Shown in pieces: positions 1 to 64,000 of a stretch of 64,000 bases of DNA. The notes beneath the pieces are model-generated. The model did no database searches. It saw only the letters and a program-made list of their open reading frames with translations, and was not told the DNA's origin. Made by a program: the position numbers and the translations under genes. The DNA lies in IMG/VR virus record IMGVR_UViG_3300025769_000069; one strand, 5' to 3'. Positions within the stretch are counted from its first letter, which is position 1. Every line of letters starts with the position of its first letter. The DNA is from a virus.

Positions 1-34
1 GACGACTGAGACGAAAGAAAACAGCATAAAAGTG

Positions 35-96
35 AAAAAAAGTGAGCTACTGCTCACTTTTTTGTTTACAATTGATTAGAAATAGTGTAGTATAAT
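35..96 (+). promoter_or_regulatory. Stem-loop plus sigma70-type early promoter cassette, copy 1
   Basis: AAAAAAAGTGAGC-tact-GCTCACTTTTTT hairpin (35-63), then GTTTACA (64-70), 17-bp spacer and TAGTAT (88-93); near-identical copy at 1132-1191. Confidence 0.8.
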
Positions 97-121
97 AATA
101 TAAGGAATGAAAGGAAACACT

Positions 122-451
122 ATGAAAGTCACAGTTTTACATATGGATCGCAACGAAATCACAGGCAACAAAGAAGGTTTTACACCTGTTGCTGAGGTTA
201 ACTTTGCTGATGGTCATAACACAATGGACATTCTAGAGTATGCATTCCGTTGGACTAACAACGTGATGGGTAGCTGGTCTAAAAAGATCGGTGAGGATGC
301 TAACGATGATGTGACTGTTCTTGTTGAGCGTGAGGATGGTTTAGGTCTTCGTTCTACATCAATGTTTGATCGTATGGAAATCGGTGGTATTGTTTATGAA
401 GTTTCAATGGTTGGGTTCAAAGAGCTTGGCTATGTAGAGGAGGTAGCGTAA
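122..451 (+). CDS. Hypothetical early protein
   Basis: ORF 107-451; ATG at 122 follows AAGGAAA RBS, directly downstream of the promoter. Confidence 0.75.
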   Translation: MKVTVLHMDRNEITGNKEGFTPVAEVNFADGHNTMDILEYAFRWTNNVMGSWSKKIGEDANDDVTVLVEREDGLGLRSTSMFDRMEIGGIVYEVSMVGFKELGYVEEVA

Positions 452-678
452 TGGAACGTCAATGGTTAGCAGATCAAATCTTTGTAGAAGAAGAACAGCG
501 TCGCATTGAACCATATACTATGCAAGGCGAACAATCTATCATGGTTCAGTCTGATATGAAGAAATGGGCTGAGAAGGAAGGCCACTGGCCAATGATGGAT
601 TATGTTCACATGATTGCAGCTCATGCGGTTGCTCGTGGTTGGACTCAAGAAGGCTTTACGGGAATGGAGATTTATTAA
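451..678 (+). CDS. Hypothetical protein
   Basis: TAATG coupling with upstream gene; GGAGG RBS. Confidence 0.75.
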   Translation: MERQWLADQIFVEEEQRRIEPYTMQGEQSIMVQSDMKKWAEKEGHWPMMDYVHMIAAHAVARGWTQEGFTGMEIY

Positions 679-908
679 TGACAACGTATCCCAATTTTGA
701 CATCATCGTAACAGACGGTATTCCTTTACACGGCTCTCCTCAAGACAGGGGTTCTGCTGACCGCTATTACAATCGTTCTTTTGAGCCTCACTATTGGCCG
801 TGTGGCACTTATAAAGGTGAGCGCGTTGAAGAAGATAATATGACTGTTGGTGAGATTGAAGCTTATCGTTATGGTTATGATAACGAGGAAGATCGTAAGG
901 AATGGTAA
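678..908 (+). CDS. Hypothetical protein (HGSPxDRGSADxYY motif)
   Basis: ORF 639-908; likely start at TAATG 678 with GGAG RBS; motif recalled from aquatic phage hypothetical proteins. Confidence 0.7.
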   Translation: MTTYPNFDIIVTDGIPLHGSPQDRGSADRYYNRSFEPHYWPCGTYKGERVEEDNMTVGEIEAYRYGYDNEEDRKEW

Positions 909-1142
909 ATGATTACTGTTGAATTCGATATGGATGAAACATATATTACCGTCATGGACGATACTGGAGAGCTAGAAGATGTTGGAGCTCTCCTTTATGA
1001 CGACTACTGCCACATACGACAATGGAACGAAAAGCTCAAGAGGTACGATGTTGTGACTTTAAAACCTGAAATGTATTTAAAACTAATGAAATCGTTTAAC
1101 TTGTCAGAAGGAACTTATGTTTTAGTAGCAGAAAAAAAATGA
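909..1142 (+). CDS. Hypothetical protein
   Basis: Abuts previous stop; ends within the second stem-loop. Confidence 0.7.
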   Translation: MITVEFDMDETYITVMDDTGELEDVGALLYDDYCHIRQWNEKLKRYDVVTLKPEMYLKLMKSFNLSEGTYVLVAEKK

Positions 1143-1191
1143 GCTGACTGCTCACTTTTTTGTTTACAATTGATTAGAAATAGTATAGTAT
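1132..1191 (+). promoter_or_regulatory. Stem-loop plus sigma70-type early promoter cassette, copy 2
   Basis: AAAAAAAATGAGC-tgact-GCTCACTTTTTT, TTTACA (1163-1168), 17-bp spacer, TAGTAT (1186-1191). Confidence 0.8.
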
Positions 1192-1216
1192 GGTTTTAGA
1201 TGATAAGGAGAATATT

Positions 1217-1474
1217 ATGACAATTGCTACATCATATGACGAACGTATGGCTTTAATCAAAAAAATTGCTGAACGTCGTAAAAAAATGGCTAAGGTTCGT
1301 AAACAATCTAAAACGGTTACTGAAACTGTTAACTATAAAACTGGTCCTAAGAAAATTGAAATTCCTCAGGACGACTCTAATATGTATCACTGGACTGATG
1401 CATCAAAATATGCTAAACAATATTACGGCGACGTAATGTTTGAAACAACAAGGTTTGATAATGATTGGGATTAA
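1217..1474 (+). CDS. Hypothetical basic protein
   Basis: ORF 1190-1474; AAGGAG RBS supports ATG at 1217. Confidence 0.75.
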   Translation: MTIATSYDERMALIKKIAERRKKMAKVRKQSKTVTETVNYKTGPKKIEIPQDDSNMYHWTDASKYAKQYYGDVMFETTRFDNDWD

Positions 1475-1553
1475 TGAAATCTTTTGGGGAATGATCATAG
1501 GATTTTTTATGATCGCTATTGATTTTTACTTTATACCAGGAGGGATATATTAA
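1461..1553 (+). CDS. 30-aa hydrophobic microprotein (not in ORF track)
   Basis: MIGINEIFWGMIIGFFMIAIDFYFIPGGIY*; AAGG upstream; stop overlaps next ATG (TAATG); fills the gap exactly. Confidence 0.6.
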   Translation: MIGINEIFWGMIIGFFMIAIDFYFIPGGIY

Positions 1554-1762
1554 TGGTAAGAACTGTTCACTATGTAGGCATGGATCAAGCAACTTATCAA
1601 CGGGCTCGTAGAGTCTGGGGTGGTCCTGCATACTATCACAAGTGGATGGACGACCGTGTTTGGACTGAAGTTGGGGATGCTGACGTTGTTGTTGTTGGTG
1701 ATCCAAAATACAGCCCATATGTTTGGGACGCATCTGCTGTCCCTGCTCAATATACTGATTGA
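1553..1762 (+). CDS. Hypothetical protein
   Basis: GGAGGG RBS; operon context. Confidence 0.75.
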   Translation: MVRTVHYVGMDQATYQRARRVWGGPAYYHKWMDDRVWTEVGDADVVVVGDPKYSPYVWDASAVPAQYTD

Positions 1763-2052
1763 AAGGAAATATAATGATCTTAAATGAACATGAGGATGGT
1801 ACTATGACATATGATCGCAGTTGGATGATTGATGAATTGCGAAAGCGTGATTGCCGAGTAATCTTTAAAAAAGCAAATGGCGAAACCAGAGATATGCTCT
1901 GCACACTACGTGAAGATGCAATTCCGGCTTTTACATCTGATAATAACACAAATAAAGAAAATGGTTACACACAAGATGCCATTCGTGTTATTGATGTGAG
2001 CAAAGGAGAGTGGCGTTCATTTCGTATTGATAGTATCATCTCTTTTAGCTGA
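1759..2052 (+). CDS. WYL_2-like (Sm/SH3-barrel) protein
   Basis: VIFKKANGETRDMLCTL...DVSKGEWRSFRIDSI motif; true start may be 1774. Confidence 0.65.
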   Translation: MKGNIMILNEHEDGTMTYDRSWMIDELRKRDCRVIFKKANGETRDMLCTLREDAIPAFTSDNNTNKENGYTQDAIRVIDVSKGEWRSFRIDSIISFS

Positions 2053-2060
2053 TATAAATA
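2053..2060 (+). promoter_or_regulatory. T4-type late promoter
   Basis: Intergenic TATAAATA. Confidence 0.65.
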
Positions 2061-2079
2061 ATAAGAAACGGAGAATTGT

Positions 2080-2280
2080 ATGTTCATAGATCCTATCATT
2101 ATTCAATGGGTAATTTTCTTTGCTGCCAGTGTTTGTGCTTTTATGATTGGCTACTCAGTAAATAACATATCAAAAGATAAGATTATTGAAACTACAATTC
2201 TCTGGTTAGTTGATAATAAATTGGTCAAGTGGAAGAAAGATGAAAACGGCGAAATTGAACTTCTTCCACTTGATGAATAA
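2080..2280 (+). CDS. Small membrane protein
   Basis: N-terminal hydrophobic helix IIIQWVIFFAASVCAFMIGY; GGAG RBS. Confidence 0.7.
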   Translation: MFIDPIIIQWVIFFAASVCAFMIGYSVNNISKDKIIETTILWLVDNKLVKWKKDENGEIELLPLDE

Positions 2281-2307
2281 CTAATTGATTCCATTGAAAA
2301 CTTTTTT

Positions 2308-2337
2308 GTGTACATTACTGCAAAAATGTGGTAGAAT
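2308..2337 (+). promoter_or_regulatory. Sigma70-type early/middle promoter
   Basis: TGTACA (2309-2314), 17 bp, TGG-TAGAAT (2332-2337). Confidence 0.65.
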
Positions 2338-2364
2338 ATATTATAATTTGATGATGGAGGAATC

Positions 2365-2928
2365 ATGGCTACAAAACGTCAAAAAATTAGAGAACAATTG
2401 GCTGCAGACTCAAAACTAAAGCCAATTAAAAAGACCCGTAAGAAACGTCAAATGACAGAAGAACAAAAAGCAGCAATAGTAGATCGCTTGGCGAAAGCTC
2501 GTGCTGCTCGGGGTCCAGCTAAAAATCTTTCTATTGACGAGTCTATTCGGGATCTTCCTGCTGAGCATTCGCTGTCTCCAGCTAAAGTGAAAGAATGGAT
2601 TAAGGAGCAAAAAGATTTAATTAAAGGATTAGGTAAAGAAGCAAAAGAAAGTAAGGATAAAAATCTCCGTCAATTATATTGGGAAACTGAAACTTACATC
2701 TTTAATTTGCAACGTTACCTTGGTGATGGCATCTATCGTGATAACCGATATGGCGCTCAAAAACAAAATACTATACAACACAGATCAGTAGCGATGGCAT
2801 ACTATCCTGATGGTACGCCAAAACGAACACCTGGTGTATATTATCCAGATATTGGAGATGTATATACTAATGAAATGGCCATTGAGGATCATGTCAACAG
2901 CAGAAAAAAAGTTTCTAACAAAAAGTGA
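2365..2928 (+). CDS. Basic hypothetical protein
   Basis: GGAGG RBS; Lys/Arg-rich N-terminus; lies upstream of gp33. Confidence 0.75.
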   Translation: MATKRQKIREQLAADSKLKPIKKTRKKRQMTEEQKAAIVDRLAKARAARGPAKNLSIDESIRDLPAEHSLSPAKVKEWIKEQKDLIKGLGKEAKESKDKNLRQLYWETETYIFNLQRYLGDGIYRDNRYGAQKQNTIQHRSVAMAYYPDGTPKRTPGVYYPDIGDVYTNEMAIEDHVNSRKKVSNKK

Positions 2929-3124
2929 GTTCACTAAGTTAGTAGTGGATACCGTAAAATCGCACAAGTCCTCGTATATGGATGCTATTATACACTTGTG
3001 CGATCAACACAATATTGAAATGGAGGATATAAAAAAATATATTTCTCCAGTCATTAAAAACAAACTTGAGGCAGAAGCAATGAAATTAAATTTTTTGCCT
3101 CAAGAAAACAGTTTACCAATCTAA
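2891..3124 (+). CDS. 33: Late promoter transcription co-activator gp33
   Basis: SYMDAIIHLC...ISPVIKNKLEAEAMKLNFL motif; GAGG RBS before ATG 2891; adjacent to gp32. Confidence 0.85.
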   Translation: MSTAEKKFLTKSEFTKLVVDTVKSHKSSYMDAIIHLCDQHNIEMEDIKKYISPVIKNKLEAEAMKLNFLPQENSLPI

Positions 3125-3140
3125 AAAAATATGGTAGAAT
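3111..3140 (+). promoter_or_regulatory. Sigma70-type promoter for gp32
   Basis: GTTTACC (3111-3117), 17 bp, TGG-TAGAAT (3135-3140). Confidence 0.65.
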
Positions 3141-3176
3141 ACTTCAGTAATATTTCAGCAAATAAGGAAAACAAAT

Positions 3177-4100
3177 ATGTCTTTTGCAAATCTAAAACGT
3201 AACCGTACAGACTTTTCTAAACTTATCAATGCAGCTCAGTCTGTTGGTGGTGGAGAACAAAAATCATATGGTGATGACCGTATGTGGAAACCTACAGTAG
3301 ATAAAGCAGGCAATGGCTATGCTATCCTACGATTCCTCCCCGCTAAAGAAGGCCAGGATATTCCTTGGGTTCGCTATTGGGACCACGGATTTAAAGGGCC
3401 AACAGGTCAATGGTACATTGAAAAATCTCTAACATCCATTGGTCAACAAGATCCTGTATCTGAATTGAATACTCGTCTATGGAATTCAGGTATTGAAGAT
3501 GATAAGGATACTGTACGCAAGCAAAAGCGTCGACTACATTATGTTGTTAATGCGTTGGTAGTCTCAGATCCAGGTAATCCTGCCAATGAAGGTAAAGTCT
3601 TTATGTACCAGTTTGGTAAGAAAATCTTTGATAAGATTATGGATCTAATGCAGCCTCAATTCCCAGATGAAAAGCCAGTAAATCCATTTGACTTTTGGGA
3701 TGGTGCGGATTTTGTACTAAAAATTCGTAACGTTGAGGGTTACCGTAACTATGACAAATCAGAGTTCCGTTCACCAGAGCCTCTCTACGATGGTGACGAA
3801 TCTCGTCTAGAAGCAATTTATGATAGTCTATATGATATTTCAGAGTTTACTGATCCTAAGAACTATAAAACTTATGATGAGCTAAAAGCGAAGATGTATC
3901 AAGTATTAGGTGAACAAGCTCCACGTACTGTAAAGCAGGAAGTGTCAATGGATCTCGATGATGAGATTCCTGACTTTCAATCAGCTCCCTCGCCAACTCA
4001 GACTGCAGCTCCTGAACCTACTATAAAAACGGCTGAATCCTCAATGGATGATGAGGATGATACAATGAGCTATTTCGCTAAACTGGCAGCGGAAGATTGA
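3177..4100 (+). CDS. 32: Single-stranded DNA-binding protein gp32
   Basis: DDRMWKP..DKAGNGYAILRFLP, GKKIFDKI, NPFDFWDGADF, acidic tail ending YFAKLAAED. Confidence 0.97.
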   Translation: MSFANLKRNRTDFSKLINAAQSVGGGEQKSYGDDRMWKPTVDKAGNGYAILRFLPAKEGQDIPWVRYWDHGFKGPTGQWYIEKSLTSIGQQDPVSELNTRLWNSGIEDDKDTVRKQKRRLHYVVNALVVSDPGNPANEGKVFMYQFGKKIFDKIMDLMQPQFPDEKPVNPFDFWDGADFVLKIRNVEGYRNYDKSEFRSPEPLYDGDESRLEAIYDSLYDISEFTDPKNYKTYDELKAKMYQVLGEQAPRTVKQEVSMDLDDEIPDFQSAPSPTQTAAPEPTIKTAESSMDDEDDTMSYFAKLAAED

Positions 4101-4103
4101 TTA

Positions 4104-6293
4104 CTACTGAACAGTAGCATTAATATCAAAAGGTGCAGGAGTTGGAGTATATTTCAATTGTTGATTAACAGTAGTTACGGTATTTTGGTTAACTAAATTA
4201 TTAATACTTCTAGTTAGTTCTTGCATATTAGTATTAAGTGGTTGTAATGCTTCTGAAGTAGTTCTAGGCCCTGGGTTTTGTAGATCAATTCCTAGGGCCT
4301 TATACATTTTCCCAACACCAGTTTCTAATTGTTCTAGGTTCTCATCAGTAAGATTATTTAAACCCCCACCAAAATAATACTTTTTGCCTAGCCATTTGTG
4401 GCTCAAAGTTCCACCTGTTAATATATTTCCTTTTTTTGGATCTGAAGGATCTGGCATAAAGTCTAATACTGTTGAAAGGTCTTGCATTATTTTTGATATG
4501 TTTTTACTTAGACCTTCTCCAATATTTGCACTCGCTATTTTATTAAATGATTTATAAAAACTATCTAAAGCAGCACTAAACATGTTTATTTTTTCAAAGA
4601 TCTTTTGATCTATAGTCATCAAAGGAGCCAATCCATCTAACATTGTCTCTATTGCACTCTTTTTACCTTCACCAAGATTCGTACCAAAAATAAAATTAAT
4701 TCCATTTGTAATAAAATCTTTTACTTTACTATAGAGTGATGCAGCTTCGTTCATACCTTCAGCTGTAAAGAAGCCAATCATTGCTAAAGATAAGTTTTTA
4801 AGTTCGCCTCCAATTTTCAAATTACTGATTTTTTCCATTTTTGACATAGCTGATTCATCAATAGCATTAATTGAATCATTGAATACTTTAAATGCTCCAG
4901 ACATACCTTGACTATCTGAAGCTTTCAATTTACCCAACCAACTCAGTGCAGCATCTCCTAATACGATACCGGCTAAAAATCCAGAGATGCCAACACCAAG
5001 TGCTGTCATAATTGCACCAATTCCACCAGCTGCCACTAGTGCAGAACCTGGAACTGCAGTACTTAAAACTCCAAGCCCAGTTGCCGTGGCAAGTATTAAG
5101 CCAAAGGCTTTTAGCGATTTTTCATTTAATGTTTCAACTGAATTATTAAATATTCCAAATGCTGAAACAATACCTGGACTATCTGAAGCTTTTAATTTAT
5201 TCAACCAACTTATCGCAACATCACCTAATATGAGGCCACCCAAAAATCCAGAGATACCTGCGCCAAGTGAAGTCATGAATGCGGCAGTCTTCGCCCCAGA
5301 AAGATTGAATTTTGCAGCTAGACCACTTATTCCCATGATTGCGCCTAAAGCGATAACTCCATCTTCAGTCAATCCAGTAATAGAATCCGAAAATCCTACT
5401 AAGGCTGTCTTTAAATGCGCAAAGTTTAAGTCAGCTCCTAGAGCTGAAGCTCCAGCTAAAAATGTATCGCCAAGTAATAGACCAGCTAAAAACGCTGTGA
5501 TACCAATACCCATCAACCCCATCGCTTTTGGAACTTCAGTACTTCCACCAGCAAGCCCAACAATAGCTGCAGCACCTAAAAGTCCAGCTAGAACCGTGAG
5601 CGATTTCTCATCAATTGATAAGATCATATCCGAGAAACCAACAGCTACTGCTTTTAGTCCAGCAAAATTAACTGCATTCTCACCTGCAAGAGCAGTGACT
5701 CCTTTGAATAGAGCGTCACCGGCTAATAGTCCAGCAAAGAATGCGCTAATACCAAAGCCCATAGAGCCTAACCCTTTAGCGGCTCTTGTACCACCAACAG
5801 CGCTGACTGCCATAATTCCACCAAGAACAACAAATGATTCTGGATCCATGCTTGTAATAATGTCTGAAAAGCCCATAGCTGCTTTTTTCAGACCTTCATA
5901 ATCCATTCCCTTTGTTTGTTGCAACCAATCAAGTCCGGCACTACCGGCGAGTAGCCCACCAAAGAAAGCAGGGATTGCAAGTCCCATTGCTACTATACCT
6001 TTAGCAGAGTTCATCATTCCAGCTCCTAGAGCTGCAAATCCCCCGCCAAGTCCGCCTAAGATACCACCAGCACCAATACCACCAGGAGCTGGAGCAGTTG
6101 TGCCTCTTCCAGCAATTCCACGAGTTCCACGAGATGATTCTCTTTGTGCTTCTAATTGAGATAAAGCTCGATCATCTTTATCTTTGACATAGTCAAAGTA
6201 CGCCGATATTTTTGCTTCAATTCTTGTTGTTGAAGAATAAAGCGAATCACTAGTTGGACCCAGTTTTTGGCTTATCTCTTGTAAACTTGACAT
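4104..6293 (-). CDS. Putative tape measure / baseplate hub protein (gp29-like)
   Basis: 729 aa, helical, about 5 Gly/Ala-rich hydrophobic repeats; follows gp26/gp51-like genes. Confidence 0.6.
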   Translation of the reverse strand: MSSLQEISQKLGPTSDSLYSSTTRIEAKISAYFDYVKDKDDRALSQLEAQRESSRGTRGIAGRGTTAPAPGGIGAGGILGGLGGGFAALGAGMMNSAKGIVAMGLAIPAFFGGLLAGSAGLDWLQQTKGMDYEGLKKAAMGFSDIITSMDPESFVVLGGIMAVSAVGGTRAAKGLGSMGFGISAFFAGLLAGDALFKGVTALAGENAVNFAGLKAVAVGFSDMILSIDEKSLTVLAGLLGAAAIVGLAGGSTEVPKAMGLMGIGITAFLAGLLLGDTFLAGASALGADLNFAHLKTALVGFSDSITGLTEDGVIALGAIMGISGLAAKFNLSGAKTAAFMTSLGAGISGFLGGLILGDVAISWLNKLKASDSPGIVSAFGIFNNSVETLNEKSLKAFGLILATATGLGVLSTAVPGSALVAAGGIGAIMTALGVGISGFLAGIVLGDAALSWLGKLKASDSQGMSGAFKVFNDSINAIDESAMSKMEKISNLKIGGELKNLSLAMIGFFTAEGMNEAASLYSKVKDFITNGINFIFGTNLGEGKKSAIETMLDGLAPLMTIDQKIFEKINMFSAALDSFYKSFNKIASANIGEGLSKNISKIMQDLSTVLDFMPDPSDPKKGNILTGGTLSHKWLGKKYYFGGGLNNLTDENLEQLETGVGKMYKALGIDLQNPGPRTTSEALQPLNTNMQELTRSINNLVNQNTVTTVNQQLKYTPTPAPFDINATVQ

Positions 6294-6294
6294 A

Positions 6295-6498
6295 TTATCT
6301 TCCTGACATTAATTTTTGACGATCCATTTCGTCTCTCTGCCCTTTTAGGTCTTCAGTTAACATAATCAAATAAATTTCCCTCTCCCATGGCATCATATCT
6401 TCTACTTCTTTTAACGAATAGTGGTGGTTTTGAATTAGTTGATAATTTACCTTATAATAATTTTCAAGTGTATCATGAGAAAGGCTTATTAAAAAAAA
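6295..6498 (-). CDS. gp51-like hub assembly ORF lacking its own 5' ATG; probable -1 frameshift extension of gp26
   Basis: FFLISLSHDTLENYYKVNYQLIQNHHYSLKEVEDMMPWEREIYLIML...GR*; MPWERxIY motif; frame opens at the T8 run. Confidence 0.75.
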   Translation of the reverse strand, partial: FFLISLSHDTLENYYKVNYQLIQNHHYSLKEVEDMMPWEREIYLIMLTEDLKGQRDEMDRQKLMSGR

Positions 6499-7199
6499 TC
6501 ATTCAGTCCTCTTAGTGTTCGTGTATTTTCTTTACCGCATGCTTCACAATTCCAATGAATATCAGTTGTAAGAGCTGGCATGGTTTCAAGGAAAGAAATA
6601 ATTGATCCAAGTTGATCTGTAGTAAGACTATCAACAAATTCAATTTTTTCTTCGTGTGTGTGGTCTTTAAATGTGATCTGCTCTTCAGCTGTAAGAACAG
6701 TGTCAATTGATGCCATAATTAATTCCATAATAGTTTCAGTTTGAGATCCAGAATTCTGTACTTGTAAAATTCTTTCATATGATGGATGGCTAACTTTCAA
6801 ACTTATTTCTTCTGTCAATTGAATAATAGAATAAGTTTCTTCCACTTCACTTACTTTTGCTTCATCAATGTTTACTTCAACGTCTGATTGGTGGTTGCAA
6901 TTTTCGTCTAAACATGCTGCTTTTAATTGAATATTTTCTCCAACAGATTTAGATCTAATCTTTGCAAATAAAAATTCAATATCATACATTGTCATGTGAT
7001 GTGTTTTTACTTCACTATCAACACATGCTGTAATAATATCACTAACTGCTTCTACTACCTGCCGGGAATCTTGACTTTCCATTGCCATTAAAAGTAGTTT
7101 TTGTTCTTTGACTAAAAATGGCCGGTATCTTACCGGCATATTTCTCGATGGTAGATTTACAGTATACTTTGGTAATGCATTTAATTTAGGTAATGCCAT
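6489..7199 (-). CDS. 26: Baseplate hub subunit / assembly chaperone gp26-like
   Basis: MALPKL..P.Y, YRPFLVKEQKLLL, DIEFLFAKIRSKSVGE, CxxC motifs, C-terminal GLNDFF. Confidence 0.85.
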   Translation of the reverse strand: MALPKLNALPKYTVNLPSRNMPVRYRPFLVKEQKLLLMAMESQDSRQVVEAVSDIITACVDSEVKTHHMTMYDIEFLFAKIRSKSVGENIQLKAACLDENCNHQSDVEVNIDEAKVSEVEETYSIIQLTEEISLKVSHPSYERILQVQNSGSQTETIMELIMASIDTVLTAEEQITFKDHTHEEKIEFVDSLTTDQLGSIISFLETMPALTTDIHWNCEACGKENTRTLRGLNDFF

Positions 7200-7212
7200 T
7201 TCAATTCATCCT

Positions 7213-7791
7213 TTATAATTCAATGGGTTTCCAGTTTCTATAAGATAACTGTACATTTATTTCAACAATATTTTGGTTTTCATTAGCGTACCCAATCCCG
7301 TTTAAAGTTGTTGGATAAGCATATTCTAATTTAACTCCATAGACTTTTTTAGAATCCGCATCAGGTTGTAAAAACCCCATGTTGTTTTCTTCAGTCATTT
7401 CGCTATTTTTCGATAATTGATAAATGGATACATCTTTTGCATATCCATTTGGTCCATGAGAATATCCTAGTTCAAAAGTTTCTGGATTTACTGCTAAAGC
7501 CTGCCATGCTTCGAAATATTTTCTAACATAAAAGTCATTCAAACATAAGAAGGTAGCAGAAACATCGGCCACAGCATATCCATATGCCACTTTTTCTAAG
7601 TGCATTCCAATTAATCTATCATTTGATGTGATTTGTCTTCCAGGAATGTTGACGTCTTTACATAATACATTTAATTCGTCAATTCCATCAAACCCTGGAA
7701 TTGCGGGAAGCTTAACTTCGAAAAGGTCAGCTAAAGCTATGCCACCTTTTTGCGATATTTTAGACTTAAGCTGATCGATAGAAAAAGCCAT
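7213..7791 (-). CDS. Tail-tube-fold protein (gp19/gp54-like)
   Basis: LCKDVNIPG, YFEAWQ, AYPTTL, VQLSYRNW tail-tube family pattern. Confidence 0.7.
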   Translation of the reverse strand: MAFSIDQLKSKISQKGGIALADLFEVKLPAIPGFDGIDELNVLCKDVNIPGRQITSNDRLIGMHLEKVAYGYAVADVSATFLCLNDFYVRKYFEAWQALAVNPETFELGYSHGPNGYAKDVSIYQLSKNSEMTEENNMGFLQPDADSKKVYGVKLEYAYPTTLNGIGYANENQNIVEINVQLSYRNWKPIEL

Positions 7792-8375
7792 TAAATTGCC
7801 TTTCTGGAATCTCTATACACTTCACTCCTAGACCCTTTTTGGAAATCTGCTGTTGGTAAGAACGTAGCAATTTCCCATTCAGGTGCTGGAACAAGTGCAA
7901 GGCGACTTCTAATATGAGAAGTCAAATAATGTTTAACACACGGTTTATAATATTTAAATTTTGCCGCCGCTTTCATCATTCTGTAACTTACCATAAATCT
8001 AGTATCATCAGTGTATAATTTATTATTAGCTGTATCAATAAGAGCATCCAAAAATTTTGCTCTTAAGATTGGTGGCAGATAATGTAAATTCATTCCCAAA
8101 AATCCACCTTCAGCTTTATCTAATACAATCACTAATGGAAAGCTATCATAATAAGATAATGTTTCTTTATGCTTTGGGTCATAGAAGAACATATACATTG
8201 ATCCAATTACTTGCCTATTCTTTAATTGAATAGGCTCTTCTTTCATCAGCGCATTTCTATTGATATTGCCAAGAGTGCTGGCTTTACGTCGAAACCAATC
8301 CCGAGACTCTTGTGTTCTGGGAGTGATTCCTTTTCTAAATGCTTCTAATTCTAGTTTTTGAAATAAATTTGACAT
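7791..8375 (-). CDS. 2: DNA end protector gp2
   Basis: MYMFFYDPKHKETLSYYDSFPLV, GMNLHYLPP, CVKHYL. Confidence 0.9.
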   Translation of the reverse strand: MSNLFQKLELEAFRKGITPRTQESRDWFRRKASTLGNINRNALMKEEPIQLKNRQVIGSMYMFFYDPKHKETLSYYDSFPLVIVLDKAEGGFLGMNLHYLPPILRAKFLDALIDTANNKLYTDDTRFMVSYRMMKAAAKFKYYKPCVKHYLTSHIRSRLALVPAPEWEIATFLPTADFQKGSRSEVYRDSRKAI

Positions 8376-8379
8376 AAAT

Positions 8380-8868
8380 CTATTTATTCTTCTTTCTCAT
8401 AGGTTTCAATGGCTTAATTGTTTTCTTTGGGTTTGGTAATATGCCCATTGTTTTTAGGGTGTTCTCGGTCCATATCTGAAACTCATAACCATTGTCTAGA
8501 GCGTATTTTTGAGCAGCAGACCATTTATTCATATTCTTTACGTATGTCAATCCTTCATTAATATATCGTTTTGTTTTACGTCCATTGAATGATGGAGGCT
8601 TTGTTTCTTTGTCTGGTTTGATTTCAACTAAAATAGTCTTGCCATCTTTAAAAGCAATTTTAAGATCCATAAAATATCTATGGTAGCGTTTATCCACTTC
8701 ATAGAAATATGGAATAACAGTTTCCTCACTTGACCAATGTTTTATTTTTGGATTATCATCACACCATTTAAAACATTGTCTTTCCCACATAGACCTAAAA
8801 ACTACATTATCAGGATCACCTTTATATTTCGAACGATGCTTAACTTTATAACGACCAGAATACGCCAT
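8380..8868 (-). CDS. 4: Head completion nuclease gp4
   Basis: MAYSGRY, KYKGD, RSMWE, WSSEE, HRYFMD, VEIKP, N..KW.AA. Confidence 0.92.
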   Translation of the reverse strand: MAYSGRYKVKHRSKYKGDPDNVVFRSMWERQCFKWCDDNPKIKHWSSEETVIPYFYEVDKRYHRYFMDLKIAFKDGKTILVEIKPDKETKPPSFNGRKTKRYINEGLTYVKNMNKWSAAQKYALDNGYEFQIWTENTLKTMGILPNPKKTIKPLKPMRKKNK

Positions 8869-8877
8869 GACTTTCCA

Positions 8878-8911
8878 TATAAATACTTTTGACTTTCATT
8901 CAATATTTATT
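8878..8911. promoter_or_regulatory. Overlapping opposite-strand late promoters for gp48 and gp4
   Basis: TATAAATA on + at 8878-8885; AATAAATA on - at 8904-8911. Confidence 0.6.
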
Positions 8912-8925
8912 AAGGAATAGAAAAT

Positions 8926-10017
8926 ATGGGTTCTGCGATAGACCAACTAAATAGAATTGGTGAGATCTATGATGAGTTTGCTGGAGGAAATTTAAATGGT
9001 GAGTTCAGCACGGCCGCACCAGTGCTGGGGAAGTTAAAGTTTCCATTAGAGGAATCTAACCTATATCAAGGCCGGATCGTTTTTAGCGCGTATAGAGAAG
9101 ACTATAAAACGGTTGCTGCAACTGGATTTAATCTATTCTCTAATGAAGCAAGTAAAGAAAGAAAATCGAGAAGAGAAGCACTCACAAATCAAGGGATAAC
9201 CGACGAACAGGAGATTAATGCTCAATTAGCAACTCAAGATAAGCAGATCTCAGATTTATATCAATCTCCAGCTGACAAAGATACAAGACCAGCTATTCCA
9301 AACCATATTGGAAATGGCAAAAGGTCTTGTACATTATATCTTCCTTCTCAAATACAATTTCAAGATAGAATAGAATATACCAATGTTGATCTTAATATTT
9401 TAGGCCAATCTGCAGCAAATGCTTTAAGATCTGGATCTAGTGGAGCAGAGACCGTGAGACGCGTGGTTGGAGATGCTCTTCCTAGTTTCGAATCATTATC
9501 TGAAGCTGTAAGAAGTGGACTATCATCTGAAGCAGCTCAGGTTGCAGCTCTAAGAGTTTCAAGGAGATTAAACAGCGAAGTTGCTGGTGCCATTGAAACA
9601 ACCACTGGTGTTACACTAAATCCAAATAGAAGACAAACTCTAAAGGGTGTTGGAATTAGACAATTTAGATTTCAATTTAAAATGATTCCAACGACTCAAG
9701 CTGAAGCTAATATGATTACTAACATAATTAAATTTTTTAGAGAAGAAATGTATCCAGAAACTTCTAGTGAAGGCGTTCAAGCTGCTTTAAAATTCCCTAG
9801 TAAATTTAACATAAAAATGATGTATGGAAACAAACAAGTAACAACAGGAATTCTTCCATGCTTCTTAGAAAATATAGATGTTGTTTATAACCCATCAAAT
9901 ATGGGGTTTCATAAAGATGGTACTGGCGGCGGTGATTTCCAAGAAACCGATGTATCTCTTTCCTTTGTAGAAGAAAGAGCTCTTACAAAACGCGATATCG
10001 TGTTTGGAGGATACTAA
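8926..10017 (+). CDS. 48: Baseplate tail-tube cap gp48
   Basis: LYLP, NPN...[15 protein letters not shown]...EA..I..IIKFFR, LSFVE. Confidence 0.85.
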
Positions 10018-11108
10018 TGACTTACTTTAGAAATTTTCCAGTTACAGCTTATAAATTTGGCGATGAGATAGAAGATGCATTTTTTCAAAATATTACAACT
10101 TATATTGATTTAGTTGATGAAGTCGTAGATGATGTTTCAGCCTATTCATATTATAATATTATGGATGGAGAAAGACCTGATTCGTTATCTCAGAAATTAT
10201 ATGGCACCACAGATTATTATTGGACTTTTTATCTTATGAATACTTCTTTGAGAAGACAGGGATGGCCTTTAACTCAATCAGAAATTTATTCAATAGGAGC
10301 AAAATTTTATCCAAACACTGTTATTAGAACAAAAGATGCGCTCACAGAGATTGATAATAATACACTTAATAAATTTTATGTTGGAGATATTGTAGCATCT
10401 AGAGATGTTGGATCTCCATCTAATAACCCTACATTTGCAAATCCACAATTTAAAGGTACACTCTTAGAAAAAAATTTAGATATGGGTCAACTAATAATAG
10501 AGCCAATAATTGAAATAAGATCTATTACTATTACGAATGGTGGAGCTGGATATACTACCACACCAACTGTTACTATATCTGGCGGTGGAGGATCTGGTGC
10601 AAAAGTTCAATCAGTTTCAATTTCAGGTGGAGCTGTAACAGCTATTACTCTAAGCAATAAAGGTTCAGGTTATACCACCGCGCCAACAATAACAATATCA
10701 GATCCGGACACACCCGGTGTACTTGCATCAACTGCAACTGCAAAAGCAGTTTTATCATCTAATGATTTGTCAAATAATACTACAGTATATAGTTTTATTG
10801 GCGTAGCTGATACTGATTTATGGGGAAGTTCTAATAGACTAAAAAGCGTATCCGCTGATGAAGTAATTGAAAGTCAATTGAATGCTCCACATCATTATGA
10901 AGATGCAAATGGAAATTGGGTAGACCTACCAATTTATGGGGATGGTTTTGGTGTAGATAATACGGCTTCTGGAATTTCTGGAAAAACTATAGTCACATAT
11001 TTAGATAGATTAAGATCTGAAAATGAAACGCTTTCTAGAATTAAAATATTAAGACCTTCTGTTGTTTCTCAAATCAGTACTAAATTTCAACAATTATTGA
11101 GGCAATAA
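10017..11108 (+). CDS. 53: Baseplate wedge gp53
   Basis: [47 protein letters not shown]. Confidence 0.88.
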
Positions 11109-12467
11109 ATGCCAGAGCCTATTATATCAGCTGAGTCTATAAAAATAGACAGCGTTGAACTAAACTCAGAAAGATTTAATAAACCATTATTTTTAATGGG
11201 CCAAAATGCTAGCTCTCCAGTTGTTGCTGAGATTAATATTTATGAATCTTTAATGAAACCGTATATGACTGGTAACATCATTTTAATTGATGATCATGAT
11301 TTGTATAGAATCACAGACATTCAGGGCACAGAAAAAATAAAAATTATTTTTCGCTTGCCAAATGGCGAAGGTGCTCCAATTGAAACAAACTTCATTGTTA
11401 CTGATGTTGAATCATCTGTAAAAAATAATGAAACAACAAGTACTCTTACGCTTAATATAGTTGAGGACATTGGATATTACAACGAACTTCAGTCTATAAG
11501 TAAATCTTATCAAGGGACTGGCGAAGAAATTATAGAAAAGATTTTAAAAGATAATCTTAATAGAGATTTAACTAACCTATCTAAAAATGAATCTTGGCAA
11601 AAACCATTTAAATATTTAACACCATACATTACTCCTCTTGAAGCTTGCCATAGAGTTTTAGATAACATGACAACTACTACTGGCTTTCCTTTCTTTTTAT
11701 ACTCAACTATTCATAGTAATGACTTTTTTCTAACAGATCTTGAAACTATTTTAGATAAAGAAAATAAACCTTTTAATGAAGGCAAACCGTTTACATATCA
11801 TCAAGATACAGGTAAGACAAATGATCTTGCTACTCAAATGACTTCAATTATTAATTTTGAAGGGAGCTTCTTAGAAAATACTTTAAGAACAGCAAAAAGA
11901 GGAGCAATTGGAGCAGATTTTACATATGTTAATGTCACAACTGGAAAAGTATATGAAAATCATATTAATATGAAAGAAAGATTAGATGTGTTAGTAGACA
12001 ATGGTTTTATGGATGAAAATCATACTCATGTTTTAATTGATGACTATTTTGAAGCAGATCCAAGTGGTCAAGACAAAAGAAAGCTTGGTGAATTTAATTC
12101 TAATAATATAACTAAGATTAGCAGTCAGCCGTTTCCAATTGGCGAGTATAATGCGATTGGTCAACAAGAGTTTGATTCATATTCTGAACTTGAGCAAGTT
12201 AAAAATAACATATTGACTAATTTAACTAAGAACACTTATCAATTGTATGTTCCAGGTTTATTGTTTGCGACTAATAATATAAAAACTTCTGTTGGAAGCA
12301 AGATAGAATTAAAAATATTAACGAATGATGATAGAGCTGCTCTTGATCAAAAAAGATCTGGTCAGTTTTTAATCTTTGGAAAAAGGCATGTGTTTAATGT
12401 TGCTGAAGAATTGCATACAGTTTCATTAGCTGTGAATAGACTTACTAACCAGAGGAACAACGCATGA
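11109..12467 (+). CDS. Baseplate hub protein (gp27-like)
   Basis: INIYESLMKPYMTGNI, GTEKI, SGQFLI; position between gp53 and gp5. Confidence 0.6.
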   Translation: MPEPIISAESIKIDSVELNSERFNKPLFLMGQNASSPVVAEINIYESLMKPYMTGNIILIDDHDLYRITDIQGTEKIKIIFRLPNGEGAPIETNFIVTDVESSVKNNETTSTLTLNIVEDIGYYNELQSISKSYQGTGEEIIEKILKDNLNRDLTNLSKNESWQKPFKYLTPYITPLEACHRVLDNMTTTTGFPFFLYSTIHSNDFFLTDLETILDKENKPFNEGKPFTYHQDTGKTNDLATQMTSIINFEGSFLENTLRTAKRGAIGADFTYVNVTTGKVYENHINMKERLDVLVDNGFMDENHTHVLIDDYFEADPSGQDKRKLGEFNSNNITKISSQPFPIGEYNAIGQQEFDSYSELEQVKNNILTNLTKNTYQLYVPGLLFATNNIKTSVGSKIELKILTNDDRAALDQKRSGQFLIFGKRHVFNVAEELHTVSLAVNRLTNQRNNA

Positions 12468-13402
12468 AGTTTTATGGTGATGATAATCGATGGTTTATTG
12501 GTACAGTTAAGAACTATGATCCAACTGCTAAAGGCCGACTTCAAGTAAGAATTCATGGCATTCATGGTCCAGACATAAGTGATGATGATTTGCCATATGC
12601 AGAAGTTATGCTTCCATCTACTGAGGGAGGCGTATCTGGGATTGGTAAAATAGCTCAAATACAAAATACAGCATTAGTGTTTGGAATTTTTCTAGATGCA
12701 CAAAAATCGCAACATCCATTAATTTTAGGTAGCATTCCAAAAAAAGAAATACCTTCAGTAACTCAATATGAAAAAGCGCCAAATGATATTAAAGATTGGT
12801 ATGATCCAGACAATTTAACGACAGATAATACATTTATTCCAAAAGATTTAGCTAAAGCTTACTATGAAGGAAACCCAACCCTTGATCAAAAAAGATTAAT
12901 TATCTTTCAATATTTAAGATCTAATGACTTCACAGAAATTATGGCTGCTGGCATTCTAGGTAACCTAGAAAGAGAAAATTCTGCATTTGCGCCTTCATTA
13001 CCTTCTAGCTTTGAAGGAGAAAACTCGGCTGGACTAGCACAATGGAATCCATCTAAGAATGCTGGATATCGACTTCAGAAACTAAAAAAATATGCATCAA
13101 TGAATAATAAGCCATGGGATGATTTCTTTATTCAACTGGACTTCATAATTCATGAGTTGCGTGGTGAAAAAAATTCAGAAACAAATGGTGGAGCTTATAA
13201 TAATACATATAATACTCTCTTAAATTGTGATACTTTTGAAGGTGGAAAATCTGAATTTAATTCTACTTGGGTATTCTTAGATGAATATGAAAATCCAGCA
13301 AATAAATCAAATGAAATAATTGAAAGAGAAAAATATGCAAGAAAAGCTTATACACAATATAAGCGTTCAATAGAAAATTATATTTCATCTTCGGCAGGAT
13401 AA
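12464..13402 (+). CDS. 5: gp5 N-terminal OB domain fused to phage tail lysozyme domain
   Basis: WFIGTV...GRLQVRIHGIH..DLPYA, VFGIFLD...QHPLILG; then AAGILGNLERE, GLAQW, QLDFIIHEL. Confidence 0.8.
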   Translation: MKFYGDDNRWFIGTVKNYDPTAKGRLQVRIHGIHGPDISDDDLPYAEVMLPSTEGGVSGIGKIAQIQNTALVFGIFLDAQKSQHPLILGSIPKKEIPSVTQYEKAPNDIKDWYDPDNLTTDNTFIPKDLAKAYYEGNPTLDQKRLIIFQYLRSNDFTEIMAAGILGNLERENSAFAPSLPSSFEGENSAGLAQWNPSKNAGYRLQKLKKYASMNNKPWDDFFIQLDFIIHELRGEKNSETNGGAYNNTYNTLLNCDTFEGGKSEFNSTWVFLDEYENPANKSNEIIEREKYARKAYTQYKRSIENYISSSAG

Positions 13403-13403
13403 C

Positions 13404-14999
13404 ATGACAACACAAACTATAATTGAACAACAGCTAGCAAATATTTCTAATAAAGTTAATAATGCAACTAGTGATGTCTCTCCTGTATTGAGACAACATG
13501 AAATGTCTATAACTTCTAAACTAGGTGGGAAGGTGGGACAAACTCTAGCTGGATTTAAAGCTTTGACTTCTGCAGTAGATGATATTATTGACAGTGTAGA
13601 AGGATCAGCACCGGTGCAACATAAAGCTGCAATGTCTGTTGTACAACTACAAAGAACGGGATCAGACTTAGATCGGTTAACAAAAAAAGTAGCTAGCAGC
13701 GATAAAACAATTATTGATCAAGTTCTTGGAAATTCCAAGACAACTGGAAATGCATTTAGAGATGTTGTTATTTCAGCCCCATTTCCAGAAGCAATGGCAG
13801 CAGCATTAAAACAAGCTGATCCTTTAGCTACAACATCCCAAGTTCTTAATGCAGTTGAAAAAAACGTAAATATTAATTTGCCAAATAGTAAAGAGATATT
13901 AACTGGAGTTGCTTTATTATCAATTGATGAAGCTCTTGATGTTGATTTTGTGAAAGGTTTAAGCTTTAAACCAATCGATGATTTGCGCAGTGTAGTTGGA
14001 GCAGCAGTTGGTATATCAAAAAATTTAAAGAATTTATCAAAAAATAATATTGTACAAAATACAATAGCTATCAATAACATTGTTAATACTGTAAATAAAG
14101 GATTTGATCCACTAGTAGAAAATGTGATTGAAACAAGTTTGCAGCCAGCTACAAATATTATTAATAAAATAGCTTTTATAAACAATATTCAAGTAGATAT
14201 AAAACCCGAAGATTTTCGTGCAGTTATAACTTCAACTACTGCTGGTAATCCCAGAGCAGCAGCAAAAATATTAAAAAGATACAGTGATAAATCTTTATCA
14301 GAAATTGAAAGTGAATTAAGAAAAATAGATAATAGAGCATCTGCTATTATAACAGAAAATATTGTTGACATTCCCCTCAAAGGAAGGCAATTAAACGCCG
14401 GTGGATGGAAGGAAAATACAAACGATAAAGTTAACTTCTTTGGGTTAGCTAATAGTGATGAAGAACAAATAGCTATATTTTCAAGTATGAAAAGAGAATC
14501 TACTGAAGCAATTATTTTCTCAACTGGTGTTACAAATGGAAAAATAACTTCATATGATGTTCATAGAACATATGTGGCAGAAGGCACCGGTACTCCTTTT
14601 CATTTCTTCATTGATGCTCATGGCCGCATTTGGACGGGAAGACCTTTGGATGTTAGATCTAGAGGATTAACTAAAAATGCTAATTCTATTGCAAGTCAAC
14701 ACATTGACAGCGGAATTATAATTCTACTAGAGGGTGGAGATAATAGTTCAAATACTTATAATGGCCCTGTAATAAATGGATTAAAAAGATTACTTAGAAA
14801 TTTATTTAGAGTAAGACCCGGCATTCAAGTCTTTGGCGCTAATGATATTTCAAAAGAATTTGGTAGTCCATATTTTTCAGTTTCAAATAGATTAAAATTA
14901 TATGGATTTACTCAAGCTATAGAAAATTATGACCCTAAAAAAGAACCACCATTAGATCAAACAGAATTGGCTGCGAGAAGATTAGAAGGAACTACATAA
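13404..14999 (+). CDS. Virion protein with C-terminal amidase_2/PGRP-like domain, apparently inactive
   Basis: FHFFIDAHGRIWTGRPLD, SGIIILLEGG, PGIQVFGAND resemble T7-lysozyme fold. Confidence 0.6.
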   Translation: MTTQTIIEQQLANISNKVNNATSDVSPVLRQHEMSITSKLGGKVGQTLAGFKALTSAVDDIIDSVEGSAPVQHKAAMSVVQLQRTGSDLDRLTKKVASSDKTIIDQVLGNSKTTGNAFRDVVISAPFPEAMAAALKQADPLATTSQVLNAVEKNVNINLPNSKEILTGVALLSIDEALDVDFVKGLSFKPIDDLRSVVGAAVGISKNLKNLSKNNIVQNTIAINNIVNTVNKGFDPLVENVIETSLQPATNIINKIAFINNIQVDIKPEDFRAVITSTTAGNPRAAAKILKRYSDKSLSEIESELRKIDNRASAIITENIVDIPLKGRQLNAGGWKENTNDKVNFFGLANSDEEQIAIFSSMKRESTEAIIFSTGVTNGKITSYDVHRTYVAEGTGTPFHFFIDAHGRIWTGRPLDVRSRGLTKNANSIASQHIDSGIIILLEGGDNSSNTYNGPVINGLKRLLRNLFRVRPGIQVFGANDISKEFGSPYFSVSNRLKLYGFTQAIENYDPKKEPPLDQTELAARRLEGTT

Positions 15000-17386
15000 T
15001 GCCAGAACCAGATGTAAAAACAATAGGTGTAACTTCCGAGACTGGAGATCATGAAGACAAAAGTGGAGTTTATCCTTTATATGGATCAAACCATTCTGTT
15101 AACTTACAAGCAAGAGGTGGTGGGCAGCAATACAAGTTAAATAGCGCAACCAGCGCTGAAGACTTACCAATAGATTTAAATAAACCAAACCCATCACAAT
15201 ATCCATTAAATCAAGTTTCGGTGTCTGGTTCTGGCCATGTGATAGAAGTAAATGACACTGCTGATGGGCAAAGAATCTTAATCAAACATAATAATGGTGG
15301 TGGAATTGAATTAAGAGATGATGGTTCTATTCTTGTCTCAGCAATGGAACAAAAAGTAGAATTAATAGGCGCTCAACATCATATTGTTGTTGAAGGCGAT
15401 GGAACTATGGTTTATAAAGGCAATTTAAACTTAAAGGTCAATGGAGACTTTAATGTTGATTGTTTAAACTATAATCTTAATGTCAAAGGAAATAAAACAG
15501 AAAATGTTAAAGGCTCTGATAGATCTACTGTAGGAGGATCAAAGGGCACTACTGTTACCAAGTCAATGTCAACAACTGTAATAGAGCAAGTAACTGATAC
15601 ATTTTTAAATGGTCATTCTCATAATGTAAAAGGTATTCATTCAATGAATATTGACGGCACAGCAAATTATTTTGCGAGTGGTAATATGAATATTTCATCG
15701 GAATATGAAATGAATATGTCTTCTGATGAATTAAGAGCTTGGTCAAATCAGCTAGTTGTAATGGGTGGTGGCGGCATTATCGGTGGAACTGAAATGGTTT
15801 ATAGCGGTAAAGGTGCTCAATTTGTTGAAGGTGTAACTGCTCCTACGTTTCATGGAGATTTGACTGGTAGAGCAGATGAAGCAATTGCTTCTGATACTGC
15901 AATATACGCATCGTATGGTGGTGGACCCGGTAGTGCTGCTGGTTGGACAAATACAAATACTGCTACTCCGTCTATTGCTAGCGTATCATCTACAAATATT
16001 AGTAATTATCTTACACTAACAGCTAATGCTATTAAGAAAGTTAGAATTGATGTTGGTGATTTTATTAAAAACTTTATTAATAAATCAAAAGATTATGGAG
16101 GAGTTTCTGAAACACCACTAAATACTGGTCAAGCTAGATCAAAATTAAGAGATCCAAGTAATTTGAACAATTCTGACTTTGTGAGTTCTATGGTGAAAGA
16201 AGGAACAATTGGAGAATGCTATAATAATCCAACACCAGAGGGAATTGGAAGAATTATAAAAGATGATCCAACTCCACAAACTTCAGTTGGAGTTGGTCTG
16301 CCAGTAAATCCTTCATCGGCTTATATACCATCCAAGTCTGAAATAAAAATATATCCAGATGAAAAATATAATCCATACAAACAAAACAGTATTACTTCAG
16401 AAACTTTATTGGCTCCTGGTATTTCAATGGCAAAGTTCTTAGGATCTGACGATCCTACTAATTTAAACTTTATAAGAGATCTTAGTGTAAAACGAGAGTT
16501 AGCGAAATATTTAGGCATTCATGCTTTAAACATGAAGAATATTCTTTCAAATCAAACGAAATTTAAAAATGTCACTTTAAAAATTTCTGAAAGTGTGTAT
16601 CGTCCAGGCCCTGATGAGAAGATTACTCCCAATAGCTTAAACGATTTAAAACTAAAAGGTCGTGCTGTTGTCTTTGATGTAGTTGGAAATTCTGGAAGAA
16701 GTAATTTAACATCACTATTTGATTTGGCTGTATGGTGGAAAGACATTATCTATTACGAAAAAATGATATTGTCATATGATACATTAGCTCCTGATTGTTC
16801 TTTGTCTGGAAAAATAATTGTAATATTGCCAGAAATTGACCAATCATACAAAGCGAAGTTTAATAGAGATATTGAAACGCACTTTAATAACAAGGTGTTC
16901 TCAAAGAATGAGTTTACTGAAATATTAGCAATAAAACCACAGGATGATTTAGGTGATGCTGACTATGAAATTCCCTCAGTGGAAGAAGGTGGTAGAGTAA
17001 GATTCTTAAATCCAAAGCCAAGCTCTAGACCCAGACAAGTTATTATAGATGCTATTGATAAAGCAGTTTCCTCACTTGGAGATGGATACACTGCCACCTG
17101 TACCTATAATGGTGGTAGAGCTTATAGGTCTGGCACTATTAATCATCCACTTGGATGGGCAATGGATTTCTACCTTTCATATAATGGTAAGAGGCTGTAT
17201 CCAAACAATAATAAAGAAACATATGATAATTTAATTAAAGCTCTAGTAGATAATGCTCGAGCAAGAAAAGTAAGACCAGGAATTGGGGGATATAAGAGCT
17301 TTATCCATTATGATGAAAGCCCATGGAGACAAAAAGGCTCTGGTAAAGCCGGAACATGGAATTCTGGTTTTAGGATACGGTTTTAG
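14999..17386 (+). CDS. gp5 C-terminal (beta-helix) protein with M15 peptidase-like domains
   Basis: YPLNQV..SGHVIEVNDT...RI..KH; VKGN-type repeats; C-terminal NHPLGWAMD...GIGGYKSFIHYD. Confidence 0.75.
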   Translation: MPEPDVKTIGVTSETGDHEDKSGVYPLYGSNHSVNLQARGGGQQYKLNSATSAEDLPIDLNKPNPSQYPLNQVSVSGSGHVIEVNDTADGQRILIKHNNGGGIELRDDGSILVSAMEQKVELIGAQHHIVVEGDGTMVYKGNLNLKVNGDFNVDCLNYNLNVKGNKTENVKGSDRSTVGGSKGTTVTKSMSTTVIEQVTDTFLNGHSHNVKGIHSMNIDGTANYFASGNMNISSEYEMNMSSDELRAWSNQLVVMGGGGIIGGTEMVYSGKGAQFVEGVTAPTFHGDLTGRADEAIASDTAIYASYGGGPGSAAGWTNTNTATPSIASVSSTNISNYLTLTANAIKKVRIDVGDFIKNFINKSKDYGGVSETPLNTGQARSKLRDPSNLNNSDFVSSMVKEGTIGECYNNPTPEGIGRIIKDDPTPQTSVGVGLPVNPSSAYIPSKSEIKIYPDEKYNPYKQNSITSETLLAPGISMAKFLGSDDPTNLNFIRDLSVKRELAKYLGIHALNMKNILSNQTKFKNVTLKISESVYRPGPDEKITPNSLNDLKLKGRAVVFDVVGNSGRSNLTSLFDLAVWWKDIIYYEKMILSYDTLAPDCSLSGKIIVILPEIDQSYKAKFNRDIETHFNNKVFSKNEFTEILAIKPQDDLGDADYEIPSVEEGGRVRFLNPKPSSRPRQVIIDAIDKAVSSLGDGYTATCTYNGGRAYRSGTINHPLGWAMDFYLSYNGKRLYPNNNKETYDNLIKALVDNARARKVRPGIGGYKSFIHYDESPWRQKGSGKAGTWNSGFRIRF

Positions 17387-17388
17387 CA

Positions 17389-17396
17389 TATAAATA
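17389..17396 (+). promoter_or_regulatory. T4-type late promoter
   Basis: Intergenic TATAAATA before gp25. Confidence 0.75.
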
Positions 17397-17415
17397 AAGT
17401 AAAAAGAAAGAGATC

Positions 17416-17862
17416 ATGGCTACAACTAAAGTATTTTCACGGCAAGATAAAGACATTTCAACGGCCTCTTTATTGACTTCTCGTCGCGTTGAGTATAAAG
17501 ATATTGATTTATCTTTTGCTGCTAAGCCGAATGGCGAGTTGTACGTGAAAAAAGATGCTTCAGCAGTAGTTCAAGCTATTAAAAATCTTATTCAAACTAA
17601 TTTTTATGAAAAGCCTTTTGAGCCTTTTTATGGTGGAAACATAAGAGCTTTACTATTTGAACTTGCAGATGAAGATATTGAAATTGAATTAGAAGAAGCA
17701 ATTAGACAAACCATAAGACAATATGAACCAAGAGTGAGAATCATTAATGTTTTTATTGATTCTAATACAGATAGAAACGACATTAGTGTAACGATAGAAT
17801 TTCAAATATTAAATACTCGTGAACAGGTATCTTTCACAACAGCATTATCAAGGTTGAGATAA
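17416..17862 (+). CDS. 25: Baseplate wedge gp25
   Basis: YKDIDLSF, AIKNLIQTNFYEKPFEP, YEPRV, LSRLR. Confidence 0.92.
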   Translation: MATTKVFSRQDKDISTASLLTSRRVEYKDIDLSFAAKPNGELYVKKDASAVVQAIKNLIQTNFYEKPFEPFYGGNIRALLFELADEDIEIELEEAIRQTIRQYEPRVRIINVFIDSNTDRNDISVTIEFQILNTREQVSFTTALSRLR

Positions 17863-17863
17863 C

Positions 17864-19891
17864 ATGGCAACAACTATAAAATCAACAGCTCTAGATTTTA
17901 ATAATATTAAGAGCAACTTAAAAACTTTTTTAGCAAATAAAGAAGAGTTTAAAGATTATAATTTTGAAGCCTCAGGACTTTCAAATATTCTTGATGTACT
18001 AGCATATAATACTCATATTAATGCTCTTATTGCTAACTTTGCTTTAAATGAATCTTATCTGCCAACTGCGCAGTTGAGAAGCTCTGTTGTTTCTTTGGCT
18101 GAAGGTATTGGATATGTTCCGGATACTACAACTGCTTCTCAAGCAACTGTAAGATTATATGTTACAACAACAGAGACAAATGTAGATACTAAAATATCTC
18201 TTCCAGCTTATACCACATTTTCTACTACAGTAGATGATGTAGCATACACTTTTTCTACTATTGAATTATATGAAGCAAATGATGATGGAACTGGTTTTTA
18301 TGAATTTAAAACAGCAGATGGATCTAATAGAATTCCCATCTATGAAGGAACTAGAAAAACTAAAACTTTTTTAGTTGGTCAATATGAAGATAATCCTGTT
18401 TATGTCATACCAGATACTAGGATGGATGCTGATACTGTTACTGTAAAAATATATGATTCATTTACTTCTTCAAACTACGTAATATATCAAAACATAATTA
18501 ATGCAACAAGTATTACATCAACCTCAACAATATACATTTTAAAAGAATCACCAAATGGGTACTACGAATTATCATTTGGTGACGGTGAAACATTTGGAGT
18601 AGCTCCAGGAGCTGGAACAAGAATTGAAATAGAATATCTTTCTACAAATGGAGATGCAGCAAATGGAGCTTCGGTATTTACAAGATCTGGTTCTTTAACC
18701 TTTGGTTCATCCGGAACATTTAATGCAGAGATTAGTAATACTACAATCGTAAATAGTGTCGGTGGATCTTCAAAAGAAACCATTGAATCAATTAGAAAGA
18801 ATGCTCCATTCCAATATGCATCTCAGAATAGAATGGTAACAGCCGAAGATTATTCTTCTTTGATTCTACGTAAATTTTCAACTTTTATTAAAGACATTGT
18901 TTCCTTTGGTGGTGAAATTGCTGCCACACCCGAATATGGTGCAGTATTTACATCTATTGTGTTTGAGGATAATGTAAGTCTTGATACACAAATCATTAAG
19001 AAAAGAGAAATTTTAGATCTAGCAAAACAGCTAGCGATTACATCATTTAATTTAAGATTTGAAGATCCAGTAAAAACTTATGTTGAAACAGACTTGTTCT
19101 TCCAGTTTAACCCTAAACTTACAGATGCCACTCAAAATAATGTTGTATCTGCTGTACAAAACCAAGTTTCAAGCTACTTCAATTTAAATACTGGTAAATT
19201 TAAACAATCCTTTAGACGTTCTAATCTTCTTTCTTTGGTTGATGACATTGATCCAGCTATCTTATCTTCTAGAGCAGATGTGAGAATGCAGCAAAGGTTT
19301 GTTCCTAGTGCTCCAAGCATTGCTACTGTAGTGTTGAACCTTACTCTTAATAATGATGGCAATCCCACTATAAAAGCACGTGCTTTTCTAGTTATTGTTG
19401 ATATGGTTTCATCAGGAAAATATAAAGATGCTGCTAACTATTTGATAAAAAATTCAACAATTCAAAGCAAAAACTATGCTGGAATTTTATCTGATTTAAC
19501 AGCTGCTTCTGCTAATATGTCTAATGTTTTATCATTCCCAGTAAGTATTGCATTAGCAGATAATAACGAATATATTATTACAAGTAATCAGTTTGTATAT
19601 AATGGTAAAAACTGTATTCTAAGAAATAAATTGTCTAGTACGGATATTCAAGTAATTGCTGTGCTTGGAGAAACCGTTGAAGTAGATAATATTGGAAACT
19701 TTGATCCTTCAACAGGGAAAGTTACTATTAACTTTTTTAATCCTACTTCTATTGTTGGTGGTGGATCAGAAATTAAAGTAGCTGCTGTTCCTGCTAACCA
19801 ATCAGCAATATCTCCAGTAAGAAATGAAATATTAGAATATGATTCAACAAGATCTCTAGTTAAAGTTATAACAACAACGGCAACAAATTAA
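17864..19891 (+). CDS. 6: Baseplate wedge gp6
   Basis: LDFNNIKSNLK, DYNFEASGLS.ILDVLAYNTH, FGDG, QNRMVTAEDY. Confidence 0.93.
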   Translation: MATTIKSTALDFNNIKSNLKTFLANKEEFKDYNFEASGLSNILDVLAYNTHINALIANFALNESYLPTAQLRSSVVSLAEGIGYVPDTTTASQATVRLYVTTTETNVDTKISLPAYTTFSTTVDDVAYTFSTIELYEANDDGTGFYEFKTADGSNRIPIYEGTRKTKTFLVGQYEDNPVYVIPDTRMDADTVTVKIYDSFTSSNYVIYQNIINATSITSTSTIYILKESPNGYYELSFGDGETFGVAPGAGTRIEIEYLSTNGDAANGASVFTRSGSLTFGSSGTFNAEISNTTIVNSVGGSSKETIESIRKNAPFQYASQNRMVTAEDYSSLILRKFSTFIKDIVSFGGEIAATPEYGAVFTSIVFEDNVSLDTQIIKKREILDLAKQLAITSFNLRFEDPVKTYVETDLFFQFNPKLTDATQNNVVSAVQNQVSSYFNLNTGKFKQSFRRSNLLSLVDDIDPAILSSRADVRMQQRFVPSAPSIATVVLNLTLNNDGNPTIKARAFLVIVDMVSSGKYKDAANYLIKNSTIQSKNYAGILSDLTAASANMSNVLSFPVSIALADNNEYIITSNQFVYNGKNCILRNKLSSTDIQVIAVLGETVEVDNIGNFDPSTGKVTINFFNPTSIVGGGSEIKVAAVPANQSAISPVRNEILEYDSTRSLVKVITTTATN

Positions 19892-20967
19892 TGTCACATA
19901 ATTATAAAGATAGAACACTAATAGACAATAATAGATTGCCATTGAATTTTCAAAGGGCAGAAATTGATAATGTTTTGCCAGAATATTTTGGCATTGATTT
20001 TCCAAAACTAAAACAACTTTTTGAAGCATATTATGAGTTTATGGATTCTGCTGATGGGCCATCAACTAAGATTAGAAATTTATATGAATCTAAAGATGCT
20101 ACACAAGCTCCAGATATAAATCTTCCCTTTTTAGAAGATGAGTTACTCTTAGGGCAATCTTATTTTGGTGGATTTTTAAATAAAAGAGAAGCTATTAAAT
20201 TTTCTAATCTATTGTATAGATCAAAAGGAACAAAGTATTCTACCGAACAGTTCTTTAGAGGATTTTATGGTAAAGACCCTACAATAGTTTATCCAAAAGA
20301 AAATATTTTTAAAATTGGTCCAGAAATAGATTATTCTTTAAATAGTTCTAATATTGCTGGAGAACAAATAAAAACTCCTGCTTCAGAAATAGGAGCAACG
20401 TCTGAACGATATCTGACTGATGATAAGCTTTATCAAGTAATGTCAATACTTATTCGTGTTGGTGTTTCTATCACAGACTGGAGAGATGTATATAAGTTGT
20501 TTGTCCATCCAGGTGGAGTGTATTTAGGTGCAGAACTTTTACTTGAATTAGTTAATGAAAATGCTTTGGAAGATCAAGTTGGTGCTGGTGATCCAATTGT
20601 AGAAGCAGTTCAAAGAACTCTTGTTGCTGATCTAACTTCTAGCGCATTCTCAAGTACTACACTCCTAGTAGATGGCGACACAACATACGGTATTCACAGA
20701 CAAAATACAGATCAGTTCTTCAGACAAATTGGAGACATTTCAATTACTGATATGCAAGGTTATACTCTTGAAGAAATGTTGGATGCTAATTCTTCAACTA
20801 TGGATGATTCAGATTCTATTACTTCAGTATTTAGAACTTCTGCGACCTTTGATGAAGAGAATTCACTTGGTGACAGTGATCTTGTTCTATCTACATTTGA
20901 TGAAGGTAAAACATGGACAGTATTTGATTCTGCAAATACCGCAGATTCTGATAATTGGATACCATAA
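19891..20967 (+). CDS. Baseplate wedge protein, short gp7-like
   Basis: EAYYEFM, LYRSKGT...FFR.FYG, KLFVHPGG; follows gp6. Confidence 0.7.
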   Translation: MSHNYKDRTLIDNNRLPLNFQRAEIDNVLPEYFGIDFPKLKQLFEAYYEFMDSADGPSTKIRNLYESKDATQAPDINLPFLEDELLLGQSYFGGFLNKREAIKFSNLLYRSKGTKYSTEQFFRGFYGKDPTIVYPKENIFKIGPEIDYSLNSSNIAGEQIKTPASEIGATSERYLTDDKLYQVMSILIRVGVSITDWRDVYKLFVHPGGVYLGAELLLELVNENALEDQVGAGDPIVEAVQRTLVADLTSSAFSSTTLLVDGDTTYGIHRQNTDQFFRQIGDISITDMQGYTLEEMLDANSSTMDDSDSITSVFRTSATFDEENSLGDSDLVLSTFDEGKTWTVFDSANTADSDNWIP

Positions 20968-20972
20968 ACGGT

Positions 20973-20980
20973 TATAAATA
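20973..20980 (+). promoter_or_regulatory. T4-type late promoter
   Basis: Intergenic TATAAATA. Confidence 0.75.
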
Positions 20981-21008
20981 ATTTCAACTAACGAGATGAG
21001 AAAAACAA

Positions 21009-21992
21009 ATGGCTAGACGCACAATCAATACAGGATCTCTGGCAAATGATGGAACCGGCGATACGCTTCGTACTGCTGGAATAAAGATTAATTCTAATTT
21101 TGAAGAGCTGTACGCTAGATTAGGCGGTGATTCATCTGCATCAGGAACTACACTTCTTACAGACAGCGGTTTAGATTTTGTTGGTGTTTCTTATAGAACT
21201 AAACTTGGCTTTGTCGAAGGCGCTTCTCAAATCGAAATTACTTTTCCTGATTCAACAGGAAATATCTTACTTGATACTGCCACACAGACTTTGACTAATA
21301 AAACTATTAGCGCAGATAATAATACATTATCAGGAATTGCTGCTAGTAGCTTTGTCGTATCAAACGGTTCAGGTAATATTGACGGATCTGCTTCTGCTAA
21401 AGCTATTCCAACAGGCGTTGTTGTTGGTACTACTGATACTCAGAGCTTAACAAATAAAACACTTGGAAGTGGAACAGTTATTTCTGCTGGAGCCACTATT
21501 ACTTCTCCAAAAATTATAACTGGAATAAATGATACTAATAATAATGAAATAATTAAATTCACTGCCACTGGTTCAGCTACTAATGAGATTACAGTACAAA
21601 ATTCAAATGGTGGTGCTCCTTCAATAACTTCTACGGGTGGATCTACAAATATCAATTTAGCTCTGCAGTCTAAAGGCACAGGTTCGGTTACAGTTGATAA
21701 GTTTGCAATCCCAGTAGATTCGGCTATTAGTACTACATCCACCGCTTCTTCTACTGGATCACATTATACTGTAACAAATCTTATTACTGTTACTGTAGCT
21801 GATGGCAATGTGGCTGGAGAAATAAAAATATTTACAAATATTGGCACAAGTACAGTGACTATCGATCCAACTTCATTTGGTAATGCTAATCCAACATATA
21901 CCATCAAGCTTACCGAAGCGCAAGCGGTTATGATGGTATGGATAAATAGCAAATGGTATGTCATTGGTGGCGAATATACAATATCTGCATAG
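21009..21992 (+). CDS. gp9/gp10-like baseplate fibre connector
   Basis: INTGSLANDGTGDTLRTAGIKINSNFEELY; QTLTNKT repeats. Confidence 0.75.
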   Translation: MARRTINTGSLANDGTGDTLRTAGIKINSNFEELYARLGGDSSASGTTLLTDSGLDFVGVSYRTKLGFVEGASQIEITFPDSTGNILLDTATQTLTNKTISADNNTLSGIAASSFVVSNGSGNIDGSASAKAIPTGVVVGTTDTQSLTNKTLGSGTVISAGATITSPKIITGINDTNNNEIIKFTATGSATNEITVQNSNGGAPSITSTGGSTNINLALQSKGTGSVTVDKFAIPVDSAISTTSTASSTGSHYTVTNLITVTVADGNVAGEIKIFTNIGTSTVTIDPTSFGNANPTYTIKLTEAQAVMMVWINSKWYVIGGEYTISA

Positions 21993-22002
21993 GAAATAAA
22001 AA

Positions 22003-23466
22003 ATGAGTTCTATTTTAACAGATACACTTAAAAGAGACTTAGTTCAAAAGCTCTTTAATGAAAATGAAGGAACTAGAGTAGGTGATTCTGACAACAATTA
22101 CTATATTGCAATTGGTAGATCAGAAGTATGGAGCGATCCTACGAACGCTAGTGTTAATGATACAACCATTCCTGGTTTTAGTGTTAATAAGCGTGATGAA
22201 AGAGAATTCAGATATAGAATGCAGTCTGTAAAAGCAGTTGAAGCTTTCAGCTGGGTAGTACCAAAAAGAGATTGGACAGCAGGAGATACATATTATGAAT
22301 TCTCTGATTGGGAAACAACAAACCATCCAGCAGCACAATCGCCATATGTAATTACTGAAGATAATAACGTATATGTTTGTATTAGATCAAATAAAAACGC
22401 TGCTGGTGAAGAACAACCATCAGACCAAAAGCCAGATCATACTAATAACACTTTAACGCTTGAAACCGATGGTTACATTTGGAAATATCTATATACAATT
22501 TCAACACCAGATGCTAACAGCTTTATGACTGCTGCTTGGATGCCATGTAAGTATGTCGATTCAGCAGCTGCTGGTGATCCATACTATGGTCAGTACCTAG
22601 CAAAAACCGGAGCTGCAGCTGGTTCTATTGTGGCATATGATGTCATTAACGGCGGGACCGGATATTCAAACACTTCTGGTGCAATTACTTTAAGCGTTGT
22701 TGGAAATGGATCTGGCGCAACCTGTAGAGCTATCGTTCAAAGTAATGGCGTTATTGGTCATGTCATGATTGGTGATAGTGCTGGAGTTGGAGTTGATATA
22801 ACTAAACCAACTTTCAATGCTGCTCTTGGATCTGGTTACGATTATGCAAACGTAAAAATTACAATTAATTCTGGTGGTGGATCTGGAGCTATTATTAAAC
22901 CAGTCTTTGCTCCAGTTAATGGCCTTGGATATAATCCAATTGAGGATTTAAAAGCAAATGCGATTATGTTCAATATTAAGCCTGAAGCAGATGAACAAGT
23001 CAATGGTAGCCCAACTTTTGTAGTAGATCAAGATTATAGACAAGTAGGACTTCTTAGAAATCCTCTCAATTTTGATAGTGATAATGATGTTACCAAATTC
23101 ACCGGACTTTCTGGATTGGCTCTAAAACAAATGAAGTTAGATGGCCAATATACTGGACTTACTTTCCGAACACCCGACACTATTTCTAAGACTGGTGGAA
23201 CTGCTAAAGCTCTTTTAGATTGGTCAGATGCTGGATCTCCAACTAGAATTTGGTACCACCAAGATGATATTACTACAGGCTTTGAAGCCTTTGCTAATGG
23301 TGATACTATTTCGATTGGGGCTACGTCAGGCATCACGGCTGATTCTGCCGCAATAAGACCTGATGTTAACCCACACTCTGGTGATTTATTGTTCCTATCA
23401 AATATTGAACCAATCACTCGTGATGCAGTCCAAACCGAAGACATTAAAGTCGTTATTAGACTCTAA
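22003..23466 (+). CDS. 8: Baseplate wedge gp8
   Basis: YIAIGR..W, VYVCI, DGYIWKYLYTI, DYRQVGLLRNP, SGDLL, R...QTEDIKVVI. Confidence 0.88.
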   Translation: MSSILTDTLKRDLVQKLFNENEGTRVGDSDNNYYIAIGRSEVWSDPTNASVNDTTIPGFSVNKRDEREFRYRMQSVKAVEAFSWVVPKRDWTAGDTYYEFSDWETTNHPAAQSPYVITEDNNVYVCIRSNKNAAGEEQPSDQKPDHTNNTLTLETDGYIWKYLYTISTPDANSFMTAAWMPCKYVDSAAAGDPYYGQYLAKTGAAAGSIVAYDVINGGTGYSNTSGAITLSVVGNGSGATCRAIVQSNGVIGHVMIGDSAGVGVDITKPTFNAALGSGYDYANVKITINSGGGSGAIIKPVFAPVNGLGYNPIEDLKANAIMFNIKPEADEQVNGSPTFVVDQDYRQVGLLRNPLNFDSDNDVTKFTGLSGLALKQMKLDGQYTGLTFRTPDTISKTGGTAKALLDWSDAGSPTRIWYHQDDITTGFEAFANGDTISIGATSGITADSAAIRPDVNPHSGDLLFLSNIEPITRDAVQTEDIKVVIRL

Positions 23467-23475
23467 GGATATACA

Positions 23476-26442
23476 ATGGCTACTAATTTAACACAAACAA
23501 CGTTTGCAACAGAATATAAAGATGATTATCGTGATAGTGATCATTATCACCGAATTTTATTTAATAATGGTAGAGCTCTTCAAGCAAGAGAATTAACTCA
23601 ACTGCAAACTATCATCCAAGCTGAAACAGCGCGGATGGGAAAATTCTTATTCAAAGAAGGCGGAATATATGGATCCGCTGGAGCAGTTAGCTCTGGATTT
23701 AATCCAGTTGGATATGTTAAATTAGTTTCTTTTGGTGGTCTTGGAGATGATTATTCTACGCTTGTTGGAACAAGAATTTATAATAATGTCGGAACTGGTG
23801 ATGGTTGTACTGCTATTGTAAAAGCTGCAATTCCAGCTACTCTTGGTGGAGATCCAGCTACTTTGCTAGTAAGTTATATTAGTTCAGCCGAGGAAACTTC
23901 TTCTGATACAGAAGAAGCTCCAGCGACATTTAATGCTAATGATATTCTTAACTATAGCACTAGTGCTGGTACTGGTACTCTTACAGTAGCTGCCAATGAC
24001 CAAAGTGATTTGGCAATTGGTAAAGGATCTATGATTGAGACTCCAGCATTTGACACTTTCGTTGCTGGACATATGGTTACCGTTGAAGCTCAAACATTAG
24101 TTATTGAAAAATATAATCCAAACCCAACCGAAGTGATTGGTTTTGAGTTATATGAAGAAATTATTACAACGGCTGATGATAATGCTCTGTATGATAACGC
24201 TGGATCTACTCCTAACTTAACTTCACCAGGTGCTGATCGTTATAGAATTCGCTTGGTTTTGCAAAAAGAATCAGAGGCTGCTGCTGGAAAAACATTCTAT
24301 CGTTTGTATGAAATGATAAGTGGTGTAGTACGTAAGATTAATCATTCTGATGAACTCGGTGAAATCACAAACATGCTAGCAGCAAGAACGTTTGATATTA
24401 ATGGTGATTTTATTGTAAAAAATCCAGGTAATGAATTTAATCTATCTGTACAAACAGATAGTGACACAGATTATCTGCGCTATGTAGTAAATGGTGGTAC
24501 AGCATTTATTAAGGGTAATAGAGTTGAAAGAGCGGCTGCAGCCAATCCTTTAAGAGTTCAAAAACCGAGAAGCACATCTACTGATTTAGATACTAAAACA
24601 AATACGTTTATTTCATCAAGATATGGTAACTATGTACTAGCTGATAGCGCAAACTTTAGAGGTCTGATTGGAAAGATTTCTAATTTTGATACAATTAACT
24701 TGTATGATAATTATGCATTTGACAGCGCTATTGGTACAGCAAGAATTAGAAGTATTGATGAGTACGAAAATGAGTATCGAATTCATTTGTTTGATGTTAC
24801 TTTAAATGATACTAAATCATTTAGAAATATTTTAACTATTGGTACAGACTCAGCTGATTATGCTACTCTAAAAACTGTACAAGGTGTGGTAAGTCTAATT
24901 GATAAAGAAGATAATTCGCTCTTATTCCCATTAGGTCGGAGAAGAGTTCAATCAGTTTCAAATGTTACAATGCCAGTTACTCGTATCGATACTGATACAG
25001 TAGTTGGTGGCACTGCTAGTTTCCAAGTTTCTGATATTTCAAATAATACATTTACAGATGGTGAGAATTGGATACTACAGTACGATTCAGCTGGTGAGCA
25101 TATATCCCCTCCAGCTTATGATGCTGTTGGTGGAACAACAACTACTATCTCAAATTTGGAAAATGGTAAAGCTGTTAGACTATTAGCATATGAAAATAAG
25201 CCAGCTGTATTAAAAATTAAACGTAGACAATCAAATCAAACTGAATCAGTTTCAATTAGCAATAGAGAATTTAAATTAAGTAAAGCTGATATTTACTTAT
25301 TTAGATCTGTGGTTGAAGATGCTACTGGTTTAGATATTACGAATAGATTTATATTTGATAATGGACAGAGAGATAACTTTTATACTGTCGGTGGAGGAAG
25401 AGTCAAGCAGGGTAAAACAGTACCGGGTGGTACGATAACAGTTACCTATGACTATTTCACTCATACTGCTGGAGACTATTTCGCTGGGAAAAATTCTTAT
25501 CCCGACATTGCTTATGAAAAAGTTCCATTCTATGCAACAAGCACCGGAAAATCTTATCGATTGACTGATGTTATTGATATGAGACCAGTAAAAAATAATA
25601 CTGGAGCTAATTTTACAGGAACTGGTGCAGTTATTGAGCCATTGCCAAAGAATGCCTCTACGATTACTGTAGGTAGTATTTCAAACTGGCAGCCACGGAT
25701 TGATGTAATTCATATGTCGCCTACCGGAACTTTACAGGTTACACCTGGTGAAACAGATAATAGTCCTATCTTACCTAATATAAAACCTCAAGATCTGATA
25801 TTGCACACAGTAACTTTAAATCCATATACTTTCGATGAAAGAGATCTAACCATTAGAACTGTAGATCATCGCGGATTTAATATGTCTCAAATCCGTAATA
25901 TGGATGATAGATTACGTAATGTAGAAAAACTTACAGCTCTTACAATAGCTGAACAAGATTTACAAGCGCTTACTGTTAGAGATCCTAATGATGCCACTTT
26001 ACCAGACAGAGTAAAGCAAGGTATTACTGGTGATACTTTTACAAGTAATATACAATCTCATATCTCAGACATAGATTATAGAGCTCGTCTTGATAAAAAT
26101 CTAGGTATGGTAGGCCCGCTTGTTTTTGGTAGAACAAGCTCTCTATATTACGATTCAAACGAATCAGTGAGTACAAAAATTTATGGTAATACTGTTTGGC
26201 CAAAATTCACTGAAGAAGTTATGATTAATCAAAATGTAGCTTCAAAAGCTATTAATGTAAATCAATTTGAACTAAATAAGAATGTTGGATCTGGAGAAAT
26301 AGCACCACCTCGTCAAGCTTTCTCAACTCGTAAGAAAGTTGATGTTAGTTATGAATTAGGTTCAACTGCTGCTATAGCTGAAATTGGTACAAGTGTAGTT
26401 TCATCACAAGGTCAAGAAAATACAGATGGTGGAGTAGGATAA
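23476..26442 (+). CDS. VrlC/DUF4815-like large virion protein, part 1
   Basis: YKDDY...YHRILF..GRALQARELTQLQTI, LYDNA.....PGADRY, FDNGQRDNFY. Confidence 0.75.
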   Translation: MATNLTQTTFATEYKDDYRDSDHYHRILFNNGRALQARELTQLQTIIQAETARMGKFLFKEGGIYGSAGAVSSGFNPVGYVKLVSFGGLGDDYSTLVGTRIYNNVGTGDGCTAIVKAAIPATLGGDPATLLVSYISSAEETSSDTEEAPATFNANDILNYSTSAGTGTLTVAANDQSDLAIGKGSMIETPAFDTFVAGHMVTVEAQTLVIEKYNPNPTEVIGFELYEEIITTADDNALYDNAGSTPNLTSPGADRYRIRLVLQKESEAAAGKTFYRLYEMISGVVRKINHSDELGEITNMLAARTFDINGDFIVKNPGNEFNLSVQTDSDTDYLRYVVNGGTAFIKGNRVERAAAANPLRVQKPRSTSTDLDTKTNTFISSRYGNYVLADSANFRGLIGKISNFDTINLYDNYAFDSAIGTARIRSIDEYENEYRIHLFDVTLNDTKSFRNILTIGTDSADYATLKTVQGVVSLIDKEDNSLLFPLGRRRVQSVSNVTMPVTRIDTDTVVGGTASFQVSDISNNTFTDGENWILQYDSAGEHISPPAYDAVGGTTTTISNLENGKAVRLLAYENKPAVLKIKRRQSNQTESVSISNREFKLSKADIYLFRSVVEDATGLDITNRFIFDNGQRDNFYTVGGGRVKQGKTVPGGTITVTYDYFTHTAGDYFAGKNSYPDIAYEKVPFYATSTGKSYRLTDVIDMRPVKNNTGANFTGTGAVIEPLPKNASTITVGSISNWQPRIDVIHMSPTGTLQVTPGETDNSPILPNIKPQDLILHTVTLNPYTFDERDLTIRTVDHRGFNMSQIRNMDDRLRNVEKLTALTIAEQDLQALTVRDPNDATLPDRVKQGITGDTFTSNIQSHISDIDYRARLDKNLGMVGPLVFGRTSSLYYDSNESVSTKIYGNTVWPKFTEEVMINQNVASKAINVNQFELNKNVGSGEIAPPRQAFSTRKKVDVSYELGSTAAIAEIGTSVVSSQGQENTDGGVG

Positions 26443-26449
26443 TAAAAAA

Positions 26450-27613
26450 ATGGCATTACAATATCAACAAGTCGGCACAGAAATAAAATATAGAGAAGAA
26501 ACTCAAACTGTAGAACAAGATTTGGGTTATGAAGTCAATAATATCTGTAAACCCGCTTTTATCTTTTTTGAATTTGTTGGTCTTCGGCCATCAACACCGC
26601 ACTGGATTTTCTTTGATGGAGTAGATGTTACAAAATGGATTAATACAAGTTATAATTTAGATACTTATAACAACTCAGCAATTACTTCAAAGTTGAGAAC
26701 TCCAGGCGATACTTACATCGATGCTACTGCATTCCCAACAGCGCAAGGTGGGCCAACCAACGCTTCAGGGCCTATTAATAGTGATGCTGCGGGAACTATT
26801 AGTGGAGCATTTTACTTACAATCAAATGATACCCTATCTTTTAAAATTGGCACTCGAGTAATGACAGCGATTGATATTAGCATTTTAGACAAATCTAAAG
26901 CTTTATCATATGCTCAGGCTGAATTTTATTCTACAGGAGTATATGAAGTATATACAGAAAATACCGTGACCAGTCAAGTAGCGTATGATGTGCCAATATA
27001 CGATTGGGTAACTGTTGCAGATCCTCCCCCACCACCAAACAACAGTTCGAATGATAATGATAATGGTAGCTCTTCTAATCTCATTTATTCCCATTACGAG
27101 TCATCTACTAATACTGTCACTACGTGGAAAGATGGTATTACATGGGAAGACGCGATGAAAATCCGTAGTCAATCTACTGTAAAAAAGGAAAACAGGTTTG
27201 GCTGGGAAACCGGAGTTTTTGACCACACCAATTCAGGCGGTGGTGGCGGTGGTGGCTCATCACAAAAAGCAGGGTCTGGCGGATGTTGCTTTATTATGCT
27301 AGAAGCTAGATATGGAAATGGTACTATGGATAAAGTAGTACGGCGCTATAGAGATGAATATATGACAGATCGTAATCGCCGTGGATATTATCGTTTAGCA
27401 GAAGTTCTTGTACCATTAATGAGAAAGTCAAAAGTATTTAAATGGGTTGTTACAAAGACATTTGCTGATCCATTAGTTGCTTATGGAAAATATTACTATG
27501 GTGAAAATAAGTATGGTATTATATTTACTCCAGTAAAGAATTTTTGGATGAAAGTATTTGATATTGTTGGTGGAGAAACCAAGTTTATTCGAGAGAATGG
27601 GGAAGTAGTATAA
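26450..27613 (+). CDS. VrlC-like part 2 with C-terminal CFI-box-like domain
   Basis: GLRPST.H..FFDGVDV; Gly linker, then CCFIMLEARYG...RRYRD...GYY. Confidence 0.6.
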   Translation: MALQYQQVGTEIKYREETQTVEQDLGYEVNNICKPAFIFFEFVGLRPSTPHWIFFDGVDVTKWINTSYNLDTYNNSAITSKLRTPGDTYIDATAFPTAQGGPTNASGPINSDAAGTISGAFYLQSNDTLSFKIGTRVMTAIDISILDKSKALSYAQAEFYSTGVYEVYTENTVTSQVAYDVPIYDWVTVADPPPPPNNSSNDNDNGSSSNLIYSHYESSTNTVTTWKDGITWEDAMKIRSQSTVKKENRFGWETGVFDHTNSGGGGGGGSSQKAGSGGCCFIMLEARYGNGTMDKVVRRYRDEYMTDRNRRGYYRLAEVLVPLMRKSKVFKWVVTKTFADPLVAYGKYYYGENKYGIIFTPVKNFWMKVFDIVGGETKFIRENGEVV

Positions 27614-29277
27614 TGGCTGGTAATTTACAACTTACTGAACAACTTAACCCAATGGCTCAAACTTTTAGGGTTTTGGAACCAAGTGGATCTGTAATCACAA
27701 GTATAGGACTTTTCTTCTATAGTGCGCCTACAGTGACTCAAGACCAATTGCCAATTATGATTGAATTGCGGCCTGTTGTAGAAGGAGGCAATCCATCATC
27801 CCAAAGATTTATTCCTGGAACAAGAGTATCAGCTACTGCGGCTCAAATTAGAACAAAAGCTAGTACTACATTCTCTGATAGTACAGAATATAAATTTAGT
27901 TTTAAAGAACCAGTTTATATTCCAGAAAATACTGAAGTTGCTATTGTGGCATACACGTCAGCGCCGGCTGGACAATATAAAGTTTATGCCGGTACTCTTG
28001 ATGAATATCAATTGCCGAGTTCTAACACTTTAAAAGTTACACATCAATTAGATGCTGGTGTATTTTTTCAATCTTCTAATGGAACTGCTTGGTCAAAAGA
28101 TCAAAATACTGATATAGCATTCAAAGTATATAGAGCTATTTTTGATCAAAGTTATAACTATGCTAGAGTTAGAATTGCTCCTCCGGCGGAAAAACGGTTA
28201 ACAGAAAATAGATATACTGAAAATTATACACGATACGTAGCCGATCCTTTAATTCTAACATCTAGTGCTGATTCTGCTCAGATAATTCATCCAGCTCATG
28301 GATTCTTGCCCGGTGATAAAGTAACATTATCTGGATTAGATAGTGATACAGCATATGGCGGGGTGTTTGGCAAATCAATTATAGGTTCTAGAACAATAAC
28401 AAAAGCTGACCCATATGGATATACATTTATTATGGATTCTTCAGCTGATTCTAGCGGTAGATTTGGCGGAACAGATATGATAGCTACTGAGCAATATGTA
28501 ATTAATGATATGATTTTGGACTTACCGCATTTGTCACCACCAAACACAGAAATTTATGCAAATGGATCATTTATTACACATAAATCTTTTGGTGGCACAG
28601 AGACTGCTGGTGTTAGAACATCAAATGTAAAAGTTCCTATTAGGCAAATAGCAAGACTTAAAGATCCACACGTCATATTGTCTGCAGAAAATGAAGGAGT
28701 AGATAGTTCATCTACTTATTTAAACATCAGTCTAAATACAACGAACAAATACACCGCTCCTTATATTAATGTAAATGCTGGTACATTTGGATCTATTAGT
28801 AACTTTATTGATTATCAAGATTCTGCTTCTGAAGATATTAATTCAGATGGTGATAGTGATAGAAATACTCTTTCCACAATATCTTATGTTAGTGAAACTT
28901 TAGCCGATGGTGGAACAACTGCTTCAAAACATTTGACAATACCATTTGTTTTAGAAGATGATGCAACATCTATTAGAGTTATTATGGATGCTAGAAAGCC
29001 ACATGGATCTGATTTTAGTGTTTGGTATAGAACAAAACAAACTGCATCTGATACGCCATTAGCACAATCCACTTGGACTGAGTTTAGCAAAACAATCAAT
29101 CCGCCGAACTCATCTAATTATTCTCAGAAACCAATCAGTGAAGTCTATTCAGAATTTGAATTTAATGTATTTGATATACCATCCTTTGATGAGTATCAAA
29201 TTAAAATTACATTTAATTCTACTAGATCTTCAAACGTGCCTACATTCCAAAATTTAAGAACAATAGCTACAATATGA
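27613..29277 (+). CDS. VrlC-like part 3, virion structural protein
   Basis: NPMAQTF, TSIGLFF, F.FKEPVY, GVFFQSSNGTAW..DQ..DIAFKVYRA.F, LRTIA. Confidence 0.7.
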   Translation: MAGNLQLTEQLNPMAQTFRVLEPSGSVITSIGLFFYSAPTVTQDQLPIMIELRPVVEGGNPSSQRFIPGTRVSATAAQIRTKASTTFSDSTEYKFSFKEPVYIPENTEVAIVAYTSAPAGQYKVYAGTLDEYQLPSSNTLKVTHQLDAGVFFQSSNGTAWSKDQNTDIAFKVYRAIFDQSYNYARVRIAPPAEKRLTENRYTENYTRYVADPLILTSSADSAQIIHPAHGFLPGDKVTLSGLDSDTAYGGVFGKSIIGSRTITKADPYGYTFIMDSSADSSGRFGGTDMIATEQYVINDMILDLPHLSPPNTEIYANGSFITHKSFGGTETAGVRTSNVKVPIRQIARLKDPHVILSAENEGVDSSSTYLNISLNTTNKYTAPYINVNAGTFGSISNFIDYQDSASEDINSDGDSDRNTLSTISYVSETLADGGTTASKHLTIPFVLEDDATSIRVIMDARKPHGSDFSVWYRTKQTASDTPLAQSTWTEFSKTINPPNSSNYSQKPISEVYSEFEFNVFDIPSFDEYQIKITFNSTRSSNVPTFQNLRTIATI

Positions 29278-29501
29278 TAAGTAATTATTTAATAAAAGTT
29301 GAAGGCCATCCTGATCTAGCACGAGATCTTAGAACCAATGCGATTGTGAATATAAATAAAGAAAAAGCACAGCAAAGGCGCAAAGCTAGAGATGCAAAAT
29401 TAAAAGAACGTGAAGAGTTAGATCAAATAAAGTCTGATGTTAATGACATTAAAGCAATGCTGCAAAAACTATTAGAGAGCAAAAATAATGGCGAATTCTA
29501 G
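29274..29501 (+). CDS. Small coiled-coil protein
   Basis: KVEGHPDLARD..TNAIVN, recalled from aquatic T4-like phages; ATGA coupling. Confidence 0.75.
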   Translation: MISNYLIKVEGHPDLARDLRTNAIVNINKEKAQQRRKARDAKLKEREELDQIKSDVNDIKAMLQKLLESKNNGEF

Positions 29502-32500
29502 AATACCATATGTTGATCTTGGAGATACATTAAATACTCAAAGATTGCGATTTAATGATCTTATTGACTCGGTTGGAGATGTATCAACACTAAATACCGA
29601 TGCATCAAATCTAACAGCTGCTATTAACGAATTAAATGATTCAATGGGTGACTCCATTGCTATCACTACAACTGCTCAAACAATCAAAGGCGCAATTAAC
29701 GAATTAGATTCAGATCTTGGGCCAAGAGCACATACAACACTTTCTACAACTGCTAAAAATATCAGTGAAGCGATTAACGAATTAGATGCTGAACTAGGTA
29801 CTGTTACTGCTGGTGCTATGGGAACAACTGCTTCTACCGTAAGTGGCGCCATTAGTGAATTAGAAGTTGAAATTGATACTTTAAATACATTTGCAGAACC
29901 CACTCAAAGTTTAAATACAACTGCTATTACACTAGCTGATGCGATCAATGAACATGAGACTGATATTGGTTCTATGTCGCTGTCTACTGATGCATCAAAC
30001 CTAACAGCTGCCATTAATGAATTAAATGATTCAATTGGCTCTGGTGGATTGAATACAATTGCTCAAACTCTTATTGGTGCTATCAATGAGCATGAGACTG
30101 ATCTATATAGCACTGGCAACGTAGCATTTAGTGGAATGGCCTCTACTAGTTTCCAAGATGCTATAGAAGAATTAAGAGATTCTATGGGCACCTTTGGTAG
30201 CCTTACTACAACCACCAAGAATGTTATTGGTGCGATTAATGAACATGAAACCGATATTGGTTCTATGTCATTAAATACGGTTGCATCCAATTTGACAGGA
30301 GCTATCAATGAGCTAAACGATTCAATTGGTTCTGGTGGATTAAACACTTCTGCAACTACTGTAATTGGTGCGATAAATGAGCACGAGGGTGACATTGGTA
30401 ATATGTCTTTGACTACAGTAGCAACCACTCTTACCGGCGCTATCAATGAGCTACGTGACTCTATGGGTACAGAGGGTGGACTAACAACAACTGCTAAGAA
30501 TGTTATTGGCGCTATCAATGAGCACGAAACCGATATTGGTTCTATGTCATTGAACACGCTTGCTACTAACATTACTGCAGCAATTAATGAATTAAATGAC
30601 TCTATTGGTAATGGCGGATTAAGTACTACAGCCCAAACTCTTATTGACGCTATTAATGAACTAAATGATTCAATTGGTTCTGGTGGATTAAACACTACCG
30701 CTCAGACTCTTATTGGTGCTATTAATGAAATAGATGCTGATACAACTGATGCTGTTACTGAAGGCTCAACAAACCTTTACTATACTAATGAACGTGTTGA
30801 TGATAGAATTAACAATCTATTTGTAGCGGGTGAAGGTATAGATTTTACATATGATGATGGTGCGAACACATTTACAGTTGATGCTGAATTAGCGACTAGT
30901 GCGAATAAAGGTGTAGCCTCATTTAGTACAGATAATTTCTTAGTTACAAGCGGTGTTGTAACAATTAAAGATGATGGTGTTGCTCTAGGTACTGAAACAA
31001 CTGGTAATTATGTAGCTACTATTGCTGGTACCACAAATGAAATTGCTGTTTCTGGGTCAGGATCAGAAACTGCTGCTGTAACTGTTGGCCTTCCAAGCGA
31101 TGTAATAATTGCTAATGACTTGACTGTTACTAATGATTTGACTGTCAGCAATGATATGACAGTTACTGGAAACTTAACAGTTAATGGTGATACAGTTACT
31201 CTAAATGCATCTACTCTAGCAGTTGAAGATGCAACGATAGTTATTTCAAAAGGTATTACTGATAGTGCATCAGCAGCAAATGCCGGAATTTATATAGATG
31301 GATCTTCTCTAACTAAGGGTACTGAAAACGGGACTGATTATTATCAAGGTATTAGATGGAATGAGACTTCTAAATATTGGGAAGCTACTGACTCCACCGG
31401 ATCTTTCTATCAGTTGTCTATTGCTTCTCCAGCTACAGGTGGTTGGAAAGTTAGAGATGATGATAATGACGAATACTTTATCAATGCAACATCTGGTAGC
31501 GCCATCTTAAAAATTGATGGTGGAACTTCAGTACAAACTAATCTATCTGGTAGCACATTAACAGTTTCTGTAGATGATGCAACCACAGCTACTAAAGGTA
31601 TTGCATCATTTGCAACTGCAGACTTTGGTGTCACAAGTGGCGCAGTAAGTATCAAAGCAGGCGGGGTTTCAAATACTCAGCTTGAAGGCTCAATTGCTAA
31701 TGCTAAGCTAACAAACTCATCTATTACATTTGCTGATAGTGCTGCTACATCTACTGCCATTTCTTTAGGATCTACTGTTACATTCCAAGGTGATGATCCA
31801 AAAGGTGTGCATGTAACAAATTCATCTGGCACATTTACAGTATCAGCAGATGATGCTAGCGATACTCAAAAAGGTGTGGCTAAGTTTAATTCAACTAACT
31901 TTACTGTTACGAATGGCAATGTGACTTCTAATGATATTACTATTAAAACTAGAGAAGATCCGACTGGCCAAACAGTAACTCTTGGTGGTACAGTAACTAT
32001 TGATGCTGTCGACTCTGCATCAGTAAATGATATGATTGATTCAGCGTTTGGATCTAATGATTATATTCTAGCAAATTTAACAGACATTCCGCTTGGAACG
32101 AAAACATCAGGTGATTATGTAAGCACTATTGCTGTTAGTAATGGTATTGCTTCATCTGGTGCCAGCTCAGGCGAAGGAATAGCTCACGCTCTCTCATTAG
32201 ACTTCTCTACTTTAACTGATATGACTAGTGGAGTAGCAGGCACCACTGAATTTATTCTTCAAGATGGTACTACAGAATCTCGTAAAGCGATGAGTGAGAT
32301 TACTACTTCACAGTTTAATGGTGATGGCCTTACTAGAACTGGAGATATTACTCTAGATGCTTCTGGAGATGTTATACTTGATGCTGCTGCTGGTAATATT
32401 AAATTTAAAGATGCTGGTACAGATGCAATCTGGATTAATTATGCTTTGGGGGACAATGTAGAGATTGAAGCACAAGGTGCGAACAATTTAAAAATTCTGA

Positions 32501-33177
32501 CAGACTTTGGAACAGGTGGAGATGTTAGAATAGGACCTGCTAACGGTATAATTGAATTTACCGAACACGACACAACAGCTGATTTATGGATTGATGTTTC
32601 TGGCACTGAACCAACTATATATTCAGGCGCAGGAGATGATATTGTAATTAAATCTGGCGATGATATTATACTTGATGCTGCTGGAGGTGATATAACACTA
32701 AAAGATACCGATACGATCTTTGGGGGATTGTCACAATCTGGTGGCCAACTTGTAATTAAATCTGGAACTTCGCCAACAGCTGCTTTGACTTTCAACGATG
32801 ATGATGTTACAGTCGAAGGTGCACTTACTGTTGGCAACCTTTCTCTAGATCATAATTCATCTACTAATACTGGATCGACTGAAACGTTAAATTGGTCTAC
32901 TTCCGCTTTCTTTCAAATTACATCTGCTAGCAGCTCAAACTTTACAGTGGCTTTCTCTAATATTCCAGCCTCTGGTAAATTTGCTCAAATTATGGTCTTA
33001 TATAAAGCCAGCAATCAGGGTGGTGTAGATATTACATGGCCAGCTTCTGTGAAATGGAGTAGCGGCGCAGTTCCACAAACTCCAGCCGGTCCTTCTCAAG
33101 ATCAACTTTATCAATTCTTTACATTTGATGGTGGAACATCCGTATATGGCGCTGTCGTGGGCCAAAACTTTGCCTAA
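29488..33177 (+). CDS. Fibre/whisker-like protein with AINE repeats
   Basis: 1229 aa; 16 N-terminal repeats; EGSTNLYYT, KGVASF and LDAxGD fibre motifs; TATAAATA at 29351-29358 upstream. Confidence 0.75.
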   Translation: MANSRIPYVDLGDTLNTQRLRFNDLIDSVGDVSTLNTDASNLTAAINELNDSMGDSIAITTTAQTIKGAINELDSDLGPRAHTTLSTTAKNISEAINELDAELGTVTAGAMGTTASTVSGAISELEVEIDTLNTFAEPTQSLNTTAITLADAINEHETDIGSMSLSTDASNLTAAINELNDSIGSGGLNTIAQTLIGAINEHETDLYSTGNVAFSGMASTSFQDAIEELRDSMGTFGSLTTTTKNVIGAINEHETDIGSMSLNTVASNLTGAINELNDSIGSGGLNTSATTVIGAINEHEGDIGNMSLTTVATTLTGAINELRDSMGTEGGLTTTAKNVIGAINEHETDIGSMSLNTLATNITAAINELNDSIGNGGLSTTAQTLIDAINELNDSIGSGGLNTTAQTLIGAINEIDADTTDAVTEGSTNLYYTNERVDDRINNLFVAGEGIDFTYDDGANTFTVDAELATSANKGVASFSTDNFLVTSGVVTIKDDGVALGTETTGNYVATIAGTTNEIAVSGSGSETAAVTVGLPSDVIIANDLTVTNDLTVSNDMTVTGNLTVNGDTVTLNASTLAVEDATIVISKGITDSASAANAGIYIDGSSLTKGTENGTDYYQGIRWNETSKYWEATDSTGSFYQLSIASPATGGWKVRDDDNDEYFINATSGSAILKIDGGTSVQTNLSGSTLTVSVDDATTATKGIASFATADFGVTSGAVSIKAGGVSNTQLEGSIANAKLTNSSITFADSAATSTAISLGSTVTFQGDDPKGVHVTNSSGTFTVSADDASDTQKGVAKFNSTNFTVTNGNVTSNDITIKTREDPTGQTVTLGGTVTIDAVDSASVNDMIDSAFGSNDYILANLTDIPLGTKTSGDYVSTIAVSNGIASSGASSGEGIAHALSLDFSTLTDMTSGVAGTTEFILQDGTTESRKAMSEITTSQFNGDGLTRTGDITLDASGDVILDAAAGNIKFKDAGTDAIWINYALGDNVEIEAQGANNLKILTDFGTGGDVRIGPANGIIEFTEHDTTADLWIDVSGTEPTIYSGAGDDIVIKSGDDIILDAAGGDITLKDTDTIFGGLSQSGGQLVIKSGTSPTAALTFNDDDVTVEGALTVGNLSLDHNSSTNTGSTETLNWSTSAFFQITSASSSNFTVAFSNIPASGKFAQIMVLYKASNQGGVDITWPASVKWSSGAVPQTPAGPSQDQLYQFFTFDGGTSVYGAVVGQNFA
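29570..30740 (+). repeat. About 16 tandem ~23-codon repeats LxTxAxxLxxAINE(L/H)xxxxG
   Basis: Visible in both protein and DNA (recurring GCxATxAAYGAR). Confidence 0.9.
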
Positions 33178-33186
33178 GAGGTATAA

Positions 33187-34968
33187 ATGCTATTATTACA
33201 TAATCCAAACCTTGGCCATATTGTAAGTTACGATATCAGAAATTTAAGGCCTTCTAGATTAGATAGTGATAATGGCCCTCTGATGGTTGTTGATATGAAT
33301 TACCCTGAATTTAAATCTCAACTTTGGAATAAGCAAGGGCCGTGGAGAGATAGTGCTGACGGGGGACACGCCGGACAAAGGTTGCCGAAAGATTTTTATC
33401 CAAATGACACTGTTCAATATGATTTAGACAGGAGTGCTGGGGATACCTATTTCAGAGGCGGTATTCATAATATTAAATTCTGGCCAGCTGGATACAATGA
33501 AGCTTCTGGTAAAAGTTCTTTCGTTACTGTACATTACGGACCGCCCTATTACTTTGTTAGAAGATATGTTGGATATGGTGCATCACCAACCACTGGTTTC
33601 CAATTACAGCAAGAAGCAAGTCAAATTACTTCATGGCAAGTAAATAATCCTAGGGGAGATCTTTCAGAATTTCATAGATATTATTCTGGCCATAACTTTA
33701 TTGGAGATTCTCAATCATGGGATTATTCTGAAGCAAACTTATTTAGAAATGATTTATATTATGGTGCTTTCTTTAAATCATATCCATATTCTGCAGTAAA
33801 TAATTTAGTTGATGTTGAATTTCCACACAATCAACTGATATGGACTCTAGAGTCTAGAGATGACGTGGCAGGTGACACCCATTGCGGGACCTTAAGAAGA
33901 TATAATACTTCATCCTCTTATTGGCACAATTGGTCTTCTACTGCTTCATTCACCAGCCCAGCAACAACTATTGCTATAGATTCTGATTTTTTAAATGTAG
34001 CCGCAGGTGATGACTGGTATATTGGCCCATCATCCGGTAATTTTGTCGCGTCAGCGGTGAAAATAAGAATTCAAAGACCAGAAAGTGTTGCGATTCCGTC
34101 TACTCAACAAAGTAGAAAAGTTCTAATGCATGTACGTGGAATAATTCCAAGACATGATAGAGGATATAATTATAAAAGTTGGTATGATTGGGATCATCAT
34201 GATAGTATAGGAAGCAACTACGTTGGGTACAGAAGCGATTGGATTATTTCAGCAACTTTAACTGATGCAGCTGATGCTAATATTACGGCTGATAGTAGTG
34301 CTTATCACTTTAATATTGCTCAGCACATCGGATATCAAGGCTCCAATTATTCACCAACGAAACAGAGATATTATACCGACATTCAAGCCTTTGACATTAG
34401 TAATGATGGGAAAATATTAACTGTCGCGGTTGACGATTTTGCTGGCGGCGACGCTATACTAAACTTTACTTTAGATACACCATGGGATTTGCGCACGGTG
34501 CAACCATGGGATTGGTATGATAGCGCTGCTGCGGCTTCTGGCCGCGGTGGGACTGATACACTGTCCGGTTTTGGCATCAGCAAAAGCGTTGGGACCGCGA
34601 TTAATGTTCCAAGGCGGGAGTTTTACACGAACGCAGATAGTGCTATGACATATAGATTATATAACATAGCAGACGTAAAAGGTATGACTGGAGTTGTTGG
34701 TAGTGGTACTTCTTATCTTGGTGACTCTGGTGATTTTACTCACTGGACTATAAACAAAGCCGCCACCTACGAAAGAGGAATAGGTAACGGCATTAATGCT
34801 ATTCAATGGAATGATCGTGGAACCTTATTATACGTAGTGGGCCAAGATGGGGCTGTAGTACAATATGAAACTGGTATATTAAGAGATAGCGCTTTTGCTA
34901 AAGATTTATACTACACCGATGACAGCACTGGACCCGGTGGAAAAATCACTTGGTATGGTAGAAAATAA
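33187..34968 (+). CDS. Putative receptor-binding / beta-propeller-like virion protein
   Basis: Trp/Tyr-rich; DISNDGKIL..LDTPWDL and WNDRGTLLYVVG blade-like motifs. Confidence 0.5.
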   Translation: MLLLHNPNLGHIVSYDIRNLRPSRLDSDNGPLMVVDMNYPEFKSQLWNKQGPWRDSADGGHAGQRLPKDFYPNDTVQYDLDRSAGDTYFRGGIHNIKFWPAGYNEASGKSSFVTVHYGPPYYFVRRYVGYGASPTTGFQLQQEASQITSWQVNNPRGDLSEFHRYYSGHNFIGDSQSWDYSEANLFRNDLYYGAFFKSYPYSAVNNLVDVEFPHNQLIWTLESRDDVAGDTHCGTLRRYNTSSSYWHNWSSTASFTSPATTIAIDSDFLNVAAGDDWYIGPSSGNFVASAVKIRIQRPESVAIPSTQQSRKVLMHVRGIIPRHDRGYNYKSWYDWDHHDSIGSNYVGYRSDWIISATLTDAADANITADSSAYHFNIAQHIGYQGSNYSPTKQRYYTDIQAFDISNDGKILTVAVDDFAGGDAILNFTLDTPWDLRTVQPWDWYDSAAAASGRGGTDTLSGFGISKSVGTAINVPRREFYTNADSAMTYRLYNIADVKGMTGVVGSGTSYLGDSGDFTHWTINKAATYERGIGNGINAIQWNDRGTLLYVVGQDGAVVQYETGILRDSAFAKDLYYTDDSTGPGGKITWYGRK

Positions 34969-34992
34969 TTTTAGTTTATAATTAGTTTTAAA

Positions 34993-35026
34993 ATAAAGGT
35001 CAACATTGTTGGCCTTTTATTTTTTT
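34993..35026 (+). terminator. Rho-independent terminator
   Basis: AAAGGTCAAC-att-GTTGGCCTTT followed by T-rich tract. Confidence 0.75.
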
Positions 35027-35041
35027 ATAAATTGATTTGAT

Positions 35042-35049
35042 TATAAATA
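35042..35049 (+). promoter_or_regulatory. T4-type late promoter
   Basis: TATAAATA directly after the terminator. Confidence 0.75.
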
Positions 35050-35105
35050 AAATCAAATGGAGCAGGGGCGTGTTGGCGCGTCCGACAAAGAAACACGAGG
35101 ATTTC

Positions 35106-35459
35106 ATGGCCCAATATGAAGAGTTTACTATTGACCAAGGCAGCGATGTATCTGTAGAAATAAGCTGCGTAAATATAGACGGATCAGTTAAAGATTTATC
35201 TAACCATACAATCCAAGCAAAAATGAAGAAAAGTTATAACAGTGACTCGGCAGACACTGTTGATTTTACTGCGGGCGTAGGTGTACCAGCAGCTGATGGA
35301 GTTATACTCTTATCTCTTACAAATAGTCAAACTGATGCTATTAAACCGGGAAGATGGGTATATGATGTTGAAATTTCTTTTGTAGATAGTGATGGCGCCG
35401 TAATTAAAGAAAGAATTCTAGAAGGTAGAGTTCAAGTAACACCATCAGTCACTAGGTAA
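35106..35459 (+). CDS. Small fibre adaptor / Ig-like structural protein
   Basis: IDQGSD, AKMKKSY, LSLTNSQT, GRWVYDVEI, RILEGRVQVTPSVT; GAGG RBS supports ATG 35106. Confidence 0.7.
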   Translation: MAQYEEFTIDQGSDVSVEISCVNIDGSVKDLSNHTIQAKMKKSYNSDSADTVDFTAGVGVPAADGVILLSLTNSQTDAIKPGRWVYDVEISFVDSDGAVIKERILEGRVQVTPSVTR

Positions 35460-35465
35460 GAGAAC

Positions 35466-38400
35466 ATGGCAGATAGAATCATAACAACAAAAATTAAAAA
35501 TGTCAAAGTTGGTAGACCAATTAGAAGTACTGTTGGAGCTACTATTACTTTTGGCGGTTTATCAGATACTCTTATCACTCTTCAGGCTCATGATGATACA
35601 ATAATCTGGGATAGCGATTATGCAAGATGGGTAAACGTACCTTCTCTTACTCTTATAGATTCTGCTGTTTCTAATAATAGTACACTACAGTCATCTATTA
35701 GAGAGTTGATTAGTGGTTCTGGCGATGTCCAATATAATTCTTCTACTGGTGTAATTTCTTTAACAACAACTCAATCTAATTTTGATTCAAACTTTAATGT
35801 TGCTATAGATGCCGCAGCTCTAGATGGTGTTGGACTTGCATATGATTCCGGAACTAGAGCTCTTTCAATTGACAGCGCGGAATTAGCATCATACTATAGA
35901 CAAGATATTAGATCTTATTTTTCAGCTGATGGTGATTTATCTTATAATGCCACAACAGGTGAATTTAGTTTTGATGTTGAGAATGTCTATACTCAAGCTA
36001 ATTTCGACTCAGACTTTAACACAACTCTAGATAATGCTGCCATTGATGGTGTTGGTCTTACATACGATGCTGAAAACAATAAATTAAGTATTGACTCAGC
36101 TGAACTTTCACAATATTATAGTACAAATGATATTACTGAAGGTTCCAATAATTTATATTACACAACAGCTCGTTCTGACTCAGATTTTGATGTAAGATTA
36201 GCAACTAAAACCACTAGTGATGTTTCTGAAGGAACTAATTTATATTATACAACAACTAGATTTGATTCTGATTTTGCTGCTATATTTGATTCTAATTTCA
36301 ATATAGCATTAGATGGTGCGGCCCTAAATGGTAATGGATTAGATTATAATGATTTTGACAATACTCTATCCATTGCTGATACGCTAGTTGAAGCAGGCAA
36401 TTATGGTGGAGTTACAACATCATTAGATCTCCGCATTTTGTCAACTGGACAAATTGATTCAGCAGTGGCTAGACCTATCGCTGTTGTTCAAGCATTTACC
36501 TTTAGTGACTCATCTAGAGGGCAATTTACAATAAATACCCCTGCAGGCGACTTCACTGCTACTATGGGTGAGTATGTTACTGATGAAGCAAGAGCAGCTC
36601 TAGTTGCTGGTACTGGTGTAACTTATGACAGCGCTAATGGAATTATTTCAATTGGCCAAGCTGTTGCAACATCAAGTAATGTTCAGTTTAATAACTTAAC
36701 ACTTGATGGTGATCTTACTGTTAATGGCACAACAACCACTATTAATTCTACGACAATAAGTGTAAATGATAAGAATATCGTTCTTGCTGATAGCGCTGTA
36801 GACTCAGCTGCAACAGATGGAGCTGGTATTACTGTTGCAACTTCCGGAGCATCAATTACATACGATCATACAAATGCTACATGGGATTTGAATAGGCCTC
36901 TTGGAAGAGATATTAATGTTCTATCAGAGCATTCTACAGATGATGTATCTGAGGGATCTAATCTATATTATACAACTGCTAGAGCAAATACAGATTTTGA
37001 TACCAGACTTGCAACTAAAACAACTGGTGATCTAACCGAAGGTTCTAATCTTTATTATACTAGATCTAGATTTGATAGTGACCTTGCTTCTGATCCATCA
37101 GTATCGTCAATTAGAACTTATTTCTCTACAACTGGCGATTTAAGCTATGATAATTCAACTGGTGTCTTTAGTTTTAACGTTGAAGATGCTTATACTCAAG
37201 AAAACTTTGAGTCAGACTTTACTCAAGCAGTAGACAGCATATCAACTAATTTAATACCAGGAGCTGATATTACATATGATCTTGGTAGTTCAAGTCGTAG
37301 ATGGAGAGATTTATACTTAAGCGGTAGTTCAATTAATCTTGGTAATTTAGTTATCACAGATAGTTCTGGAATTTTTGCTGTAAAAGATAGTGCTGGCTCT
37401 GTTGTACAAATTGACCTTGCAACTAATACCACTAATGATTTAGCTGAAGGATCAACTAATTTATACTATACAACTGCTAGATTTGATTCTGATTTTGGTG
37501 ATAATACAACAAGTGATCTAACCGAAGGTTCTAATCTTTATTATACAGATGATCGTGTTAATACCTTTTTAGGAAGTGGGAGTGCAACAACATTAACAAC
37601 AACTGGCAACGTTACCGTTGGTGGCGATTTAACTGTTAATGGCACAACAACCACTATTAATTCTACTACGTTATCGGTTAATGATAAGAACATAGTTCTA
37701 GCTGATAGCGCTGCAGATTCTTCAGCTGCTAATGGTGCTGGTATTACTGTAGCTGGAGCTAATGCTACAATCTTATATGATCATGCAAATGCTACATGGG
37801 ATTTAAATAGACCTCTTGGAAGAGATATTAACGTTCTTTCTGAACATAGCACTACAGATCTAAGCGAAGGTTCTAATCTTTATTATACTAGAGCAAGATT
37901 TGATTCTGCATTAGGAGATACTACATCAACTTCTACTATTAGAGGATATTTCTCAGCTGGTGGAGACTTATCATATAATTCTTCTACTGGTGAATTTAGT
38001 TTTGATGTTGAAAATGTTTATACAAAAGCCAACTTCGATTCTGATTTCAACTATGCTCTAGACAGTGCTGCTTTAGGCGGCACAGGGTTAACATATACAG
38101 CTAGTACCAATACATTAAGCATAACTAATACTGGTGTAGATTCAGGCGTATATGGTTCGGCGTCTTTAGTTCCTGTTCTTACTATTAATGCTCAAGGTCA
38201 AATTGATTCAGCTGGAACAGTTTCAGTTGCTGGAGTATCATCAGTTACTTTTGATAGCGCTAATTATAACTACACAATCTCTACAGCTGATGGTGGAAGT
38301 TACTTAAAGAACATTCATACCAGACCTACTCTATCCAATATTGCTGGCACTTATGGCTCAGCTTCAGCAGTTCCTATTGTAAAAGTAGATCAATTTGGTC

Positions 38401-41400
38401 ACGTGGATTCTATTAGCACGGTATCTGTTGCTGGTGTAACTAATTTTGCATATGATTCAGCTGAAGGTAGACTTACAATTAGTACAGCAGATGGTGGATC
38501 TTATCCTACTGTAGTTACTCTAGATCCATTCACCACTACCAATTTAAGTGAAGGTTCGAACCTTTACTATACAACTGCTAGATTTGATAGCGACTTTGGT
38601 GATAATACCACCTCAGATCTTACAGAAGGTTCTAATCTTTATTATACAACTGCACGAGCAGATTCAGATGCTAAGGCAGCAATTTCTGTAACAGATGCTG
38701 GTGGTGATGGTTCATTAACATATAATTCAGGAGTAATAACCTATACAGGTCCATCTGCTTCAGAAGTTAGAGCTCATTTTACAGCTGGAACTGGTGTTTC
38801 TATTTCAAGTGGGGAAGTTTCAATTGGGCAACCTGTTGCAACCACTTCAGATGTTACCTTTGCAAAAATTACAGGTGACTCTGCTAACCTTGATAATATT
38901 AAATTTACAACCTTATCAACACCCCCATCAAGTACATTTGGTACAATGTATTATGACTCTGATGAGCAGAAAGGCCCATCTATTACTCTTCGGACTTTAG
39001 AAAACACTGCACCAGGTGTTACTCTTAATGTAGGCCAAGAGATATTATTATATGTGCATAACTTAACAGGTGCACAAGTCAATAATGGTGATGTAGTTTA
39101 TATTTCAGGCACAGCACATGGTAAACATCCTCAGATATCTTTAGCAAAAGCTGATGCATCTTCTACTGCACAACCAACCGGTGTTGCAACAATGGATATT
39201 CCAGATGGAGCACATGGTTGGGTTACAAGATATGGTATGGTGCGAGATCTTGATACTTCTGCTTATACTGCTGGAGATGTTCTATATCTTTCAAAAGATT
39301 CTGATGGTAAGTTAACAAATACATCAATCACTGTTGATGAAGGGTATCCTGTTCACATAGCAAGAGTTATGACTGCTGATGCAAGCGCAGGTATGATACT
39401 TGTTGATCCATTCTCAGAACATTTTGAATATCTAAGAGTTCAAGATAGAGTGAAAATAGATGGATCACTACAAGCTGATTCAGCTGCTCTTGGACAAATT
39501 GAATTTTCTACTAGCTGGGCTGATAGCCATATTGGATTCACAGAAGGTGCTCTTTGGTATGATCCGTATCATAAAAATTTAAATTATTATACGGACTTCG
39601 ATCATCCAATTGAAATTGGTATGCAAGTTATCGAAAGAGTTTATAACGAAACAGGATCGACAATCAATAAAGGTTCACCTCTTTACTATTCTGGTAATCG
39701 TACCGATATTGCAGGGCAAGAATCGCCTACTGTTGCTCTAGCAAATGCAACATCTTCTACAAAGTATAATGTACAAGGTTTGGCGGCTGAGGATATACCA
39801 AACAATTCATACGGACAGATCGTAGTTGCTGGTGTAATTGATGGTTTTGACACTTCATCATTAAATGCAGGTGAAAATTTCTTTGTTGGTTTAACAGATG
39901 GTGCTGTTCAAAATGCGCCTCCTAGTTATCCAAACTATCCTATGTGTCTAGGTTGGGTGATAATTTCAGATCCAAGTAATGGTAAAGTAATTATAAACCA
40001 ACAAAACCATTCTGTTAATAGCTTTAGGGTTCAAGGTGACACCCATATTAGTTCAAATCTTATTGTTGATGGTAACTTTACGGTTAACGGAACCCAGACA
40101 ATTGCTTCTACAGAAAATGTTAATATTGGTGGTAATATACAATATTTGAACGCTGGTAATACTATTGGTGAAGATAATACAGTATTCGTTGGTACAGGTT
40201 TAGACGACGCATTTTATGCTGGACATTATAGTGGAGATTCATCAAGTAAATCATTCTTTGTAAAAATTGATGGTACAGGCACACCAGATACATTTGAATG
40301 GGGATTTGATAGCTCAGTAGGTACAGAGGCAACAGGTGTTGCGATTACTGGAGCTGAACAAACTTTAGCAGCTGGTATTTCAATTGATTTTGGTGCGACA
40401 ACTGGTCACACGAGTGGAGATAAATGGACTGGTACAGCCAGTGCACTTAATACTGACACTGGCTTATTCTCTAATAAAAATGAAGGTGATGCTGGGAACG
40501 GTTATACACATATCGGTTTGTATTGGGATGCGTCTGAAGATGAGTGGACTTTTGTAGGACAATATGAGTCAGAACCAACGGCACCTATTGATAGATCAGC
40601 ACCCACTTTCCAATATGGCGATGTTAGAGGTAAAGATTTTTATGGTACAACATTTAATGGTGCACTTTCAGGTAATGCAACGACAGCTACAAGATTACAA
40701 ACCGCTAGAAACTTTAGTCTAACAGGTGACATTACTGCAAGTGCAGTATCATTCGATGGTACAGGTAACATACAACTTACCACTGCCTATAATCCTAATT
40801 CAATTGTAAATGGCGATATTAGTCCAACTGCAGCCATTGTAGATACTAAACTGGCTACGATTAGTACTGCTGGTAAAGTACAAAATGGCGCAACAACAGC
40901 AACAAGTGCAAATACAGCTTCTGCTATCGTAGCTCGTGATGCATCTGGTAACTTTAGTGCAGGTACAATTACTGCTGACTTTGATAGATCTGCAAATACA
41001 ACGGTCGCAGCTGGTACATATGGTTCGGCTTCATTAGTCCCAGTCTTAACAATTGATGCTAGTGGATTTATTGATTCTGCCGGCACAGTATCTGTTGCTG
41101 GTGTTTCTAGCACTACTTGGGATTCTGACACTGCAATATTTACCATTAATACAGCAGATGGCGGATCATATGAAACTAGAACATTAATTAATTCTAATCT
41201 TGTTAATCATGATAATACAACAGGCTTTGTGGCTGATGAGCATATTGCTCACTCCGGAGTAACAATTACTGCTGGTACAGGTTTAACTGGTGGTGGTACA
41301 ATAGCTGCTAGCAGAACACTGAATGTTGTTGGTGGTAACGGTATTATTGCTAACGCTAACGATATTCAAATCGACTCTGCTAATGTTAGAGGAATGTTTA

Positions 41401-42041
41401 GTGGTTCAGCTGGCGTAAACTATAACTCATCTACTGGTGCATTTGATGTAGATGAAGCTAACGTAATACATAATAACTTATCAGGCTTTGTAGCTGATGA
41501 GCATATTGCTCACAGTGGTGTATCAATAACAGCCGGTAACGGTCTAACTGGTGGTGGTACAATAGCTGCTAGCAGAACAATTAATGTTGGAGCTGGTACT
41601 GGTGTTACTGTTAATGCTAATGATATTGCGATTGGACAAGATGTTGCTACTTCAGCATCACCTACGTTTGCTGGTGGTACATATACTAGCAATGTTACAT
41701 TCCAAGGTAATATACAATTAGATGAATTTGTAATTAATTCTCAAACTACTACTACCGCAACAGTTTCTCAAACTGCAGTTGCTACATTCTCTGCAACAAC
41801 ATATGGTTCAGCAGAGGCAGTAGTTACAGCAAAAGATGGATCGAATAGACATATAACTAAATTCTTAATAGTACATAATGGAACAAGTGCTTCTCATTCA
41901 GAATATGGTACAGTCTTAACAAATACAAGTTTAGCTACATATGATGTAGATGTAAGTGGAGGAAATGTAAGAATACTAGCAACACCAGCGTCATCAAATA
42001 GCACGGTGTTCAATGTTTCTCTTACATTAATTGATGCATAA
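35466..42041 (+). CDS. Giant repeat-rich tail fibre (2191 aa)
   Basis: About 10 EGSxNLYYT repeats, YGSAS and AGTGLTGGGTI repeats, duplicated blocks, C-terminal HNGT...EYG domain. Confidence 0.8.
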   Translation: MADRIITTKIKNVKVGRPIRSTVGATITFGGLSDTLITLQAHDDTIIWDSDYARWVNVPSLTLIDSAVSNNSTLQSSIRELISGSGDVQYNSSTGVISLTTTQSNFDSNFNVAIDAAALDGVGLAYDSGTRALSIDSAELASYYRQDIRSYFSADGDLSYNATTGEFSFDVENVYTQANFDSDFNTTLDNAAIDGVGLTYDAENNKLSIDSAELSQYYSTNDITEGSNNLYYTTARSDSDFDVRLATKTTSDVSEGTNLYYTTTRFDSDFAAIFDSNFNIALDGAALNGNGLDYNDFDNTLSIADTLVEAGNYGGVTTSLDLRILSTGQIDSAVARPIAVVQAFTFSDSSRGQFTINTPAGDFTATMGEYVTDEARAALVAGTGVTYDSANGIISIGQAVATSSNVQFNNLTLDGDLTVNGTTTTINSTTISVNDKNIVLADSAVDSAATDGAGITVATSGASITYDHTNATWDLNRPLGRDINVLSEHSTDDVSEGSNLYYTTARANTDFDTRLATKTTGDLTEGSNLYYTRSRFDSDLASDPSVSSIRTYFSTTGDLSYDNSTGVFSFNVEDAYTQENFESDFTQAVDSISTNLIPGADITYDLGSSSRRWRDLYLSGSSINLGNLVITDSSGIFAVKDSAGSVVQIDLATNTTNDLAEGSTNLYYTTARFDSDFGDNTTSDLTEGSNLYYTDDRVNTFLGSGSATTLTTTGNVTVGGDLTVNGTTTTINSTTLSVNDKNIVLADSAADSSAANGAGITVAGANATILYDHANATWDLNRPLGRDINVLSEHSTTDLSEGSNLYYTRARFDSALGDTTSTSTIRGYFSAGGDLSYNSSTGEFSFDVENVYTKANFDSDFNYALDSAALGGTGLTYTASTNTLSITNTGVDSGVYGSASLVPVLTINAQGQIDSAGTVSVAGVSSVTFDSANYNYTISTADGGSYLKNIHTRPTLSNIAGTYGSASAVPIVKVDQFGHVDSISTVSVAGVTNFAYDSAEGRLTISTADGGSYPTVVTLDPFTTTNLSEGSNLYYTTARFDSDFGDNTTSDLTEGSNLYYTTARADSDAKAAISVTDAGGDGSLTYNSGVITYTGPSASEVRAHFTAGTGVSISSGEVSIGQPVATTSDVTFAKITGDSANLDNIKFTTLSTPPSSTFGTMYYDSDEQKGPSITLRTLENTAPGVTLNVGQEILLYVHNLTGAQVNNGDVVYISGTAHGKHPQISLAKADASSTAQPTGVATMDIPDGAHGWVTRYGMVRDLDTSAYTAGDVLYLSKDSDGKLTNTSITVDEGYPVHIARVMTADASAGMILVDPFSEHFEYLRVQDRVKIDGSLQADSAALGQIEFSTSWADSHIGFTEGALWYDPYHKNLNYYTDFDHPIEIGMQVIERVYNETGSTINKGSPLYYSGNRTDIAGQESPTVALANATSSTKYNVQGLAAEDIPNNSYGQIVVAGVIDGFDTSSLNAGENFFVGLTDGAVQNAPPSYPNYPMCLGWVIISDPSNGKVIINQQNHSVNSFRVQGDTHISSNLIVDGNFTVNGTQTIASTENVNIGGNIQYLNAGNTIGEDNTVFVGTGLDDAFYAGHYSGDSSSKSFFVKIDGTGTPDTFEWGFDSSVGTEATGVAITGAEQTLAAGISIDFGATTGHTSGDKWTGTASALNTDTGLFSNKNEGDAGNGYTHIGLYWDASEDEWTFVGQYESEPTAPIDRSAPTFQYGDVRGKDFYGTTFNGALSGNATTATRLQTARNFSLTGDITASAVSFDGTGNIQLTTAYNPNSIVNGDISPTAAIVDTKLATISTAGKVQNGATTATSANTASAIVARDASGNFSAGTITADFDRSANTTVAAGTYGSASLVPVLTIDASGFIDSAGTVSVAGVSSTTWDSDTAIFTINTADGGSYETRTLINSNLVNHDNTTGFVADEHIAHSGVTITAGTGLTGGGTIAASRTLNVVGGNGIIANANDIQIDSANVRGMFSGSAGVNYNSSTGAFDVDEANVIHNNLSGFVADEHIAHSGVSITAGNGLTGGGTIAASRTINVGAGTGVTVNANDIAIGQDVATSASPTFAGGTYTSNVTFQGNIQLDEFVINSQTTTTATVSQTAVATFSATTYGSAEAVVTAKDGSNRHITKFLIVHNGTSASHSEYGTVLTNTSLATYDVDVSGGNVRILATPASSNSTVFNVSLTLIDA

Positions 42042-42074
42042 TAATTTTCCCGGTGGCGAGGAAGGTGTAATTAA

Positions 42075-44297
42075 ATGGTAAAAAAACCATTTATAATAAA
42101 AGATCAGGAACTGAGAGTCGGTAACAATAGAGTTATTGACTCAGATGGGCAATGGGTTGGATCAACAACTGGAATCTCTGGTTATCAAGGAGATACTGGA
42201 GTTAGTGGTGCTCAGGGTAGGCAGGGTGTAGCTGGTATTCTTGGAGTTGCAGGCTTTCAAGGACCGGGTGGAGCAACTGGTGCTGGGGGTGCTCAAGGTG
42301 TCCAAGGTTCTGCTGGATCAGCTGGTCCTCAAGGTTTCCAAGGTCGACAAGGTTTTCAAGGTGTTCAAGGATATACTGGTGTTCAAGGTCCACAGGGACC
42401 TCAAGGATCTACTGGTGCAACTGGTAGACAAGGTGTCGGTGGTGTTCAAGGTGCTGCTGGCCGGCAGGGTGTCCAAGGTGCACAAGGTCCTCAGGGACCA
42501 CAGGGACCACAAGGTTCAAGAGGGCCACAGGGTGGCGCTGGACCCACTGGAGCAACAGGTAGAACTGGTGTTGCCGGTGTTCAAGGTTATCAGGGTGTTC
42601 AAGGCTACCAGGGAACTCAGGGTGCTCGTGGACCACAGGGACCGCAAGGTCCAGTAGGACCAACTGGTGCGACTGGTCGACAAGGTGCTCAGGGTGCTGC
42701 TGGTCGTCAGGGTGTTCAAGGATACCAGGGAACACAGGGTGCTAGAGGACCACAAGGACCGCAGGGTCCGGTAGGACCAACTGGAGCATCTGGTCGTCAA
42801 GGTGGAGTTCCAGGTGCCGGCACAGTAACTTATCAAATATATTCAACTCATGGTGGCAGCGGTAACACTAGTCAATACTCAAATTTTCCTACAAACTCTA
42901 CAAACTTTGATGCGTATTTCAATACAAACTATTCAAACACAACTTTGCACAGCTCTGGTTCAGCTGCAATAACTACAATTTTAAATTGGACAAATTATAC
43001 TACTTTGACTGGTGCTGGAATATCAGTACCAAATTCTGGTAATTATTTTTCTGTAATAGTTTCAGGTACGTTCAGACCTCTTGAAACTGGTACTTACACG
43101 TTTACTGCAGAATCTGATGATGCTATTGACTTGTTTATTAATAATACTAATGTGGCTAGTTTTTATGGCGGAAGAGGTACTCCAGCTTTAGGAACAACTA
43201 CAGGAACCATTTCTTTAACCGCTGGTACTACATATACGTTTAGAGCTCGTACTCAAGAGTATGGTGGTGGCGAAGGTATGAGAGTCTTTTGGAAAAAGCC
43301 ATCAGAATCTGCTGGTTCAACATGGTATCAACACACTGCTGAACTTGGTGTTGCCGGCACAAGAGGACCTCTTGGTTATCAAGGAACTCAGGGTGCTCGT
43401 GGACCACAGGGACCTCAAGGACCGGTAGGACCAAATGGTGCTACTGGCCGACAAGGTGTCGGAGGCGCGCAAGGTCGTCAAGGTGTTCAAGGCTACCAGG
43501 GAACTCAGGGACCACAGGGATCAAGAGGACCACAGGGTTCTAGAGGACCACAGGGAGCAACTGGTAGACAAGGTCATCAGGGTGTTCAGGGTTATCAGGG
43601 TGTTCAGGGTTATCAGGGACCAAGAGGACCGCAAGGCGCTAGAGGACCACAGGGAGCAAGAGGTCCACAGGGTCCTACAGGACCAGCAGGAGCAACTGGT
43701 GTTGGTGGTGCAACTGGTCCTGGTGGACCAGCATCTTACACAGGATATACTGGTAGATCTGGTGTTCAAGGTAAGGCTGGTGCTCAGGGTTATCAGGGTG
43801 CCCAGGGATCTAGAGGACCACAAGGTCCACAAGGAACTTCATCTGCAAGTGGTGGATACAATCCTGCTACTGTTACACATAGCTATCTTTCAGTAAATAT
43901 TGGAGCAGCTTCTCCTACTGGAACAATTCAAGCAACTGGATCTATTACTGCTGGATATTCTGACAAAAGATTAAAACATGAAATTGAAATTATTAAAGAC
44001 GCAGTTGATAAATTAAAGTCTATTACTGGAATTTATTTTAGAACAAATGAAACCGGAAAGAAATTAGGTTTGGATACTGGAAGAAGACAAATTGGCTTGA
44101 TTGCTCAACAAATAGAAGCAATCGCTCCAGAATTAGTAACCAAAGCAGCATTAGCTGAAGAATTAGATAATGGAAATAATTATCTTACTGTAAAGTATGA
44201 TCGAGTAGTTGCTCTATTGTTACAAGCTATAAAAGAACAACAAGCACAAATAAATATATTGAAGCAAAAAGTAGAGCAAAGAGAAGTAAATGGCTAA
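42075..44297 (+). CDS. Collagen-like fibre chain 1 with inserted PA14-like domain and S74 intramolecular chaperone
   Basis: Gly-X-Y at aa 33-242 and 425-589; insert with [27 protein letters not shown]; GYSDKRLK...GLIAQ...V.Y. Confidence 0.88.
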
Positions 44298-45963
44298 GAA
44301 ACCCTTTATAGTTCAAGAAGGAGTTACTGTTAATGGCACAGATGTCATTGACAATACCGGAAAGTGGGTTGCTAGCGCTGTTAATATTAGAGGTCCTCAA
44401 GGACCACAGGGTAGACAAGGTGCTCAAGGACCACAGGGTAGATCTGGATTAGATGGATCTCAAGGTCCACAGGGTGCAACCGGAGTTGCTGGGTTCCAAG
44501 GTCGCCAAGGTGCTCAAGGTGCAGTTGGTGCTCAAGGGATACAAGGTCCTCAGGGACCACAAGGACCACAAGGTGCTCGTGGGCCACAAGGTTCTGCTGG
44601 ACCAACAGGTGCAACTGGAGTTGCAGGTGTTCAAGGTTATCAGGGTGTTCAAGGATATACTGGTGTACAAGGTGCACAAGGTGTTCAAGGTTCTGCTGGA
44701 CCAACTGGTGCTGGAGGTAGAACTGGTGTTGGTGGTGTAACAGGTCCAACTAGTGGCGTAACAGGGTTTCAAGGTTATCAGGGTCGACAAGGTACACAAG
44801 GACCGCAAGGTGCTAGAGGACCGCAAGGACCAACCGGTGTTGGCGGGGTCGGTGGATCCACCGGTGCTTCAAGTAGTGTTGCTGGGTATCAAGGTAGACA
44901 GGGTGCAGTTGGTGCTCAAGGAACACAAGGTCCAAGAGGTCCTCAAGGTCCAACTGGTGTTGGAGGAGTAGGCGGGTCCACCGGTGCTTCAAGTAGTGTA
45001 GCAGGTTATCAAGGCAGACAAGGATCAAATGGTGCTCAAGGCGGGACAGGACCACGGGGACCACAAGGTCCAACCGGTGTTGGAGGAGTAGGCGGATCCA
45101 CCGGTGCTTCAAGTAGTGTTGCTGGTGTTCAAGGCTACCAAGGTGTTCAAGGTTATCAGGGAACTCAAGGTGCTAGAGGACCACAGGGATCGACCGGTGC
45201 AACTGGTGTTGGTGGTGTAACAGGTGTTGGTGGTGTAACAGGTACTCAAGGTGTTCAAGGTCCTCAAGGTTCGCGTGGACCACAGGGTTCTAGAGGACCA
45301 CAAGGTTCAACAGGTGTTACTGGTGTTGGTGGTGTTAGTGGTGCAGCAAGTGCTACTACTGGTCCGACAGGTAGAACTGGTTTCCAAGGCGTTCAGGGAT
45401 ATGCTGGTTATCAAGGTGCTAGAGGACCGCAAGGACCACAGGGTGCTCAAGGTTATCAGGGAACTCAAGGTGCTAGAGGACCACAAGGAGGAGGAGGACC
45501 AACTGGTGTGGCTGGTGCTCAGGGTGCTGCTGGAGCAGTTACTAATACTGCTCAAGTATTAGCATTTGGCGTTGGAACTCCAGCTGGACCAACTGGAGAT
45601 CTAAGAGCATCTGGTAACATTGTATCATATTATTCAGATATTAGATTAAAAGATAAAATTGAATATATTAAAGATCCAAATGTAAAAATAAAGAATTTAA
45701 ATGGTGTATTTTATACTCAAAATGAATTTGCTGAAAAATATGGATACCATGATTATAGAACACAAGTTGGATTAATTGCTCAAGAAGTAAATAAAATATT
45801 ACCTGAAGTTATTGAAGATGCTCCTTTTAACTTAAGAGACAATACAGACGATAAATATTTAACAGTGCGTTATGAACACATTGTTCCTTTATTAGTTGAA
45901 GCTATAAAAGAACAACAAGAAGAAATAGAAGAACTATCTAGGGTATTGTTAAATGGCGACTAA
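44290..45963 (+). CDS. Collagen-like fibre chain 2 with S74 intramolecular chaperone
   Basis: Gly-X-Y at aa 35-417; YYSDIRLK...GLIAQEV...[16 protein letters not shown]. Confidence 0.9.
44800..45140 (+). repeat. Three 120-bp tandem repeats in collagen chain 2
   Basis: TCCACCGGTGCTTCAAGTAGTGT recurs at a 120-bp period. Confidence 0.85.
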
Positions 45964-47635
45964 AAAGTTTGACATAAAAAATGGATTAACTATCAGAGGT
46001 AGTTCAAATATCCCAGTAATTGATAGTGATGGTAATTGGATAGGTCCAACAACTTTAGTTGGTACTGGTCCGCAGGGTGCTCAGGGTGCTGCCGGTCCGC
46101 AAGGTGTTCAAGGAACAAATGGTACACAAGGACCATCTGGTCCGCAGGGTGTTCAAGGTCCTCAAGGTCCTCAGGGACCAGCTGGAAGACAGGGTACAAA
46201 TCCAACAGGAGCAACTGGTGTTGGTGGTAGAACTGGTGTTGGTGGTGTAACAGGTGCAACTAGTGGTGTAGCTGGTTTCCAAGGCCGACAAGGTACACAA
46301 GGACCGCAAGGTGCTAGAGGACCACAAGGTCCACAAGGTGTTCAGGGAGCAGCTGGAGTATCAAATGCAACTGGTTTCCAAGGTCGACAAGGTTATCAAG
46401 GTGTTCAAGGATATACTGGTGTTCAAGGACCACAAGGTCCACAGGGACCTCAAGGATCTACTGGTGCTACTGGCCGACAAGGTGTTGGTGGTCGACAAGG
46501 TGTTCAGGGTGTTCAGGGATATACTGGTTATCAGGGTCCTCAAGGACCGCAAGGACCACAGGGAGCAGCTGGTCGTCAGGGATCAACTGGTGCAACGGGT
46601 GTAGCTGGTAGACAAGGTCATCAGGGTGTTCAGGGATATACTGGTTATCAAGGTACTCAGGGTCCTCAAGGACCACAGGGTCCAGCAGGAGCACAGGGTG
46701 CAGTTGGTGCTCAAGGTGGTTCTGGTCGTCAAGGTCGTCAAGGTGTTCAGGGATATACTGGTTATCAGGGTGCGCAAGGTGCTAGAGGACCACAAGGTGC
46801 TAGAGGACCACAAGGTCCAACCGGTAGAATTGGTGTAACTGGTGTGGCTGGTCGACAAGGTTATCAAGGTGTTCAGGGTTATCAAGGTGTTCAGGGTTAT
46901 CAAGGACCAGCAGGAGCAACTGGTAGAGGTGGTGTTGCTGGCCGTCAAGGTGTTACTGGCCGTCAAGGTGTTCAGGGTTATCAAGGCGTTCAGGGTTATG
47001 GCGGAGCATCTGGTTATCAAGGTACACAAGGACCACAGGGTCCTAGAGGACCGCAAGGGCCGCAAGGAGCAGCGACAGGGACAGGTCCTCAAGGTTCGCG
47101 TGGACCACAGGGTCCAACTGGAGTAACTGGTCCTTCAGGTGTTGCTGGTAGACAAGGTGCTCAAGGTTATCAGGGATACGCCGGCGTAGCTGGAACAACA
47201 ACTCAAGTAGATAAACTATTAGTTGGATCTCCAGCACCAGCATCAACTTCAATGGGAGTTGGAGATATTAGAGCAGCAAGTTATATTACAGCAGGTTACT
47301 CTGATATTAGATTAAAAAATGTAAAAGGGCCAATAGATAATCCTATAAAAAGAATTAGCAAATTAAATGGTTATTATTATTCTCCAAATGAATTAGCAAA
47401 AAATATTGCAAATGACTTTTCTGGACGGAAAATTGGCCTGATTGCTCAAGAATTAGAACAGGCTTTACCTGAAGTACTTAGAGGTGCTCCGTTTGATATA
47501 AATAAGCATGGACATAGTATTTCTGGCGAGAAGTATTTAACAGTGGACTATCCAAGAGTAATTCCTTTATTAATTGAAGCACTAAAGGAACAAAAAAATC
47601 AAATAGATGATTTAAAATCTAGAATAGGAAAATAA
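45953..47635 (+). CDS. Collagen-like fibre chain 3 with S74 intramolecular chaperone
   Basis: Gly-X-Y at aa 39-416; GYSDIRLK...GLIAQEL...VDYPRVIPLLIEALKE. Confidence 0.9.
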   Translation: MATKKFDIKNGLTIRGSSNIPVIDSDGNWIGPTTLVGTGPQGAQGAAGPQGVQGTNGTQGPSGPQGVQGPQGPQGPAGRQGTNPTGATGVGGRTGVGGVTGATSGVAGFQGRQGTQGPQGARGPQGPQGVQGAAGVSNATGFQGRQGYQGVQGYTGVQGPQGPQGPQGSTGATGRQGVGGRQGVQGVQGYTGYQGPQGPQGPQGAAGRQGSTGATGVAGRQGHQGVQGYTGYQGTQGPQGPQGPAGAQGAVGAQGGSGRQGRQGVQGYTGYQGAQGARGPQGARGPQGPTGRIGVTGVAGRQGYQGVQGYQGVQGYQGPAGATGRGGVAGRQGVTGRQGVQGYQGVQGYGGASGYQGTQGPQGPRGPQGPQGAATGTGPQGSRGPQGPTGVTGPSGVAGRQGAQGYQGYAGVAGTTTQVDKLLVGSPAPASTSMGVGDIRAASYITAGYSDIRLKNVKGPIDNPIKRISKLNGYYYSPNELAKNIANDFSGRKIGLIAQELEQALPEVLRGAPFDINKHGHSISGEKYLTVDYPRVIPLLIEALKEQKNQIDDLKSRIGK

Positions 47636-47639
47636 AGAA

Positions 47640-47894
47640 ATGGCAATAGATCTTTCTACACAAGATATAGAAACACATTCTAAAGAAGGTTTCTTCAATG
47701 AAAACGAAACTGCAGTAGACGCTTCAGTAAATGCTTCTGGATGGTGGAAATTAACTATGGTTGATGGAACATTTACAGCAGCAGCAGCTGCTACTGAAGC
47801 TGAAGATGGTGCAACTGTAAATGAAGCAGCGCAATTAGTATATAATGTGGATGAAACAACTATTCATATGTATGTTAATTTTAACGTAGAATAA
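47640..47894 (+). CDS. Small acidic hypothetical protein
   Basis: Operon context between the collagens and the enzymes. Confidence 0.65.
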   Translation: MAIDLSTQDIETHSKEGFFNENETAVDASVNASGWWKLTMVDGTFTAAAAATEAEDGATVNEAAQLVYNVDETTIHMYVNFNVE

Positions 47895-47916
47895 AATTTA
47901 ATTTTTGAGGTGATTT

Positions 47917-48495
47917 ATGGCATGGCAAGGTGATTGGTGTTATTTTGAATCGTATTTAAATAAACAAGACTGTGAAGAAATAATCGCTCAAGCAAAACTA
48001 TTACCATCACAAGATGCAGTAGTTGGTTTGGGTGAAGATGCTCATCTTACGGAATATCGTAAAAGTAAAGTATCATTTATTCAAGCAGGTGATTGGAGAT
48101 TTCAAAAATTATTTGATGCTTTATGGAAAACACAAATTCAAGCAAATAAAGATTTCTTTAATATCCACGTTAATAGACTTGATTTTGTACAATTTGCAGA
48201 ATATGATGCATCTATTCAAGGCGAATATAAAGAGCATGTAGATACTTTTTGGATGAATGGCGATCCAACACATCATAGAAAAATATCATGTGTATTGCAA
48301 TTATCGGATCCAAATGACTATGATGGTGGTGATTTAGAAATTGTAGATTCTTCTAATCCACCAGATCCAAAAGATTACAGAGCTCAAGGAACTTTTATCT
48401 ATTTTCCTTCAGTCTTAAAACACAAAGCAAATCCAGTTACGAGAGGAACTAGATATAGTATTGCTGCGTGGTTTGAAGGCCCTAAATGGATTTAG
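47917..48495 (+). CDS. 2OG-Fe(II) dioxygenase (prolyl-hydroxylase-like)
   Basis: HVD...RKIS..LQLS...YDGGDL...FPS..KH.A.PVTRGTRYS. Confidence 0.9.
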   Translation: MAWQGDWCYFESYLNKQDCEEIIAQAKLLPSQDAVVGLGEDAHLTEYRKSKVSFIQAGDWRFQKLFDALWKTQIQANKDFFNIHVNRLDFVQFAEYDASIQGEYKEHVDTFWMNGDPTHHRKISCVLQLSDPNDYDGGDLEIVDSSNPPDPKDYRAQGTFIYFPSVLKHKANPVTRGTRYSIAAWFEGPKWI

Positions 48496-49220
48496 CGCAA
48501 GCAAAAGAGTATGATGTTCCTTTTAAATACTTCGTGATAGACAATTTTTTAAAAGCTGATTTAGCACATACTTTATCAAAACAGTTCCCTTCACATTCTT
48601 CTAAAAAATGGTTTGCTTATGACAATCCATTAGAAAGAAAAAAGGCTATTCAAAACTGGGGATCTTTTCCACCGGAAACTTATCAGTTATTTTTATCATT
48701 ATGTTGCGAAAAGTTTACTGATAAATTAAGAAAGCTAACCGGGGATGCATGTCTTAAGCCTGATTATGGATTACATGGTGCTGGTTGGCATATGAGCAAA
48801 AGTGGAGATCATTTAAATATTCATCAAGATTATTCTATTCATCCACTAGCTAATATGCAAAGGAAATGGAACATTATAATCTATCTTACTCCAAACTGGA
48901 AAAAAGAATGGGGTGGAAATTTAGAATTTTGGAGCCATAATGAAGAATTAAATCAAGCAAAGAAAAAAGAAGTATCTATTGATTGTGTATTTAATAGAGC
49001 TGTTTTGTTTGATACCACTCAAAATTCATGGCATGGATTTCCAGAAACAATTAAATGTCCTCAAGGAATATACCGAAAAAGCATTGCAATGTATTATTTG
49101 TCGCCAATACAAGAGAGTGCTGTTGATAGACCTAGAGCATTATATAGTCCACGAGAAGATCAAATAAATAACGATAAGATCCTTGAATTTATTAAGAAAC
49201 GTGCTGAGAAAACATCATGA
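48486..49220 (+). CDS. 2OG-Fe(II) dioxygenase
   Basis: GAGWH, IHQD, YLTPNW...WGGNLE.W, FNRAVLF, SWHG, RKSIAMYY. Confidence 0.9.
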   Translation: MDLAQAKEYDVPFKYFVIDNFLKADLAHTLSKQFPSHSSKKWFAYDNPLERKKAIQNWGSFPPETYQLFLSLCCEKFTDKLRKLTGDACLKPDYGLHGAGWHMSKSGDHLNIHQDYSIHPLANMQRKWNIIIYLTPNWKKEWGGNLEFWSHNEELNQAKKKEVSIDCVFNRAVLFDTTQNSWHGFPETIKCPQGIYRKSIAMYYLSPIQESAVDRPRALYSPREDQINNDKILEFIKKRAEKTS

Positions 49221-50944
49221 ATAAAGAATGTAAAATTGTTATGGTAGCCATGTTTAAGAACGAAGCACATGTTCTTCGAAACATGCTTGATTCTGTAGTT
49301 GGATATATTGATTATTATGTAATTCAAGATAATGGATCTACAGATGGTTCTCCTGATATTGTAAATGAATGGGCTGCTGAGAATAATATTCCAGGTGTTC
49401 TTTATAAAGTTGAAGAAGGCTGGAAAGGATTTGGCTGGAATAGAGATCATTTAATTCGTTATTGCCAAAATGAAGTCGATCATGGTTGTGATTGGATTCT
49501 TAAAATGGATTGCGATGAAACATTAGAAGTTTATGATGATTTTGATTGGTCCGTATTTAATGATAAAACAGTTCATGGATTTAATATTCCAGCAATTTCT
49601 GGTTCAGCTGTATATTATAGAACATGGTTATGGAATGCAAATATGCAATGGGCGTTTAACCACGATCCATGCCATGAAACCATTTATTGTTTAGATCCAG
49701 AAATTGACCATGAATATAATACTTATCCGCTTCAAATAGGGTTTAATCAAATTGGATCAAATTCTGGAATGTCTTGGTCAGTTCCAACTAAATTTATTTC
49801 AGATTCTCTTGTACTTGAAGAAAAACTTATTCGTGAGCAAAATCTTTTAGAAAATATGTATCACTTTTGGTATATTGGTAAAAGCTATAGAGATGCAATG
49901 GAATCATCTGCATTTCCATTAGAAAAAAGACATGCTGATGAATATGCTAGACGATCAATTTGGTATTTAAATGAATATATTACTAAAGTTTTTAAAGATA
50001 AAAATGGTAATGTAGGTGTGGATGAGATGTGCTATATGGCTGGCATCATGGCAGCTGAAGCATATATTTTTATGGGTAAAAATGAAGAAGCTATTACTAC
50101 ATTAAAACCATTAGAAAGATTTGCTCCTGGAAGAAACGATCATCTATGGATGCTAGTAAAATTATATAAAGAAACAAAACAATATGATAAAATGCTAGAA
50201 ACAACAACAGTGATGATGGATCCGGATCGCAAGTTTCCATTTCCTCAATACTGCAATTTTATTGATCGGCAGCATTATGTTGATGGAACCGGGGATGTAC
50301 AAAGGTTACATGGTGAAGCTTTACAATTAGTAGAATGGCATTCAACTGAAGAAAAAGAATCTAATAATATATTTTCAATTAATAAGATTCCAACAAAAAG
50401 AGTTTGGGTTGTAGATAATTTTTATGAAAATCCTTATGAAATTAGAGATTGGGCTCTTAATAATCTAACCTTTGAAGACGGATCTGAGTGGTACAAAGGA
50501 TATAGATCTTTAGAAAAATATAGACCAATAGAACTTAAACATAAATTTGAAAATATTATTGGAGAGAAAATTGTAGATTGGGAAGGTGGTATGAATGGAG
50601 TTTTCCAAGTAACTCGTGCTTCTGACCCACAAGTTTGGCATTTTGATGAACAGCGTTGGGCTGGTATGATTTACTTATCACCTGATGCACCATATGAGAG
50701 CGGAACTAGGCTTCATATTTCAAAGATAAATAATGCTAGACATAGTATAGAAGATGCTGATATTATCGACGGCGCATTTAATGGAAACTTTTTTGATTCA
50801 ACTAAGTTTCATAATGTTGATATAGTCGGCAACATTTTTAATCGCCTTGCTATCTTCGATGCAAGACATATCCATTCTGCTGGAGAGTATTTTGGATCTG
50901 ATTTAGAAGATGGTAGACTTACACACTTATTCTTTTTTGACTAA
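49217..50944 (+). CDS. GT2 glycosyltransferase, TPR-like region and C-terminal 2OG-dioxygenase-like domain
   Basis: KNEA, DNGSTDGS, GFGWNR, DCDE (DxD); helical middle; VVDNFYENP...HFD...YLSP...FNRL...HSA...RLT. Confidence 0.82.
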   Translation: MNKECKIVMVAMFKNEAHVLRNMLDSVVGYIDYYVIQDNGSTDGSPDIVNEWAAENNIPGVLYKVEEGWKGFGWNRDHLIRYCQNEVDHGCDWILKMDCDETLEVYDDFDWSVFNDKTVHGFNIPAISGSAVYYRTWLWNANMQWAFNHDPCHETIYCLDPEIDHEYNTYPLQIGFNQIGSNSGMSWSVPTKFISDSLVLEEKLIREQNLLENMYHFWYIGKSYRDAMESSAFPLEKRHADEYARRSIWYLNEYITKVFKDKNGNVGVDEMCYMAGIMAAEAYIFMGKNEEAITTLKPLERFAPGRNDHLWMLVKLYKETKQYDKMLETTTVMMDPDRKFPFPQYCNFIDRQHYVDGTGDVQRLHGEALQLVEWHSTEEKESNNIFSINKIPTKRVWVVDNFYENPYEIRDWALNNLTFEDGSEWYKGYRSLEKYRPIELKHKFENIIGEKIVDWEGGMNGVFQVTRASDPQVWHFDEQRWAGMIYLSPDAPYESGTRLHISKINNARHSIEDADIIDGAFNGNFFDSTKFHNVDIVGNIFNRLAIFDARHIHSAGEYFGSDLEDGRLTHLFFFD

Positions 50945-50946
50945 AC

Positions 50947-51678
50947 ATGATAAACAATCAAATCCTTTCAGTACTAGACACATCGATTGCCTCTTATAGA
51001 GAAGCATACCCCTTTCCTCATACCATATTAGATAATTTCTTAGATCCTTGGATCCTAAAACAAGCTATACCTGAAATAGAAAACTATCAACACTGGAGAC
51101 AAGATAACACAGAATGGGTAGAAGACTATCAAATTTTAAAACAATACGCTCCTGATGTGGTAGCAGTTCCAGATGATGTGGAAATCTTAGGTAAGTATGC
51201 TCCAAAAACAAAACTTATTTTAGATTATATGTATTCTGAAACAGTAATAAACTTTCTTCAAGATTTAACTGGTATTCAAGGATTATTACCCGATGAAAAC
51301 TGGTTAGGCGCAGGAATACATAAAATTTCAAGAGGTGGGAAGTTAGGTATCCATGCAGATTTTAATGTAAATTTTGTTAACAACCTTCATCGTAGAATTA
51401 ATGTTTTGATTTATTTAAATGAAGATTGGAATCCAGAATGGAATGGACACCTTGAATTATGGGATAAAGATTTATCAAAATGTTGTGTTAAAGTAGAACC
51501 TATTTTTAATAGAGCAGTAATATTTAATATCACAGACGACGCATTTCATGGACATCCAGAGCCTCTCCAGTGTCCTGAAACTGTATCCAGATATTCACTT
51601 GCATTATACTATTATACGCAAGATAGACCAGAAGAAGAAAAATCAGATCCACATGCGGTTATTTGGTACGACACGTAA
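50947..51678 (+). CDS. 2OG-Fe(II) dioxygenase (paralogue of 48486)
   Basis: PFPH, GAGIH, IHADFN, RRIN..IYLN, FNRAVIF, FHGHP, RYSLALYYY. Confidence 0.9.
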   Translation: MINNQILSVLDTSIASYREAYPFPHTILDNFLDPWILKQAIPEIENYQHWRQDNTEWVEDYQILKQYAPDVVAVPDDVEILGKYAPKTKLILDYMYSETVINFLQDLTGIQGLLPDENWLGAGIHKISRGGKLGIHADFNVNFVNNLHRRINVLIYLNEDWNPEWNGHLELWDKDLSKCCVKVEPIFNRAVIFNITDDAFHGHPEPLQCPETVSRYSLALYYYTQDRPEEEKSDPHAVIWYDT

Positions 51679-51685
51679 TTTAGTG

Positions 51686-51714
51686 GTTTACATTCCAGAA
51701 AAACAGTATATAAT
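51686..51714 (+). promoter_or_regulatory. Sigma70-type promoter inside the late region
   Basis: GTTTACA (51686-51692), 16 bp, TATAAT (51709-51714), intergenic. Confidence 0.6.
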
Positions 51715-51749
51715 AAAAGTATAGACTTTTCAAACCAGGATAGTATATT

Positions 51750-53012
51750 ATGAAATTTAGTATTATTACACCTGAACATGATCCAGGAAATATTCCTTTT
51801 CTTTTAGAATTATTTGATTGTGTTCTTAATCAAACATACAAAGATTGGGAATGGATTTTATATTTAAATAATAAAATTCAAGTTGAGCATATTCCGGATC
51901 AAATTAAAAATCATCCTCAAGTAATTGTATTTAGGACTCATGATACTGATACAAATATTGGTGCAATCAAAAACGCAGCATTTAGTATTGGCACTGGCGA
52001 TGTTTTAGTAGAAGTAGATCATGATGATTTAATTACTCCAGATTGTTTGGAAGAATTAAAAAAAGCATATGAATCTGATCCAGAAGTTGGATTCGTATAC
52101 AGTGATAATGCTGTATTACAAATGGAAGGCGAGTTTATTCCATATGATTCATCCGGCGGCTGGACATGGCGTGAATTTGAATGGAAAGGCCAGACTTTGC
52201 CAGCAATGCATAGTTTTGAACCAACCGCTCAAGCTTTAAGCTACATATGGTATGCTCCAGACCATGTTCGTTCTTGGAGAAAAGAAGTCTATATTGAAGT
52301 TGGTGGACATAATCCCGAGCTTTCTATTTGCGATGACCATGAACTTATGATGCGCACATATCTCATTACTAAAATGAAACGTGTACCAAAAGTCCTTTAC
52401 ATTTACAGAATTACTGGTAATAATACATGGTTAGAGCGTAATGAAGCAATTCAAGTAAAAACTGTAGATCTATTTAGAGAATATGGCCAAAGGCTAGCAG
52501 AAAGAGATGCTCAGCATCGAGGATTATTATGTGTAGATATTGGTGGAGGTTTAAATCCATATCCTGGTTATCATACTGTAGATATTCGTGAAACAGCAGA
52601 TACAGTAGCTGATTTAAATAATGGAATCCCATTACCTGATAATAGTGTTGGTGTGTTAAATGCAAGTCATATATTAGAACACTTAGAAGATAAAACAAAA
52701 ATCATGGGTGAAATTCATAGAGTATTAGCTCATGGTGGTTGGGCCTTTATTGAAGTTCCAAGTACAGATGGACGAGGAGCATTTCAAGATCCAACACATG
52801 TAAGTTATTGGAATGAAAATAGCTTCTTATATTATACAGATAAATACTTAGGAGATTTTATAGATAATGATTCAATTCGTTTTCAAGAATTTCGTAAAGA
52901 AACATATTATCCAAATGAATGGATGCAAAATTTACAAGTGTTGGTCACAACCGCATGGCTAACAGCAGTAAAACAAGATGAACCGCGATACCCGCATGTT
53001 TTGAATATTTAA
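51750..53012 (+). CDS. GT2 glycosyltransferase fused to class I SAM methyltransferase-like domain
   Basis: FSIITP, QTYKDWEW, EVDHDD, DDHEL; then DIGGG, SHILEH, EIHRVLAHGG, DPTH. Confidence 0.85.
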   Translation: MKFSIITPEHDPGNIPFLLELFDCVLNQTYKDWEWILYLNNKIQVEHIPDQIKNHPQVIVFRTHDTDTNIGAIKNAAFSIGTGDVLVEVDHDDLITPDCLEELKKAYESDPEVGFVYSDNAVLQMEGEFIPYDSSGGWTWREFEWKGQTLPAMHSFEPTAQALSYIWYAPDHVRSWRKEVYIEVGGHNPELSICDDHELMMRTYLITKMKRVPKVLYIYRITGNNTWLERNEAIQVKTVDLFREYGQRLAERDAQHRGLLCVDIGGGLNPYPGYHTVDIRETADTVADLNNGIPLPDNSVGVLNASHILEHLEDKTKIMGEIHRVLAHGGWAFIEVPSTDGRGAFQDPTHVSYWNENSFLYYTDKYLGDFIDNDSIRFQEFRKETYYPNEWMQNLQVLVTTAWLTAVKQDEPRYPHVLNI

Positions 53013-53023
53013 AAGGTGAATGA

Positions 53024-54046
53024 ATGAAAAGAATTTTAATTACTGGTGGTGCTGGTTTTATTGCCCATCATCTAATTGGTCAAGTACTTAAAAGAACTGA
53101 TTGGGAAATTGTTACTCTAGATCGTCTAGATTATAGTGGTAACTTAAACCGCTTGCACGATTTATTGCAAGATTATACTCCAGCAGAACGTAAAAGAGTT
53201 CGCACAATTTACCACGATTTTAAAGCTGAAATTAACCCAATGCTTAAATCTGACATTGGTAAAATTGACATCGTTGCTCATTTAGCCGCTGGTTCTCATG
53301 TTGATAGATCCATTGAGAGACCAATGGAATTTGTTATGGATAATGTTGTTGGCACATGTAATGTATTGGAATTTGCCAAACAGCAAGATAATTTAGAACG
53401 CTTTTTATATTTCTCAACTGATGAAGTATTTGGGCCCGCCCCTGATGGAATTAAATATGATGAGTATGATCGTTATAATTGTACTAATCCATATTCCGCA
53501 TCAAAAGCTGGTGGTGAAGAACTAGCAGTCGCTTATCAAAATACTTATAGCATGCCTATATACATTACACACACAATGAATGTATTTGGACAAAGACAAC
53601 ATCCAGAAAAGTTTATTCCTCTTTGTATTAAAAAAGCGAGAGATGGAGAAACAGTAACAATTCACAGTGATGCATCTAAAACTATACCAGGATCGCGCCA
53701 TTATATTCACGCAGAAGATGTAGCTGATGCTACTTTATTCTTACTAGAAAATAAGAATACTTTAGATATGACAAACAACTCTGGCATTAAATGCCCTAAG
53801 TTTAACATCTGTGGAGCTACAGAAATAAATAACCTAGAATTAGCACAAATGATTGCTGATGCTCAAGGAAAGGAATTATATTATGAATTTATGGATTTCC
53901 ATTCTAGCCGTCCTGGCCATGATCTTCGTTATGCTCTTAGTGGGGATCGTATGGCGCGGATGGGTTGGAGTCCAAAAAGAGTTGAACGAAGAATTGAAGA
54001 AGTTGTGCGATGGACTTTAGAAAATGATAGATGGTTAATGATTTAA
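53024..54046 (+). CDS. rmlB: dTDP-glucose 4,6-dehydratase (RmlB-like)
   Basis: ITGGAGFI, AAGSHVDRSI, STDEVFG, YSASK, QHPEKFIP, RPGHDLRY. Confidence 0.9.
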   Translation: MKRILITGGAGFIAHHLIGQVLKRTDWEIVTLDRLDYSGNLNRLHDLLQDYTPAERKRVRTIYHDFKAEINPMLKSDIGKIDIVAHLAAGSHVDRSIERPMEFVMDNVVGTCNVLEFAKQQDNLERFLYFSTDEVFGPAPDGIKYDEYDRYNCTNPYSASKAGGEELAVAYQNTYSMPIYITHTMNVFGQRQHPEKFIPLCIKKARDGETVTIHSDASKTIPGSRHYIHAEDVADATLFLLENKNTLDMTNNSGIKCPKFNICGATEINNLELAQMIADAQGKELYYEFMDFHSSRPGHDLRYALSGDRMARMGWSPKRVERRIEEVVRWTLENDRWLMI

Positions 54047-54058
54047 AGGAATAAGATA

Positions 54059-55468
54059 ATGTTGAATTTAGGAAAACTACCAGCATCAGTTGAACAACAA
54101 CGGATGACACACAAAGAAAATATTGAGAAACAATCGGCAACAAGCGCGCCACTAGAAGCGCGATCAGAACGTCAAGTTCAAGGTGCGCTGACTCCAAAAG
54201 AAATTTTTGAACGACATGGAATGTGTGTAATTACAGAAGTTGTTAATGAAGAAGAATGTAAAAAACTTTCAAAGCACATGTTCGATTTATTTGAACAAGG
54301 AAAATTAAGTAAAGATCCTCAGTGCCCTCTTTCTGATTCAATATATGGTGATCCAATTTGGGATAAGATGCTAGAAGATTTTGCAAAACCAATCGGAGAA
54401 TATATTGGTTATGAACTTCTTCCAACATACACATATGCTAGAATTTATAGAAAAGGTGAAGAATTAAAAATTCATAAAGATCGTCCTTCATGCGAAATCA
54501 GCGCTACGATGACGATTGATTTCGCTGATTATCCAATTTGGCCAATTCATATGGGCAGTGAACGTAATGTCATCATAGATAGAGGTGATATGATTGTTTA
54601 TAAAGGATGCGAATTGGATCACTGGAGAGATCCATTTAAAGGCGAATGGCAAGTTCAAGTATTTTTCCATTATGTTGATGCAAATGGACCCCATAAAGAT
54701 CTGCATAAAGATGGAAGAAATAATTTAGGTGAAAAGAAAGAAAATCCGGCAGAAAGACCTGAACCTGATATTTTCAAAGATTTAAGAGGATATGCTAATC
54801 AGCAGCTTATGACATTTGGAAATCTTCATCATAACGGTTTTACTGTTTTAAATTCTCATGATTATGATGTTCCTGGTTATATGGGAATTGAGCCAGATGA
54901 AACAAATCATGATTTTACACTTACACCTGAAGATTGTAAACTTTTAATAGATGAAATTGTTAATAAACAATATGCTGTAGATGCCGGCGTTGGATCCAAT
55001 ATGACGGGTTCTTCAGTTACAAAAGAAATTAGAAGTTGTAAAATATATGCTATTCCAAAAGACGAAAGATTTATTCATATCTATAACAAAATTATTTCTT
55101 CGGTTTCTATAGCAAATAAGTTTTATTATGACTTCGAATTAACTGGATTCTTAGGAGAACTTCAATTACTAGAATATAAACATGATGAAAACTCTAGCGT
55201 TCCAGATCATTATAATTGGCATGCTGATTGTGGCCCTGGTGAATCTGCAACTAGAAAACTATCCGTAGTTGTACAATTAACAGATCCTTCAGAGTATGAA
55301 GGGTGCGAACTTGTTATAAATAACAATGGAATGGAACTGGAAGCTTCCAAAAAGCAAGGGACAATTAATATGTTTCCAAGCTACTCTATACACACAGTGA
55401 AACCTATAACAAAAGGAACAAGACATTGTATAGTTGTTTGGATTCATGGAAACAAACGTTTTAGATAA
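54059..55468 (+). CDS. Tandem double 2OG-Fe(II) dioxygenase
   Basis: Domain 1 PTYTYARIY..HKDRPSCE..HWR; domain 2 WHAD..RKLS..FPSY..HTVKPITKGTR. Confidence 0.88.
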   Translation: MLNLGKLPASVEQQRMTHKENIEKQSATSAPLEARSERQVQGALTPKEIFERHGMCVITEVVNEEECKKLSKHMFDLFEQGKLSKDPQCPLSDSIYGDPIWDKMLEDFAKPIGEYIGYELLPTYTYARIYRKGEELKIHKDRPSCEISATMTIDFADYPIWPIHMGSERNVIIDRGDMIVYKGCELDHWRDPFKGEWQVQVFFHYVDANGPHKDLHKDGRNNLGEKKENPAERPEPDIFKDLRGYANQQLMTFGNLHHNGFTVLNSHDYDVPGYMGIEPDETNHDFTLTPEDCKLLIDEIVNKQYAVDAGVGSNMTGSSVTKEIRSCKIYAIPKDERFIHIYNKIISSVSIANKFYYDFELTGFLGELQLLEYKHDENSSVPDHYNWHADCGPGESATRKLSVVVQLTDPSEYEGCELVINNNGMELEASKKQGTINMFPSYSIHTVKPITKGTRHCIVVWIHGNKRFR

Positions 55469-55482
55469 ATGAAGGGTTTATA

Positions 55483-56439
55483 ATGGCAAAGAAAGCGAAA
55501 AATGAACTGGCAGAAGCGACAACTCCTGCAATGACAATAATTGATAAAGTAGATCAATTTTTGGCATCTAAAGATTATGACAATTTCACCGTACCATTAG
55601 ATGAAGTAATTGGTGGAAAATTTTTAGAAAATCAAGAAAGCTTTGGAGGAAAAACTTTAGCTGAAAATGCTGTAATATGTCAACAAACAATGGACATTGC
55701 ATCTGATCTTCATGAGATTTGGAATCATGGCCATACTCAATTTGCATGGAAACATATTAATTTTTCAGCGCTTGATGACGTTATTAATATGAGACAAATA
55801 TCTGCAGAACTTAGTAACAAAGCAAGTATCTTAAATGGTGCTAAATGGGGCGCTATTGAAACTCAAGTTAAAATTGCTGAATTAGAGTGGAGGCTATCTC
55901 AACTTGATGAAACAAAAAATGAAATGCACAGATTTAAAAAAATGAAAATTATCATGTCTTTGGCTCAAATGAGAGAAAGTGCTGAGGAAAACAAAAGAAT
56001 GCTAGAAGGCACTATGAAAGATATGATTGCTCTAAAAGATTCATATGATCAATTAAATCAAAGGGTTTCGGATATTAGTGAATATGATGTTGAAAAAAAT
56101 CAACCATACCAGCACATGGTGAAATCAATTAATCAGTGTATAAGAGACGTAAGACAATATGGTATGATTTCTAAAGGTGAGCAAGAGTATGCTGAACAAA
56201 TTGGAATAAACCCATCAAAATTGTTAATGGCAATTAAAAATTATTTAGAAAAAGAAGCTATATCAGAATCATGGGACACCAGAGAGCTTAAAATATTTGT
56301 CACTTCATTAGCAAAAGAATTGGCAGAAAATCTTAAAGTTAGTGAAATTAGATCTGAAATGGCCGGATTTAGAGATGAACCAATCGAAGGAGCTTCTTCA
56401 ATTAAAAAAGTAGCACGTTTAGAAAAATCTGAGGAGTAA
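55483..56439 (+). CDS. Coiled-coil hypothetical protein
   Basis: 318 aa, helical and charged; operon context. Confidence 0.75.
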   Translation: MAKKAKNELAEATTPAMTIIDKVDQFLASKDYDNFTVPLDEVIGGKFLENQESFGGKTLAENAVICQQTMDIASDLHEIWNHGHTQFAWKHINFSALDDVINMRQISAELSNKASILNGAKWGAIETQVKIAELEWRLSQLDETKNEMHRFKKMKIIMSLAQMRESAEENKRMLEGTMKDMIALKDSYDQLNQRVSDISEYDVEKNQPYQHMVKSINQCIRDVRQYGMISKGEQEYAEQIGINPSKLLMAIKNYLEKEAISESWDTRELKIFVTSLAKELAENLKVSEIRSEMAGFRDEPIEGASSIKKVARLEKSEE

Positions 56440-56443
56440 ACAA

Positions 56444-56836
56444 ATGGGTCGTTTAGTGGAATATAGAAATCATAGGAATCCATTAGATAAATCTCCTATT
56501 GAGCCGGGATTTATTTCACTTGGCGGTTTAGATCATAATGATTCAGATATGACTTATGTTGGATGGATTAGTGAAATTTTTCTCACTGAAACCTATGTTC
56601 CAGATGGTATTGTATTTTTAGATAGCGCATCATACATTGCTAGATCACTGCAATTAAAGGAAAGTATGCCTAGTGCTTTCATATTCCTTGATAGCGCCGA
56701 TCAGCCTTGGGGATATGACGCAGATGGTTATCCACTAAAGATGAGTGATGATTCATGCGCAGCTGTTGCAATTGAAACTTATAATCATTATGTTTCAACT
56801 TATACTCAAATGGAAGCAGAAGGAACTCTTAGATAA
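56444..56836 (+). CDS. Acidic hypothetical protein
   Basis: GAGGAG RBS; TAATG coupling downstream; four DS motifs. Confidence 0.7.
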   Translation: MGRLVEYRNHRNPLDKSPIEPGFISLGGLDHNDSDMTYVGWISEIFLTETYVPDGIVFLDSASYIARSLQLKESMPSAFIFLDSADQPWGYDADGYPLKMSDDSCAAVAIETYNHYVSTYTQMEAEGTLR

Positions 56837-58308
56837 TGCCTATTATAATGACAGGAAATTCTGTTGTATTTTATGGTGGAGTCCCTTCAGCTCCACCTGA
56901 TACAGCTCCTGTGGCGCCAACTGTATATGGCCCTACTGTTACTCCAACAGTGCCTGCAGCAAGTGTTGGAATTAAAGGCCGTGCCAACGATCAAGCAGAA
57001 ATTAAGATGACTTCCTTTGGCCCATATGGATGGGAGATAGGTCCTGGTTATTTAAATGCAGATTTGAAATTGACAGTTGGAGATGAGCCCTGGGAAATTG
57101 GCAGTGAAAGATTGTATACAATGGCAGGGTTACAATCTCCGCAGGTTCCCTCAGCACTTGTAACCGGCACATACGCCGGTGATGCTGTTGATTTTAATCC
57201 TTTTGCTGTTCCATCTGTTCCTTCAGTTCTTATAGGATCTTTATCAGGGTCTAATATGCCAAGTGGTGTGGACACTTGGTCAGACGGTAGATTTGCATAT
57301 TTGCAAACGATTGGTGGTGGGGTTCCATTTTATCCCTATTATAATCCAGCCTATATCACCCTCCGTGGTGCGAGAATGCCTTATGCTTTAACTACACCAG
57401 CACCATCGTCGACAGCAAATATCGTTTCACAAGATATTAACCCCGCACCGATATTCCTCGCTGGTGGGTATCTAGCACAAAGCTATGGCGCAACAAGAGT
57501 TGCTTCTGCTCCAAGCAATGCATATTCCACCACTCTGAATTTTAAAATTCCAAGGTCTCCTGGAACACCGTGGGCAACCGCATGGAACGGATCTATGGAA
57601 GCCAGCCGGGTAAAATTTCCATACGCTGGTCAAGTATCAGTAGCGATACCTGTCGCTCCATTAGCACCATATGGCGCCCCAGCATATAGCGCGTATAGAA
57701 CTACTAGTCGAGCCGACCATACTAGATATACTAATAATGGTCATATACATACAGGCCCACGCCAAACGGAATACGGCAACACCGGAGGCACTTTAAAATT
57801 TAATAGGTACTCAACTGCGTCAGAAACTGATTGGGAAACTACAGCAACAATTAGTTTAGGTAGCCAGCCACATAATATTTGGACAACTCCAACTTATGCT
57901 AACACTCCATACCAACCATATACAGGAGGCAACTACGGCCATGTCGACGGTGGATTTACTGTAGAATCACCTACTCAAGGTCTTGTTGCGGGCCAAAGTA
58001 GGGTTGCTCCATTCAACCCCTCTACTGGGAGCCTGTTTTGGAAACATATTGGGTGGCCTGGTGCTAGTGGTACAAGTATTACTGGACTTAGATTTTCTAT
58101 TGGTTGGAATCCTCTTACGATGTTAAGCCCCATAAATAAAACAGAATCAAGTGAGGATGCTATGTGGTTCTCTTTTAGTTATAGTAATAATGGTTATGGG
58201 CTTTATAGAATTCCCTATGCAGCATCACCAGACATTTATGTCAATCATACACCTCAAGGGATCGGCTATCGCAGACCTAAAAAAAGCGGCGGGTCGGTTG
58301 TAGTATAA
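56836..58308 (+). CDS. Pro-rich putative beta-propeller virion protein
   Basis: Recurring (F/M/I)P(F/Y)A blade-like motifs; N-terminus MPII. Confidence 0.6.
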   Translation: MPIIMTGNSVVFYGGVPSAPPDTAPVAPTVYGPTVTPTVPAASVGIKGRANDQAEIKMTSFGPYGWEIGPGYLNADLKLTVGDEPWEIGSERLYTMAGLQSPQVPSALVTGTYAGDAVDFNPFAVPSVPSVLIGSLSGSNMPSGVDTWSDGRFAYLQTIGGGVPFYPYYNPAYITLRGARMPYALTTPAPSSTANIVSQDINPAPIFLAGGYLAQSYGATRVASAPSNAYSTTLNFKIPRSPGTPWATAWNGSMEASRVKFPYAGQVSVAIPVAPLAPYGAPAYSAYRTTSRADHTRYTNNGHIHTGPRQTEYGNTGGTLKFNRYSTASETDWETTATISLGSQPHNIWTTPTYANTPYQPYTGGNYGHVDGGFTVESPTQGLVAGQSRVAPFNPSTGSLFWKHIGWPGASGTSITGLRFSIGWNPLTMLSPINKTESSEDAMWFSFSYSNNGYGLYRIPYAASPDIYVNHTPQGIGYRRPKKSGGSVVV

Positions 58309-58322
58309 TATGAGGAAAAATA

Positions 58323-59615
58323 ATGCCAATTAAAATTTCATCAACTGCGAATACAGCAACAATAGAAAATACAGAAGGCACTTCTATTGTCTTTGAATCC
58401 AATAAAATATCAACCGGTGGGGGCTTATTCGTTGATGTTGACCCATCAGCTTTGTCACCTGCGAACATAATTTCGTTTCCCGGACCTGTCAGCGTTAACG
58501 TATCTACTTCTCCCGCTCCCTATCTTGACCCTACAATCCCAGCCCCAAGCAACTATACTATTCCTTCTCCTGCTCCAGTCGTCGCGGCTGGTTACCCACA
58601 ATCGATAATTGAGGGCTATCCAGGATCGTTCTATATAAACGTAAGTGGGGATGCTGCTGGGGTAGAAGTTCCATATAGTTTTACTGGACCAGCTGCGAAC
58701 ACAAATGATCTCTACTTTCCACAACATCCTGCTCCCACGCAAGGAGACTTTATTAGTGGGTCTATAACTTCACCCGGTATCCTTTATTGGTCGCACGCCG
58801 CGGATCAAACAACAGAAACTTATCCAGAGTATTATGAAATAAATCTTCCAAGTTTCTTGTACCCGGCCGGAACCATTCACGTAGAACTTGCTGAAGGTTC
58901 TTACACGCCGCAACCGATTGGATCAACTCCACCATATAAAGTTGGTGGACAATTTTTATCAGGCACATACGATTATCGCGCTCCTGGATATTATGGCATA
59001 CTTGGTTCAGGCCCTCTGGCTAAAGGAGTAAGATTTGCTTTTCCTCAACCAGAATTAATTGCTGGAGGATTCTCTCCAGGTAGTCCAGTTACTTTAAACT
59101 CTGCAACAGTATACATATACAAGAATACCGAGACGGCTGCTACTACATACACTAATTATCAGCTAGCAATAGGTCATCATCCTCAAAATAATTGGCCAAG
59201 AACTAATAGTCTTATCTTTGGATCCACGCCAACTATTCCTCAAGGAGCGACTCAAACAGTAGTATATGGACCAACTCCCCTAGTAGTACCAACAACCGCA
59301 TTGGGTGCATTTACTATTCCTTTTAGTACTCCATTTACTTATCCAGGAACTGGGAGTATTCAAATTACTGCTATTAGCCAAAACTCACCATATAAAGCGC
59401 ATAATATCTTAGTCAAAGAATTGAAGGTACCAACAGGATTAGCGCCCAGTCCCACTGCAATTGCGGCTGAGTGGGGCCCTCCTGCTCCTTCAACGTATCC
59501 AAACAACCAGAGTTATGTTTTTGTTTATCCTGGCAATTCAAATTCATTAACTCCGACAAGTTTCTTTCCAAATATTCAATATGCTAGACCAGTCATTCAT
59601 TTTAATACTACATAG
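58323..59615 (+). CDS. Pro-rich putative virion protein
   Basis: N-terminus MPIK; ADQTTE..E motif; FSTPFTY.G.GSI motif. Confidence 0.6.
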   Translation: MPIKISSTANTATIENTEGTSIVFESNKISTGGGLFVDVDPSALSPANIISFPGPVSVNVSTSPAPYLDPTIPAPSNYTIPSPAPVVAAGYPQSIIEGYPGSFYINVSGDAAGVEVPYSFTGPAANTNDLYFPQHPAPTQGDFISGSITSPGILYWSHAADQTTETYPEYYEINLPSFLYPAGTIHVELAEGSYTPQPIGSTPPYKVGGQFLSGTYDYRAPGYYGILGSGPLAKGVRFAFPQPELIAGGFSPGSPVTLNSATVYIYKNTETAATTYTNYQLAIGHHPQNNWPRTNSLIFGSTPTIPQGATQTVVYGPTPLVVPTTALGAFTIPFSTPFTYPGTGSIQITAISQNSPYKAHNILVKELKVPTGLAPSPTAIAAEWGPPAPSTYPNNQSYVFVYPGNSNSLTPTSFFPNIQYARPVIHFNTT

Positions 59616-59623
59616 AGAATAAA

Positions 59624-60946
59624 ATGCCAATCACGTTTAGACAATATAACGGTCCAACTACTACAGGTTATAACTTTGAAATAGACACGCCCCATGCTGG
59701 TCTAAGGACGATAACTGCGACTCAACCTAATCCAGGACTTCCGCAAGCAACTCCACTTGGTTATCCAAGTATAAGTTTTACAGCTGTGTCATCTCCAGCT
59801 GCACCTCAAGGTGCTCCATTTGCAAACTTTAACGTAAGAGATACTAATGTTAAAGTAATTGCCGGCGCATTTTATTCTAGAGGCAACCGAGACATGATTG
59901 GCGAAATGGGATATTTTACTTGGGGCGTGTCACAATCGCCGACTATTCCGACATACGGCGGAAATATTATGCATACCGATTTTACTTCTCAGACAACTAT
60001 AACTGCTGGAAGATGGAGTCCTAGTATGCCTGGAATATATAAGCCAGGAAGAGCGGCATCACCTACTTCAATATATACTCTTGCTGGCGGCGCGCCTAAC
60101 TTGAATACGGCCACTAGTGGTGTATGGAAATTTCCAAAATCAACTACAACAGTAATTACATTATCACCTTCTACAGCAGCATCACCCGTTACATTTGGCA
60201 CACCAGTTGGAAATACATCTTCAGCTAGAGGAGGCGAATATTGGAGTGAATCTGTGAATGGTAAATATTATCAGGCTGGATGGCCAAACCCAACAATTTC
60301 TATGTATTCAGCTCCATACGCTAGTGATACTAATAGTGCAAGTGTAGGAACTATATCAACTCCGCAATGGACAACTTCTTTTGCTGGGGCGTCACAAGTA
60401 GGAAGTGCTAGAGATTATTCTTTCCATAGATGGGGAATGCAACCAGGGAATCCTTATTATCCCACAACTTCCCCTGGTACTGGTAGAGAAGTTTTTTCTA
60501 GATTACCATTTGCAGGTTATCCATATGGATCAGCTTACACCGTTCCAGATTTAGATATGATGCAAGGATATGGAGATACGCATCATCCATATGGAGGCAA
60601 CCATTTAGTAGCTAGCACTGTGGAAAATGGATATGTGTGGGGTGGATGGTATGGACCTAGCTCTGCTCCGCAGCCTTTTAATCGACAAGTGAGAGTCCAC
60701 CCATGGGCTAATTTTGATCTTAACTATATATTATTAGGTGATTCAAATGTGAAAGGAATAAGTGGCGGTAATGGAAATAATGAAGAAGAAGCTTTATATC
60801 ATGCATACGGCGGTAACTCTGGCAGCCCACACCCAGTATCCCAAGGATACGCATTTCCATTCGCTTCCACATTCCCAATAGCAACAACGGTTCCAACGAT
60901 CGACCATTGGCAGCAAAGCGCAGGTTCTGGCCATGCGCACAATTAG
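59624..60946 (+). CDS. Pro-rich putative beta-propeller virion protein
   Basis: PYASDTN..SVGTI, LPFAG, FPFAST repeats; N-terminus MPIT. Confidence 0.6.
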   Translation: MPITFRQYNGPTTTGYNFEIDTPHAGLRTITATQPNPGLPQATPLGYPSISFTAVSSPAAPQGAPFANFNVRDTNVKVIAGAFYSRGNRDMIGEMGYFTWGVSQSPTIPTYGGNIMHTDFTSQTTITAGRWSPSMPGIYKPGRAASPTSIYTLAGGAPNLNTATSGVWKFPKSTTTVITLSPSTAASPVTFGTPVGNTSSARGGEYWSESVNGKYYQAGWPNPTISMYSAPYASDTNSASVGTISTPQWTTSFAGASQVGSARDYSFHRWGMQPGNPYYPTTSPGTGREVFSRLPFAGYPYGSAYTVPDLDMMQGYGDTHHPYGGNHLVASTVENGYVWGGWYGPSSAPQPFNRQVRVHPWANFDLNYILLGDSNVKGISGGNGNNEEEALYHAYGGNSGSPHPVSQGYAFPFASTFPIATTVPTIDHWQQSAGSGHAHN

Positions 60947-60954
60947 TATAAATA
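60947..60954 (+). promoter_or_regulatory. T4-type late promoter
   Basis: TATAAATA before gp13. Confidence 0.75.
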
Positions 60955-60983
60955 GAATAAAAACATATTAAGGTTTTTCATCG

Positions 60984-61736
60984 ATGGCTAATCCAACTAC
61001 TAGACAAGGTTTAATTGATTATTGCATGAGATCATTAGGTGATCCTGTAATAGAAATTAATATTGATATTGATCAGCAAGAAGATCGTGTGGATGAGGCT
61101 TTGCAGTATTATCAAGAATTTCACTCTGACGCTACTTTAAGAACTTATCTTAAACACCAAGTAACATCTAGCGATATTACTAATGGATTTATTACATTAA
61201 ATTCAAACATTACATTTGTTTCTCAATTATTTCCTATTAAAGGCGGTTCAATTACAAAAGATTTTTTTGATATTAAATATCAATTGCATTTAAATGATAT
61301 TGCTAATCTTCAAACTTATATGGGTGATTTGGCATACTATGAACAAATGCAACAATATCTTTCTTTAATTGATATGAAATTAAATGGCTATCCACAGGTT
61401 CAATTTTCTAGAAGAGAAAATAGACTTTATATTCATGGCGATTTTGAAGATGGAGATATAAAAGCTAATGATTACATTGTTGCAGAAGTTTATCAAATTT
61501 TAGATCCCGCTACCAACACTTCAATTTATAACGATCGCTGGCTAAAGGAATATACAACTGCTCTATTTAAAAGACAATGGGGAAGCAATCTTATAAAATT
61601 TGAAGGAATGCAACTTCCTGGAGGAGTTACATTAAATGGCCGTCAAATTTATGAAGATGCTCAACAAGATTTAGATAGATTAAGAGAAGCAATTAGAACT
61701 GAGCATGAAATGCCAGCAGATTTCTTTGTGGGGTAA
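60984..61736 (+). CDS. 13: Neck protein gp13
   Basis: LIDYC.R.LG.PVIEIN, WLKEY..A..K.QWG.NL.KF.G..LPGGVTLNG. Confidence 0.95.
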   Translation: MANPTTRQGLIDYCMRSLGDPVIEINIDIDQQEDRVDEALQYYQEFHSDATLRTYLKHQVTSSDITNGFITLNSNITFVSQLFPIKGGSITKDFFDIKYQLHLNDIANLQTYMGDLAYYEQMQQYLSLIDMKLNGYPQVQFSRRENRLYIHGDFEDGDIKANDYIVAEVYQILDPATNTSIYNDRWLKEYTTALFKRQWGSNLIKFEGMQLPGGVTLNGRQIYEDAQQDLDRLREAIRTEHEMPADFFVG

Positions 61737-61739
61737 GTT

Positions 61740-62639
61740 ATGGCCACAAATAGATATTTTAGTCAAGGTAGCAGAGCTGAACAGCAGCTATATGAAGAGA
61801 TCATAATTGAATCTCTTCAAATCTATGGGCAAGACGTATATTATCTCCCAAGAACAATAGTTAATAAAGATAATATACTAAATGAAGACGCCAATTCAAG
61901 TTTTAATTCTTCATATAAAATTGAAATGTACATTGAAAACTTAGATGGTTTTGATGGCGAAGGAGACTTATTTACAAAATTTGGTGTTGAGATCAGAGAT
62001 CAAGCTACATTTATTATGGCTAAAAAAAGATGGCAACAAACGGTAGCTAAATATGATAATGATATTGAAGGTGTTAGGCCATTAGAAGGTGATCTACTTT
62101 ATATTCCATTCTCTAAAAAATTATTTGAGATAGTCCACGTTGAACATGAGCAACCATTTTATCAGTTAAAAGATCTTCCAACATTTAAACTTCGTTGTGA
62201 GTTGTTTGAATATAGTGGTGAAAGCATTGATACTGGTATTGAGAAAATAAATGATATTGAAAGTAACTATGGATACGAATATCAACTTACATTAGATTCA
62301 GCAAGCTTTGGATTCACTATTGGTGAAACAATAAATCAAACCTTTAGTGATGGCGTTAAAATGTCTGGTGAAGTTTCTCGTTGGTCTGATTCTGATCAAA
62401 TTCTAGGTGTGGTCAGCGCTGGAGCAAATGATGGGCTATATCATACATTTGTATCAGGCCTTCCAGTAAGAGGAACTGTAGATCACGATACAACAGGTCT
62501 TACAAAATATTCTGTGGCTAATGTTAATCTTGTTTCTGAAAATAATCAATTATCAAATACTGAACAAAATACATATTTTGATACATTGACCGATTTCTTA
62601 GACTTTAGTGAATCTAACCCATTTGGAGACCCTAGCTAA
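61740..62639 (+). CDS. 14: Neck protein gp14
   Basis: E..QIYGQDVYYLPR, KFG, RP.EGDL.Y.P, PFYQL, L.CELFEYS, DFSESNPFG. Confidence 0.95.
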   Translation: MATNRYFSQGSRAEQQLYEEIIIESLQIYGQDVYYLPRTIVNKDNILNEDANSSFNSSYKIEMYIENLDGFDGEGDLFTKFGVEIRDQATFIMAKKRWQQTVAKYDNDIEGVRPLEGDLLYIPFSKKLFEIVHVEHEQPFYQLKDLPTFKLRCELFEYSGESIDTGIEKINDIESNYGYEYQLTLDSASFGFTIGETINQTFSDGVKMSGEVSRWSDSDQILGVVSAGANDGLYHTFVSGLPVRGTVDHDTTGLTKYSVANVNLVSENNQLSNTEQNTYFDTLTDFLDFSESNPFGDPS

Positions 62640-62899
62640 TGAGTGATTTATTTGACTTTGGTTTTACAGCAGTCGATGAAGACGAGCTTCAAGCTGTTCA
62701 AAAAACAGTTGCTCTTGCAACTGATGCTGAGCAATTAGCATTAACCACACAAGAAAGATTAGATAAATTATATAATGCTATTGTTCCTCTTTTAAATAAT
62801 TTAAAGAAGAATCCAGAAAAAGAATATATCTTATGGCCAAATAGACTGGCCAAAGTAGAAGAGTTTGAGACACATCTTCAAGAAATTTATAAGGGTTAA
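62639..62899 (+). CDS. Hypothetical protein
   Basis: TAATG coupling; FDFGF...NPEKEYILWPNR. Confidence 0.75.
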   Translation: MSDLFDFGFTAVDEDELQAVQKTVALATDAEQLALTTQERLDKLYNAIVPLLNNLKKNPEKEYILWPNRLAKVEEFETHLQEIYKG

Positions 62900-62902
62900 C
62901 CC

Positions 62903-63691
62903 ATGTTTGGCACATATTTTTATCACGAAAGAATTAGAAAAAGTGTTGCTCTTTTTGGCAGCCTTTTTAATAATTTGTATGTGCTAAGAAAAGATAGTTC
63001 AGGCGCAGTCATAAATCAAATGAAAGTTCCTTTGTCATATGGTCCAAAACAAAAATTCTTAGAAAGAATTAGTCAAGTACCAAGCCTGACAGATAACCAG
63101 AATGTGTCTATTAAACTTCCACGGATGTCTTTTGAAATAATTGGAATTAATTATGATGCAACTAGACAGCTGCAGAAAAATAATAATTTCACTCAAGCAA
63201 GTTCTTCAATAAATTCTAGAAATAGATTTAACGCATTTGTTCCATATACTATTTCATTTCAATTAAGCATTTACGCTAAAAATCAAGATGACGCTCTTCA
63301 AGTTGTAGAACAAATCTTTCCATATTTTTCACCACAATATAGCGTAACAATAAAACCTATTACAGCTTATCCGGATTTAAAAGAAGATGTTCCTATTCTT
63401 TTAACTGGAGTATCTTTTACAGATGATTATGAAGGCTCTCAAGAACAAAGAAGAACAATTATCTATACATTAGACTTTGATATGAAAGCCAATTTTTATG
63501 GACCAATTACATCACAAGCTGTTGTTCGTAAAGTTGACGCTAATATATATCAAATAGACAATGGATTGAATGATTCTGATGTAGCTCTAGAAACTATATC
63601 AATTACACCTAACCCAACATCTGTAATCGGCTTAGCTGATAGCGACTTTGGATTTACTGAAACAATAACTTATTTTGGCGATAGTGCATAA
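62903..63691 (+). CDS. 15: Tail terminator / sheath stabiliser gp15
   Basis: FYHE.IRK....FG.LFN, VPLSYGPKQKFL, LPRMSFE, QI.PYF.P, RRTIIYTL.F. Confidence 0.95.
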   Translation: MFGTYFYHERIRKSVALFGSLFNNLYVLRKDSSGAVINQMKVPLSYGPKQKFLERISQVPSLTDNQNVSIKLPRMSFEIIGINYDATRQLQKNNNFTQASSSINSRNRFNAFVPYTISFQLSIYAKNQDDALQVVEQIFPYFSPQYSVTIKPITAYPDLKEDVPILLTGVSFTDDYEGSQEQRRTIIYTLDFDMKANFYGPITSQAVVRKVDANIYQIDNGLNDSDVALETISITPNPTSVIGLADSDFGFTETITYFGDSA

Positions 63692-64000
63692 TGGATTCTG
63701 ATACTGCTGATAATGATTTTGAATATGCTAGAAGAACTTACCATGATTTGCTTGCTAAAGGTTCAGACGCTTTAGAAGAAATGATGGAAGTTGCTAGGGC
63801 CACAGAACACCCTCGAGCATTTGAAGTATTTTCCAATATGATGAAGCATGTGGCTGATATTAATGGTAATTTACTAGATCTTCATAAAAAGAAAAAAGAC
63901 TTTGATAAAAAGGACGATAAATTATCTTTACCACAAGGGCAAACCACAAATAATGTTTTCATTGGATCTACTACAGATCTGCAACGAATGCTTAAAAACG
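63691..64000 (+). CDS. 16: Terminase small subunit gp16, truncated by window end
   Basis: Manual translation MDSDTADNDFEYARR...EHPRAFEV...TTNNVFIGSTTDLQRML. Confidence 0.9.
   Translation, partial: MDSDTADNDFEYARRTYHDLLAKGSDALEEMMEVARATEHPRAFEVFSNMMKHVADINGNLLDLHKKKKDFDKKDDKLSLPQGQTTNNVFIGSTTDLQRMLKN

Follow-up and report, generated by a model that had tools for sequence, protein, structure and literature searches.

Cytoplasmic O-glycosylation of Ser is known from SdgA and SdgB, which act on staphylococcal Ser-Asp repeats, and from the BAHT heptosyltransferases, which act on the beta-helix repeats of AIDA-I and TibA; both are Ser-specific, and their acceptor serines lie either in acidic D-S-D surroundings or in short inter-strand loops of fibrous proteins. 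In mycobacteriophages, virion proteins are decorated by phage-encoded glycosyltransferases (Freeman et al. 2023, cited in PMC12801897 and PMC11256854). That study reportedly found that modification of the capsid and tail tube C-termini follows no defined sequon. The general O-glycosylation system of Bacteroidota recognizes the sequon D-(S/T)-(A/I/L/V/M/T), in which Glu is not tolerated, the third place takes L, I, V, T, A, S or M, and Gly there abolishes glycosylation (PMC12871550). This system modifies only non-cytoplasmic proteins, in the periplasm, and enrichment of its sequon in target proteins has been used as a genomic signature; apart from the candidate discussed here, it is the only known bacterial O-glycosylation driven by a sequence motif, one that likewise starts with Asp-Ser (PMC12871550).

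The window analysed here, a stretch of 64,000 nucleotides from IMG/VR virus record IMGVR_UViG_3300025769_000069, encodes virion proteins with an excess of Asp-Ser-(Ala/Asp). The motif is shared by a large, uncultured group of T4-like marine phages. In contrast to the SdgA/SdgB and BAHT acceptors, it recurs across many unrelated proteins instead of clustering in one repeat region, and it differs from the mycobacteriophage case in being a defined tripeptide, with capsid and sheath unenriched in relatives. Its likeness to the Bacteroidota sequon lies in a three-residue form opening with Asp-Ser, in which Glu does not replace Asp, and in enrichment within a class of target proteins. Asp before Ser with Glu rejected supports the modification reading developed below. 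However, Thr does not serve as an alternative to Ser (DT observed/expected 0.6–0.8), the third-residue preferences are different (A 3.1-fold and D 2.9-fold over background, hydrophobic 0.4-fold, T 0.5-fold, with Leu and Val avoided) and the targets are cytoplasmically assembled rather than periplasmic. That a host-type Bacteroidota system acts on these virion proteins is accordingly very improbable and largely refuted by motif shape, despite the common Asp-Ser core, the rejection of Glu and the acceptance of Ala at the third place: it is confined to non-cytoplasmic proteins in the periplasm (PMC12871550), and about half of the phage genes carry Shine-Dalgarno-like sequences. The misfit pointed out by the first-pass annotation is borne out, and the phage host is probably not a member of the Bacteroidota.

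Asp-Ser excess in peripheral virion proteins

In 13 proteins of the baseplate periphery, fibres and neck, DS occurs 110 times against 61.0 expected from within-protein shuffles (z 6.7) and ranks first among the 400 dipeptides by over-representation (Table 1). In the same set the reverse dipeptide SD is neutral (61 vs 60.5), and DT (53 vs 67.7), ES (16 vs 29.8) and NS (42 vs 52.3) lie below expectation, a strict specificity that supports a tag read in trans. Outside these proteins the window holds 32 DS against 40.4 expected. Among all tripeptides DSA has the highest z (43 vs 5.1), and DSD is also in excess (29 vs 4.9); in the window DSL (0 vs 3.9), DSK (0 vs 1.8), DSE (0 vs 2.3) and DSP (0 vs 1.7) are absent and DSV occurs once (vs 3.9). 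Ile is not depleted at the third place there (DSI 9 vs 4.1), because of a DSIG repeat. The rest of the window contains no DSA (3.2 expected). Target proteins have observed/expected ratios of 1.8–2.3 for DS and 0.4–0.5 for ES, and the generic turn pairs DG, NG, DP and NP show no enrichment in them. The excess is genuine and stronger than the first-pass annotation stated, and all of its DS counts were reproduced, including the low ones: none in the 795-aa protein at 14999 or the RmlB-like protein at 53024, one in the protein at 3177 and six in the tape-measure-like protein (4104–6293).

Table 1. Features of the window, with DS counts given as observed (expected)
Feature	Position	Strand	Basis	DS in window	DS in relatives
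Inner baseplate proteins (gp5 C-terminal-like, gp25-like, gp6-like), DS-poor	14999–19891	+	DS counts	0 (4.6); 1 (0.7); 2 (3.9)	
gp7-like baseplate wedge protein, DS-enriched	19891–20967	+	PHROG baseplate wedge matches	6 (2.9)	327 (140), DS-positive lineages
gp9/gp10-like baseplate-fibre connector, DS-enriched	21009–21992	+	DS count	4 (1.7)	254 (105), pooled
gp8-like baseplate wedge protein, five conserved DS sites	22003–23466	+	PDB match to T4 gp8	5 (3.0)	424 (190), 62 homologues
VrlC-like protein, N-terminal piece, at most weak enrichment	23476–26442	+	DS count	7 (5.2)	534 (461)
VrlC-like protein, C-terminal piece, DS-enriched	27613–29277	+	DS count	8 (3.9)	114 (64)
1229-aa tail fibre, AINEL(N/R)DS(I/M)G repeat units	29488–33177	+	PHROG tail fibre matches	15 (10.6); repeat-masked 11 (6.2)	
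593-aa protein, DS-enriched in unrelated contexts	33187–34968	+	DS count	11 (4.8)	
Small tail-fibre assembly-like protein	35037–35459	+	PHROG L-shaped tail fibre assembly match	2 (1.3)	
2191-aa giant fibre, chief motif carrier	35466–42041	+	DS count	42 (20.5)	46 (16.5), G001
Three collagen-like fibre genes and 2OG/GT2/RmlB-like island	42075–55468	+	Domain matches		
130-aa protein, DS-enriched	56444–56836	+	DS count	4 (1.2)	
gp14-like neck protein	61740–62639	+	PHROG head closure Hc2 match	2 (2.1)	3 (1.3); 3 (2.3); 8 (2.8)
gp15-like tail sheath stabiliser, DS-enriched, C-terminus GDSA	62903–63691	+	DS count	4 (1.7)	4 (1.4); 4 (1.3); 3 (1.4)

That the excess stems merely from composition, internal repeats or a DNA word such as GANTC would be suggested by the many sites of the two long fibres that fall in repeats (for example LYYTxARFDSDF in the giant fibre) and by the spelling of GANTC by GAT-TCN and GAC-TCN. 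However, when repeats were collapsed, as the first-pass annotation had proposed, the excess stayed: with only the first copy of each self-BLAST match left unmasked, DS remains at 66 against 37.5 expected (Poisson 1.6e-5) and above expectation in 11 of the 13 proteins. It is also present in the non-repetitive gp8, gp7-like and VrlC C-terminal proteins across about 70 lineages. Serines at DS sites are encoded by both TCN (68) and AGY (42) codons, the AGY share being 38% against 30% of all Ser, which places the signal at the protein level rather than in a DNA word; genomes showing the excess have 36–42% GC, which argues against AT bias. Repeat masking, codon use and the excess across lineages refute an artefact, to which we give next to no weight.

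The giant fibre alone contains 18 DSA and 12 DSD, with DT at half its expectation (12 vs 23.9). In the 62 gp8 homologues, DT and ES have observed/expected ratios of 0.63 and 0.38; conservation of D28 and S29 is 90% or higher. Some gp9/gp10-like homologues contain nine-residue repeats, each opening with DS. Orthologues of the VrlC-like N-terminal piece have a DS ratio of 1.16. In the C-terminal piece, 14 of 24 sequences keep four DS columns; overall, DS is spread over 29 columns, indicating site turnover. The 593-aa protein has no family match in Pfam or PHROG, nor has the 130-aa protein in family searches; the tail-fibre assembly-like protein has homologues in relatives G001, G002 and G004 and in none of the motif-free genomes compared. 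The gp14-like protein is unenriched in the window and enriched in relatives, and gp15-like proteins of motif-free genomes show 1 DS against 2.4 and 1 against 1.0 expected. The first-pass description of the carriers as outer virion proteins therefore holds for the peripheral baseplate, the fibres and the gp14/gp15 neck; it fails for the major capsid, sheath and portal proteins, which are unenriched in relatives. As capsid and sheath are the most exposed proteins, this counts against modification in trans.

Motif shape and structural setting

Positional frequencies at 839 non-redundant DS sites deviate from background only at position −1 (hydrophobic 1.4-fold), at the third residue (besides the preferences given above, K/R 0.2-fold and P 0.3-fold) and at the fourth (G 1.8-fold). 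The motif has the form D-S-(A/D), with S, G or N less often at the third place, and replacement of Ser by Thr is almost never found at conserved sites. Restriction of the information to three or four residues in unrelated contexts supports a tag read in trans. On predicted structures, where the first-pass annotation had proposed to map the sites, 11–12 of the 13 DS sites of two AF2 models lie in coil or at strand-loop junctions: four of five adjoin strands in coil in the gp8-like protein (pLDDT 88), and those of the VrlC-like C-terminal piece (pLDDT 80) are at strand-loop junctions or in loops.

Two well-defined structural motifs were considered and rejected. A helix N-cap or capping box places its motif at the first helix turn, with an acidic residue at N3 and a hydrophobic staple; no helix follows 12 of the 13 modelled sites, and the 839 sites show no acidic or hydrophobic periodicity after DS. 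Some fibre repeats of relatives are possible exceptions to the absence of a following helix. Canonical Ca2+ loops (DxDxDG, EF-hand, RTX, TSP3) hold several ligands, acidic or oxygen, at set intervals and have Gly at the sixth place. Ca2+ binding had been offered by the first-pass annotation as an alternative, but positions four to ten after the Asp hold acidic residues only at background frequency across the 839 sites, and this lack of fixed ligand spacing is the ground for rejection; the window has only two DSDG sites.

A more general structural role has to be taken seriously. The motif could be a clade-specific loop cap acting in cis (an Asx/ST turn) at strand ends and at the starts of fibre repeats, free of any enzyme and perhaps involving seawater Mg2+ or Ca2+; this ranks close behind a Ser-modification sequon and is a credible, if tentative, explanation. 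Like Asx-turn and ST-turn caps, the motif sets Asp/Ser at strand-loop junctions, followed by a small residue and then Gly, and K/R are excluded beside it. Of the DS sites, 65% are conserved in place, compared with 38% for other dipeptides, and conservation reaches at least 90% at some of them, including in gp8, across 35% identity; together with the fibre-like repeat units of relatives that open with DS, this fixation fits a role in cis. However, structural caps normally allow exchange of D with N and of S with T and are not lineage-specific, whereas here Thr, Asn and Glu do not stand in, DG, NG, DP and NP are unenriched, and a 6–9-fold excess of two tripeptides is left unexplained. Homologous folds do without the motif in T4, P-SSM4, P-SSM2, Mosig, C48C1 and G003, and neither Ca2+-type ligand spacing nor helix periodicity accompanies it.

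Distribution and history among relatives

The motif was found in about 70 related IMG/VR loci, down to about 31% gp8 identity, and is absent from T4, P-SSM4, P-SSM2, the pelagiphage Mosig, C48C1 and one 131-kb metagenomic relative. Across about 90 loci the observed/expected ratio of DS[AD] is bimodal, at 4–11 in most and about 0–2 in the remainder, and this clade-wide, two-state distribution supports a tag read in trans. In the fibre block of two near-complete relatives, DSA occurs 45 times against 5.1 and 53 against 6.2 expected; in the rest of these genomes the counts are 4 against 8.8 and 1 against 9.6.

The positive lineages form essentially a single clade in the tree, so that any co-occurrence of genes with the motif may reflect one shared history. 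At the conserved DS loops of gp8, T4, P-SSM4, Mosig and C48C1 carry unrelated residues, and the gp8 fold therefore does not need DS. The motif is ancient and derived, and was gained in parallel in unrelated loops; the derived state supports reading in trans. One lineage, L054, nested within the positive clade (99% support; 54–61% identity to L055), has purged the motif: its gp8 has no DS, against 8–9 in sister proteins, and its peripheral proteins have 4 against 12.5 expected, with 13 against 12.4 in the inner ones. The purge is not predicted by a loop cap and supports a tag read in trans. Several of its DS positions have become DG, a generic turn former, which favours the cap and counts against modification in trans.

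The inner baseplate provides a DS-poor counterpart, which a loop cap does not predict either. Pooled inner baseplate proteins have a DS ratio of 0.50 in motif-positive and 0.94 in motif-free lineages, a difference that supports reading in trans, and for gp6 alone the ratios are 0.43 in lineages with the motif and 1.03 in those lacking it (Mann-Whitney p 0.001). Depletion of the reverse dipeptide SD in gp6 is nearly as strong (0.52 vs 0.43), so that the apparent avoidance there is not purely motif-specific. Genome-wide outside the fibre block, DS ratios of 0.64–0.77 are only slightly below ordinary baselines (0.82–1.05), which counts against modification in trans.

Reading of the motif and candidate enzymes

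The reading that we prefer, though tentatively and at somewhat less than even odds, is that DS-(A/D) is a Ser-modification sequon read in trans by an enzyme. The suggestion made by the first-pass annotation, that the motif serves recognition or modification and did not arise by chance, survives all controls run; the enzymes that it named are unsupported. The analysis shows the excess of the motif, how specific and conserved it is, its confinement to one clade and its position in loops; reading in trans, and covalent modification as the form of that reading, are what we infer. A short linear motif that arose in parallel in surface loops of fibre, neck and peripheral baseplate proteins would work as a tag for a trans-acting factor; a candidate enzyme, separate from the GT2-TPR/2OG island of the window, would act in the cytoplasm on the hydroxyl of Ser, either ahead of assembly or while it proceeds, most plausibly by O-glycosylation. 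A fuller version, in which a new Ser-specific cytoplasmic system uses DS-(A/D) as its acceptor sequon and coats fibres, outer baseplate and neck, most likely through O-glycosylation fed by large flippase-less phage glycan islands, is more doubtful. If true, a sequon would be seen for the first time to direct protein modification in a phage virion, and the O-glycosylation systems of prokaryotes known to be driven by a motif would number only two.

No enzyme tracks the motif cleanly, which counts against modification in trans and suits an enzyme-free cap. GT25 genes occur in five of five motif-positive records and one of six motif-free genomes, a pattern in favour of the modification reading; they follow the DS signal only imperfectly, since P-SSM2 has a GT25 gene and no DS[AD] enrichment. 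Between positive and negative genomes the presence of GT2, GT8, GT9 and PF05118 does not follow the motif, and GT2, GT9 and Asp/Arg hydroxylases are not common to the positive genomes: Asp/Arg hydroxylase domains are present in G001 and absent in G002, and PF05118 is in G001 only.

The first-pass annotation had proposed that the GT2-TPR fusion (49217–50944) or a 2OG Asp hydroxylase of the window decorates DS sites across the virion. These enzymes do adjoin structural genes, and the region from 42075 to 55468 has two genes with GT2 and three with 2OG-FeII_Oxy_3, besides Collagen, Peptidase_S74 and epimerase/dehydratase domains. However, phages lacking the island, the comparison that the same annotation had called for, speak against the proposal: G001 (87% complete) shows the strongest DS signal, and apart from a distant counterpart of the RmlB-like gene (25% identity) it has no homologue of the island genes. 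G001 also lacks collagen genes, and PF00535 gave no match there in a search whose positive control matched 14 of 14 genomes. With PF05118 restricted to G001 and 2OG genes of prolyl-hydroxylase type, the proposal is highly unlikely, and the island is probably not the reader of the motif.

The island more plausibly serves the adjoining collagen-like fibres. The GT2-TPR, GT2-methyltransferase and P4H-type 2OG genes (47917–53012) directly follow the three collagen-like genes, which end in Peptidase_S74; the GT2 fusion carries a DUF6445 tail. Collagen genes and island (47917–55468) are adjacent in the window and jointly missing from G001, the co-location and co-inheritance expected of collagen maturation. 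Collagen-like chains beside rhamnose-type sugar enzymes, glycosyltransferases, a methyltransferase and hydroxylases recall the BclA-type glycosylated collagen-like filaments of the Bacillus exosporium (PMC6222408, PMC7793302). Giant-virus collagen modification likewise resembles the island and not the DS motif; both systems act on Gly-X-Y chains, which would suit the island better as targets than DS sites, and the Gly-X-Y chains of the window contain almost no Asp. In G002, one collagen-like gene is kept together with one weak 2OG homologue.

An Asp-Ser motif in peripheral baseplate, fibre and neck proteins

The window corresponds to the structural part of the genome of an uncultured T4-like phage of marine origin (GC 32–45%), whose nearest cultured relative, phage C48C1, has a gp8 identity of only 30%. 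Gene assignments obtained from PHROG, Pfam and PDB searches of the window proteins are listed in the table. The VrlC-like protein is split into ORFs of 988, 387 and 554 aa in the window and in the relatives closest to it, and forms a single ORF of 1200–2100 aa in most relatives (for example the related loci L055 and L085, pelagiphage Mosig and P-SSM4).

Features of the window and of related loci discussed in the text
Record	Position	Feature	Details
Window	14999	gp5 C-terminal-like	Inner baseplate
Window	17416	gp25-like	Inner baseplate
Window	17864	gp6-like	Inner baseplate
Window	19891	gp7-like	Peripheral wedge
Window	21009	gp9/10-like	Peripheral wedge
Window	22003	gp8-like	Peripheral wedge
Window	23476-29277	VrlC-like protein	Three ORFs, at 23476, 26450 and 27613
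Window	29488, 33187, 35466	Fibres
Window	35037	Small assembly protein
Window	42075-47635	Three collagen-like fibres	Terminal Peptidase_S74 domains
Window	47917-55468	Enzyme island	Three P4H-type 2OG oxygenases, two GT2 proteins, RmlB-like enzyme, further 2OG-like protein
Window		Four proteins without family match	Between enzyme island and neck genes
Window	56836-60946	Three adjacent proteins (490, 430, 440 aa)	Asp 2–3%, Ser ~10%, raised GC; no Pfam or PHROG match, no homologue in G001 or G002
Window		gp13, gp14, gp15	Neck and tail-terminator genes
G001 (L099)	60400-77500	Glycan island	~17 kb
L051	17131-18946	Fibre-like proteins
L078	16654-18225	Fibre-like proteins

The first-pass annotation had counted Asp-Ser (DS) dipeptides in individual virion proteins, and every one of its counts was reproduced exactly. 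In the 13 flagged baseplate-periphery, fibre and neck proteins, DS occurs 110 times against 61.0 expected from within-protein shuffles (z 6.7) and is the most over-represented of the 400 dipeptides. Comparison with related dipeptides, which the annotation had proposed, bears out its specificity, SD being neutral and DT, ES and NS under expectation. The remainder of the window contains 32 DS, with 40.4 expected. Hiding the later copy of each self-BLAST match, which in the giant fibre takes out 1819 residues out of 2191, leaves 66 DS against 37.5 (Poisson 1.6e-5), so that the excess survives the collapse of repeats and these are ruled out as its only cause. The suggestion that outer virion proteins as such are enriched holds in part: in relatives, gp14 and gp15 are enriched, but none of the capsid, sheath and portal proteins is.

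The third residue is as informative as the dipeptide. DSA is found 43 times (5.1 expected) and DSD 29 times (4.9 expected) in the flagged proteins, their z values being the highest and fourth highest of all tripeptides with five or more occurrences, and DSL, DSK, DSE and DSP are all absent (1.7–3.9 expected for each). Beyond the flagged set, the window contains no DSA (3.2 expected). Serine at DS is encoded by 68 TCN and 42 AGY codons, and this use of both codon families indicates selection at the protein level and rules out a DNA-level cause such as GANTC or codon bias. That the signal as a whole is an artefact of composition, repeats or a DNA word is scarcely credible. GANTC itself is found 80 times in frame 0 and six times in each of the other frames in the DS-rich genes (19891–42041), and 43, 14 and 19 times per frame in the other plus-strand genes; its total is close to expectation in the former region, the rest of the window having ~0.73 of the expected number.

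Distribution of the motif among related phages

About 90 IMG/VR loci were fetched around homologues of gp8 and of the C-terminal VrlC piece (VrlC-C). Across these loci, which are not phylogenetically independent and show no more than two or three independent transitions, peripheral proteins have a DS observed/expected ratio (O/E) of ~2 in each identity bin, down to ~30% gp8 identity. The excess is seen in gp7-like (327 versus 140 expected), gp9/10-like (254 versus 105), gp8 (521 versus 232) and VrlC-C (114 versus 64) proteins as well as in fibres (O/E 1.7–2.1), the VrlC N-terminal piece reaching only ~1.1. In orthologue alignments, DS dipeptides of the window are retained in 65% of comparisons, as against 38% for other dipeptides, 42% for D-x and 32% for x-S pairs. 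At aligned sites the third residue varies between A, D, S and G, and conservation of gp8 residues D28 and S29 across 62 homologues is 90% or more.

The O/E of DS[AD] (Asp-Ser followed by Ala or Asp) is bimodal per locus, 4–11 in most and ~0–2 in a minority, which even if the motif is purely structural provides a clean sequence marker splitting this group of phages. The large motif-positive metagenomic records G001 (144 kb, 87% complete), G002 (142 kb) and G004 (98 kb) have a GC content of 36–42%, the upper value ruling out AT bias as the cause. Their fibre and baseplate block contains 45 (G001) and 53 (G002) DSA against 5.1 and 6.2 expected, whereas the genome outside it contains 4 and 1 (8.8 and 9.6 expected); the whole G004 record has 88 (13.6 expected). 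In T4, DS is at expectation (55 versus 53), and no comparable excess was found in P-SSM4, P-SSM2, pelagiphage Mosig, most of C48C1, the 131-kb motif-free record G003 or an E. coli segment. The flat profiles of T4, P-SSM4, P-SSM2, Mosig and G003 rule out a general trait of T4-like baseplates and fibres, and the enrichment thus belongs to one clade. Members of this clade are common in metagenomes from the ocean and account for hundreds of contigs in IMG/VR. In the literature searched, no phage protein was described as carrying such a motif. C48C1 (locus L012) is without the motif in gp8, VrlC and the giant fibre; its 1568-aa baseplate-fibre connector (15242–19948) contains 31 DS and 28 SD (17.7 expected for each), including 7 DSA and 8 DSD, and represents a low-complexity region rich in D and S or else a remnant of the motif.

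Inner baseplate proteins of motif-positive lineages are poor in DS, with a pooled O/E of 0.50, 0.43 for gp6 (76 versus 175, n=48) and 0.28 for gp25-like proteins, as against 0.94, 1.03 and 1.00, respectively, in motif-free lineages (Mann-Whitney p 0.001 for gp6). This scarcity is only partly motif-specific, because SD is also low in the same proteins (0.67 pooled, 0.52 for gp6). Beyond the structural block the shift is small (DS O/E 0.64–0.77 in positive genomes versus 0.82–1.05 in controls). Outside fibres, DSA occurs 5 times in the window, G001 and G002 together (21.6 expected) and 7 times in G004 (5.6 expected), the control baseline being ~0.7; a genome-wide avoidance of DSA outside fibres is only suggested by these values.

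The gp8 tree unites 68 positive loci in one large group, within which a few negatives are nested. The clearest of these, L054 (IMGVR_UViG_3300021085_000111), pairs with L055, the G001 record, with 99% support and a protein identity of 54–61%. Its gp8 has no DS (2.9 expected), where its sisters carry 8–9, and its DG is raised (10 versus 3.8). DS totals are 4 versus 12.5 expected in its peripheral proteins and 13 versus 12.4 in its inner ones (gp6, 6 versus 4.2). At average-dipeptide rates we estimate the chance of losing all nine gp8 sites at ~0.04, and if these sites were as constrained as elsewhere such a loss is very unlikely. The L054 lineage appears to have purged the motif, a reversal that constitutes a natural experiment for finding what reads it.

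Collagen-like genes and candidate enzymes

The first-pass annotation had proposed that enzymes of the window, a GT2-TPR protein or an Asp hydroxylase among the 2OG oxygenases, decorate the DS sites. Candidate enzymes were scored by their presence or absence in the relatives' records and in cultured phages. The island encoding the proposed enzymes adjoins three collagen-like genes, each with a C-terminal Peptidase_S74 chaperone domain and one with a PA14 insert, which are directly followed by three P4H-type, that is prolyl-hydroxylase type, 2OG oxygenases, a GT2-DUF6445 fusion, a GT2-methyltransferase fusion and the RmlB-like enzyme. G001 lacks this island yet has the strongest DS signal; of the island genes it contains only an RmlB-like one (25% identity), and it has no collagen-like genes. 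Presence of the GT2-TPR protein does not follow the motif, nor does that of PF00535, absent from G001–G005 while each of the 14 control genomes gave a match, or of PF05118, found in G001 only. It is very improbable that these specific enzymes act on the DS sites. The 42075–55468 segment looks more like a self-contained set of genes for the maturation of collagen fibres, for which glycosylated BclA filaments (PMC6222408, PMC7793302) offer a parallel.

Subtraction of motif-free genomes from the genes common to G001 and G002 yields GT25 and GT8 genes; it also yields DUF6267, DUF932, helicase and UvsX variants and is therefore not specific. The GT25 and GT8 genes sit in a glycan island, which in G001 comprises two to four GT25 genes, GT8-like genes, a sulfotransferase, a HAD-nucleotidyltransferase fusion, a methyltransferase, a cupin, a radical SAM/SPASM enzyme and a carbamoyltransferase. 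All five searchable motif-positive records contain PF01755 (GT25), which was not found in G003, Mosig, C48C1, P-SSM4 or T4; this family tracks the motif except in P-SSM2, where a GT25 gene occurs without it. Four further positive fragments (17–26% complete) and the motif-free L054 fragment have no GT25 and are too small to be informative. A tblastn search with a GT25 protein gave almost no matches in cultured phages, and the distributions of PF01501 and PF01075 do not follow the motif. The GT25 association is a lead only, confounded by shared ancestry.

Sequence context and possible roles of the motif

In 839 non-redundant contexts, information is confined to four positions, all positions beyond being at background. 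The residue preceding Asp is preferentially hydrophobic (1.4x; charged 0.6x), A (3.1x) and D (2.9x) are favoured at the third position, in contrast to T (0.5x), hydrophobic residues (0.4x), P (0.3x) and K/R (0.2x), and the fourth is enriched in G (1.8x). Of the 13 DS sites in the structures predicted by AlphaFold for the gp8-like protein (pLDDT 88) and VrlC-C (pLDDT 80), 11–12 are in coil or at strand-loop junctions, most of them 2–4 residues from a strand end, two sites lying within or bordering a low-confidence loop. At the conserved DS loops of gp8, outgroup residues are unrelated (GPDKN in T4, QNSSN in C48C1), implying that several loops, in several proteins, acquired the motif in parallel.

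These sequence patterns suggest that the motif may be a tag read in trans, probably by modification of its Ser, which is the leading reading although somewhat short of probable. A compact and strict motif, its parallel, clade-specific gain, the DS-poor neighbouring proteins and the purge in L054 all speak for such a tag, and the O-glycosylation sequon of Bacteroidota serves as a precedent. Both motifs have an Asp-Ser core and tolerate no Glu, but only the Bacteroidota sequon (PMC12871550) accepts Thr and prefers a hydrophobic third residue; a Bacteroidota-type host system acting on the virion proteins is extremely unlikely. Fibres and outer baseplate determine host range and what the host or grazers see of the phage. 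A tripeptide tag present at least 40 times per fibre would, if confirmed, represent a new principle of virion surface chemistry, and the orphan 'glycan islands' of marine phages would gain a concrete acceptor to test.

The motif could instead act in cis as a structural cap, which we regard as an explanation only slightly less likely than a tag. The location of DS at loop junctions, its strong positional conservation, the DS to DG replacements in L054 and the fact that no enzyme tracks the motif cleanly are in favour of a cap, as is its position at the opening of repeat units. The remaining probability, beyond a trans-read tag, a cap and the other readings named here, falls to explanations not thought of. 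As regards the repeat units, some gp9/10-like proteins of relatives contain 9-residue repeats starting with DS, and some small fibre-like proteins consist mostly of units starting with DSA. In those of the related loci L051 and L078 (~200–390 aa; DS 13–29 versus 3–6 expected), DSA or DSS opens nearly every short hydrophobic segment, following a conserved N-terminus like that of the 29488 fibre of the window.

Follow-up and report, generated by a model that had tools for sequence, protein, structure and literature searches.

Collagen-like fibre genes and a candidate set of fibre-modifying enzymes in a T4-like phage contig

Between the gene of a giant fibre protein, which shows local similarity to a C48C1 'structural protein', and a gp13-like neck gene, whose product is 47% identical to C48C1 gp13, the window (the whole 64,000-nucleotide stretch of viral DNA that we analysed) carries an island of ORFs at positions 42075-60946 (Table 1). 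Every ORF in the island lies on the plus strand, and neighbouring ORFs are separated or overlap by at most 37 nt, with a single exception of 71 nt at 51679-51749, in agreement with the tightly packed co-directional island of the original prediction. The gene inventory given there was recovered as well. Three genes combine collagen with Peptidase_S74, three others encode Pro-rich proteins, and the enzymatic part has two GT2 enzymes, six 2OG-oxygenase-like domains, a methyltransferase and an RmlB-like dehydratase. A second phage, L003, keeps this gene set as a block, and therefore it is no chance collection of ORFs. Its enzymes are 85-92% identical to those of the island, a conservation that matches that of the neck proteins (76-86%), whereas the fibre parts diverge (52% identity for chain C). 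Nine TATAAATA motifs, all nine on the plus strand, are located mostly directly upstream of structural genes. Hydrophobic segments of transmembrane strength are absent from all island proteins, and no flippase, polymerase or priming transferase was found in the island by Pfam and hydrophobicity. The best explanation of the island is an accessory module in the 'host recognition cluster' of an uncultured T4-like aquatic myovirus.

Table 1. Genes of the island and its two boundaries, with the supporting evidence
Feature	Position	Strand	Evidence
Giant fibre protein, 2191 aa; left boundary	35466..42041	+	ORF; C48C1 similarity
Collagen-like fibre chain A, 740 aa	42075..44297	+	Pfam Collagen 2.1e-49, S74 6e-12, PA14 2.5e-11
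Collagen-like fibre chain B, 557 aa, 122 triplets, C-terminal S74	44290..45963	+	Pfam, triplet count
Collagen-like fibre chain C, 560 aa, 123 triplets, C-terminal S74	45953..47635	+	Pfam, triplet count
84-aa protein, role unassigned	47640..47894	+	No family match (Pfam, PHROG)
ox192, PiuC/YbiX-like 2OG-Fe(II) oxygenase	47917..48495	+	PF13640 3.9e-16; NF003974 sub-threshold
ox244, P4H-type 2OG-Fe(II) oxygenase, core cassette	48486..49220	+	PF13640 1.8e-16
GT2-helical(TPR-like)-2OG oxygenase fusion, 575 aa, core cassette	49217..50944	+	Pfam GT2, DUF6445
ox243, P4H/PHD-like 2OG-Fe(II) oxygenase	50947..51678	+	PF13640 8.6e-18; weak PHD/P4H PDB matches
GT2 and class-I SAM methyltransferase fusion (GT2-MTase), 420 aa, core cassette	51750..53012	+	Pfam
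NDP-hexose 4,6-dehydratase-like SDR ('RmlB'); accessory, non-core	53024..54046	+	PF01370/PF16363
Double 2OG oxygenase, 469 aa; accessory	54059..55468	+	PHROG 2954/61, PDB, NCBIfam, Atlas
318-aa protein, predicted coiled-coil, lineage only	55483..56439	+	No match (Pfam, PHROG, NCBIfam); L003 54% identity
130-aa protein, lineage only	56444..56836	+	No match (Pfam, PHROG); L003 44% identity
Pro-rich 490-aa protein, Cys-free	56836..58308	+	No matches; L003 29% identity
Pro-rich (13%) 430-aa protein, nearly relative-free	58323..59615	+	No match (Pfam, PHROG)
Pro-rich 440-aa protein, nearly relative-free	59624..60946	+	5 clusters; AF2 pLDDT 26.5
gp13-like neck protein; right boundary	60984..61736	+	phrog_211 8.4e-42

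All three chains exceed the Pfam cut-offs for Collagen (E 1e-39 to 1e-49) and Peptidase_S74. Chain A starts with a conserved N-terminal head of ~30 aa, a PA14 lectin-like insert at aa ~321-409 divides its 125 G-X-Y triplets, and it ends in a Peptidase_S74 chaperone with an S-D-x-R-L-K motif. In the triplets of the island, Pro occurs at X only, the helices contain essentially no Lys, and position Y is dominated by Gln (54%), with Thr at ~16%; neither Pro nor Lys was found at Y, the classical collagen hydroxylation sites, and the chains contain no Cys acceptor. Thus, the predicted analogy with animal and mimivirus collagens fails for the substrate. Elsewhere, Thr takes up to 38% of the Y positions in locus L082, and the enzyme-linked collagens of L047, L048 and L070 are nearly devoid of Pro and Thr, which means that neither hydroxylation of Pro nor glycosylation of Thr in the helix can be a universal mechanism.

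Together with one to three collagen genes, four enzyme genes form a core cassette, namely, ox192, ox244, the GT2-TPR-2OG fusion and the GT2-MTase. The 2OG-FeII_Oxy_3 domain was detected above the Pfam cut-off in ox192, ox244 and ox243. ox192 has the tightest linkage of all enzymes to collagen/S74 genes, usually lying immediately downstream of the last collagen gene in the gene maps; 35 homologues of ox244 were found in cassette loci, and ox243 occurs in only a subset of cassettes. The fifth and sixth oxygenase domains make up the 469-aa protein, as supported by the PHROG 2954/61 matches, its N-terminal half being Oxy_3-like (Atlas matches to PF13640 clusters) and its C-terminal half PiuC-like (PDB and NCBIfam matches); a Pfam search of this protein gave no match at E ≤0.01.

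The fourth oxygenase domain resides in the 575-aa fusion, where Glycos_transf_2 (Pfam) is followed by a C-terminal DUF6445 domain (26.9 bits; cut-off 24). The residues H475-x-D477...H553...R567 are invariant across 15 homologues, as is the DxD motif of the GT2 half in the homologue alignment. In the AF2 model (pLDDT 81.6), residues 385-575 align with OGFOD1, P4H, PHD2 and PiuC at Z ~14, and the best structural match of residues 1-324 is to the peptide glycosyltransferases SunS/ThuS, with 275-285 residues aligned and a Z of 17.3 that exceeds those of other GT-A enzymes by ~2. The Foldseek list also includes AspH, P3H1 and LH3, and the sole PDB sequence match, over the N-terminal 324 residues, is the flagellin glycosyltransferase GmaR. 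Judged from the model, the closest resemblance of both halves is to enzymes that modify peptides or proteins. Moreover, the fusion is split into adjoining 372-aa and 193-aa genes in five loci (L057, L060, L061, L063 and L080), which argues that the GT2 and oxygenase activities work together.

The GT2-MTase combines Glycos_transf_2 with Methyltransf_11 and has 80 relatives in IMG/VR. Its profile matches include a chondroitin synthase GT2 (5.9e-18), TarS and SpsA, and this resemblance of its GT2 domain to polysaccharide synthases counts against a role on the fibres. The RmlB-like protein bears STDE and YxxxK motifs in its translation and scores 245 bits on TIGR01181, under the 365-bit equivalog cut-off; its gene was found in L003, L008 and L065 only, with an SDR relative at 26% in L082. 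Of the (methyl)deoxyhexose glycan envisaged originally, the deoxyhexose part is supported by one dehydratase, which scores below its family cut-off.

The other proteins of the island have few relatives. The 84-aa protein occurs only in the closest relative, L003 (52% identity). Pro makes up 9.8-13.0% of the three Pro-rich proteins, which have no Cys, whereas it accounts for 1.3-7.7% of the other 20 tabulated proteins. The 490-aa one is fast-evolving and fibre-like in composition, the 430-aa one has a weak local match in L003 (35%), and the 440-aa one falls with just 5 clusters among 1.8 billion representatives, with no phage matches. Since only the closest relatives (L003 and L008) have the Pro-rich proteins, RmlB, the double oxygenase and the 318-aa protein (the coiled-coil candidate of the prediction), these lie outside the conserved system, contrary to the membership first assigned to them. 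The most likely role for the Pro-rich proteins is in the virion or in receptor binding, as rapidly evolving components of this lineage, rather than as a conserved substrate.

Dozens of related phage contigs likewise pair collagen genes with oxygenases and transferases. The order collagen (one to three genes), ox192, ox244, GT2-2OG, GT2-MT and gp13-15 is found in ~40 of the 80 GT2-MTase loci in IMG/VR. As a control set, we picked loci by S74 similarity alone and dereplicated them, leaving 64 loci (17 with collagen and 47 with non-collagen fibres). Cassette enzymes lie near 12 of the 17 collagen fibres, versus 3 of the 47 non-collagen fibres, counted within 10 kb for the latter (Fisher p 6e-7), and glycosyltransferases near 8/17 versus 0/47; many enzyme-free S74 loci occupy the same slot, before gp13. 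The suggested co-occurrence of collagen with 2OG and glycosyltransferase genes is thus borne out, with five of the 17 collagen fibres having no cassette enzymes. Collagen is missing within 10 kb in about one third of the GT2-MT loci, but 9 of 10 such contigs carry collagen elsewhere; in the isolate S-CRM01, GT2-MT is located in the early region near psbA, ~50 kb from three collagen fibre genes. Two of nine comparison records carry collagen, the absence of GT2-MT being verified in seven of the nine and covering only ±10 kb loci in G015 and G016. In L082, three collagen genes adjoin a sugar-nucleotide, GT2-MT and GT2-TPR cluster, and in L083, L084 and L097 a collagen/S74 gene is followed by a DUF6445 oxygenase and then a GT2, adjoining PolB-exo, DnaJ, PhoH and UvdE genes. 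The S74 tree is poorly resolved and independent co-gains of collagen and enzymes are not discernible from it; therefore, shared ancestry and a common variable-island location may inflate the association.

Several known systems resemble parts of this module. Mimivirus L230, a bifunctional lysyl hydroxylase/glucosyltransferase, acts on mimivirus collagen. Like mimivirus (L71-type collagens, L230), the phage encodes collagen-like proteins and candidate hydroxylating and glycosylating enzymes, and, like L230 and animal LH3/PLOD3, its fusion places a GT-A glycosyltransferase and a C-terminal 2OG oxygenase on one polypeptide. However, the phage helices have no Lys for hydroxylation, LH3 is a low-ranking whole-chain Foldseek match (TM ~0.18), the two halves are nearest SunS/ThuS and OGFOD1, P4H and PHD, respectively, and the host is bacterial, with the enzymes cytoplasmic. 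In the Bacillus anthracis exosporium collagen BclA, GXT repeats are O-glycosylated with rhamnose-containing glycans, and rml genes lie nearby. The phage shares with BclA a collagen-like filament with Thr at Y and adjoining genes for GT2 enzymes, a methyltransferase and an RmlB-like dehydratase, but Gln rather than Thr dominates Y, an S74 chaperone replaces the C1q-like domain at the C-terminus, 2OG oxygenases are included, and the single rml-like gene is outside the conserved core. SunS/ThuS and Listeria GmaR (GT2 plus a helical/TPR domain) are soluble and act in the cytoplasm, where they glycosylate peptides or proteins, although their sequence identity to the phage fusion is just 12-16%, they do not have its added oxygenase, and the phage collagen offers no Cys to modify. 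The virus PBCV-1 encodes a prolyl 4-hydroxylase, and in cytoplasmic Skp1 hydroxyproline is formed by PhyA and the new hydroxyl is then glycosylated by Gnt1. These virus-encoded or cytoplasmic P4H-type oxygenases provide a working analogy for the phage fusion, but here the substrate is putative, with Pro at X only and nearly absent in some enzyme-linked collagens. Finally, pelagimyophages and cyanomyophages have a host recognition cluster in the same position, from VrlC-like baseplate genes to neck genes, which likewise mixes glycosyltransferases with fibre genes and collagen repeats (Zaragoza-Solas et al. 2020, PMC7029224); the part of that paper used here describes neither a collagen/2OG/GT2-2OG/GT2-MT cassette nor a link between enzymes and collagen.

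In that paper, the glycosyltransferases of this region are read as modifiers of the host O-chain (LPS). On such a reading, the transferases, methyltransferase and dehydratase would act on the host surface during infection and remodel its LPS O-chain or capsule, to block superinfection, for instance, and their adjacency to fibres would reflect the variable VrlC-to-gp14 island. The polysaccharide-synthase-like matches of GT2-MT, the typical place of RmlB-type enzymes in O-antigen pathways, the early/auxiliary position of the S-CRM01 homologue and the loci without nearby collagen all agree with it. However, we consider host-surface remodelling unlikely, as the island has no membrane-spanning or other machinery of that kind, and as it leaves unexplained the 2OG oxygenases, the fusion of one to a TPR-bearing SunS-like GT2, the same-slot non-collagen fibres without transferases and the presence of collagen on nearly all GT2-MT contigs.

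It is also conceivable, though quite unlikely, that the enzymes act on other virion proteins in place of or besides collagen, such as the giant fibre, Pro-rich, capsid or tail proteins. Mycobacteriophage virions are glycosylated, the island lies inside the structural region with large fibre genes flanking it, and the Cys-free, Ser/Thr/Pro-rich composition of the Pro-rich proteins resembles that of exposed virion proteins. In addition, in Sf-FS3 a 2423-aa S74 fibre without G-X-Y repeats is directly followed by two 2OG oxygenase genes, and the non-collagen S74 fibres of L100, L121 and L149 have 2OG genes nearby. Nevertheless, the Pro-rich proteins are limited to the closest relatives whereas the enzymes are widespread, and enzyme presence follows collagen content, not S74 fibres generally. 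That the oxygenase genes are of a general auxiliary metabolic or repair kind, with no specific tie to fibres, the cassette being inherited synteny, seems very improbable: cyanomyophages are indeed rich in 2OG oxygenase genes with many assigned roles, and the phylogenetic test is underpowered, but the domains are of P4H/PHD/PiuC type, one is covalently fused to GT2-TPR, any such gene is rare near non-collagen S74 fibres, and the collagen-oxygenase-GT trio recurs in a different phage backbone.

We therefore lean slightly towards modification of the collagen-like fibres by the soluble cytoplasmic oxygenases and glycosyltransferases of the island, before or during assembly. Of the modified-fibre reading proposed earlier, the co-occurrence, the protein-modifier-like fusion and the lack of membrane/Und-P machinery speak for it, and the substrate analogy and the membership of the Pro-rich proteins and RmlB do not. 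The module would encode thin, late-expressed collagen-like virion fibres of three chains with 122-125 G-X-Y triplets, one with a PA14 lectin-like insert, each chain folding via its C-terminal S74 chaperone, which probably self-cleaves off. At least one of the prolyl-hydroxylase-like oxygenases (ox192, ox244, ox243 or the oxygenase half of the fusion) would hydroxylate chain residues, and the GT2-TPR half of this fusion, which resembles SunS/GmaR, would then add the first sugar to the protein; the whole fusion is proposed as both initiating hydroxylase and protein glycosyltransferase. The GT2-methyltransferase may next extend the glycan and O-methylate it, and in this lineage the RmlB-like dehydratase may provide a 6-deoxyhexose precursor. 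Judging from the encoded sequences, this enzyme set probably decorates the collagen fibres of the phage.

The window carries the gene set of a T4-like myovirus, comprising gp32, baseplate hub and wedge genes, VrlC-like genes (phrog_358) and tail-fibre genes, followed by gp13, gp14 and gp15. By gp15 its closest isolate is Phage C48C1 (Kyanoviridae, 53%), with cyanomyophages and Melnitz-type phages at about 44%. In C48C1 the interval from the giant fibre gene to gp13 holds only one 594-aa structural protein, whose likeness to the fibres of the window is restricted to local fibre-repeat similarity; thus, the 19-kb stretch in this interval (the island) is accessory. Its position is that of the 'host recognition cluster' of Zaragoza-Solas et al. 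(PMC7029224). All 16 island ORFs are on the + strand, and neighbours overlap or are spaced by no more than 37 nt, except at one 71-nt gap ahead of 51750, which bears out the one-strand, tightly packed arrangement of the original prediction. When the island DNA was searched against 50,697 phage records, the sole match was 923 nt in the gene of the RmlB-like dehydratase, and no isolate had the cassette, that is, one to three collagen genes, the 2OG-Fe(II) oxygenase genes ox192 and ox244, a GT2-2OG fusion gene and GT2-MT (GT2 plus methyltransferase). The G+C content is 44-48% across the collagen genes versus 32-39% in the surroundings, with a strongly positive GC skew; Gly, Pro and Gln codons suffice for this rise, which is therefore by itself no sign of foreign origin. 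Outside the island, no PHROG family matches the 729-aa ORF that lies between gp32 and the gene of the baseplate hub.

Features of the window, with identity of the encoded proteins to those of the related IMG/VR contig L003 (a range applies jointly to all rows that bear it)
Feature	Position	Strand	Identity to L003
729-aa ORF	4104-6293	-	
Island	42075-60946	+	
Region of raised G+C	42001-48000		
Collagen chain A (740 aa)	42075..44297	+	about 52-58%
Collagen chain B (557 aa)	44290..45963	+	about 52-58%
Collagen chain C (560 aa)	45953..47635	+	about 52-58%
ox192, ox244, ox243		+	85-92%
GT2-2OG fusion (575 aa)	49217..50944	+	78%
Sigma-70-like match	51687-51714		
GT2-MT (420 aa)	51750..53012	+	85-92%
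RmlB-like dehydratase	53024..54046	+	85-92%
Double oxygenase (469 aa)	54059..55468	+	61%
318-aa protein		+	54%
Pro-rich trio (490, 430, 440 aa), starts	56836, 58323, 59624	+	29-35%
Neck proteins			76-86%
TATAAATA motifs	2053, 8878, 17389, 20973, 29351, 35042, 47497, 55315, 60947	+	

Three of the ORFs encode collagen/Peptidase_S74 proteins, as predicted, with Pfam Collagen matches at E 1e-39 to 1e-49, PF13884 (S74) over its cut-off in all three chains and a PA14 insert in one; their long G-X-Y repeats comprise 125, 122 and 123 triplets. The S, D, R, L and K residues of the S74 autocleavage motif (Ser...Lys) are invariant across 13 aligned C-termini. Triplet numbers are closely matched between paralogous chains of one phage, both here and in the compared loci L013, L019, L031, L032, L035, L082 and L089 (76/76, 148/138, 107/115, 168/168/158, 128/123/124, 79/80 and 86/87), and range from 76 to 168 between phages. 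Across 14 pairs of neighbouring chains, some of them on contigs that are nearly identical, r is 0.94, which fits either co-assembly or a common length constraint. Pfam also recovered the two GT2 enzymes and the methyltransferase domain claimed earlier, as GT2 with a C-terminal DUF6445 domain in the fusion and as GT2 with Methyltransf_11 in GT2-MT. The claimed number of six oxygenase domains is reasonable, since three island domains pass the Pfam cut-offs of 2OG-FeII_Oxy_3, the fusion adds one by its invariant triad and fold, and both halves of the double oxygenase match oxygenase families outside Pfam. This last protein has no Pfam match at E 0.01 or better, its two domains resting on PHROG, PDB, NCBIfam and Atlas matches only: the C-terminal half matches PiuC-type hydroxylases (PDB, NCBIfam), and in the Atlas the N-terminal half matches viral clusters of PF13640, at TM 0.84-0.89 on Atlas models. 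A literature search for PiuC substrates found nothing, and every score of the island oxygenases against the NCBIfam PKHD equivalogs lies under the cut-off. The 2OG-oxygenase-like domains of the island also match phrog_2954, phrog_3531 and phrog_1644, labelled 'ferrochelatase' or 'minor coat protein'; the Atlas cluster 'putative ferrochelatase' is 98% PF13640, and RefSeq cyanophage records label such oxygenase genes 'minor coat protein'. Both labels are likely to be propagated mis-annotations.

The entire island occurs in the same gene order in L003, and its enzymes are strongly constrained. IMG/VR contains 80 relatives of GT2-MT (30-91% identity), whose loci we mapped by BLAST with the window proteins. 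About 40 loci share one cassette order, namely, one to three collagen/S74 genes, ox192, ox244, the GT2-2OG fusion, sometimes ox243, GT2-MT and gp13-gp15. The RmlB-like dehydratase, the double oxygenase, the 318-aa and 130-aa proteins and the Pro-rich trio were seen in L003 and L008 only, and thus lie outside the conserved core. The proposed co-occurrence of collagen with 2OG and GT genes was borne out. In more distant loci, GT2-MT stays with the GT2-2OG gene, often beside giant G-X-Y proteins (L047, L048, L065). Three further loci (L083, L084, L097) have the order collagen/S74, DUF6445 oxygenase, GT2, beside PolB-exonuclease, DnaJ, PhoH, RNase HII and UvdE, with the neck genes not adjoining, and at L082 three collagen genes abut a sugar-nucleotide/GT2-MT/GT2-TPR cluster. 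For nine of ten GT2-MT contigs that lack collagen inside a 10-kb distance, Collagen-family matches exist at other positions of the contig, compared with two of the nine comparison records (GT2-MT checked absent in seven of the nine, and by local loci only in G015 and G016). These three observations lend the association further support.

As a control in which the enzymes play no part in selection, we fetched 80 loci by S74-domain similarity, of which 64 with at least 2.5 kb downstream remained after dereplication. A cassette-type oxygenase or GT is present in the loci of 12 of the 17 collagen-repeat S74 fibres and of 3 of the 47 S74 fibres without collagen repeats (Fisher p = 6e-7); for GT2-2OG or GT2-MT the corresponding counts are 8/17 and 0/47 (p = 5e-6). 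In many enzyme-free loci the S74 fibre lies directly ahead of gp13, i.e., in the same slot. The collagen-plus-enzyme state requires at least 3-4 changes on the S74 tree; since only 6 of the 61 inner branches of this tree are well supported, which leaves an independent-pairs test no power, the independence of the association is unproven. The gene set is genuine, and the collagen-enzyme linkage is strong.

Two cultured cyanophages harbor parts of the system: S-CRM01 combines GT2-MT with three collagen fibres, and S-SCSM2R encodes a TPR-DUF6445 oxygenase not far from a collagen gene. S-CRM01 is the only isolate with GT2-MT; its collagen fibre genes precede gp13 without cassette oxygenases there. 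In Synechococcus phage S-SCSM2R (L088, PQ898602; 7690-9555 and 15553-18468), a 'cytochrome c-type biogenesis protein CcmH/NrfG' with 46% identity to the oxygenase end of the fusion lies about 6 kb from an 'FhaB' collagen-repeat protein, and both annotations look wrong. In Synechococcus phage Sf-FS3 (L087, PV340856; 2038-10661), a 2423-aa S74 fibre without G-X-Y repeats directly precedes two genes annotated as 2OG dioxygenases, and the product of one is 33% identical to ox192; therefore, the fibre-oxygenase pairing extends beyond collagen fibres.

The original prediction likened the system to the hydroxylation of animal and mimivirus collagens, and here the chains contradict it. Animal-type collagen prolyl 4-hydroxylase (P4H) acts on X-Pro-Gly, i.e., on Pro at Y, and the collagen substrates of the LH3/PLOD and mimivirus L230 type have Lys at Y. 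Of the 370 triplets in the three chains, 95 have Pro at X and none has it at Y; Lys is likewise missing from Y and occurs only once, at X. Since the substrate sequons are absent, we excluded membership in both the animal P4H and the LH3/L230 collagen lysyl hydroxylase systems. The Y position is 54% Gln and 16% Thr. Gln at Y is a constant feature of enzyme-linked collagens across loci (median 54%, up to 89%), compared with a median of 2% in G-X-Y proteins without nearby enzymes (Mann-Whitney p = 6e-4, relatedness ignored); Pro and Thr are nearly absent from some enzyme-linked collagens (L047, L048, L070). Pro at X, Thr or Gln at Y, and the conserved non-helical ends are candidate target sites.

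In the GT2-2OG fusion, the DxD motif (D98, D100) and H475-x-D477...H553...R567 are invariant among 15 homologues, and the AlphaFold model (pLDDT 81.6) has helices at residues 192-381. In this model, residues 1-324 have their best match in SunS and ThuS, which are glycocin S-glycosyltransferases (Z 17.3, 275-285 residues aligned), about 2 Z units above other GT-A enzymes, and residues 385-575 match OGFOD1, bacterial P4H, PHD2 and PiuC at Z about 14. The sole PDB sequence match is GmaR, a Listeria flagellin glycosyltransferase, and TPR repeats are clear in profile matches of longer homologues. By fold and domain order, the GT2-TPR part of the fusion is of the SunS/ThuS and GmaR type, in which a GT-A domain with DxD is followed by a helical TPR-like domain. 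The Foldseek results also include AspH, P3H1 and LH3, in which a helical or GT domain is joined to a protein hydroxylase. Enzymes of the LH3/PLOD and L230 architecture have GT-A domain(s) and then a C-terminal PLOD-homologous lysyl hydroxylase domain, an order similar to that of the fusion, but LH3 first appears at Foldseek rank 18 (TM 0.15-0.22) and is missing from the top VIA rows of the model, which are SunS/ThuS and PHD-like enzymes. Scanning bacterial genomes for the full GT2-TPR-2OG fusion returned two tiny MAG contigs only; other bacterial matches are distant DUF6445-type oxygenase domains without the fusion (25-32% identity; L171-L178, from Nocardia, Amycolatopsis, Streptomyces, Leifsonia and Rhodopirellula), and the genes around them might point to the substrate of this domain. 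Judging from these searches, the complete fusion is essentially confined to phage contigs. At L057, L060, L061, L063 and L080 its halves are adjacent genes (GT2-TPR of about 372 aa and oxygenase of about 193 aa), in reversed order relative to GT2-MT.

The GT2 domain of GT2-MT is closest in profile matches to chondroitin synthase, TarS and SpsA, which fits an enzyme that adds sugar to sugar and carries a methylating domain. The earlier assignment of RmlB stands as far as an epimerase/dehydratase by Pfam with STDE and YxxxK motifs (FSTDEVFG, YSASK), but the TIGR01181 score of 245.5 bits is under the equivalog cut-off of 365.

The Pro content claimed for the three Pro-rich proteins was confirmed at 9.8-13%; they are Cys-free and contain little Lys, a composition like that of fibre proteins and unlike that of enzymes, and all start with Met-Pro-Ile. 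No kinship is detectable among them or to the C48C1 'structural protein'. Searching phages by tblastn with the 490- and 440-aa proteins gave no match, a word-based search found only a 93% identical copy of the former, and an exhaustive profile search placed the 440-aa family in 5 clusters among 1.8 billion representatives. AlphaFold on the 6-sequence alignment of this family gave an unusable model (pLDDT 26.5), and a weak Kelch-like Atlas lead (model pLDDT 0.26) was not relied on. Receptor-binding parts usually evolve fast, and the Pro-rich proteins evolve at that pace; they are lineage-specific, fast-evolving proteins, not core substrates. An 84-aa protein, considered as a glycocin-like precursor, was excluded, being without Cys and present in the closest relative only.

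Most of the nine TATAAATA motifs are immediately upstream of structural genes, one of them 30 nt before gp13; the two within the island lie inside the 3' ends of the genes of collagen chain C and the double oxygenase. The motifs resemble late promoters of the T4 type, although in total number they do not exceed chance. Of the sigma-70-like sequences in the island, the one with the best match (TTTACA-16-TATAAT, 11/12) sits in the sole sizeable intergenic gap, directly upstream of the GT2-MT gene, and might give separate, earlier expression of the downstream enzymes.

We consider post-translational decoration of the collagen fibres to be the most likely function of the island, and hold this with modest confidence. 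The main competing explanation is that the transferases modify the host surface (O-chain/LPS), as such transferases are interpreted by Zaragoza-Solas et al. (PMC7029224). Points against fibre decoration are the GT2-MT gene of S-CRM01, which lies near psbA among early genes and away from the collagen genes, the lack of enzymes at 5 of the 17 collagen fibres in the S74-picked loci, and the outcome of our literature search, which turned up no description of phage collagen fibres that carry hydroxylation or glycosylation. Seroconversion cassettes of phages, which modify O-antigen/LPS, work through a transferase, flippase or polymerase in the membrane, or through steps linked to Und-P. None of the corresponding Pfam families (membrane transferase, flippase, polymerase) was found in the island, and the maximum 19-residue hydropathy is below 1.5 in every island protein, with no segment of transmembrane strength; the island shows no membrane or Und-P machinery of such a cassette. 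On the whole, host-surface modification strikes us as unlikely.

Returning to fibre decoration, the island chemistry does not replicate the pathway of animals or mimivirus. A more specific scheme, which we put forward tentatively and with some doubt, is that many uncultured aquatic phages (mostly T4-like) have a self-contained cytoplasmic collagen maturation, in which P4H-like oxygenases and the SunS-like GT2-oxygenase would equip Gln-rich (G-X-Q)n fibres with methylated sugars linked through hydroxyl groups, at X-Pro, Gln or another residue type new to collagen-modifying systems. Such a pathway, if real, would to our knowledge be the first in bacteriophages, and we know of no collagen-modifying system that uses the residue type in question. 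The island enzymes could also find use in E. coli as modifiers of recombinant bacterial collagens.

Should the enzymes indeed modify the fibres, modified collagen would be made by phages as well as by giant viruses, animals and Bacillus spores, with different enzyme families in the phages. In the host-recognition islands of myoviruses from marine and fresh waters, glycosyltransferase and '2OG-Fe(II) oxygenase' genes are currently read as host-LPS modifiers or auxiliary metabolic genes; if the fibres are decorated, these genes would instead encode virion-maturation enzymes, with possible effects on adsorption, stability or the evasion of host defences.

Follow-up and report, generated by a model that had tools for sequence, protein, structure and literature searches.

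Three length-matched collagen-like chains with diverged S74 domains in a T4-like phage: a possible alpha-beta-gamma heterotrimer

The window analysed here, a stretch of 64,000 nucleotides from an uncultured T4-like aquatic phage, encodes at positions 42075-47635 three adjacent collagen-S74 genes, which are sited in the fibre module (Table 1). As the preliminary description had stated, the genes overlap, by 8 nt (chains 1 and 2) and 11 nt (chains 2 and 3); no further collagen-like ORF was found in the 64-kb window. Each product consists of an N-terminal head of about 32 aa, a Gly-X-Y rod, and a C-terminal Peptidase_S74 domain, a self-cleaving chaperone as predicted from Pfam, and chain 1 additionally carries a PA14 domain. 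In particular, all three chains match the Collagen family PF01391 (131-166 bits, cut-off 27.2) and, at the C-terminus, Peptidase_S74 PF13884 (46.1, 39.3, and 35.3 bits, cut-off 22). The PA14 domain scores 44 bits in the full chain 1 and 46.7 bits (E 3.7e-12) when the insert is searched alone with PF07691, the cut-off being 24. The C-terminal profile matches structures 6f45, 7dc3, and 8jov, the profile of the N-terminal heads has no significant match in the PDB, and the strongest PHROG matches are collagen-like tail fibre families (PHROGs 1806, 5073, and 6320). The YSDxRLK motif is invariant in the three window chains; relatives keep S-D-x-R-L-K, with a variable Tyr.

Table 1. Collagen-S74 genes of the window and the neighbouring oxygenase gene (TE, triplet-equivalents; layout in amino acid positions)
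Feature	Position	Strand	Length (aa)	S74 type	N-head type	Rod (TE)	Layout or assignment
Chain 1	42075..44297	+	740	alpha	I	126	head 1-32; helix 33-245; PA14 insert 246-424; helix 425-589; linker 590-628; S74 from Ser629 onward
PA14/GLEYA-like domain	42810..43346	+	179				PF07691; after triplet 71 of chain 1
Chain 2	44290..45963	+	557	beta	II	126	head 1-34; helix 35-417 (five frame-shifting interruptions); linker 418-448; S74 from Ser449 onward
Chain 3	45953..47635	+	560	gamma	III	126	head 1-38; helix 39-416; linker 417-449; S74 from Ser450 onward
2OG-Fe(II) oxygenase	47917..48495	+	192				Pfam PF13640; context, outside the fibre

The rods contain 125, 122, and 123 perfect Gly-X-Y triplets in chains 1, 2, and 3, respectively, and are interrupted in different ways. 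The chain 1 rod comprises 71 triplets, the 179-aa insert, and then 43 triplets, SYT, and 11 triplets, or 213+165 = 378 aa on recount, which corrects the earlier figure of 210+165 = 375 aa. For the other two chains the recount agrees with the earlier values: 383 aa in chain 2, with five interruptions (S once, SSVA three times, and SATT), every one of them a one-residue frame shift, and 378 aa in chain 3, with four interruptions (PT, S, NAT, and TGT). When rod length is expressed in triplet-equivalents (TE), an interruption of n residues being scored as round(n/3) triplets, the window rods measure 126/126/126 TE, and the matched helix length noted before is thus confirmed. Similarly, the distance from the conserved Trp of the N-domain to the Ser of YSDxRLK is 423/423/421 residues with the insert subtracted, and the motif lies 39, 31, and 33 aa past the helix end in chains 1, 2, and 3, in line with the 31-39 aa reported earlier. 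The chains themselves are divergent: between-chain identity is 45-55% in the heads and 38-42% in the C-terminal domains, and chain 2 is built with tandem 40-aa units of its own.

Related loci were drawn from IMG/VR and JGI metagenomes and provided 13 complete arrays. Exactly three collagen-S74 genes are present in each of them (13/13), the gene never being single in this clade, and no fourth gene was found upstream in the 12 of the 13 arrays whose 5' flank is 1.8 kb or longer. In the phylogenetic tree the S74 domains form three clades, each represented once per genome, and the triplication is thus older than all these phages; the gamma clade has support 100/98, and its gene is always the last of the array. 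The link between head and S74 type is permuted in the relative L051, yet all three heads and all three S74 types are retained. L051 is the longer contig of the closest relative; a loss of chain 2 by fusion, suggested by the cut contig L001, was rejected since L051 has three chains with the permuted linkage. Two short contigs depart from the pattern: L067 appears as a two-chain hybrid and L068 has a mismatch of at least 20 triplets; either may be a true variant or the product of a collapsed assembly. In another relative, L184, two of the three chains contain PA14. All three S74 types share a conserved pre-cleavage segment and, in the C-terminal helix, conserved positions that appear hydrophobic, and each type has invariant residues of its own. 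In a post hoc look for salt bridges in this helix, to which we attach no weight, beta was seen to have an invariant Glu, and gamma and alpha of the window a Lys five residues on. A protein homologue search with the gamma C-terminus gave three matches only, the best of which (P0004 on L006) lies in an unrelated context. None of the cultured phages in INPHARED has the triple, their matches being confined to the S74 domain at 34-44% identity.

Comparison with the relatives shows that the length match in the window greatly exceeds what chance would give. Rod length ranges between genomes from 61 to 203 TE (about 45 in one cut array), and within a genome the chains agree within 1 TE in eight of the 13 complete arrays: 126/126/126 (window), 127/127/126, 128/128/127, 138/138/139, 170/170/169, 156/155/155, 99/99/99, and 202/202/203, the last four scored once the TE measure was already fixed. 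Cut arrays with two complete chains each give 143/142, 86/87, 100/99, and 137/135 TE. The median within-genome difference is 1 TE versus 31 TE when chains are shuffled between genomes (permutation p < 5e-5), and pairwise length correlations between chains are r = 0.989-0.997. The co-variation in relatives, proposed earlier as a check, is therefore tight, and the outcome clearly favours the preliminary description over independent variation of the chains. Length changed in parallel even between close relatives (beta/gamma 127/126 TE in L009 and 143/142 TE in L102).

The match persists despite chain-specific interruptions and repeat architectures, as in chain 2 of the window. In the gamma chain of L106 there are 12 two-residue interruptions, and it measures 169 TE against 170/170 TE of its partners. 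The gamma chain of L104 has 26 interruptions, alpha having none, and a one-residue insertion recurs every 19 residues, 22 times; beta and gamma of this array differ by 1 TE but by 21 residues. In such arrays TE matches better than raw residues, as would be expected if the axial register were set by partner strands. Exceptions are L008 (61/76/63 TE, 15 TE apart) and L104 itself (alpha 175 TE versus beta 182 and gamma 181 TE, 7 TE apart). Insert-bearing chains are consistently 3-4 TE below their partners in L051 (135/139/139 TE), L053 (136/135/132 TE), and L184.

Further traces of chain pairing were sought within the rods. Interruptions were not found in register between chains, with 7 coincidences versus 8.9 expected when offsets of up to 1 TE were allowed and 12 versus 20.5 for offsets of up to 3 TE, overall equal to or slightly below random. 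Tests for complementarity of Pro-rich or weak segments and for evenly staggered repeat phases did not reach significance over all genomes (Fisher p 0.36 and 0.12); a staggered-phase signal was seen only in the window (R3 0.20-0.26) and L099 (R3 about 0.10), and a complementary-profile signal only in L099 and L051. Acidic residues are almost absent from the chains, and charge pairing thus cannot select or register them.

Tight co-variation of length, together with the constant presence of three chains, one per S74 clade, makes co-assembly the simplest explanation, in which the three chains would form one mixed alpha-beta-gamma fibre; judged from sequence, this reading has in our estimate an even chance of being correct. 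The hallmark of heterotrimeric animal collagens (C1q A/B/C, VI, and IX) is a set of paralogues that lie together, encode chains of equal length, and end in a C-terminal domain for chain selection. Each gene would provide one strand of a single triple helix of about 108 nm (126 triplets of about 0.86 nm), the tight coupling of the genes leading to roughly equal translation. The three different S74 domains would meet as a pseudo-symmetric heterotrimer, nucleate helix folding, which would zip towards the N-terminus, and then self-cleave at the Ser conserved in YSDxRLK. The attachment knob on the baseplate or fibre apparatus of the T4-like myovirus may be formed by the short heads of all three chains, and a domain inserted in a single strand, here PA14, would loop from the rod and act as a binding knob at mid-shaft. 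The 1:1:1 co-assembly suggested in the preliminary description is in this way partly supported by the comparison of related arrays, and its corollary of one PA14 domain per fibre holds only if the heterotrimer is real. Several observations count against the heterotrimer: the interruptions are out of register, L008 and L104 are mismatched, the matched solved S74 structures are homotrimeric, charge pairing is absent, the complementarity and staggering tests were null overall, L067 and L068 deviate, and concerted evolution is seen in L099.

The same observations could be accommodated by three separate homotrimeric fibres (alpha3, beta3, and gamma3), which we regard as possible though somewhat unlikely. 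The diverged S74 domains would then be orthogonal trimerisation modules that prevent mis-pairing, and function would equalise the lengths, a constraint that might tentatively be sought in, for example, fibres acting together on one baseplate. One S74 type each per genome is equally expected from orthogonal modules, chain-specific interruptions out of register follow automatically, and the mismatched arrays L008 and L104 are accommodated. The matched S74 structures 6f45, 7dc3, and 8jov and the known prokaryotic collagens (PMC8968730), all homotrimeric, also favour this explanation. However, no function is known for which free-ended flexible fibres of 50-170 nm must match in length within a single triplet (0.9 nm, under 1%), and eight of the 13 arrays are that precise over a threefold length range. 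Moreover, it is TE and not the residue count that is conserved, a distinction that would be meaningless for separate helices; the copy number is fixed at three genes in all 13 arrays, unlike in typical families of fibre paralogues; and the gamma chain of L104, as a homotrimer, would have uninterrupted runs of only six triplets.

If, alternatively, any mix of chains could trimerise, equal rods would be selected so that all mixtures fold, and a fibre would display zero to three PA14 knobs. Such promiscuous assembly explains the length lock as well as a strict heterotrimer does and agrees with the pre-cleavage segment and hydrophobic helix positions common to all S74 types. Nevertheless, three ancient clades with a single copy each and type-specific invariant residues suggest separate roles, and the loss or duplication of a type, which promiscuity would allow, was not seen, so that we consider promiscuous assembly improbable.

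Exchange among the rods themselves was also considered. Recent gene conversion is absent from the window, where DNA alignments between chains reach no more than 79% similarity over 95-200 nt and identity of the rods outside Gly is 42-46% versus a background near 33%. Identity among the three L099 rods reaches 60-75% at non-Gly positions, against only about 45% for the S74 domains, which indicates that concerted evolution does take place and that in this array it could bring the lengths into line without selection. Likewise, the rods of L009 and L070 are more alike within than between genomes, and the interruption motif SS[VI][AT] is repeated in several chains of the same genome. As a general explanation, neutral gene conversion that periodically resets a length of no functional meaning is very improbable, since the rods of the window, L051, and L053 are near background (34-46%) and yet match in length, the repeats of L104 gamma, L106 gamma, and window chain 2 reflect homogenisation within and not between chains, and close relatives differ in length, implying frequent indels that would unbalance the chains without selection.

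We compared the putative alpha-beta-gamma heterotrimer with known systems. S74 fibres and tailspikes (PF13884), such as K1F endosialidase, the long tail fibre distal subunit (6f45), and MYRF (7dc3), share the S74 domain and the S-D-x-R-L-K motif. These known members are single genes forming homotrimers, whereas here three ancient S74 paralogues with length-locked rods always occur together. At the corresponding place, a single giant S74 protein is encoded in the T4-like cyanophages Sf-FS3 and S-SSM6a instead of three chains, and HTVC008M has several unlike S74 proteins. C1q (A/B/C) and collagen types VI and IX resemble the phage set in having three clustered paralogues, equal rods, three types of C-terminal domain, and an evolutionarily kept length match. 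They have no sequence relationship to the phage chains and carry gC1q or NC1 in place of the predicted self-cleaving S74 domain. C1q and type IV collagen have many of their interruptions at matching positions in the partner chains; in the phage set, interruptions are unaligned and charge pairs absent. Scl1/2, BclA, and the collagen-like minor tail proteins (PHROGs 1806, 5073, and 6320) share long Gly-X-Y rods low in imino acids and a globular domain for trimerisation, but they are described as single-gene homotrimers (PMC8968730), with no conserved three-gene length-locked set reported, and the same description is given for prokaryotic and viral collagens (homotrimers; PMC8968730). A survey of pelagimyophages goes no further than listing 'triple collagen repeats' with the structural proteins that belong to the host-recognition cluster, and a three-gene, length-matched phage collagen was not found described in the literature.

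Mixed three-strand collagen has so far been described only in animals, and registered ABC heterotrimers are a standing difficulty in collagen engineering. The fuller proposal is of a natural alpha-beta-gamma collagen outside animals, in which a diverged S74 heterotrimer selects and registers the strands and then removes itself, the set being shared by an entire clade of aquatic T4-like phages and binding domains such as PA14 residing in single strands; it could prove right or wrong with equal ease. If true, it would be the first heterotrimeric collagen known outside animals and the first heterotrimeric S74 fibre, and three small self-removing domains that select one copy of each strand would be a ready means of making heterotrimeric collagens of defined composition in bacteria. 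It would also show a route to an asymmetric trimeric fibre, with one binding domain instead of three and an asymmetric foot on the virion. Even if the fibres are homotrimers, a one-triplet length lock over a threefold length range would still be a constraint that lacks an explanation and is worth studying.

Finally, the 2OG-Fe(II) oxygenase gene is found directly 3' of the gamma chain in nearly all related loci, and its product is a candidate collagen prolyl hydroxylase.

Each of the three neighbouring collagen-S74 genes of the window encodes an N-terminal head of 32-38 aa (consensus MAxxxxFxVKNGLTVGxTxVIxSxGxWIG), a long Gly-X-Y rod, a linker of 31-39 aa, and a Peptidase_S74 domain carrying the cleavage motif YSDxRLK; in chain 1, triplet 71 is additionally followed by an inserted PA14 domain of 179 aa. 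The adjacent reading frames overlap by 8 nt (chains 1 and 2) and 11 nt (chains 2 and 3). The rods of chains 1, 2, and 3 contain 125, 122, and 123 perfect triplets in spans of 378 (PA14 insert excluded), 383, and 378 residues, respectively; the preliminary description had given 375 aa for chain 1, and its other rod figures agree with our recount. The conserved Trp of the head and the cleavage Ser are separated by 423, 423, and 421 residues. When lengths are expressed in triplet-equivalents (TE), with an interruption of n residues scored as round(n/3) triplets (a one-residue bulge as 0, a 2-4-residue stretch as one triplet), all three rods measure 126 TE.

Coordinates of the collagen genes and their neighbours in the window
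Feature	Position	Strand
2191-aa protein	35466-42041	
Chain 1	42075-44297	+
Chain 2	44290-45963	+
Chain 3	45953-47635	+
84-aa ORF	47640-47894	
2OG-Fe(II) oxygenase, stand-alone, 192 aa	47917-48495	
2OG-Fe(II) oxygenase, stand-alone	48486-49220	
GT2-oxygenase-like fusion	49217-50944	
2OG-Fe(II) oxygenase, stand-alone	50947-51678	
GT2-methyltransferase	51750-53012	

Related loci were sought in IMG/VR and the JGI metagenome collection with four queries: the neighbouring 2OG oxygenase, the window's own C-terminal domains of chains 1 and 3, and profiles of the gamma-type and the beta-type C-terminal domains. This yielded several cut arrays and 13 arrays with all genes complete, each with exactly three collagen-S74 genes (13/13). 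In a maximum-likelihood tree, the C-terminal domains group into three clades, alpha, beta, and gamma (window chains 1, 2, and 3, respectively), with one member each per genome; the gamma clade (support 100/98) contributes the last gene of the array in every case. Therefore, the triplication predates the entire group, in which all three types have been retained as single copies. The pairing of these domains with the three head types is permuted, being I-beta, III-alpha, and II-gamma in L051 (4440-10432) and I-alpha, II-beta, and III-gamma in the window (42075-47635), and the inserted domain is on the alpha chain in the window and L051 and on gamma in L053. Thus paralogues have swapped ends with no loss of a type, apparently by exchange within the rods. 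All insert-bearing arrays have the insertion point 62-76 triplets from the N-terminus, irrespective of rod length. L051 and L053 carry an insert of 227 aa that matched no Pfam family; in L184 (4856-9922), a PA14/GLEYA insert is seen in two of three chains, following triplet 62 in one and triplet 73 in the other (rods of about 170 triplets).

Rod lengths (TE, in gene order) in the window and related arrays
Array	Rod lengths	Remark
Window	126/126/126	PA14 insert in chain 1
L009	127/127/126	
L099	128/128/127	
L070	138/138/139	
L106	170/170/169	
L178	156/155/155	scored once the measure was fixed
L186	99/99/99	scored once the measure was fixed
L189	202/202/203	scored once the measure was fixed
L051	139/135/139	insert in the 135 chain
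L053	136/135/132	insert in the 132 chain
L184	170/169/173	PA14 in chains one and two; scored once the measure was fixed
L104	182/175/181	mismatch 7
L008	76/61/63	mismatch 15

The quantity conserved between chains is the register count (TE), not the residue count. In particular, the beta and gamma chains of L104 are 21 residues apart, yet differ by 1 TE, and a difference of 12 residues in L106 likewise amounts to 1 TE. The length statistics were computed on the twelve arrays first scored, where chains of one genome differ by a median of 1 TE and pairwise length correlations between chains are 0.989-0.997; the observed difference of 2.4 TE compares with a mean of 31 after shuffling same-type chains between genomes (p < 5e-5). 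Cut arrays with two complete chains have 143/142, 86/87, 100/99, and 137/135 TE, and one further cut array has 45 TE next to a chain of at least 44. Close relatives demonstrate parallel length change (beta/gamma 127/126 in L009, 143/142 in L102). Insert-bearing chains are regularly 3-4 TE shorter than their partners (L051, L053, and L184). Since lengths change often among relatives, unselected chains would drift apart; we conclude that equal axial rod length is under selection.

Three strands of one helix would require length equality to one triplet (about 0.9 nm, in rods of 50-170 nm), the strands being joined C-terminally by the trimerisation module and N-terminally by the small head. An alpha-beta-gamma heterotrimer fits the register-count conservation, the short insert-bearing chains, and the re-pairing of heads and S74 domains with full sets kept. 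Heterotrimeric animal collagens such as C1q bear this pattern as a signature. Alternatively, the three S74 types could be orthogonal homotrimerisation modules of separate fibres, which would equally yield one S74 type each per genome; all solved S74 domains matching these chains are homotrimers. The need for one-triplet precision is not evident for free-ended flexible fibres standing side by side. Judging from these sequences, we give the heterotrimer of the three window chains about an even chance, because of the homotrimeric solved domains, the unbalanced L008 and L104 arrays, and the odd contigs L067 and L068, and also because the interruptions of the three chains are out of register (coincidences at or slightly under random expectation) and the stability profiles of different chains did not prove complementary in general across genomes.

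Concerted evolution of the rods does happen. In L099 (1799-6873), the rods are 60-75% identical outside Gly, much more alike than their own S74 domains (only about 45%), indicative of a recent gene conversion among the paralogues. Concerted evolution does not account for the length match in the window, L051, or L053, where rod similarity is 34-46% against a background of about 33% and the lengths still match; between window chains, identity over any 95-200-nt DNA stretch is at most 79%. Similarly, it fails for arrays with private chain architectures: a strictly periodic one-residue insertion every 19 residues, 22 times, in L104 gamma (8156-10387; zero interruptions in L104 alpha), a strictly periodic two-residue interruption every ~35 residues, 11 times, in L106 gamma (7518-9542), both with almost uninterrupted partners, and three private tandem 40-aa units (75-82% DNA identity among units) in window chain 2.

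The rods of the window (42171-47200) and L099 also repeat with a period of about 12-13.5 triplets, and the aromatic-rich and Pro-rich parts of the repeat are offset by about one-third of a period between chains (R3 0.10-0.26); this offset is not general in the other genomes. Four arrays are irregular. The third chain of L054 (5934-8366) is split into two ORFs, and the chain 5' of gamma in L069 has a globular region, its last 313 aa being nearly devoid of Gly-X-Y. On two short contigs, L067 resembles a two-chain hybrid, with a beta chain followed by a single chain of mixed type (alpha-chain head, gamma S74, 73 triplets), and L068 has a gamma chain of 66 triplets, at least 20 short of its alpha chain (at least 86). 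Such oddities could be either genuine variants or errors of assembly; in L067 and L068, repeats may have collapsed during assembly.

Collagen-like phage fibres, S74 chaperones, and PA14 are already known components; no description of a conserved length-locked three-gene collagen set was found in the literature searched. The window represents the part of a divergent T4-like myovirus genome that encodes baseplate and fibres. Upstream of the collagen genes, PHROG families of the baseplate hub, the wedge (gp6-like), and tail fibres are represented, and the gp6-like protein has its closest cultured relatives in Phage C48C1 (38% identity) and Pelagibacter phage HTVC008M (30%). Gly and Pro codons account for an increase in G+C from about 0.35 to 0.45-0.48 at 42-48 kb. 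The 2191-aa protein directly 5' of the collagen genes has no Pfam domain and weakly matches phrog_697 (large virion structural protein family). In pelagimyophages, a VrlC-like giant protein stands before the host-recognition cluster (PMC7029224), and the 2191-aa protein may, by its position, be its counterpart. The 84-aa ORF between chain 3 and the oxygenase matched neither a Pfam nor a PHROG family; the closest relative (L001) has an ORF of equal length in the corresponding position (3035-3289), and L008 lacks a counterpart.

Finally, the oxygenase and GT2 genes at 47917-53012 look like a candidate collagen-modification cassette. The gamma chain is immediately followed by the 192-aa oxygenase in almost all related loci, and cyanophage Sf-FS3 has a similar order, with a gene annotated as prolyl 4-hydroxylase-like coming after its giant S74 fibre.
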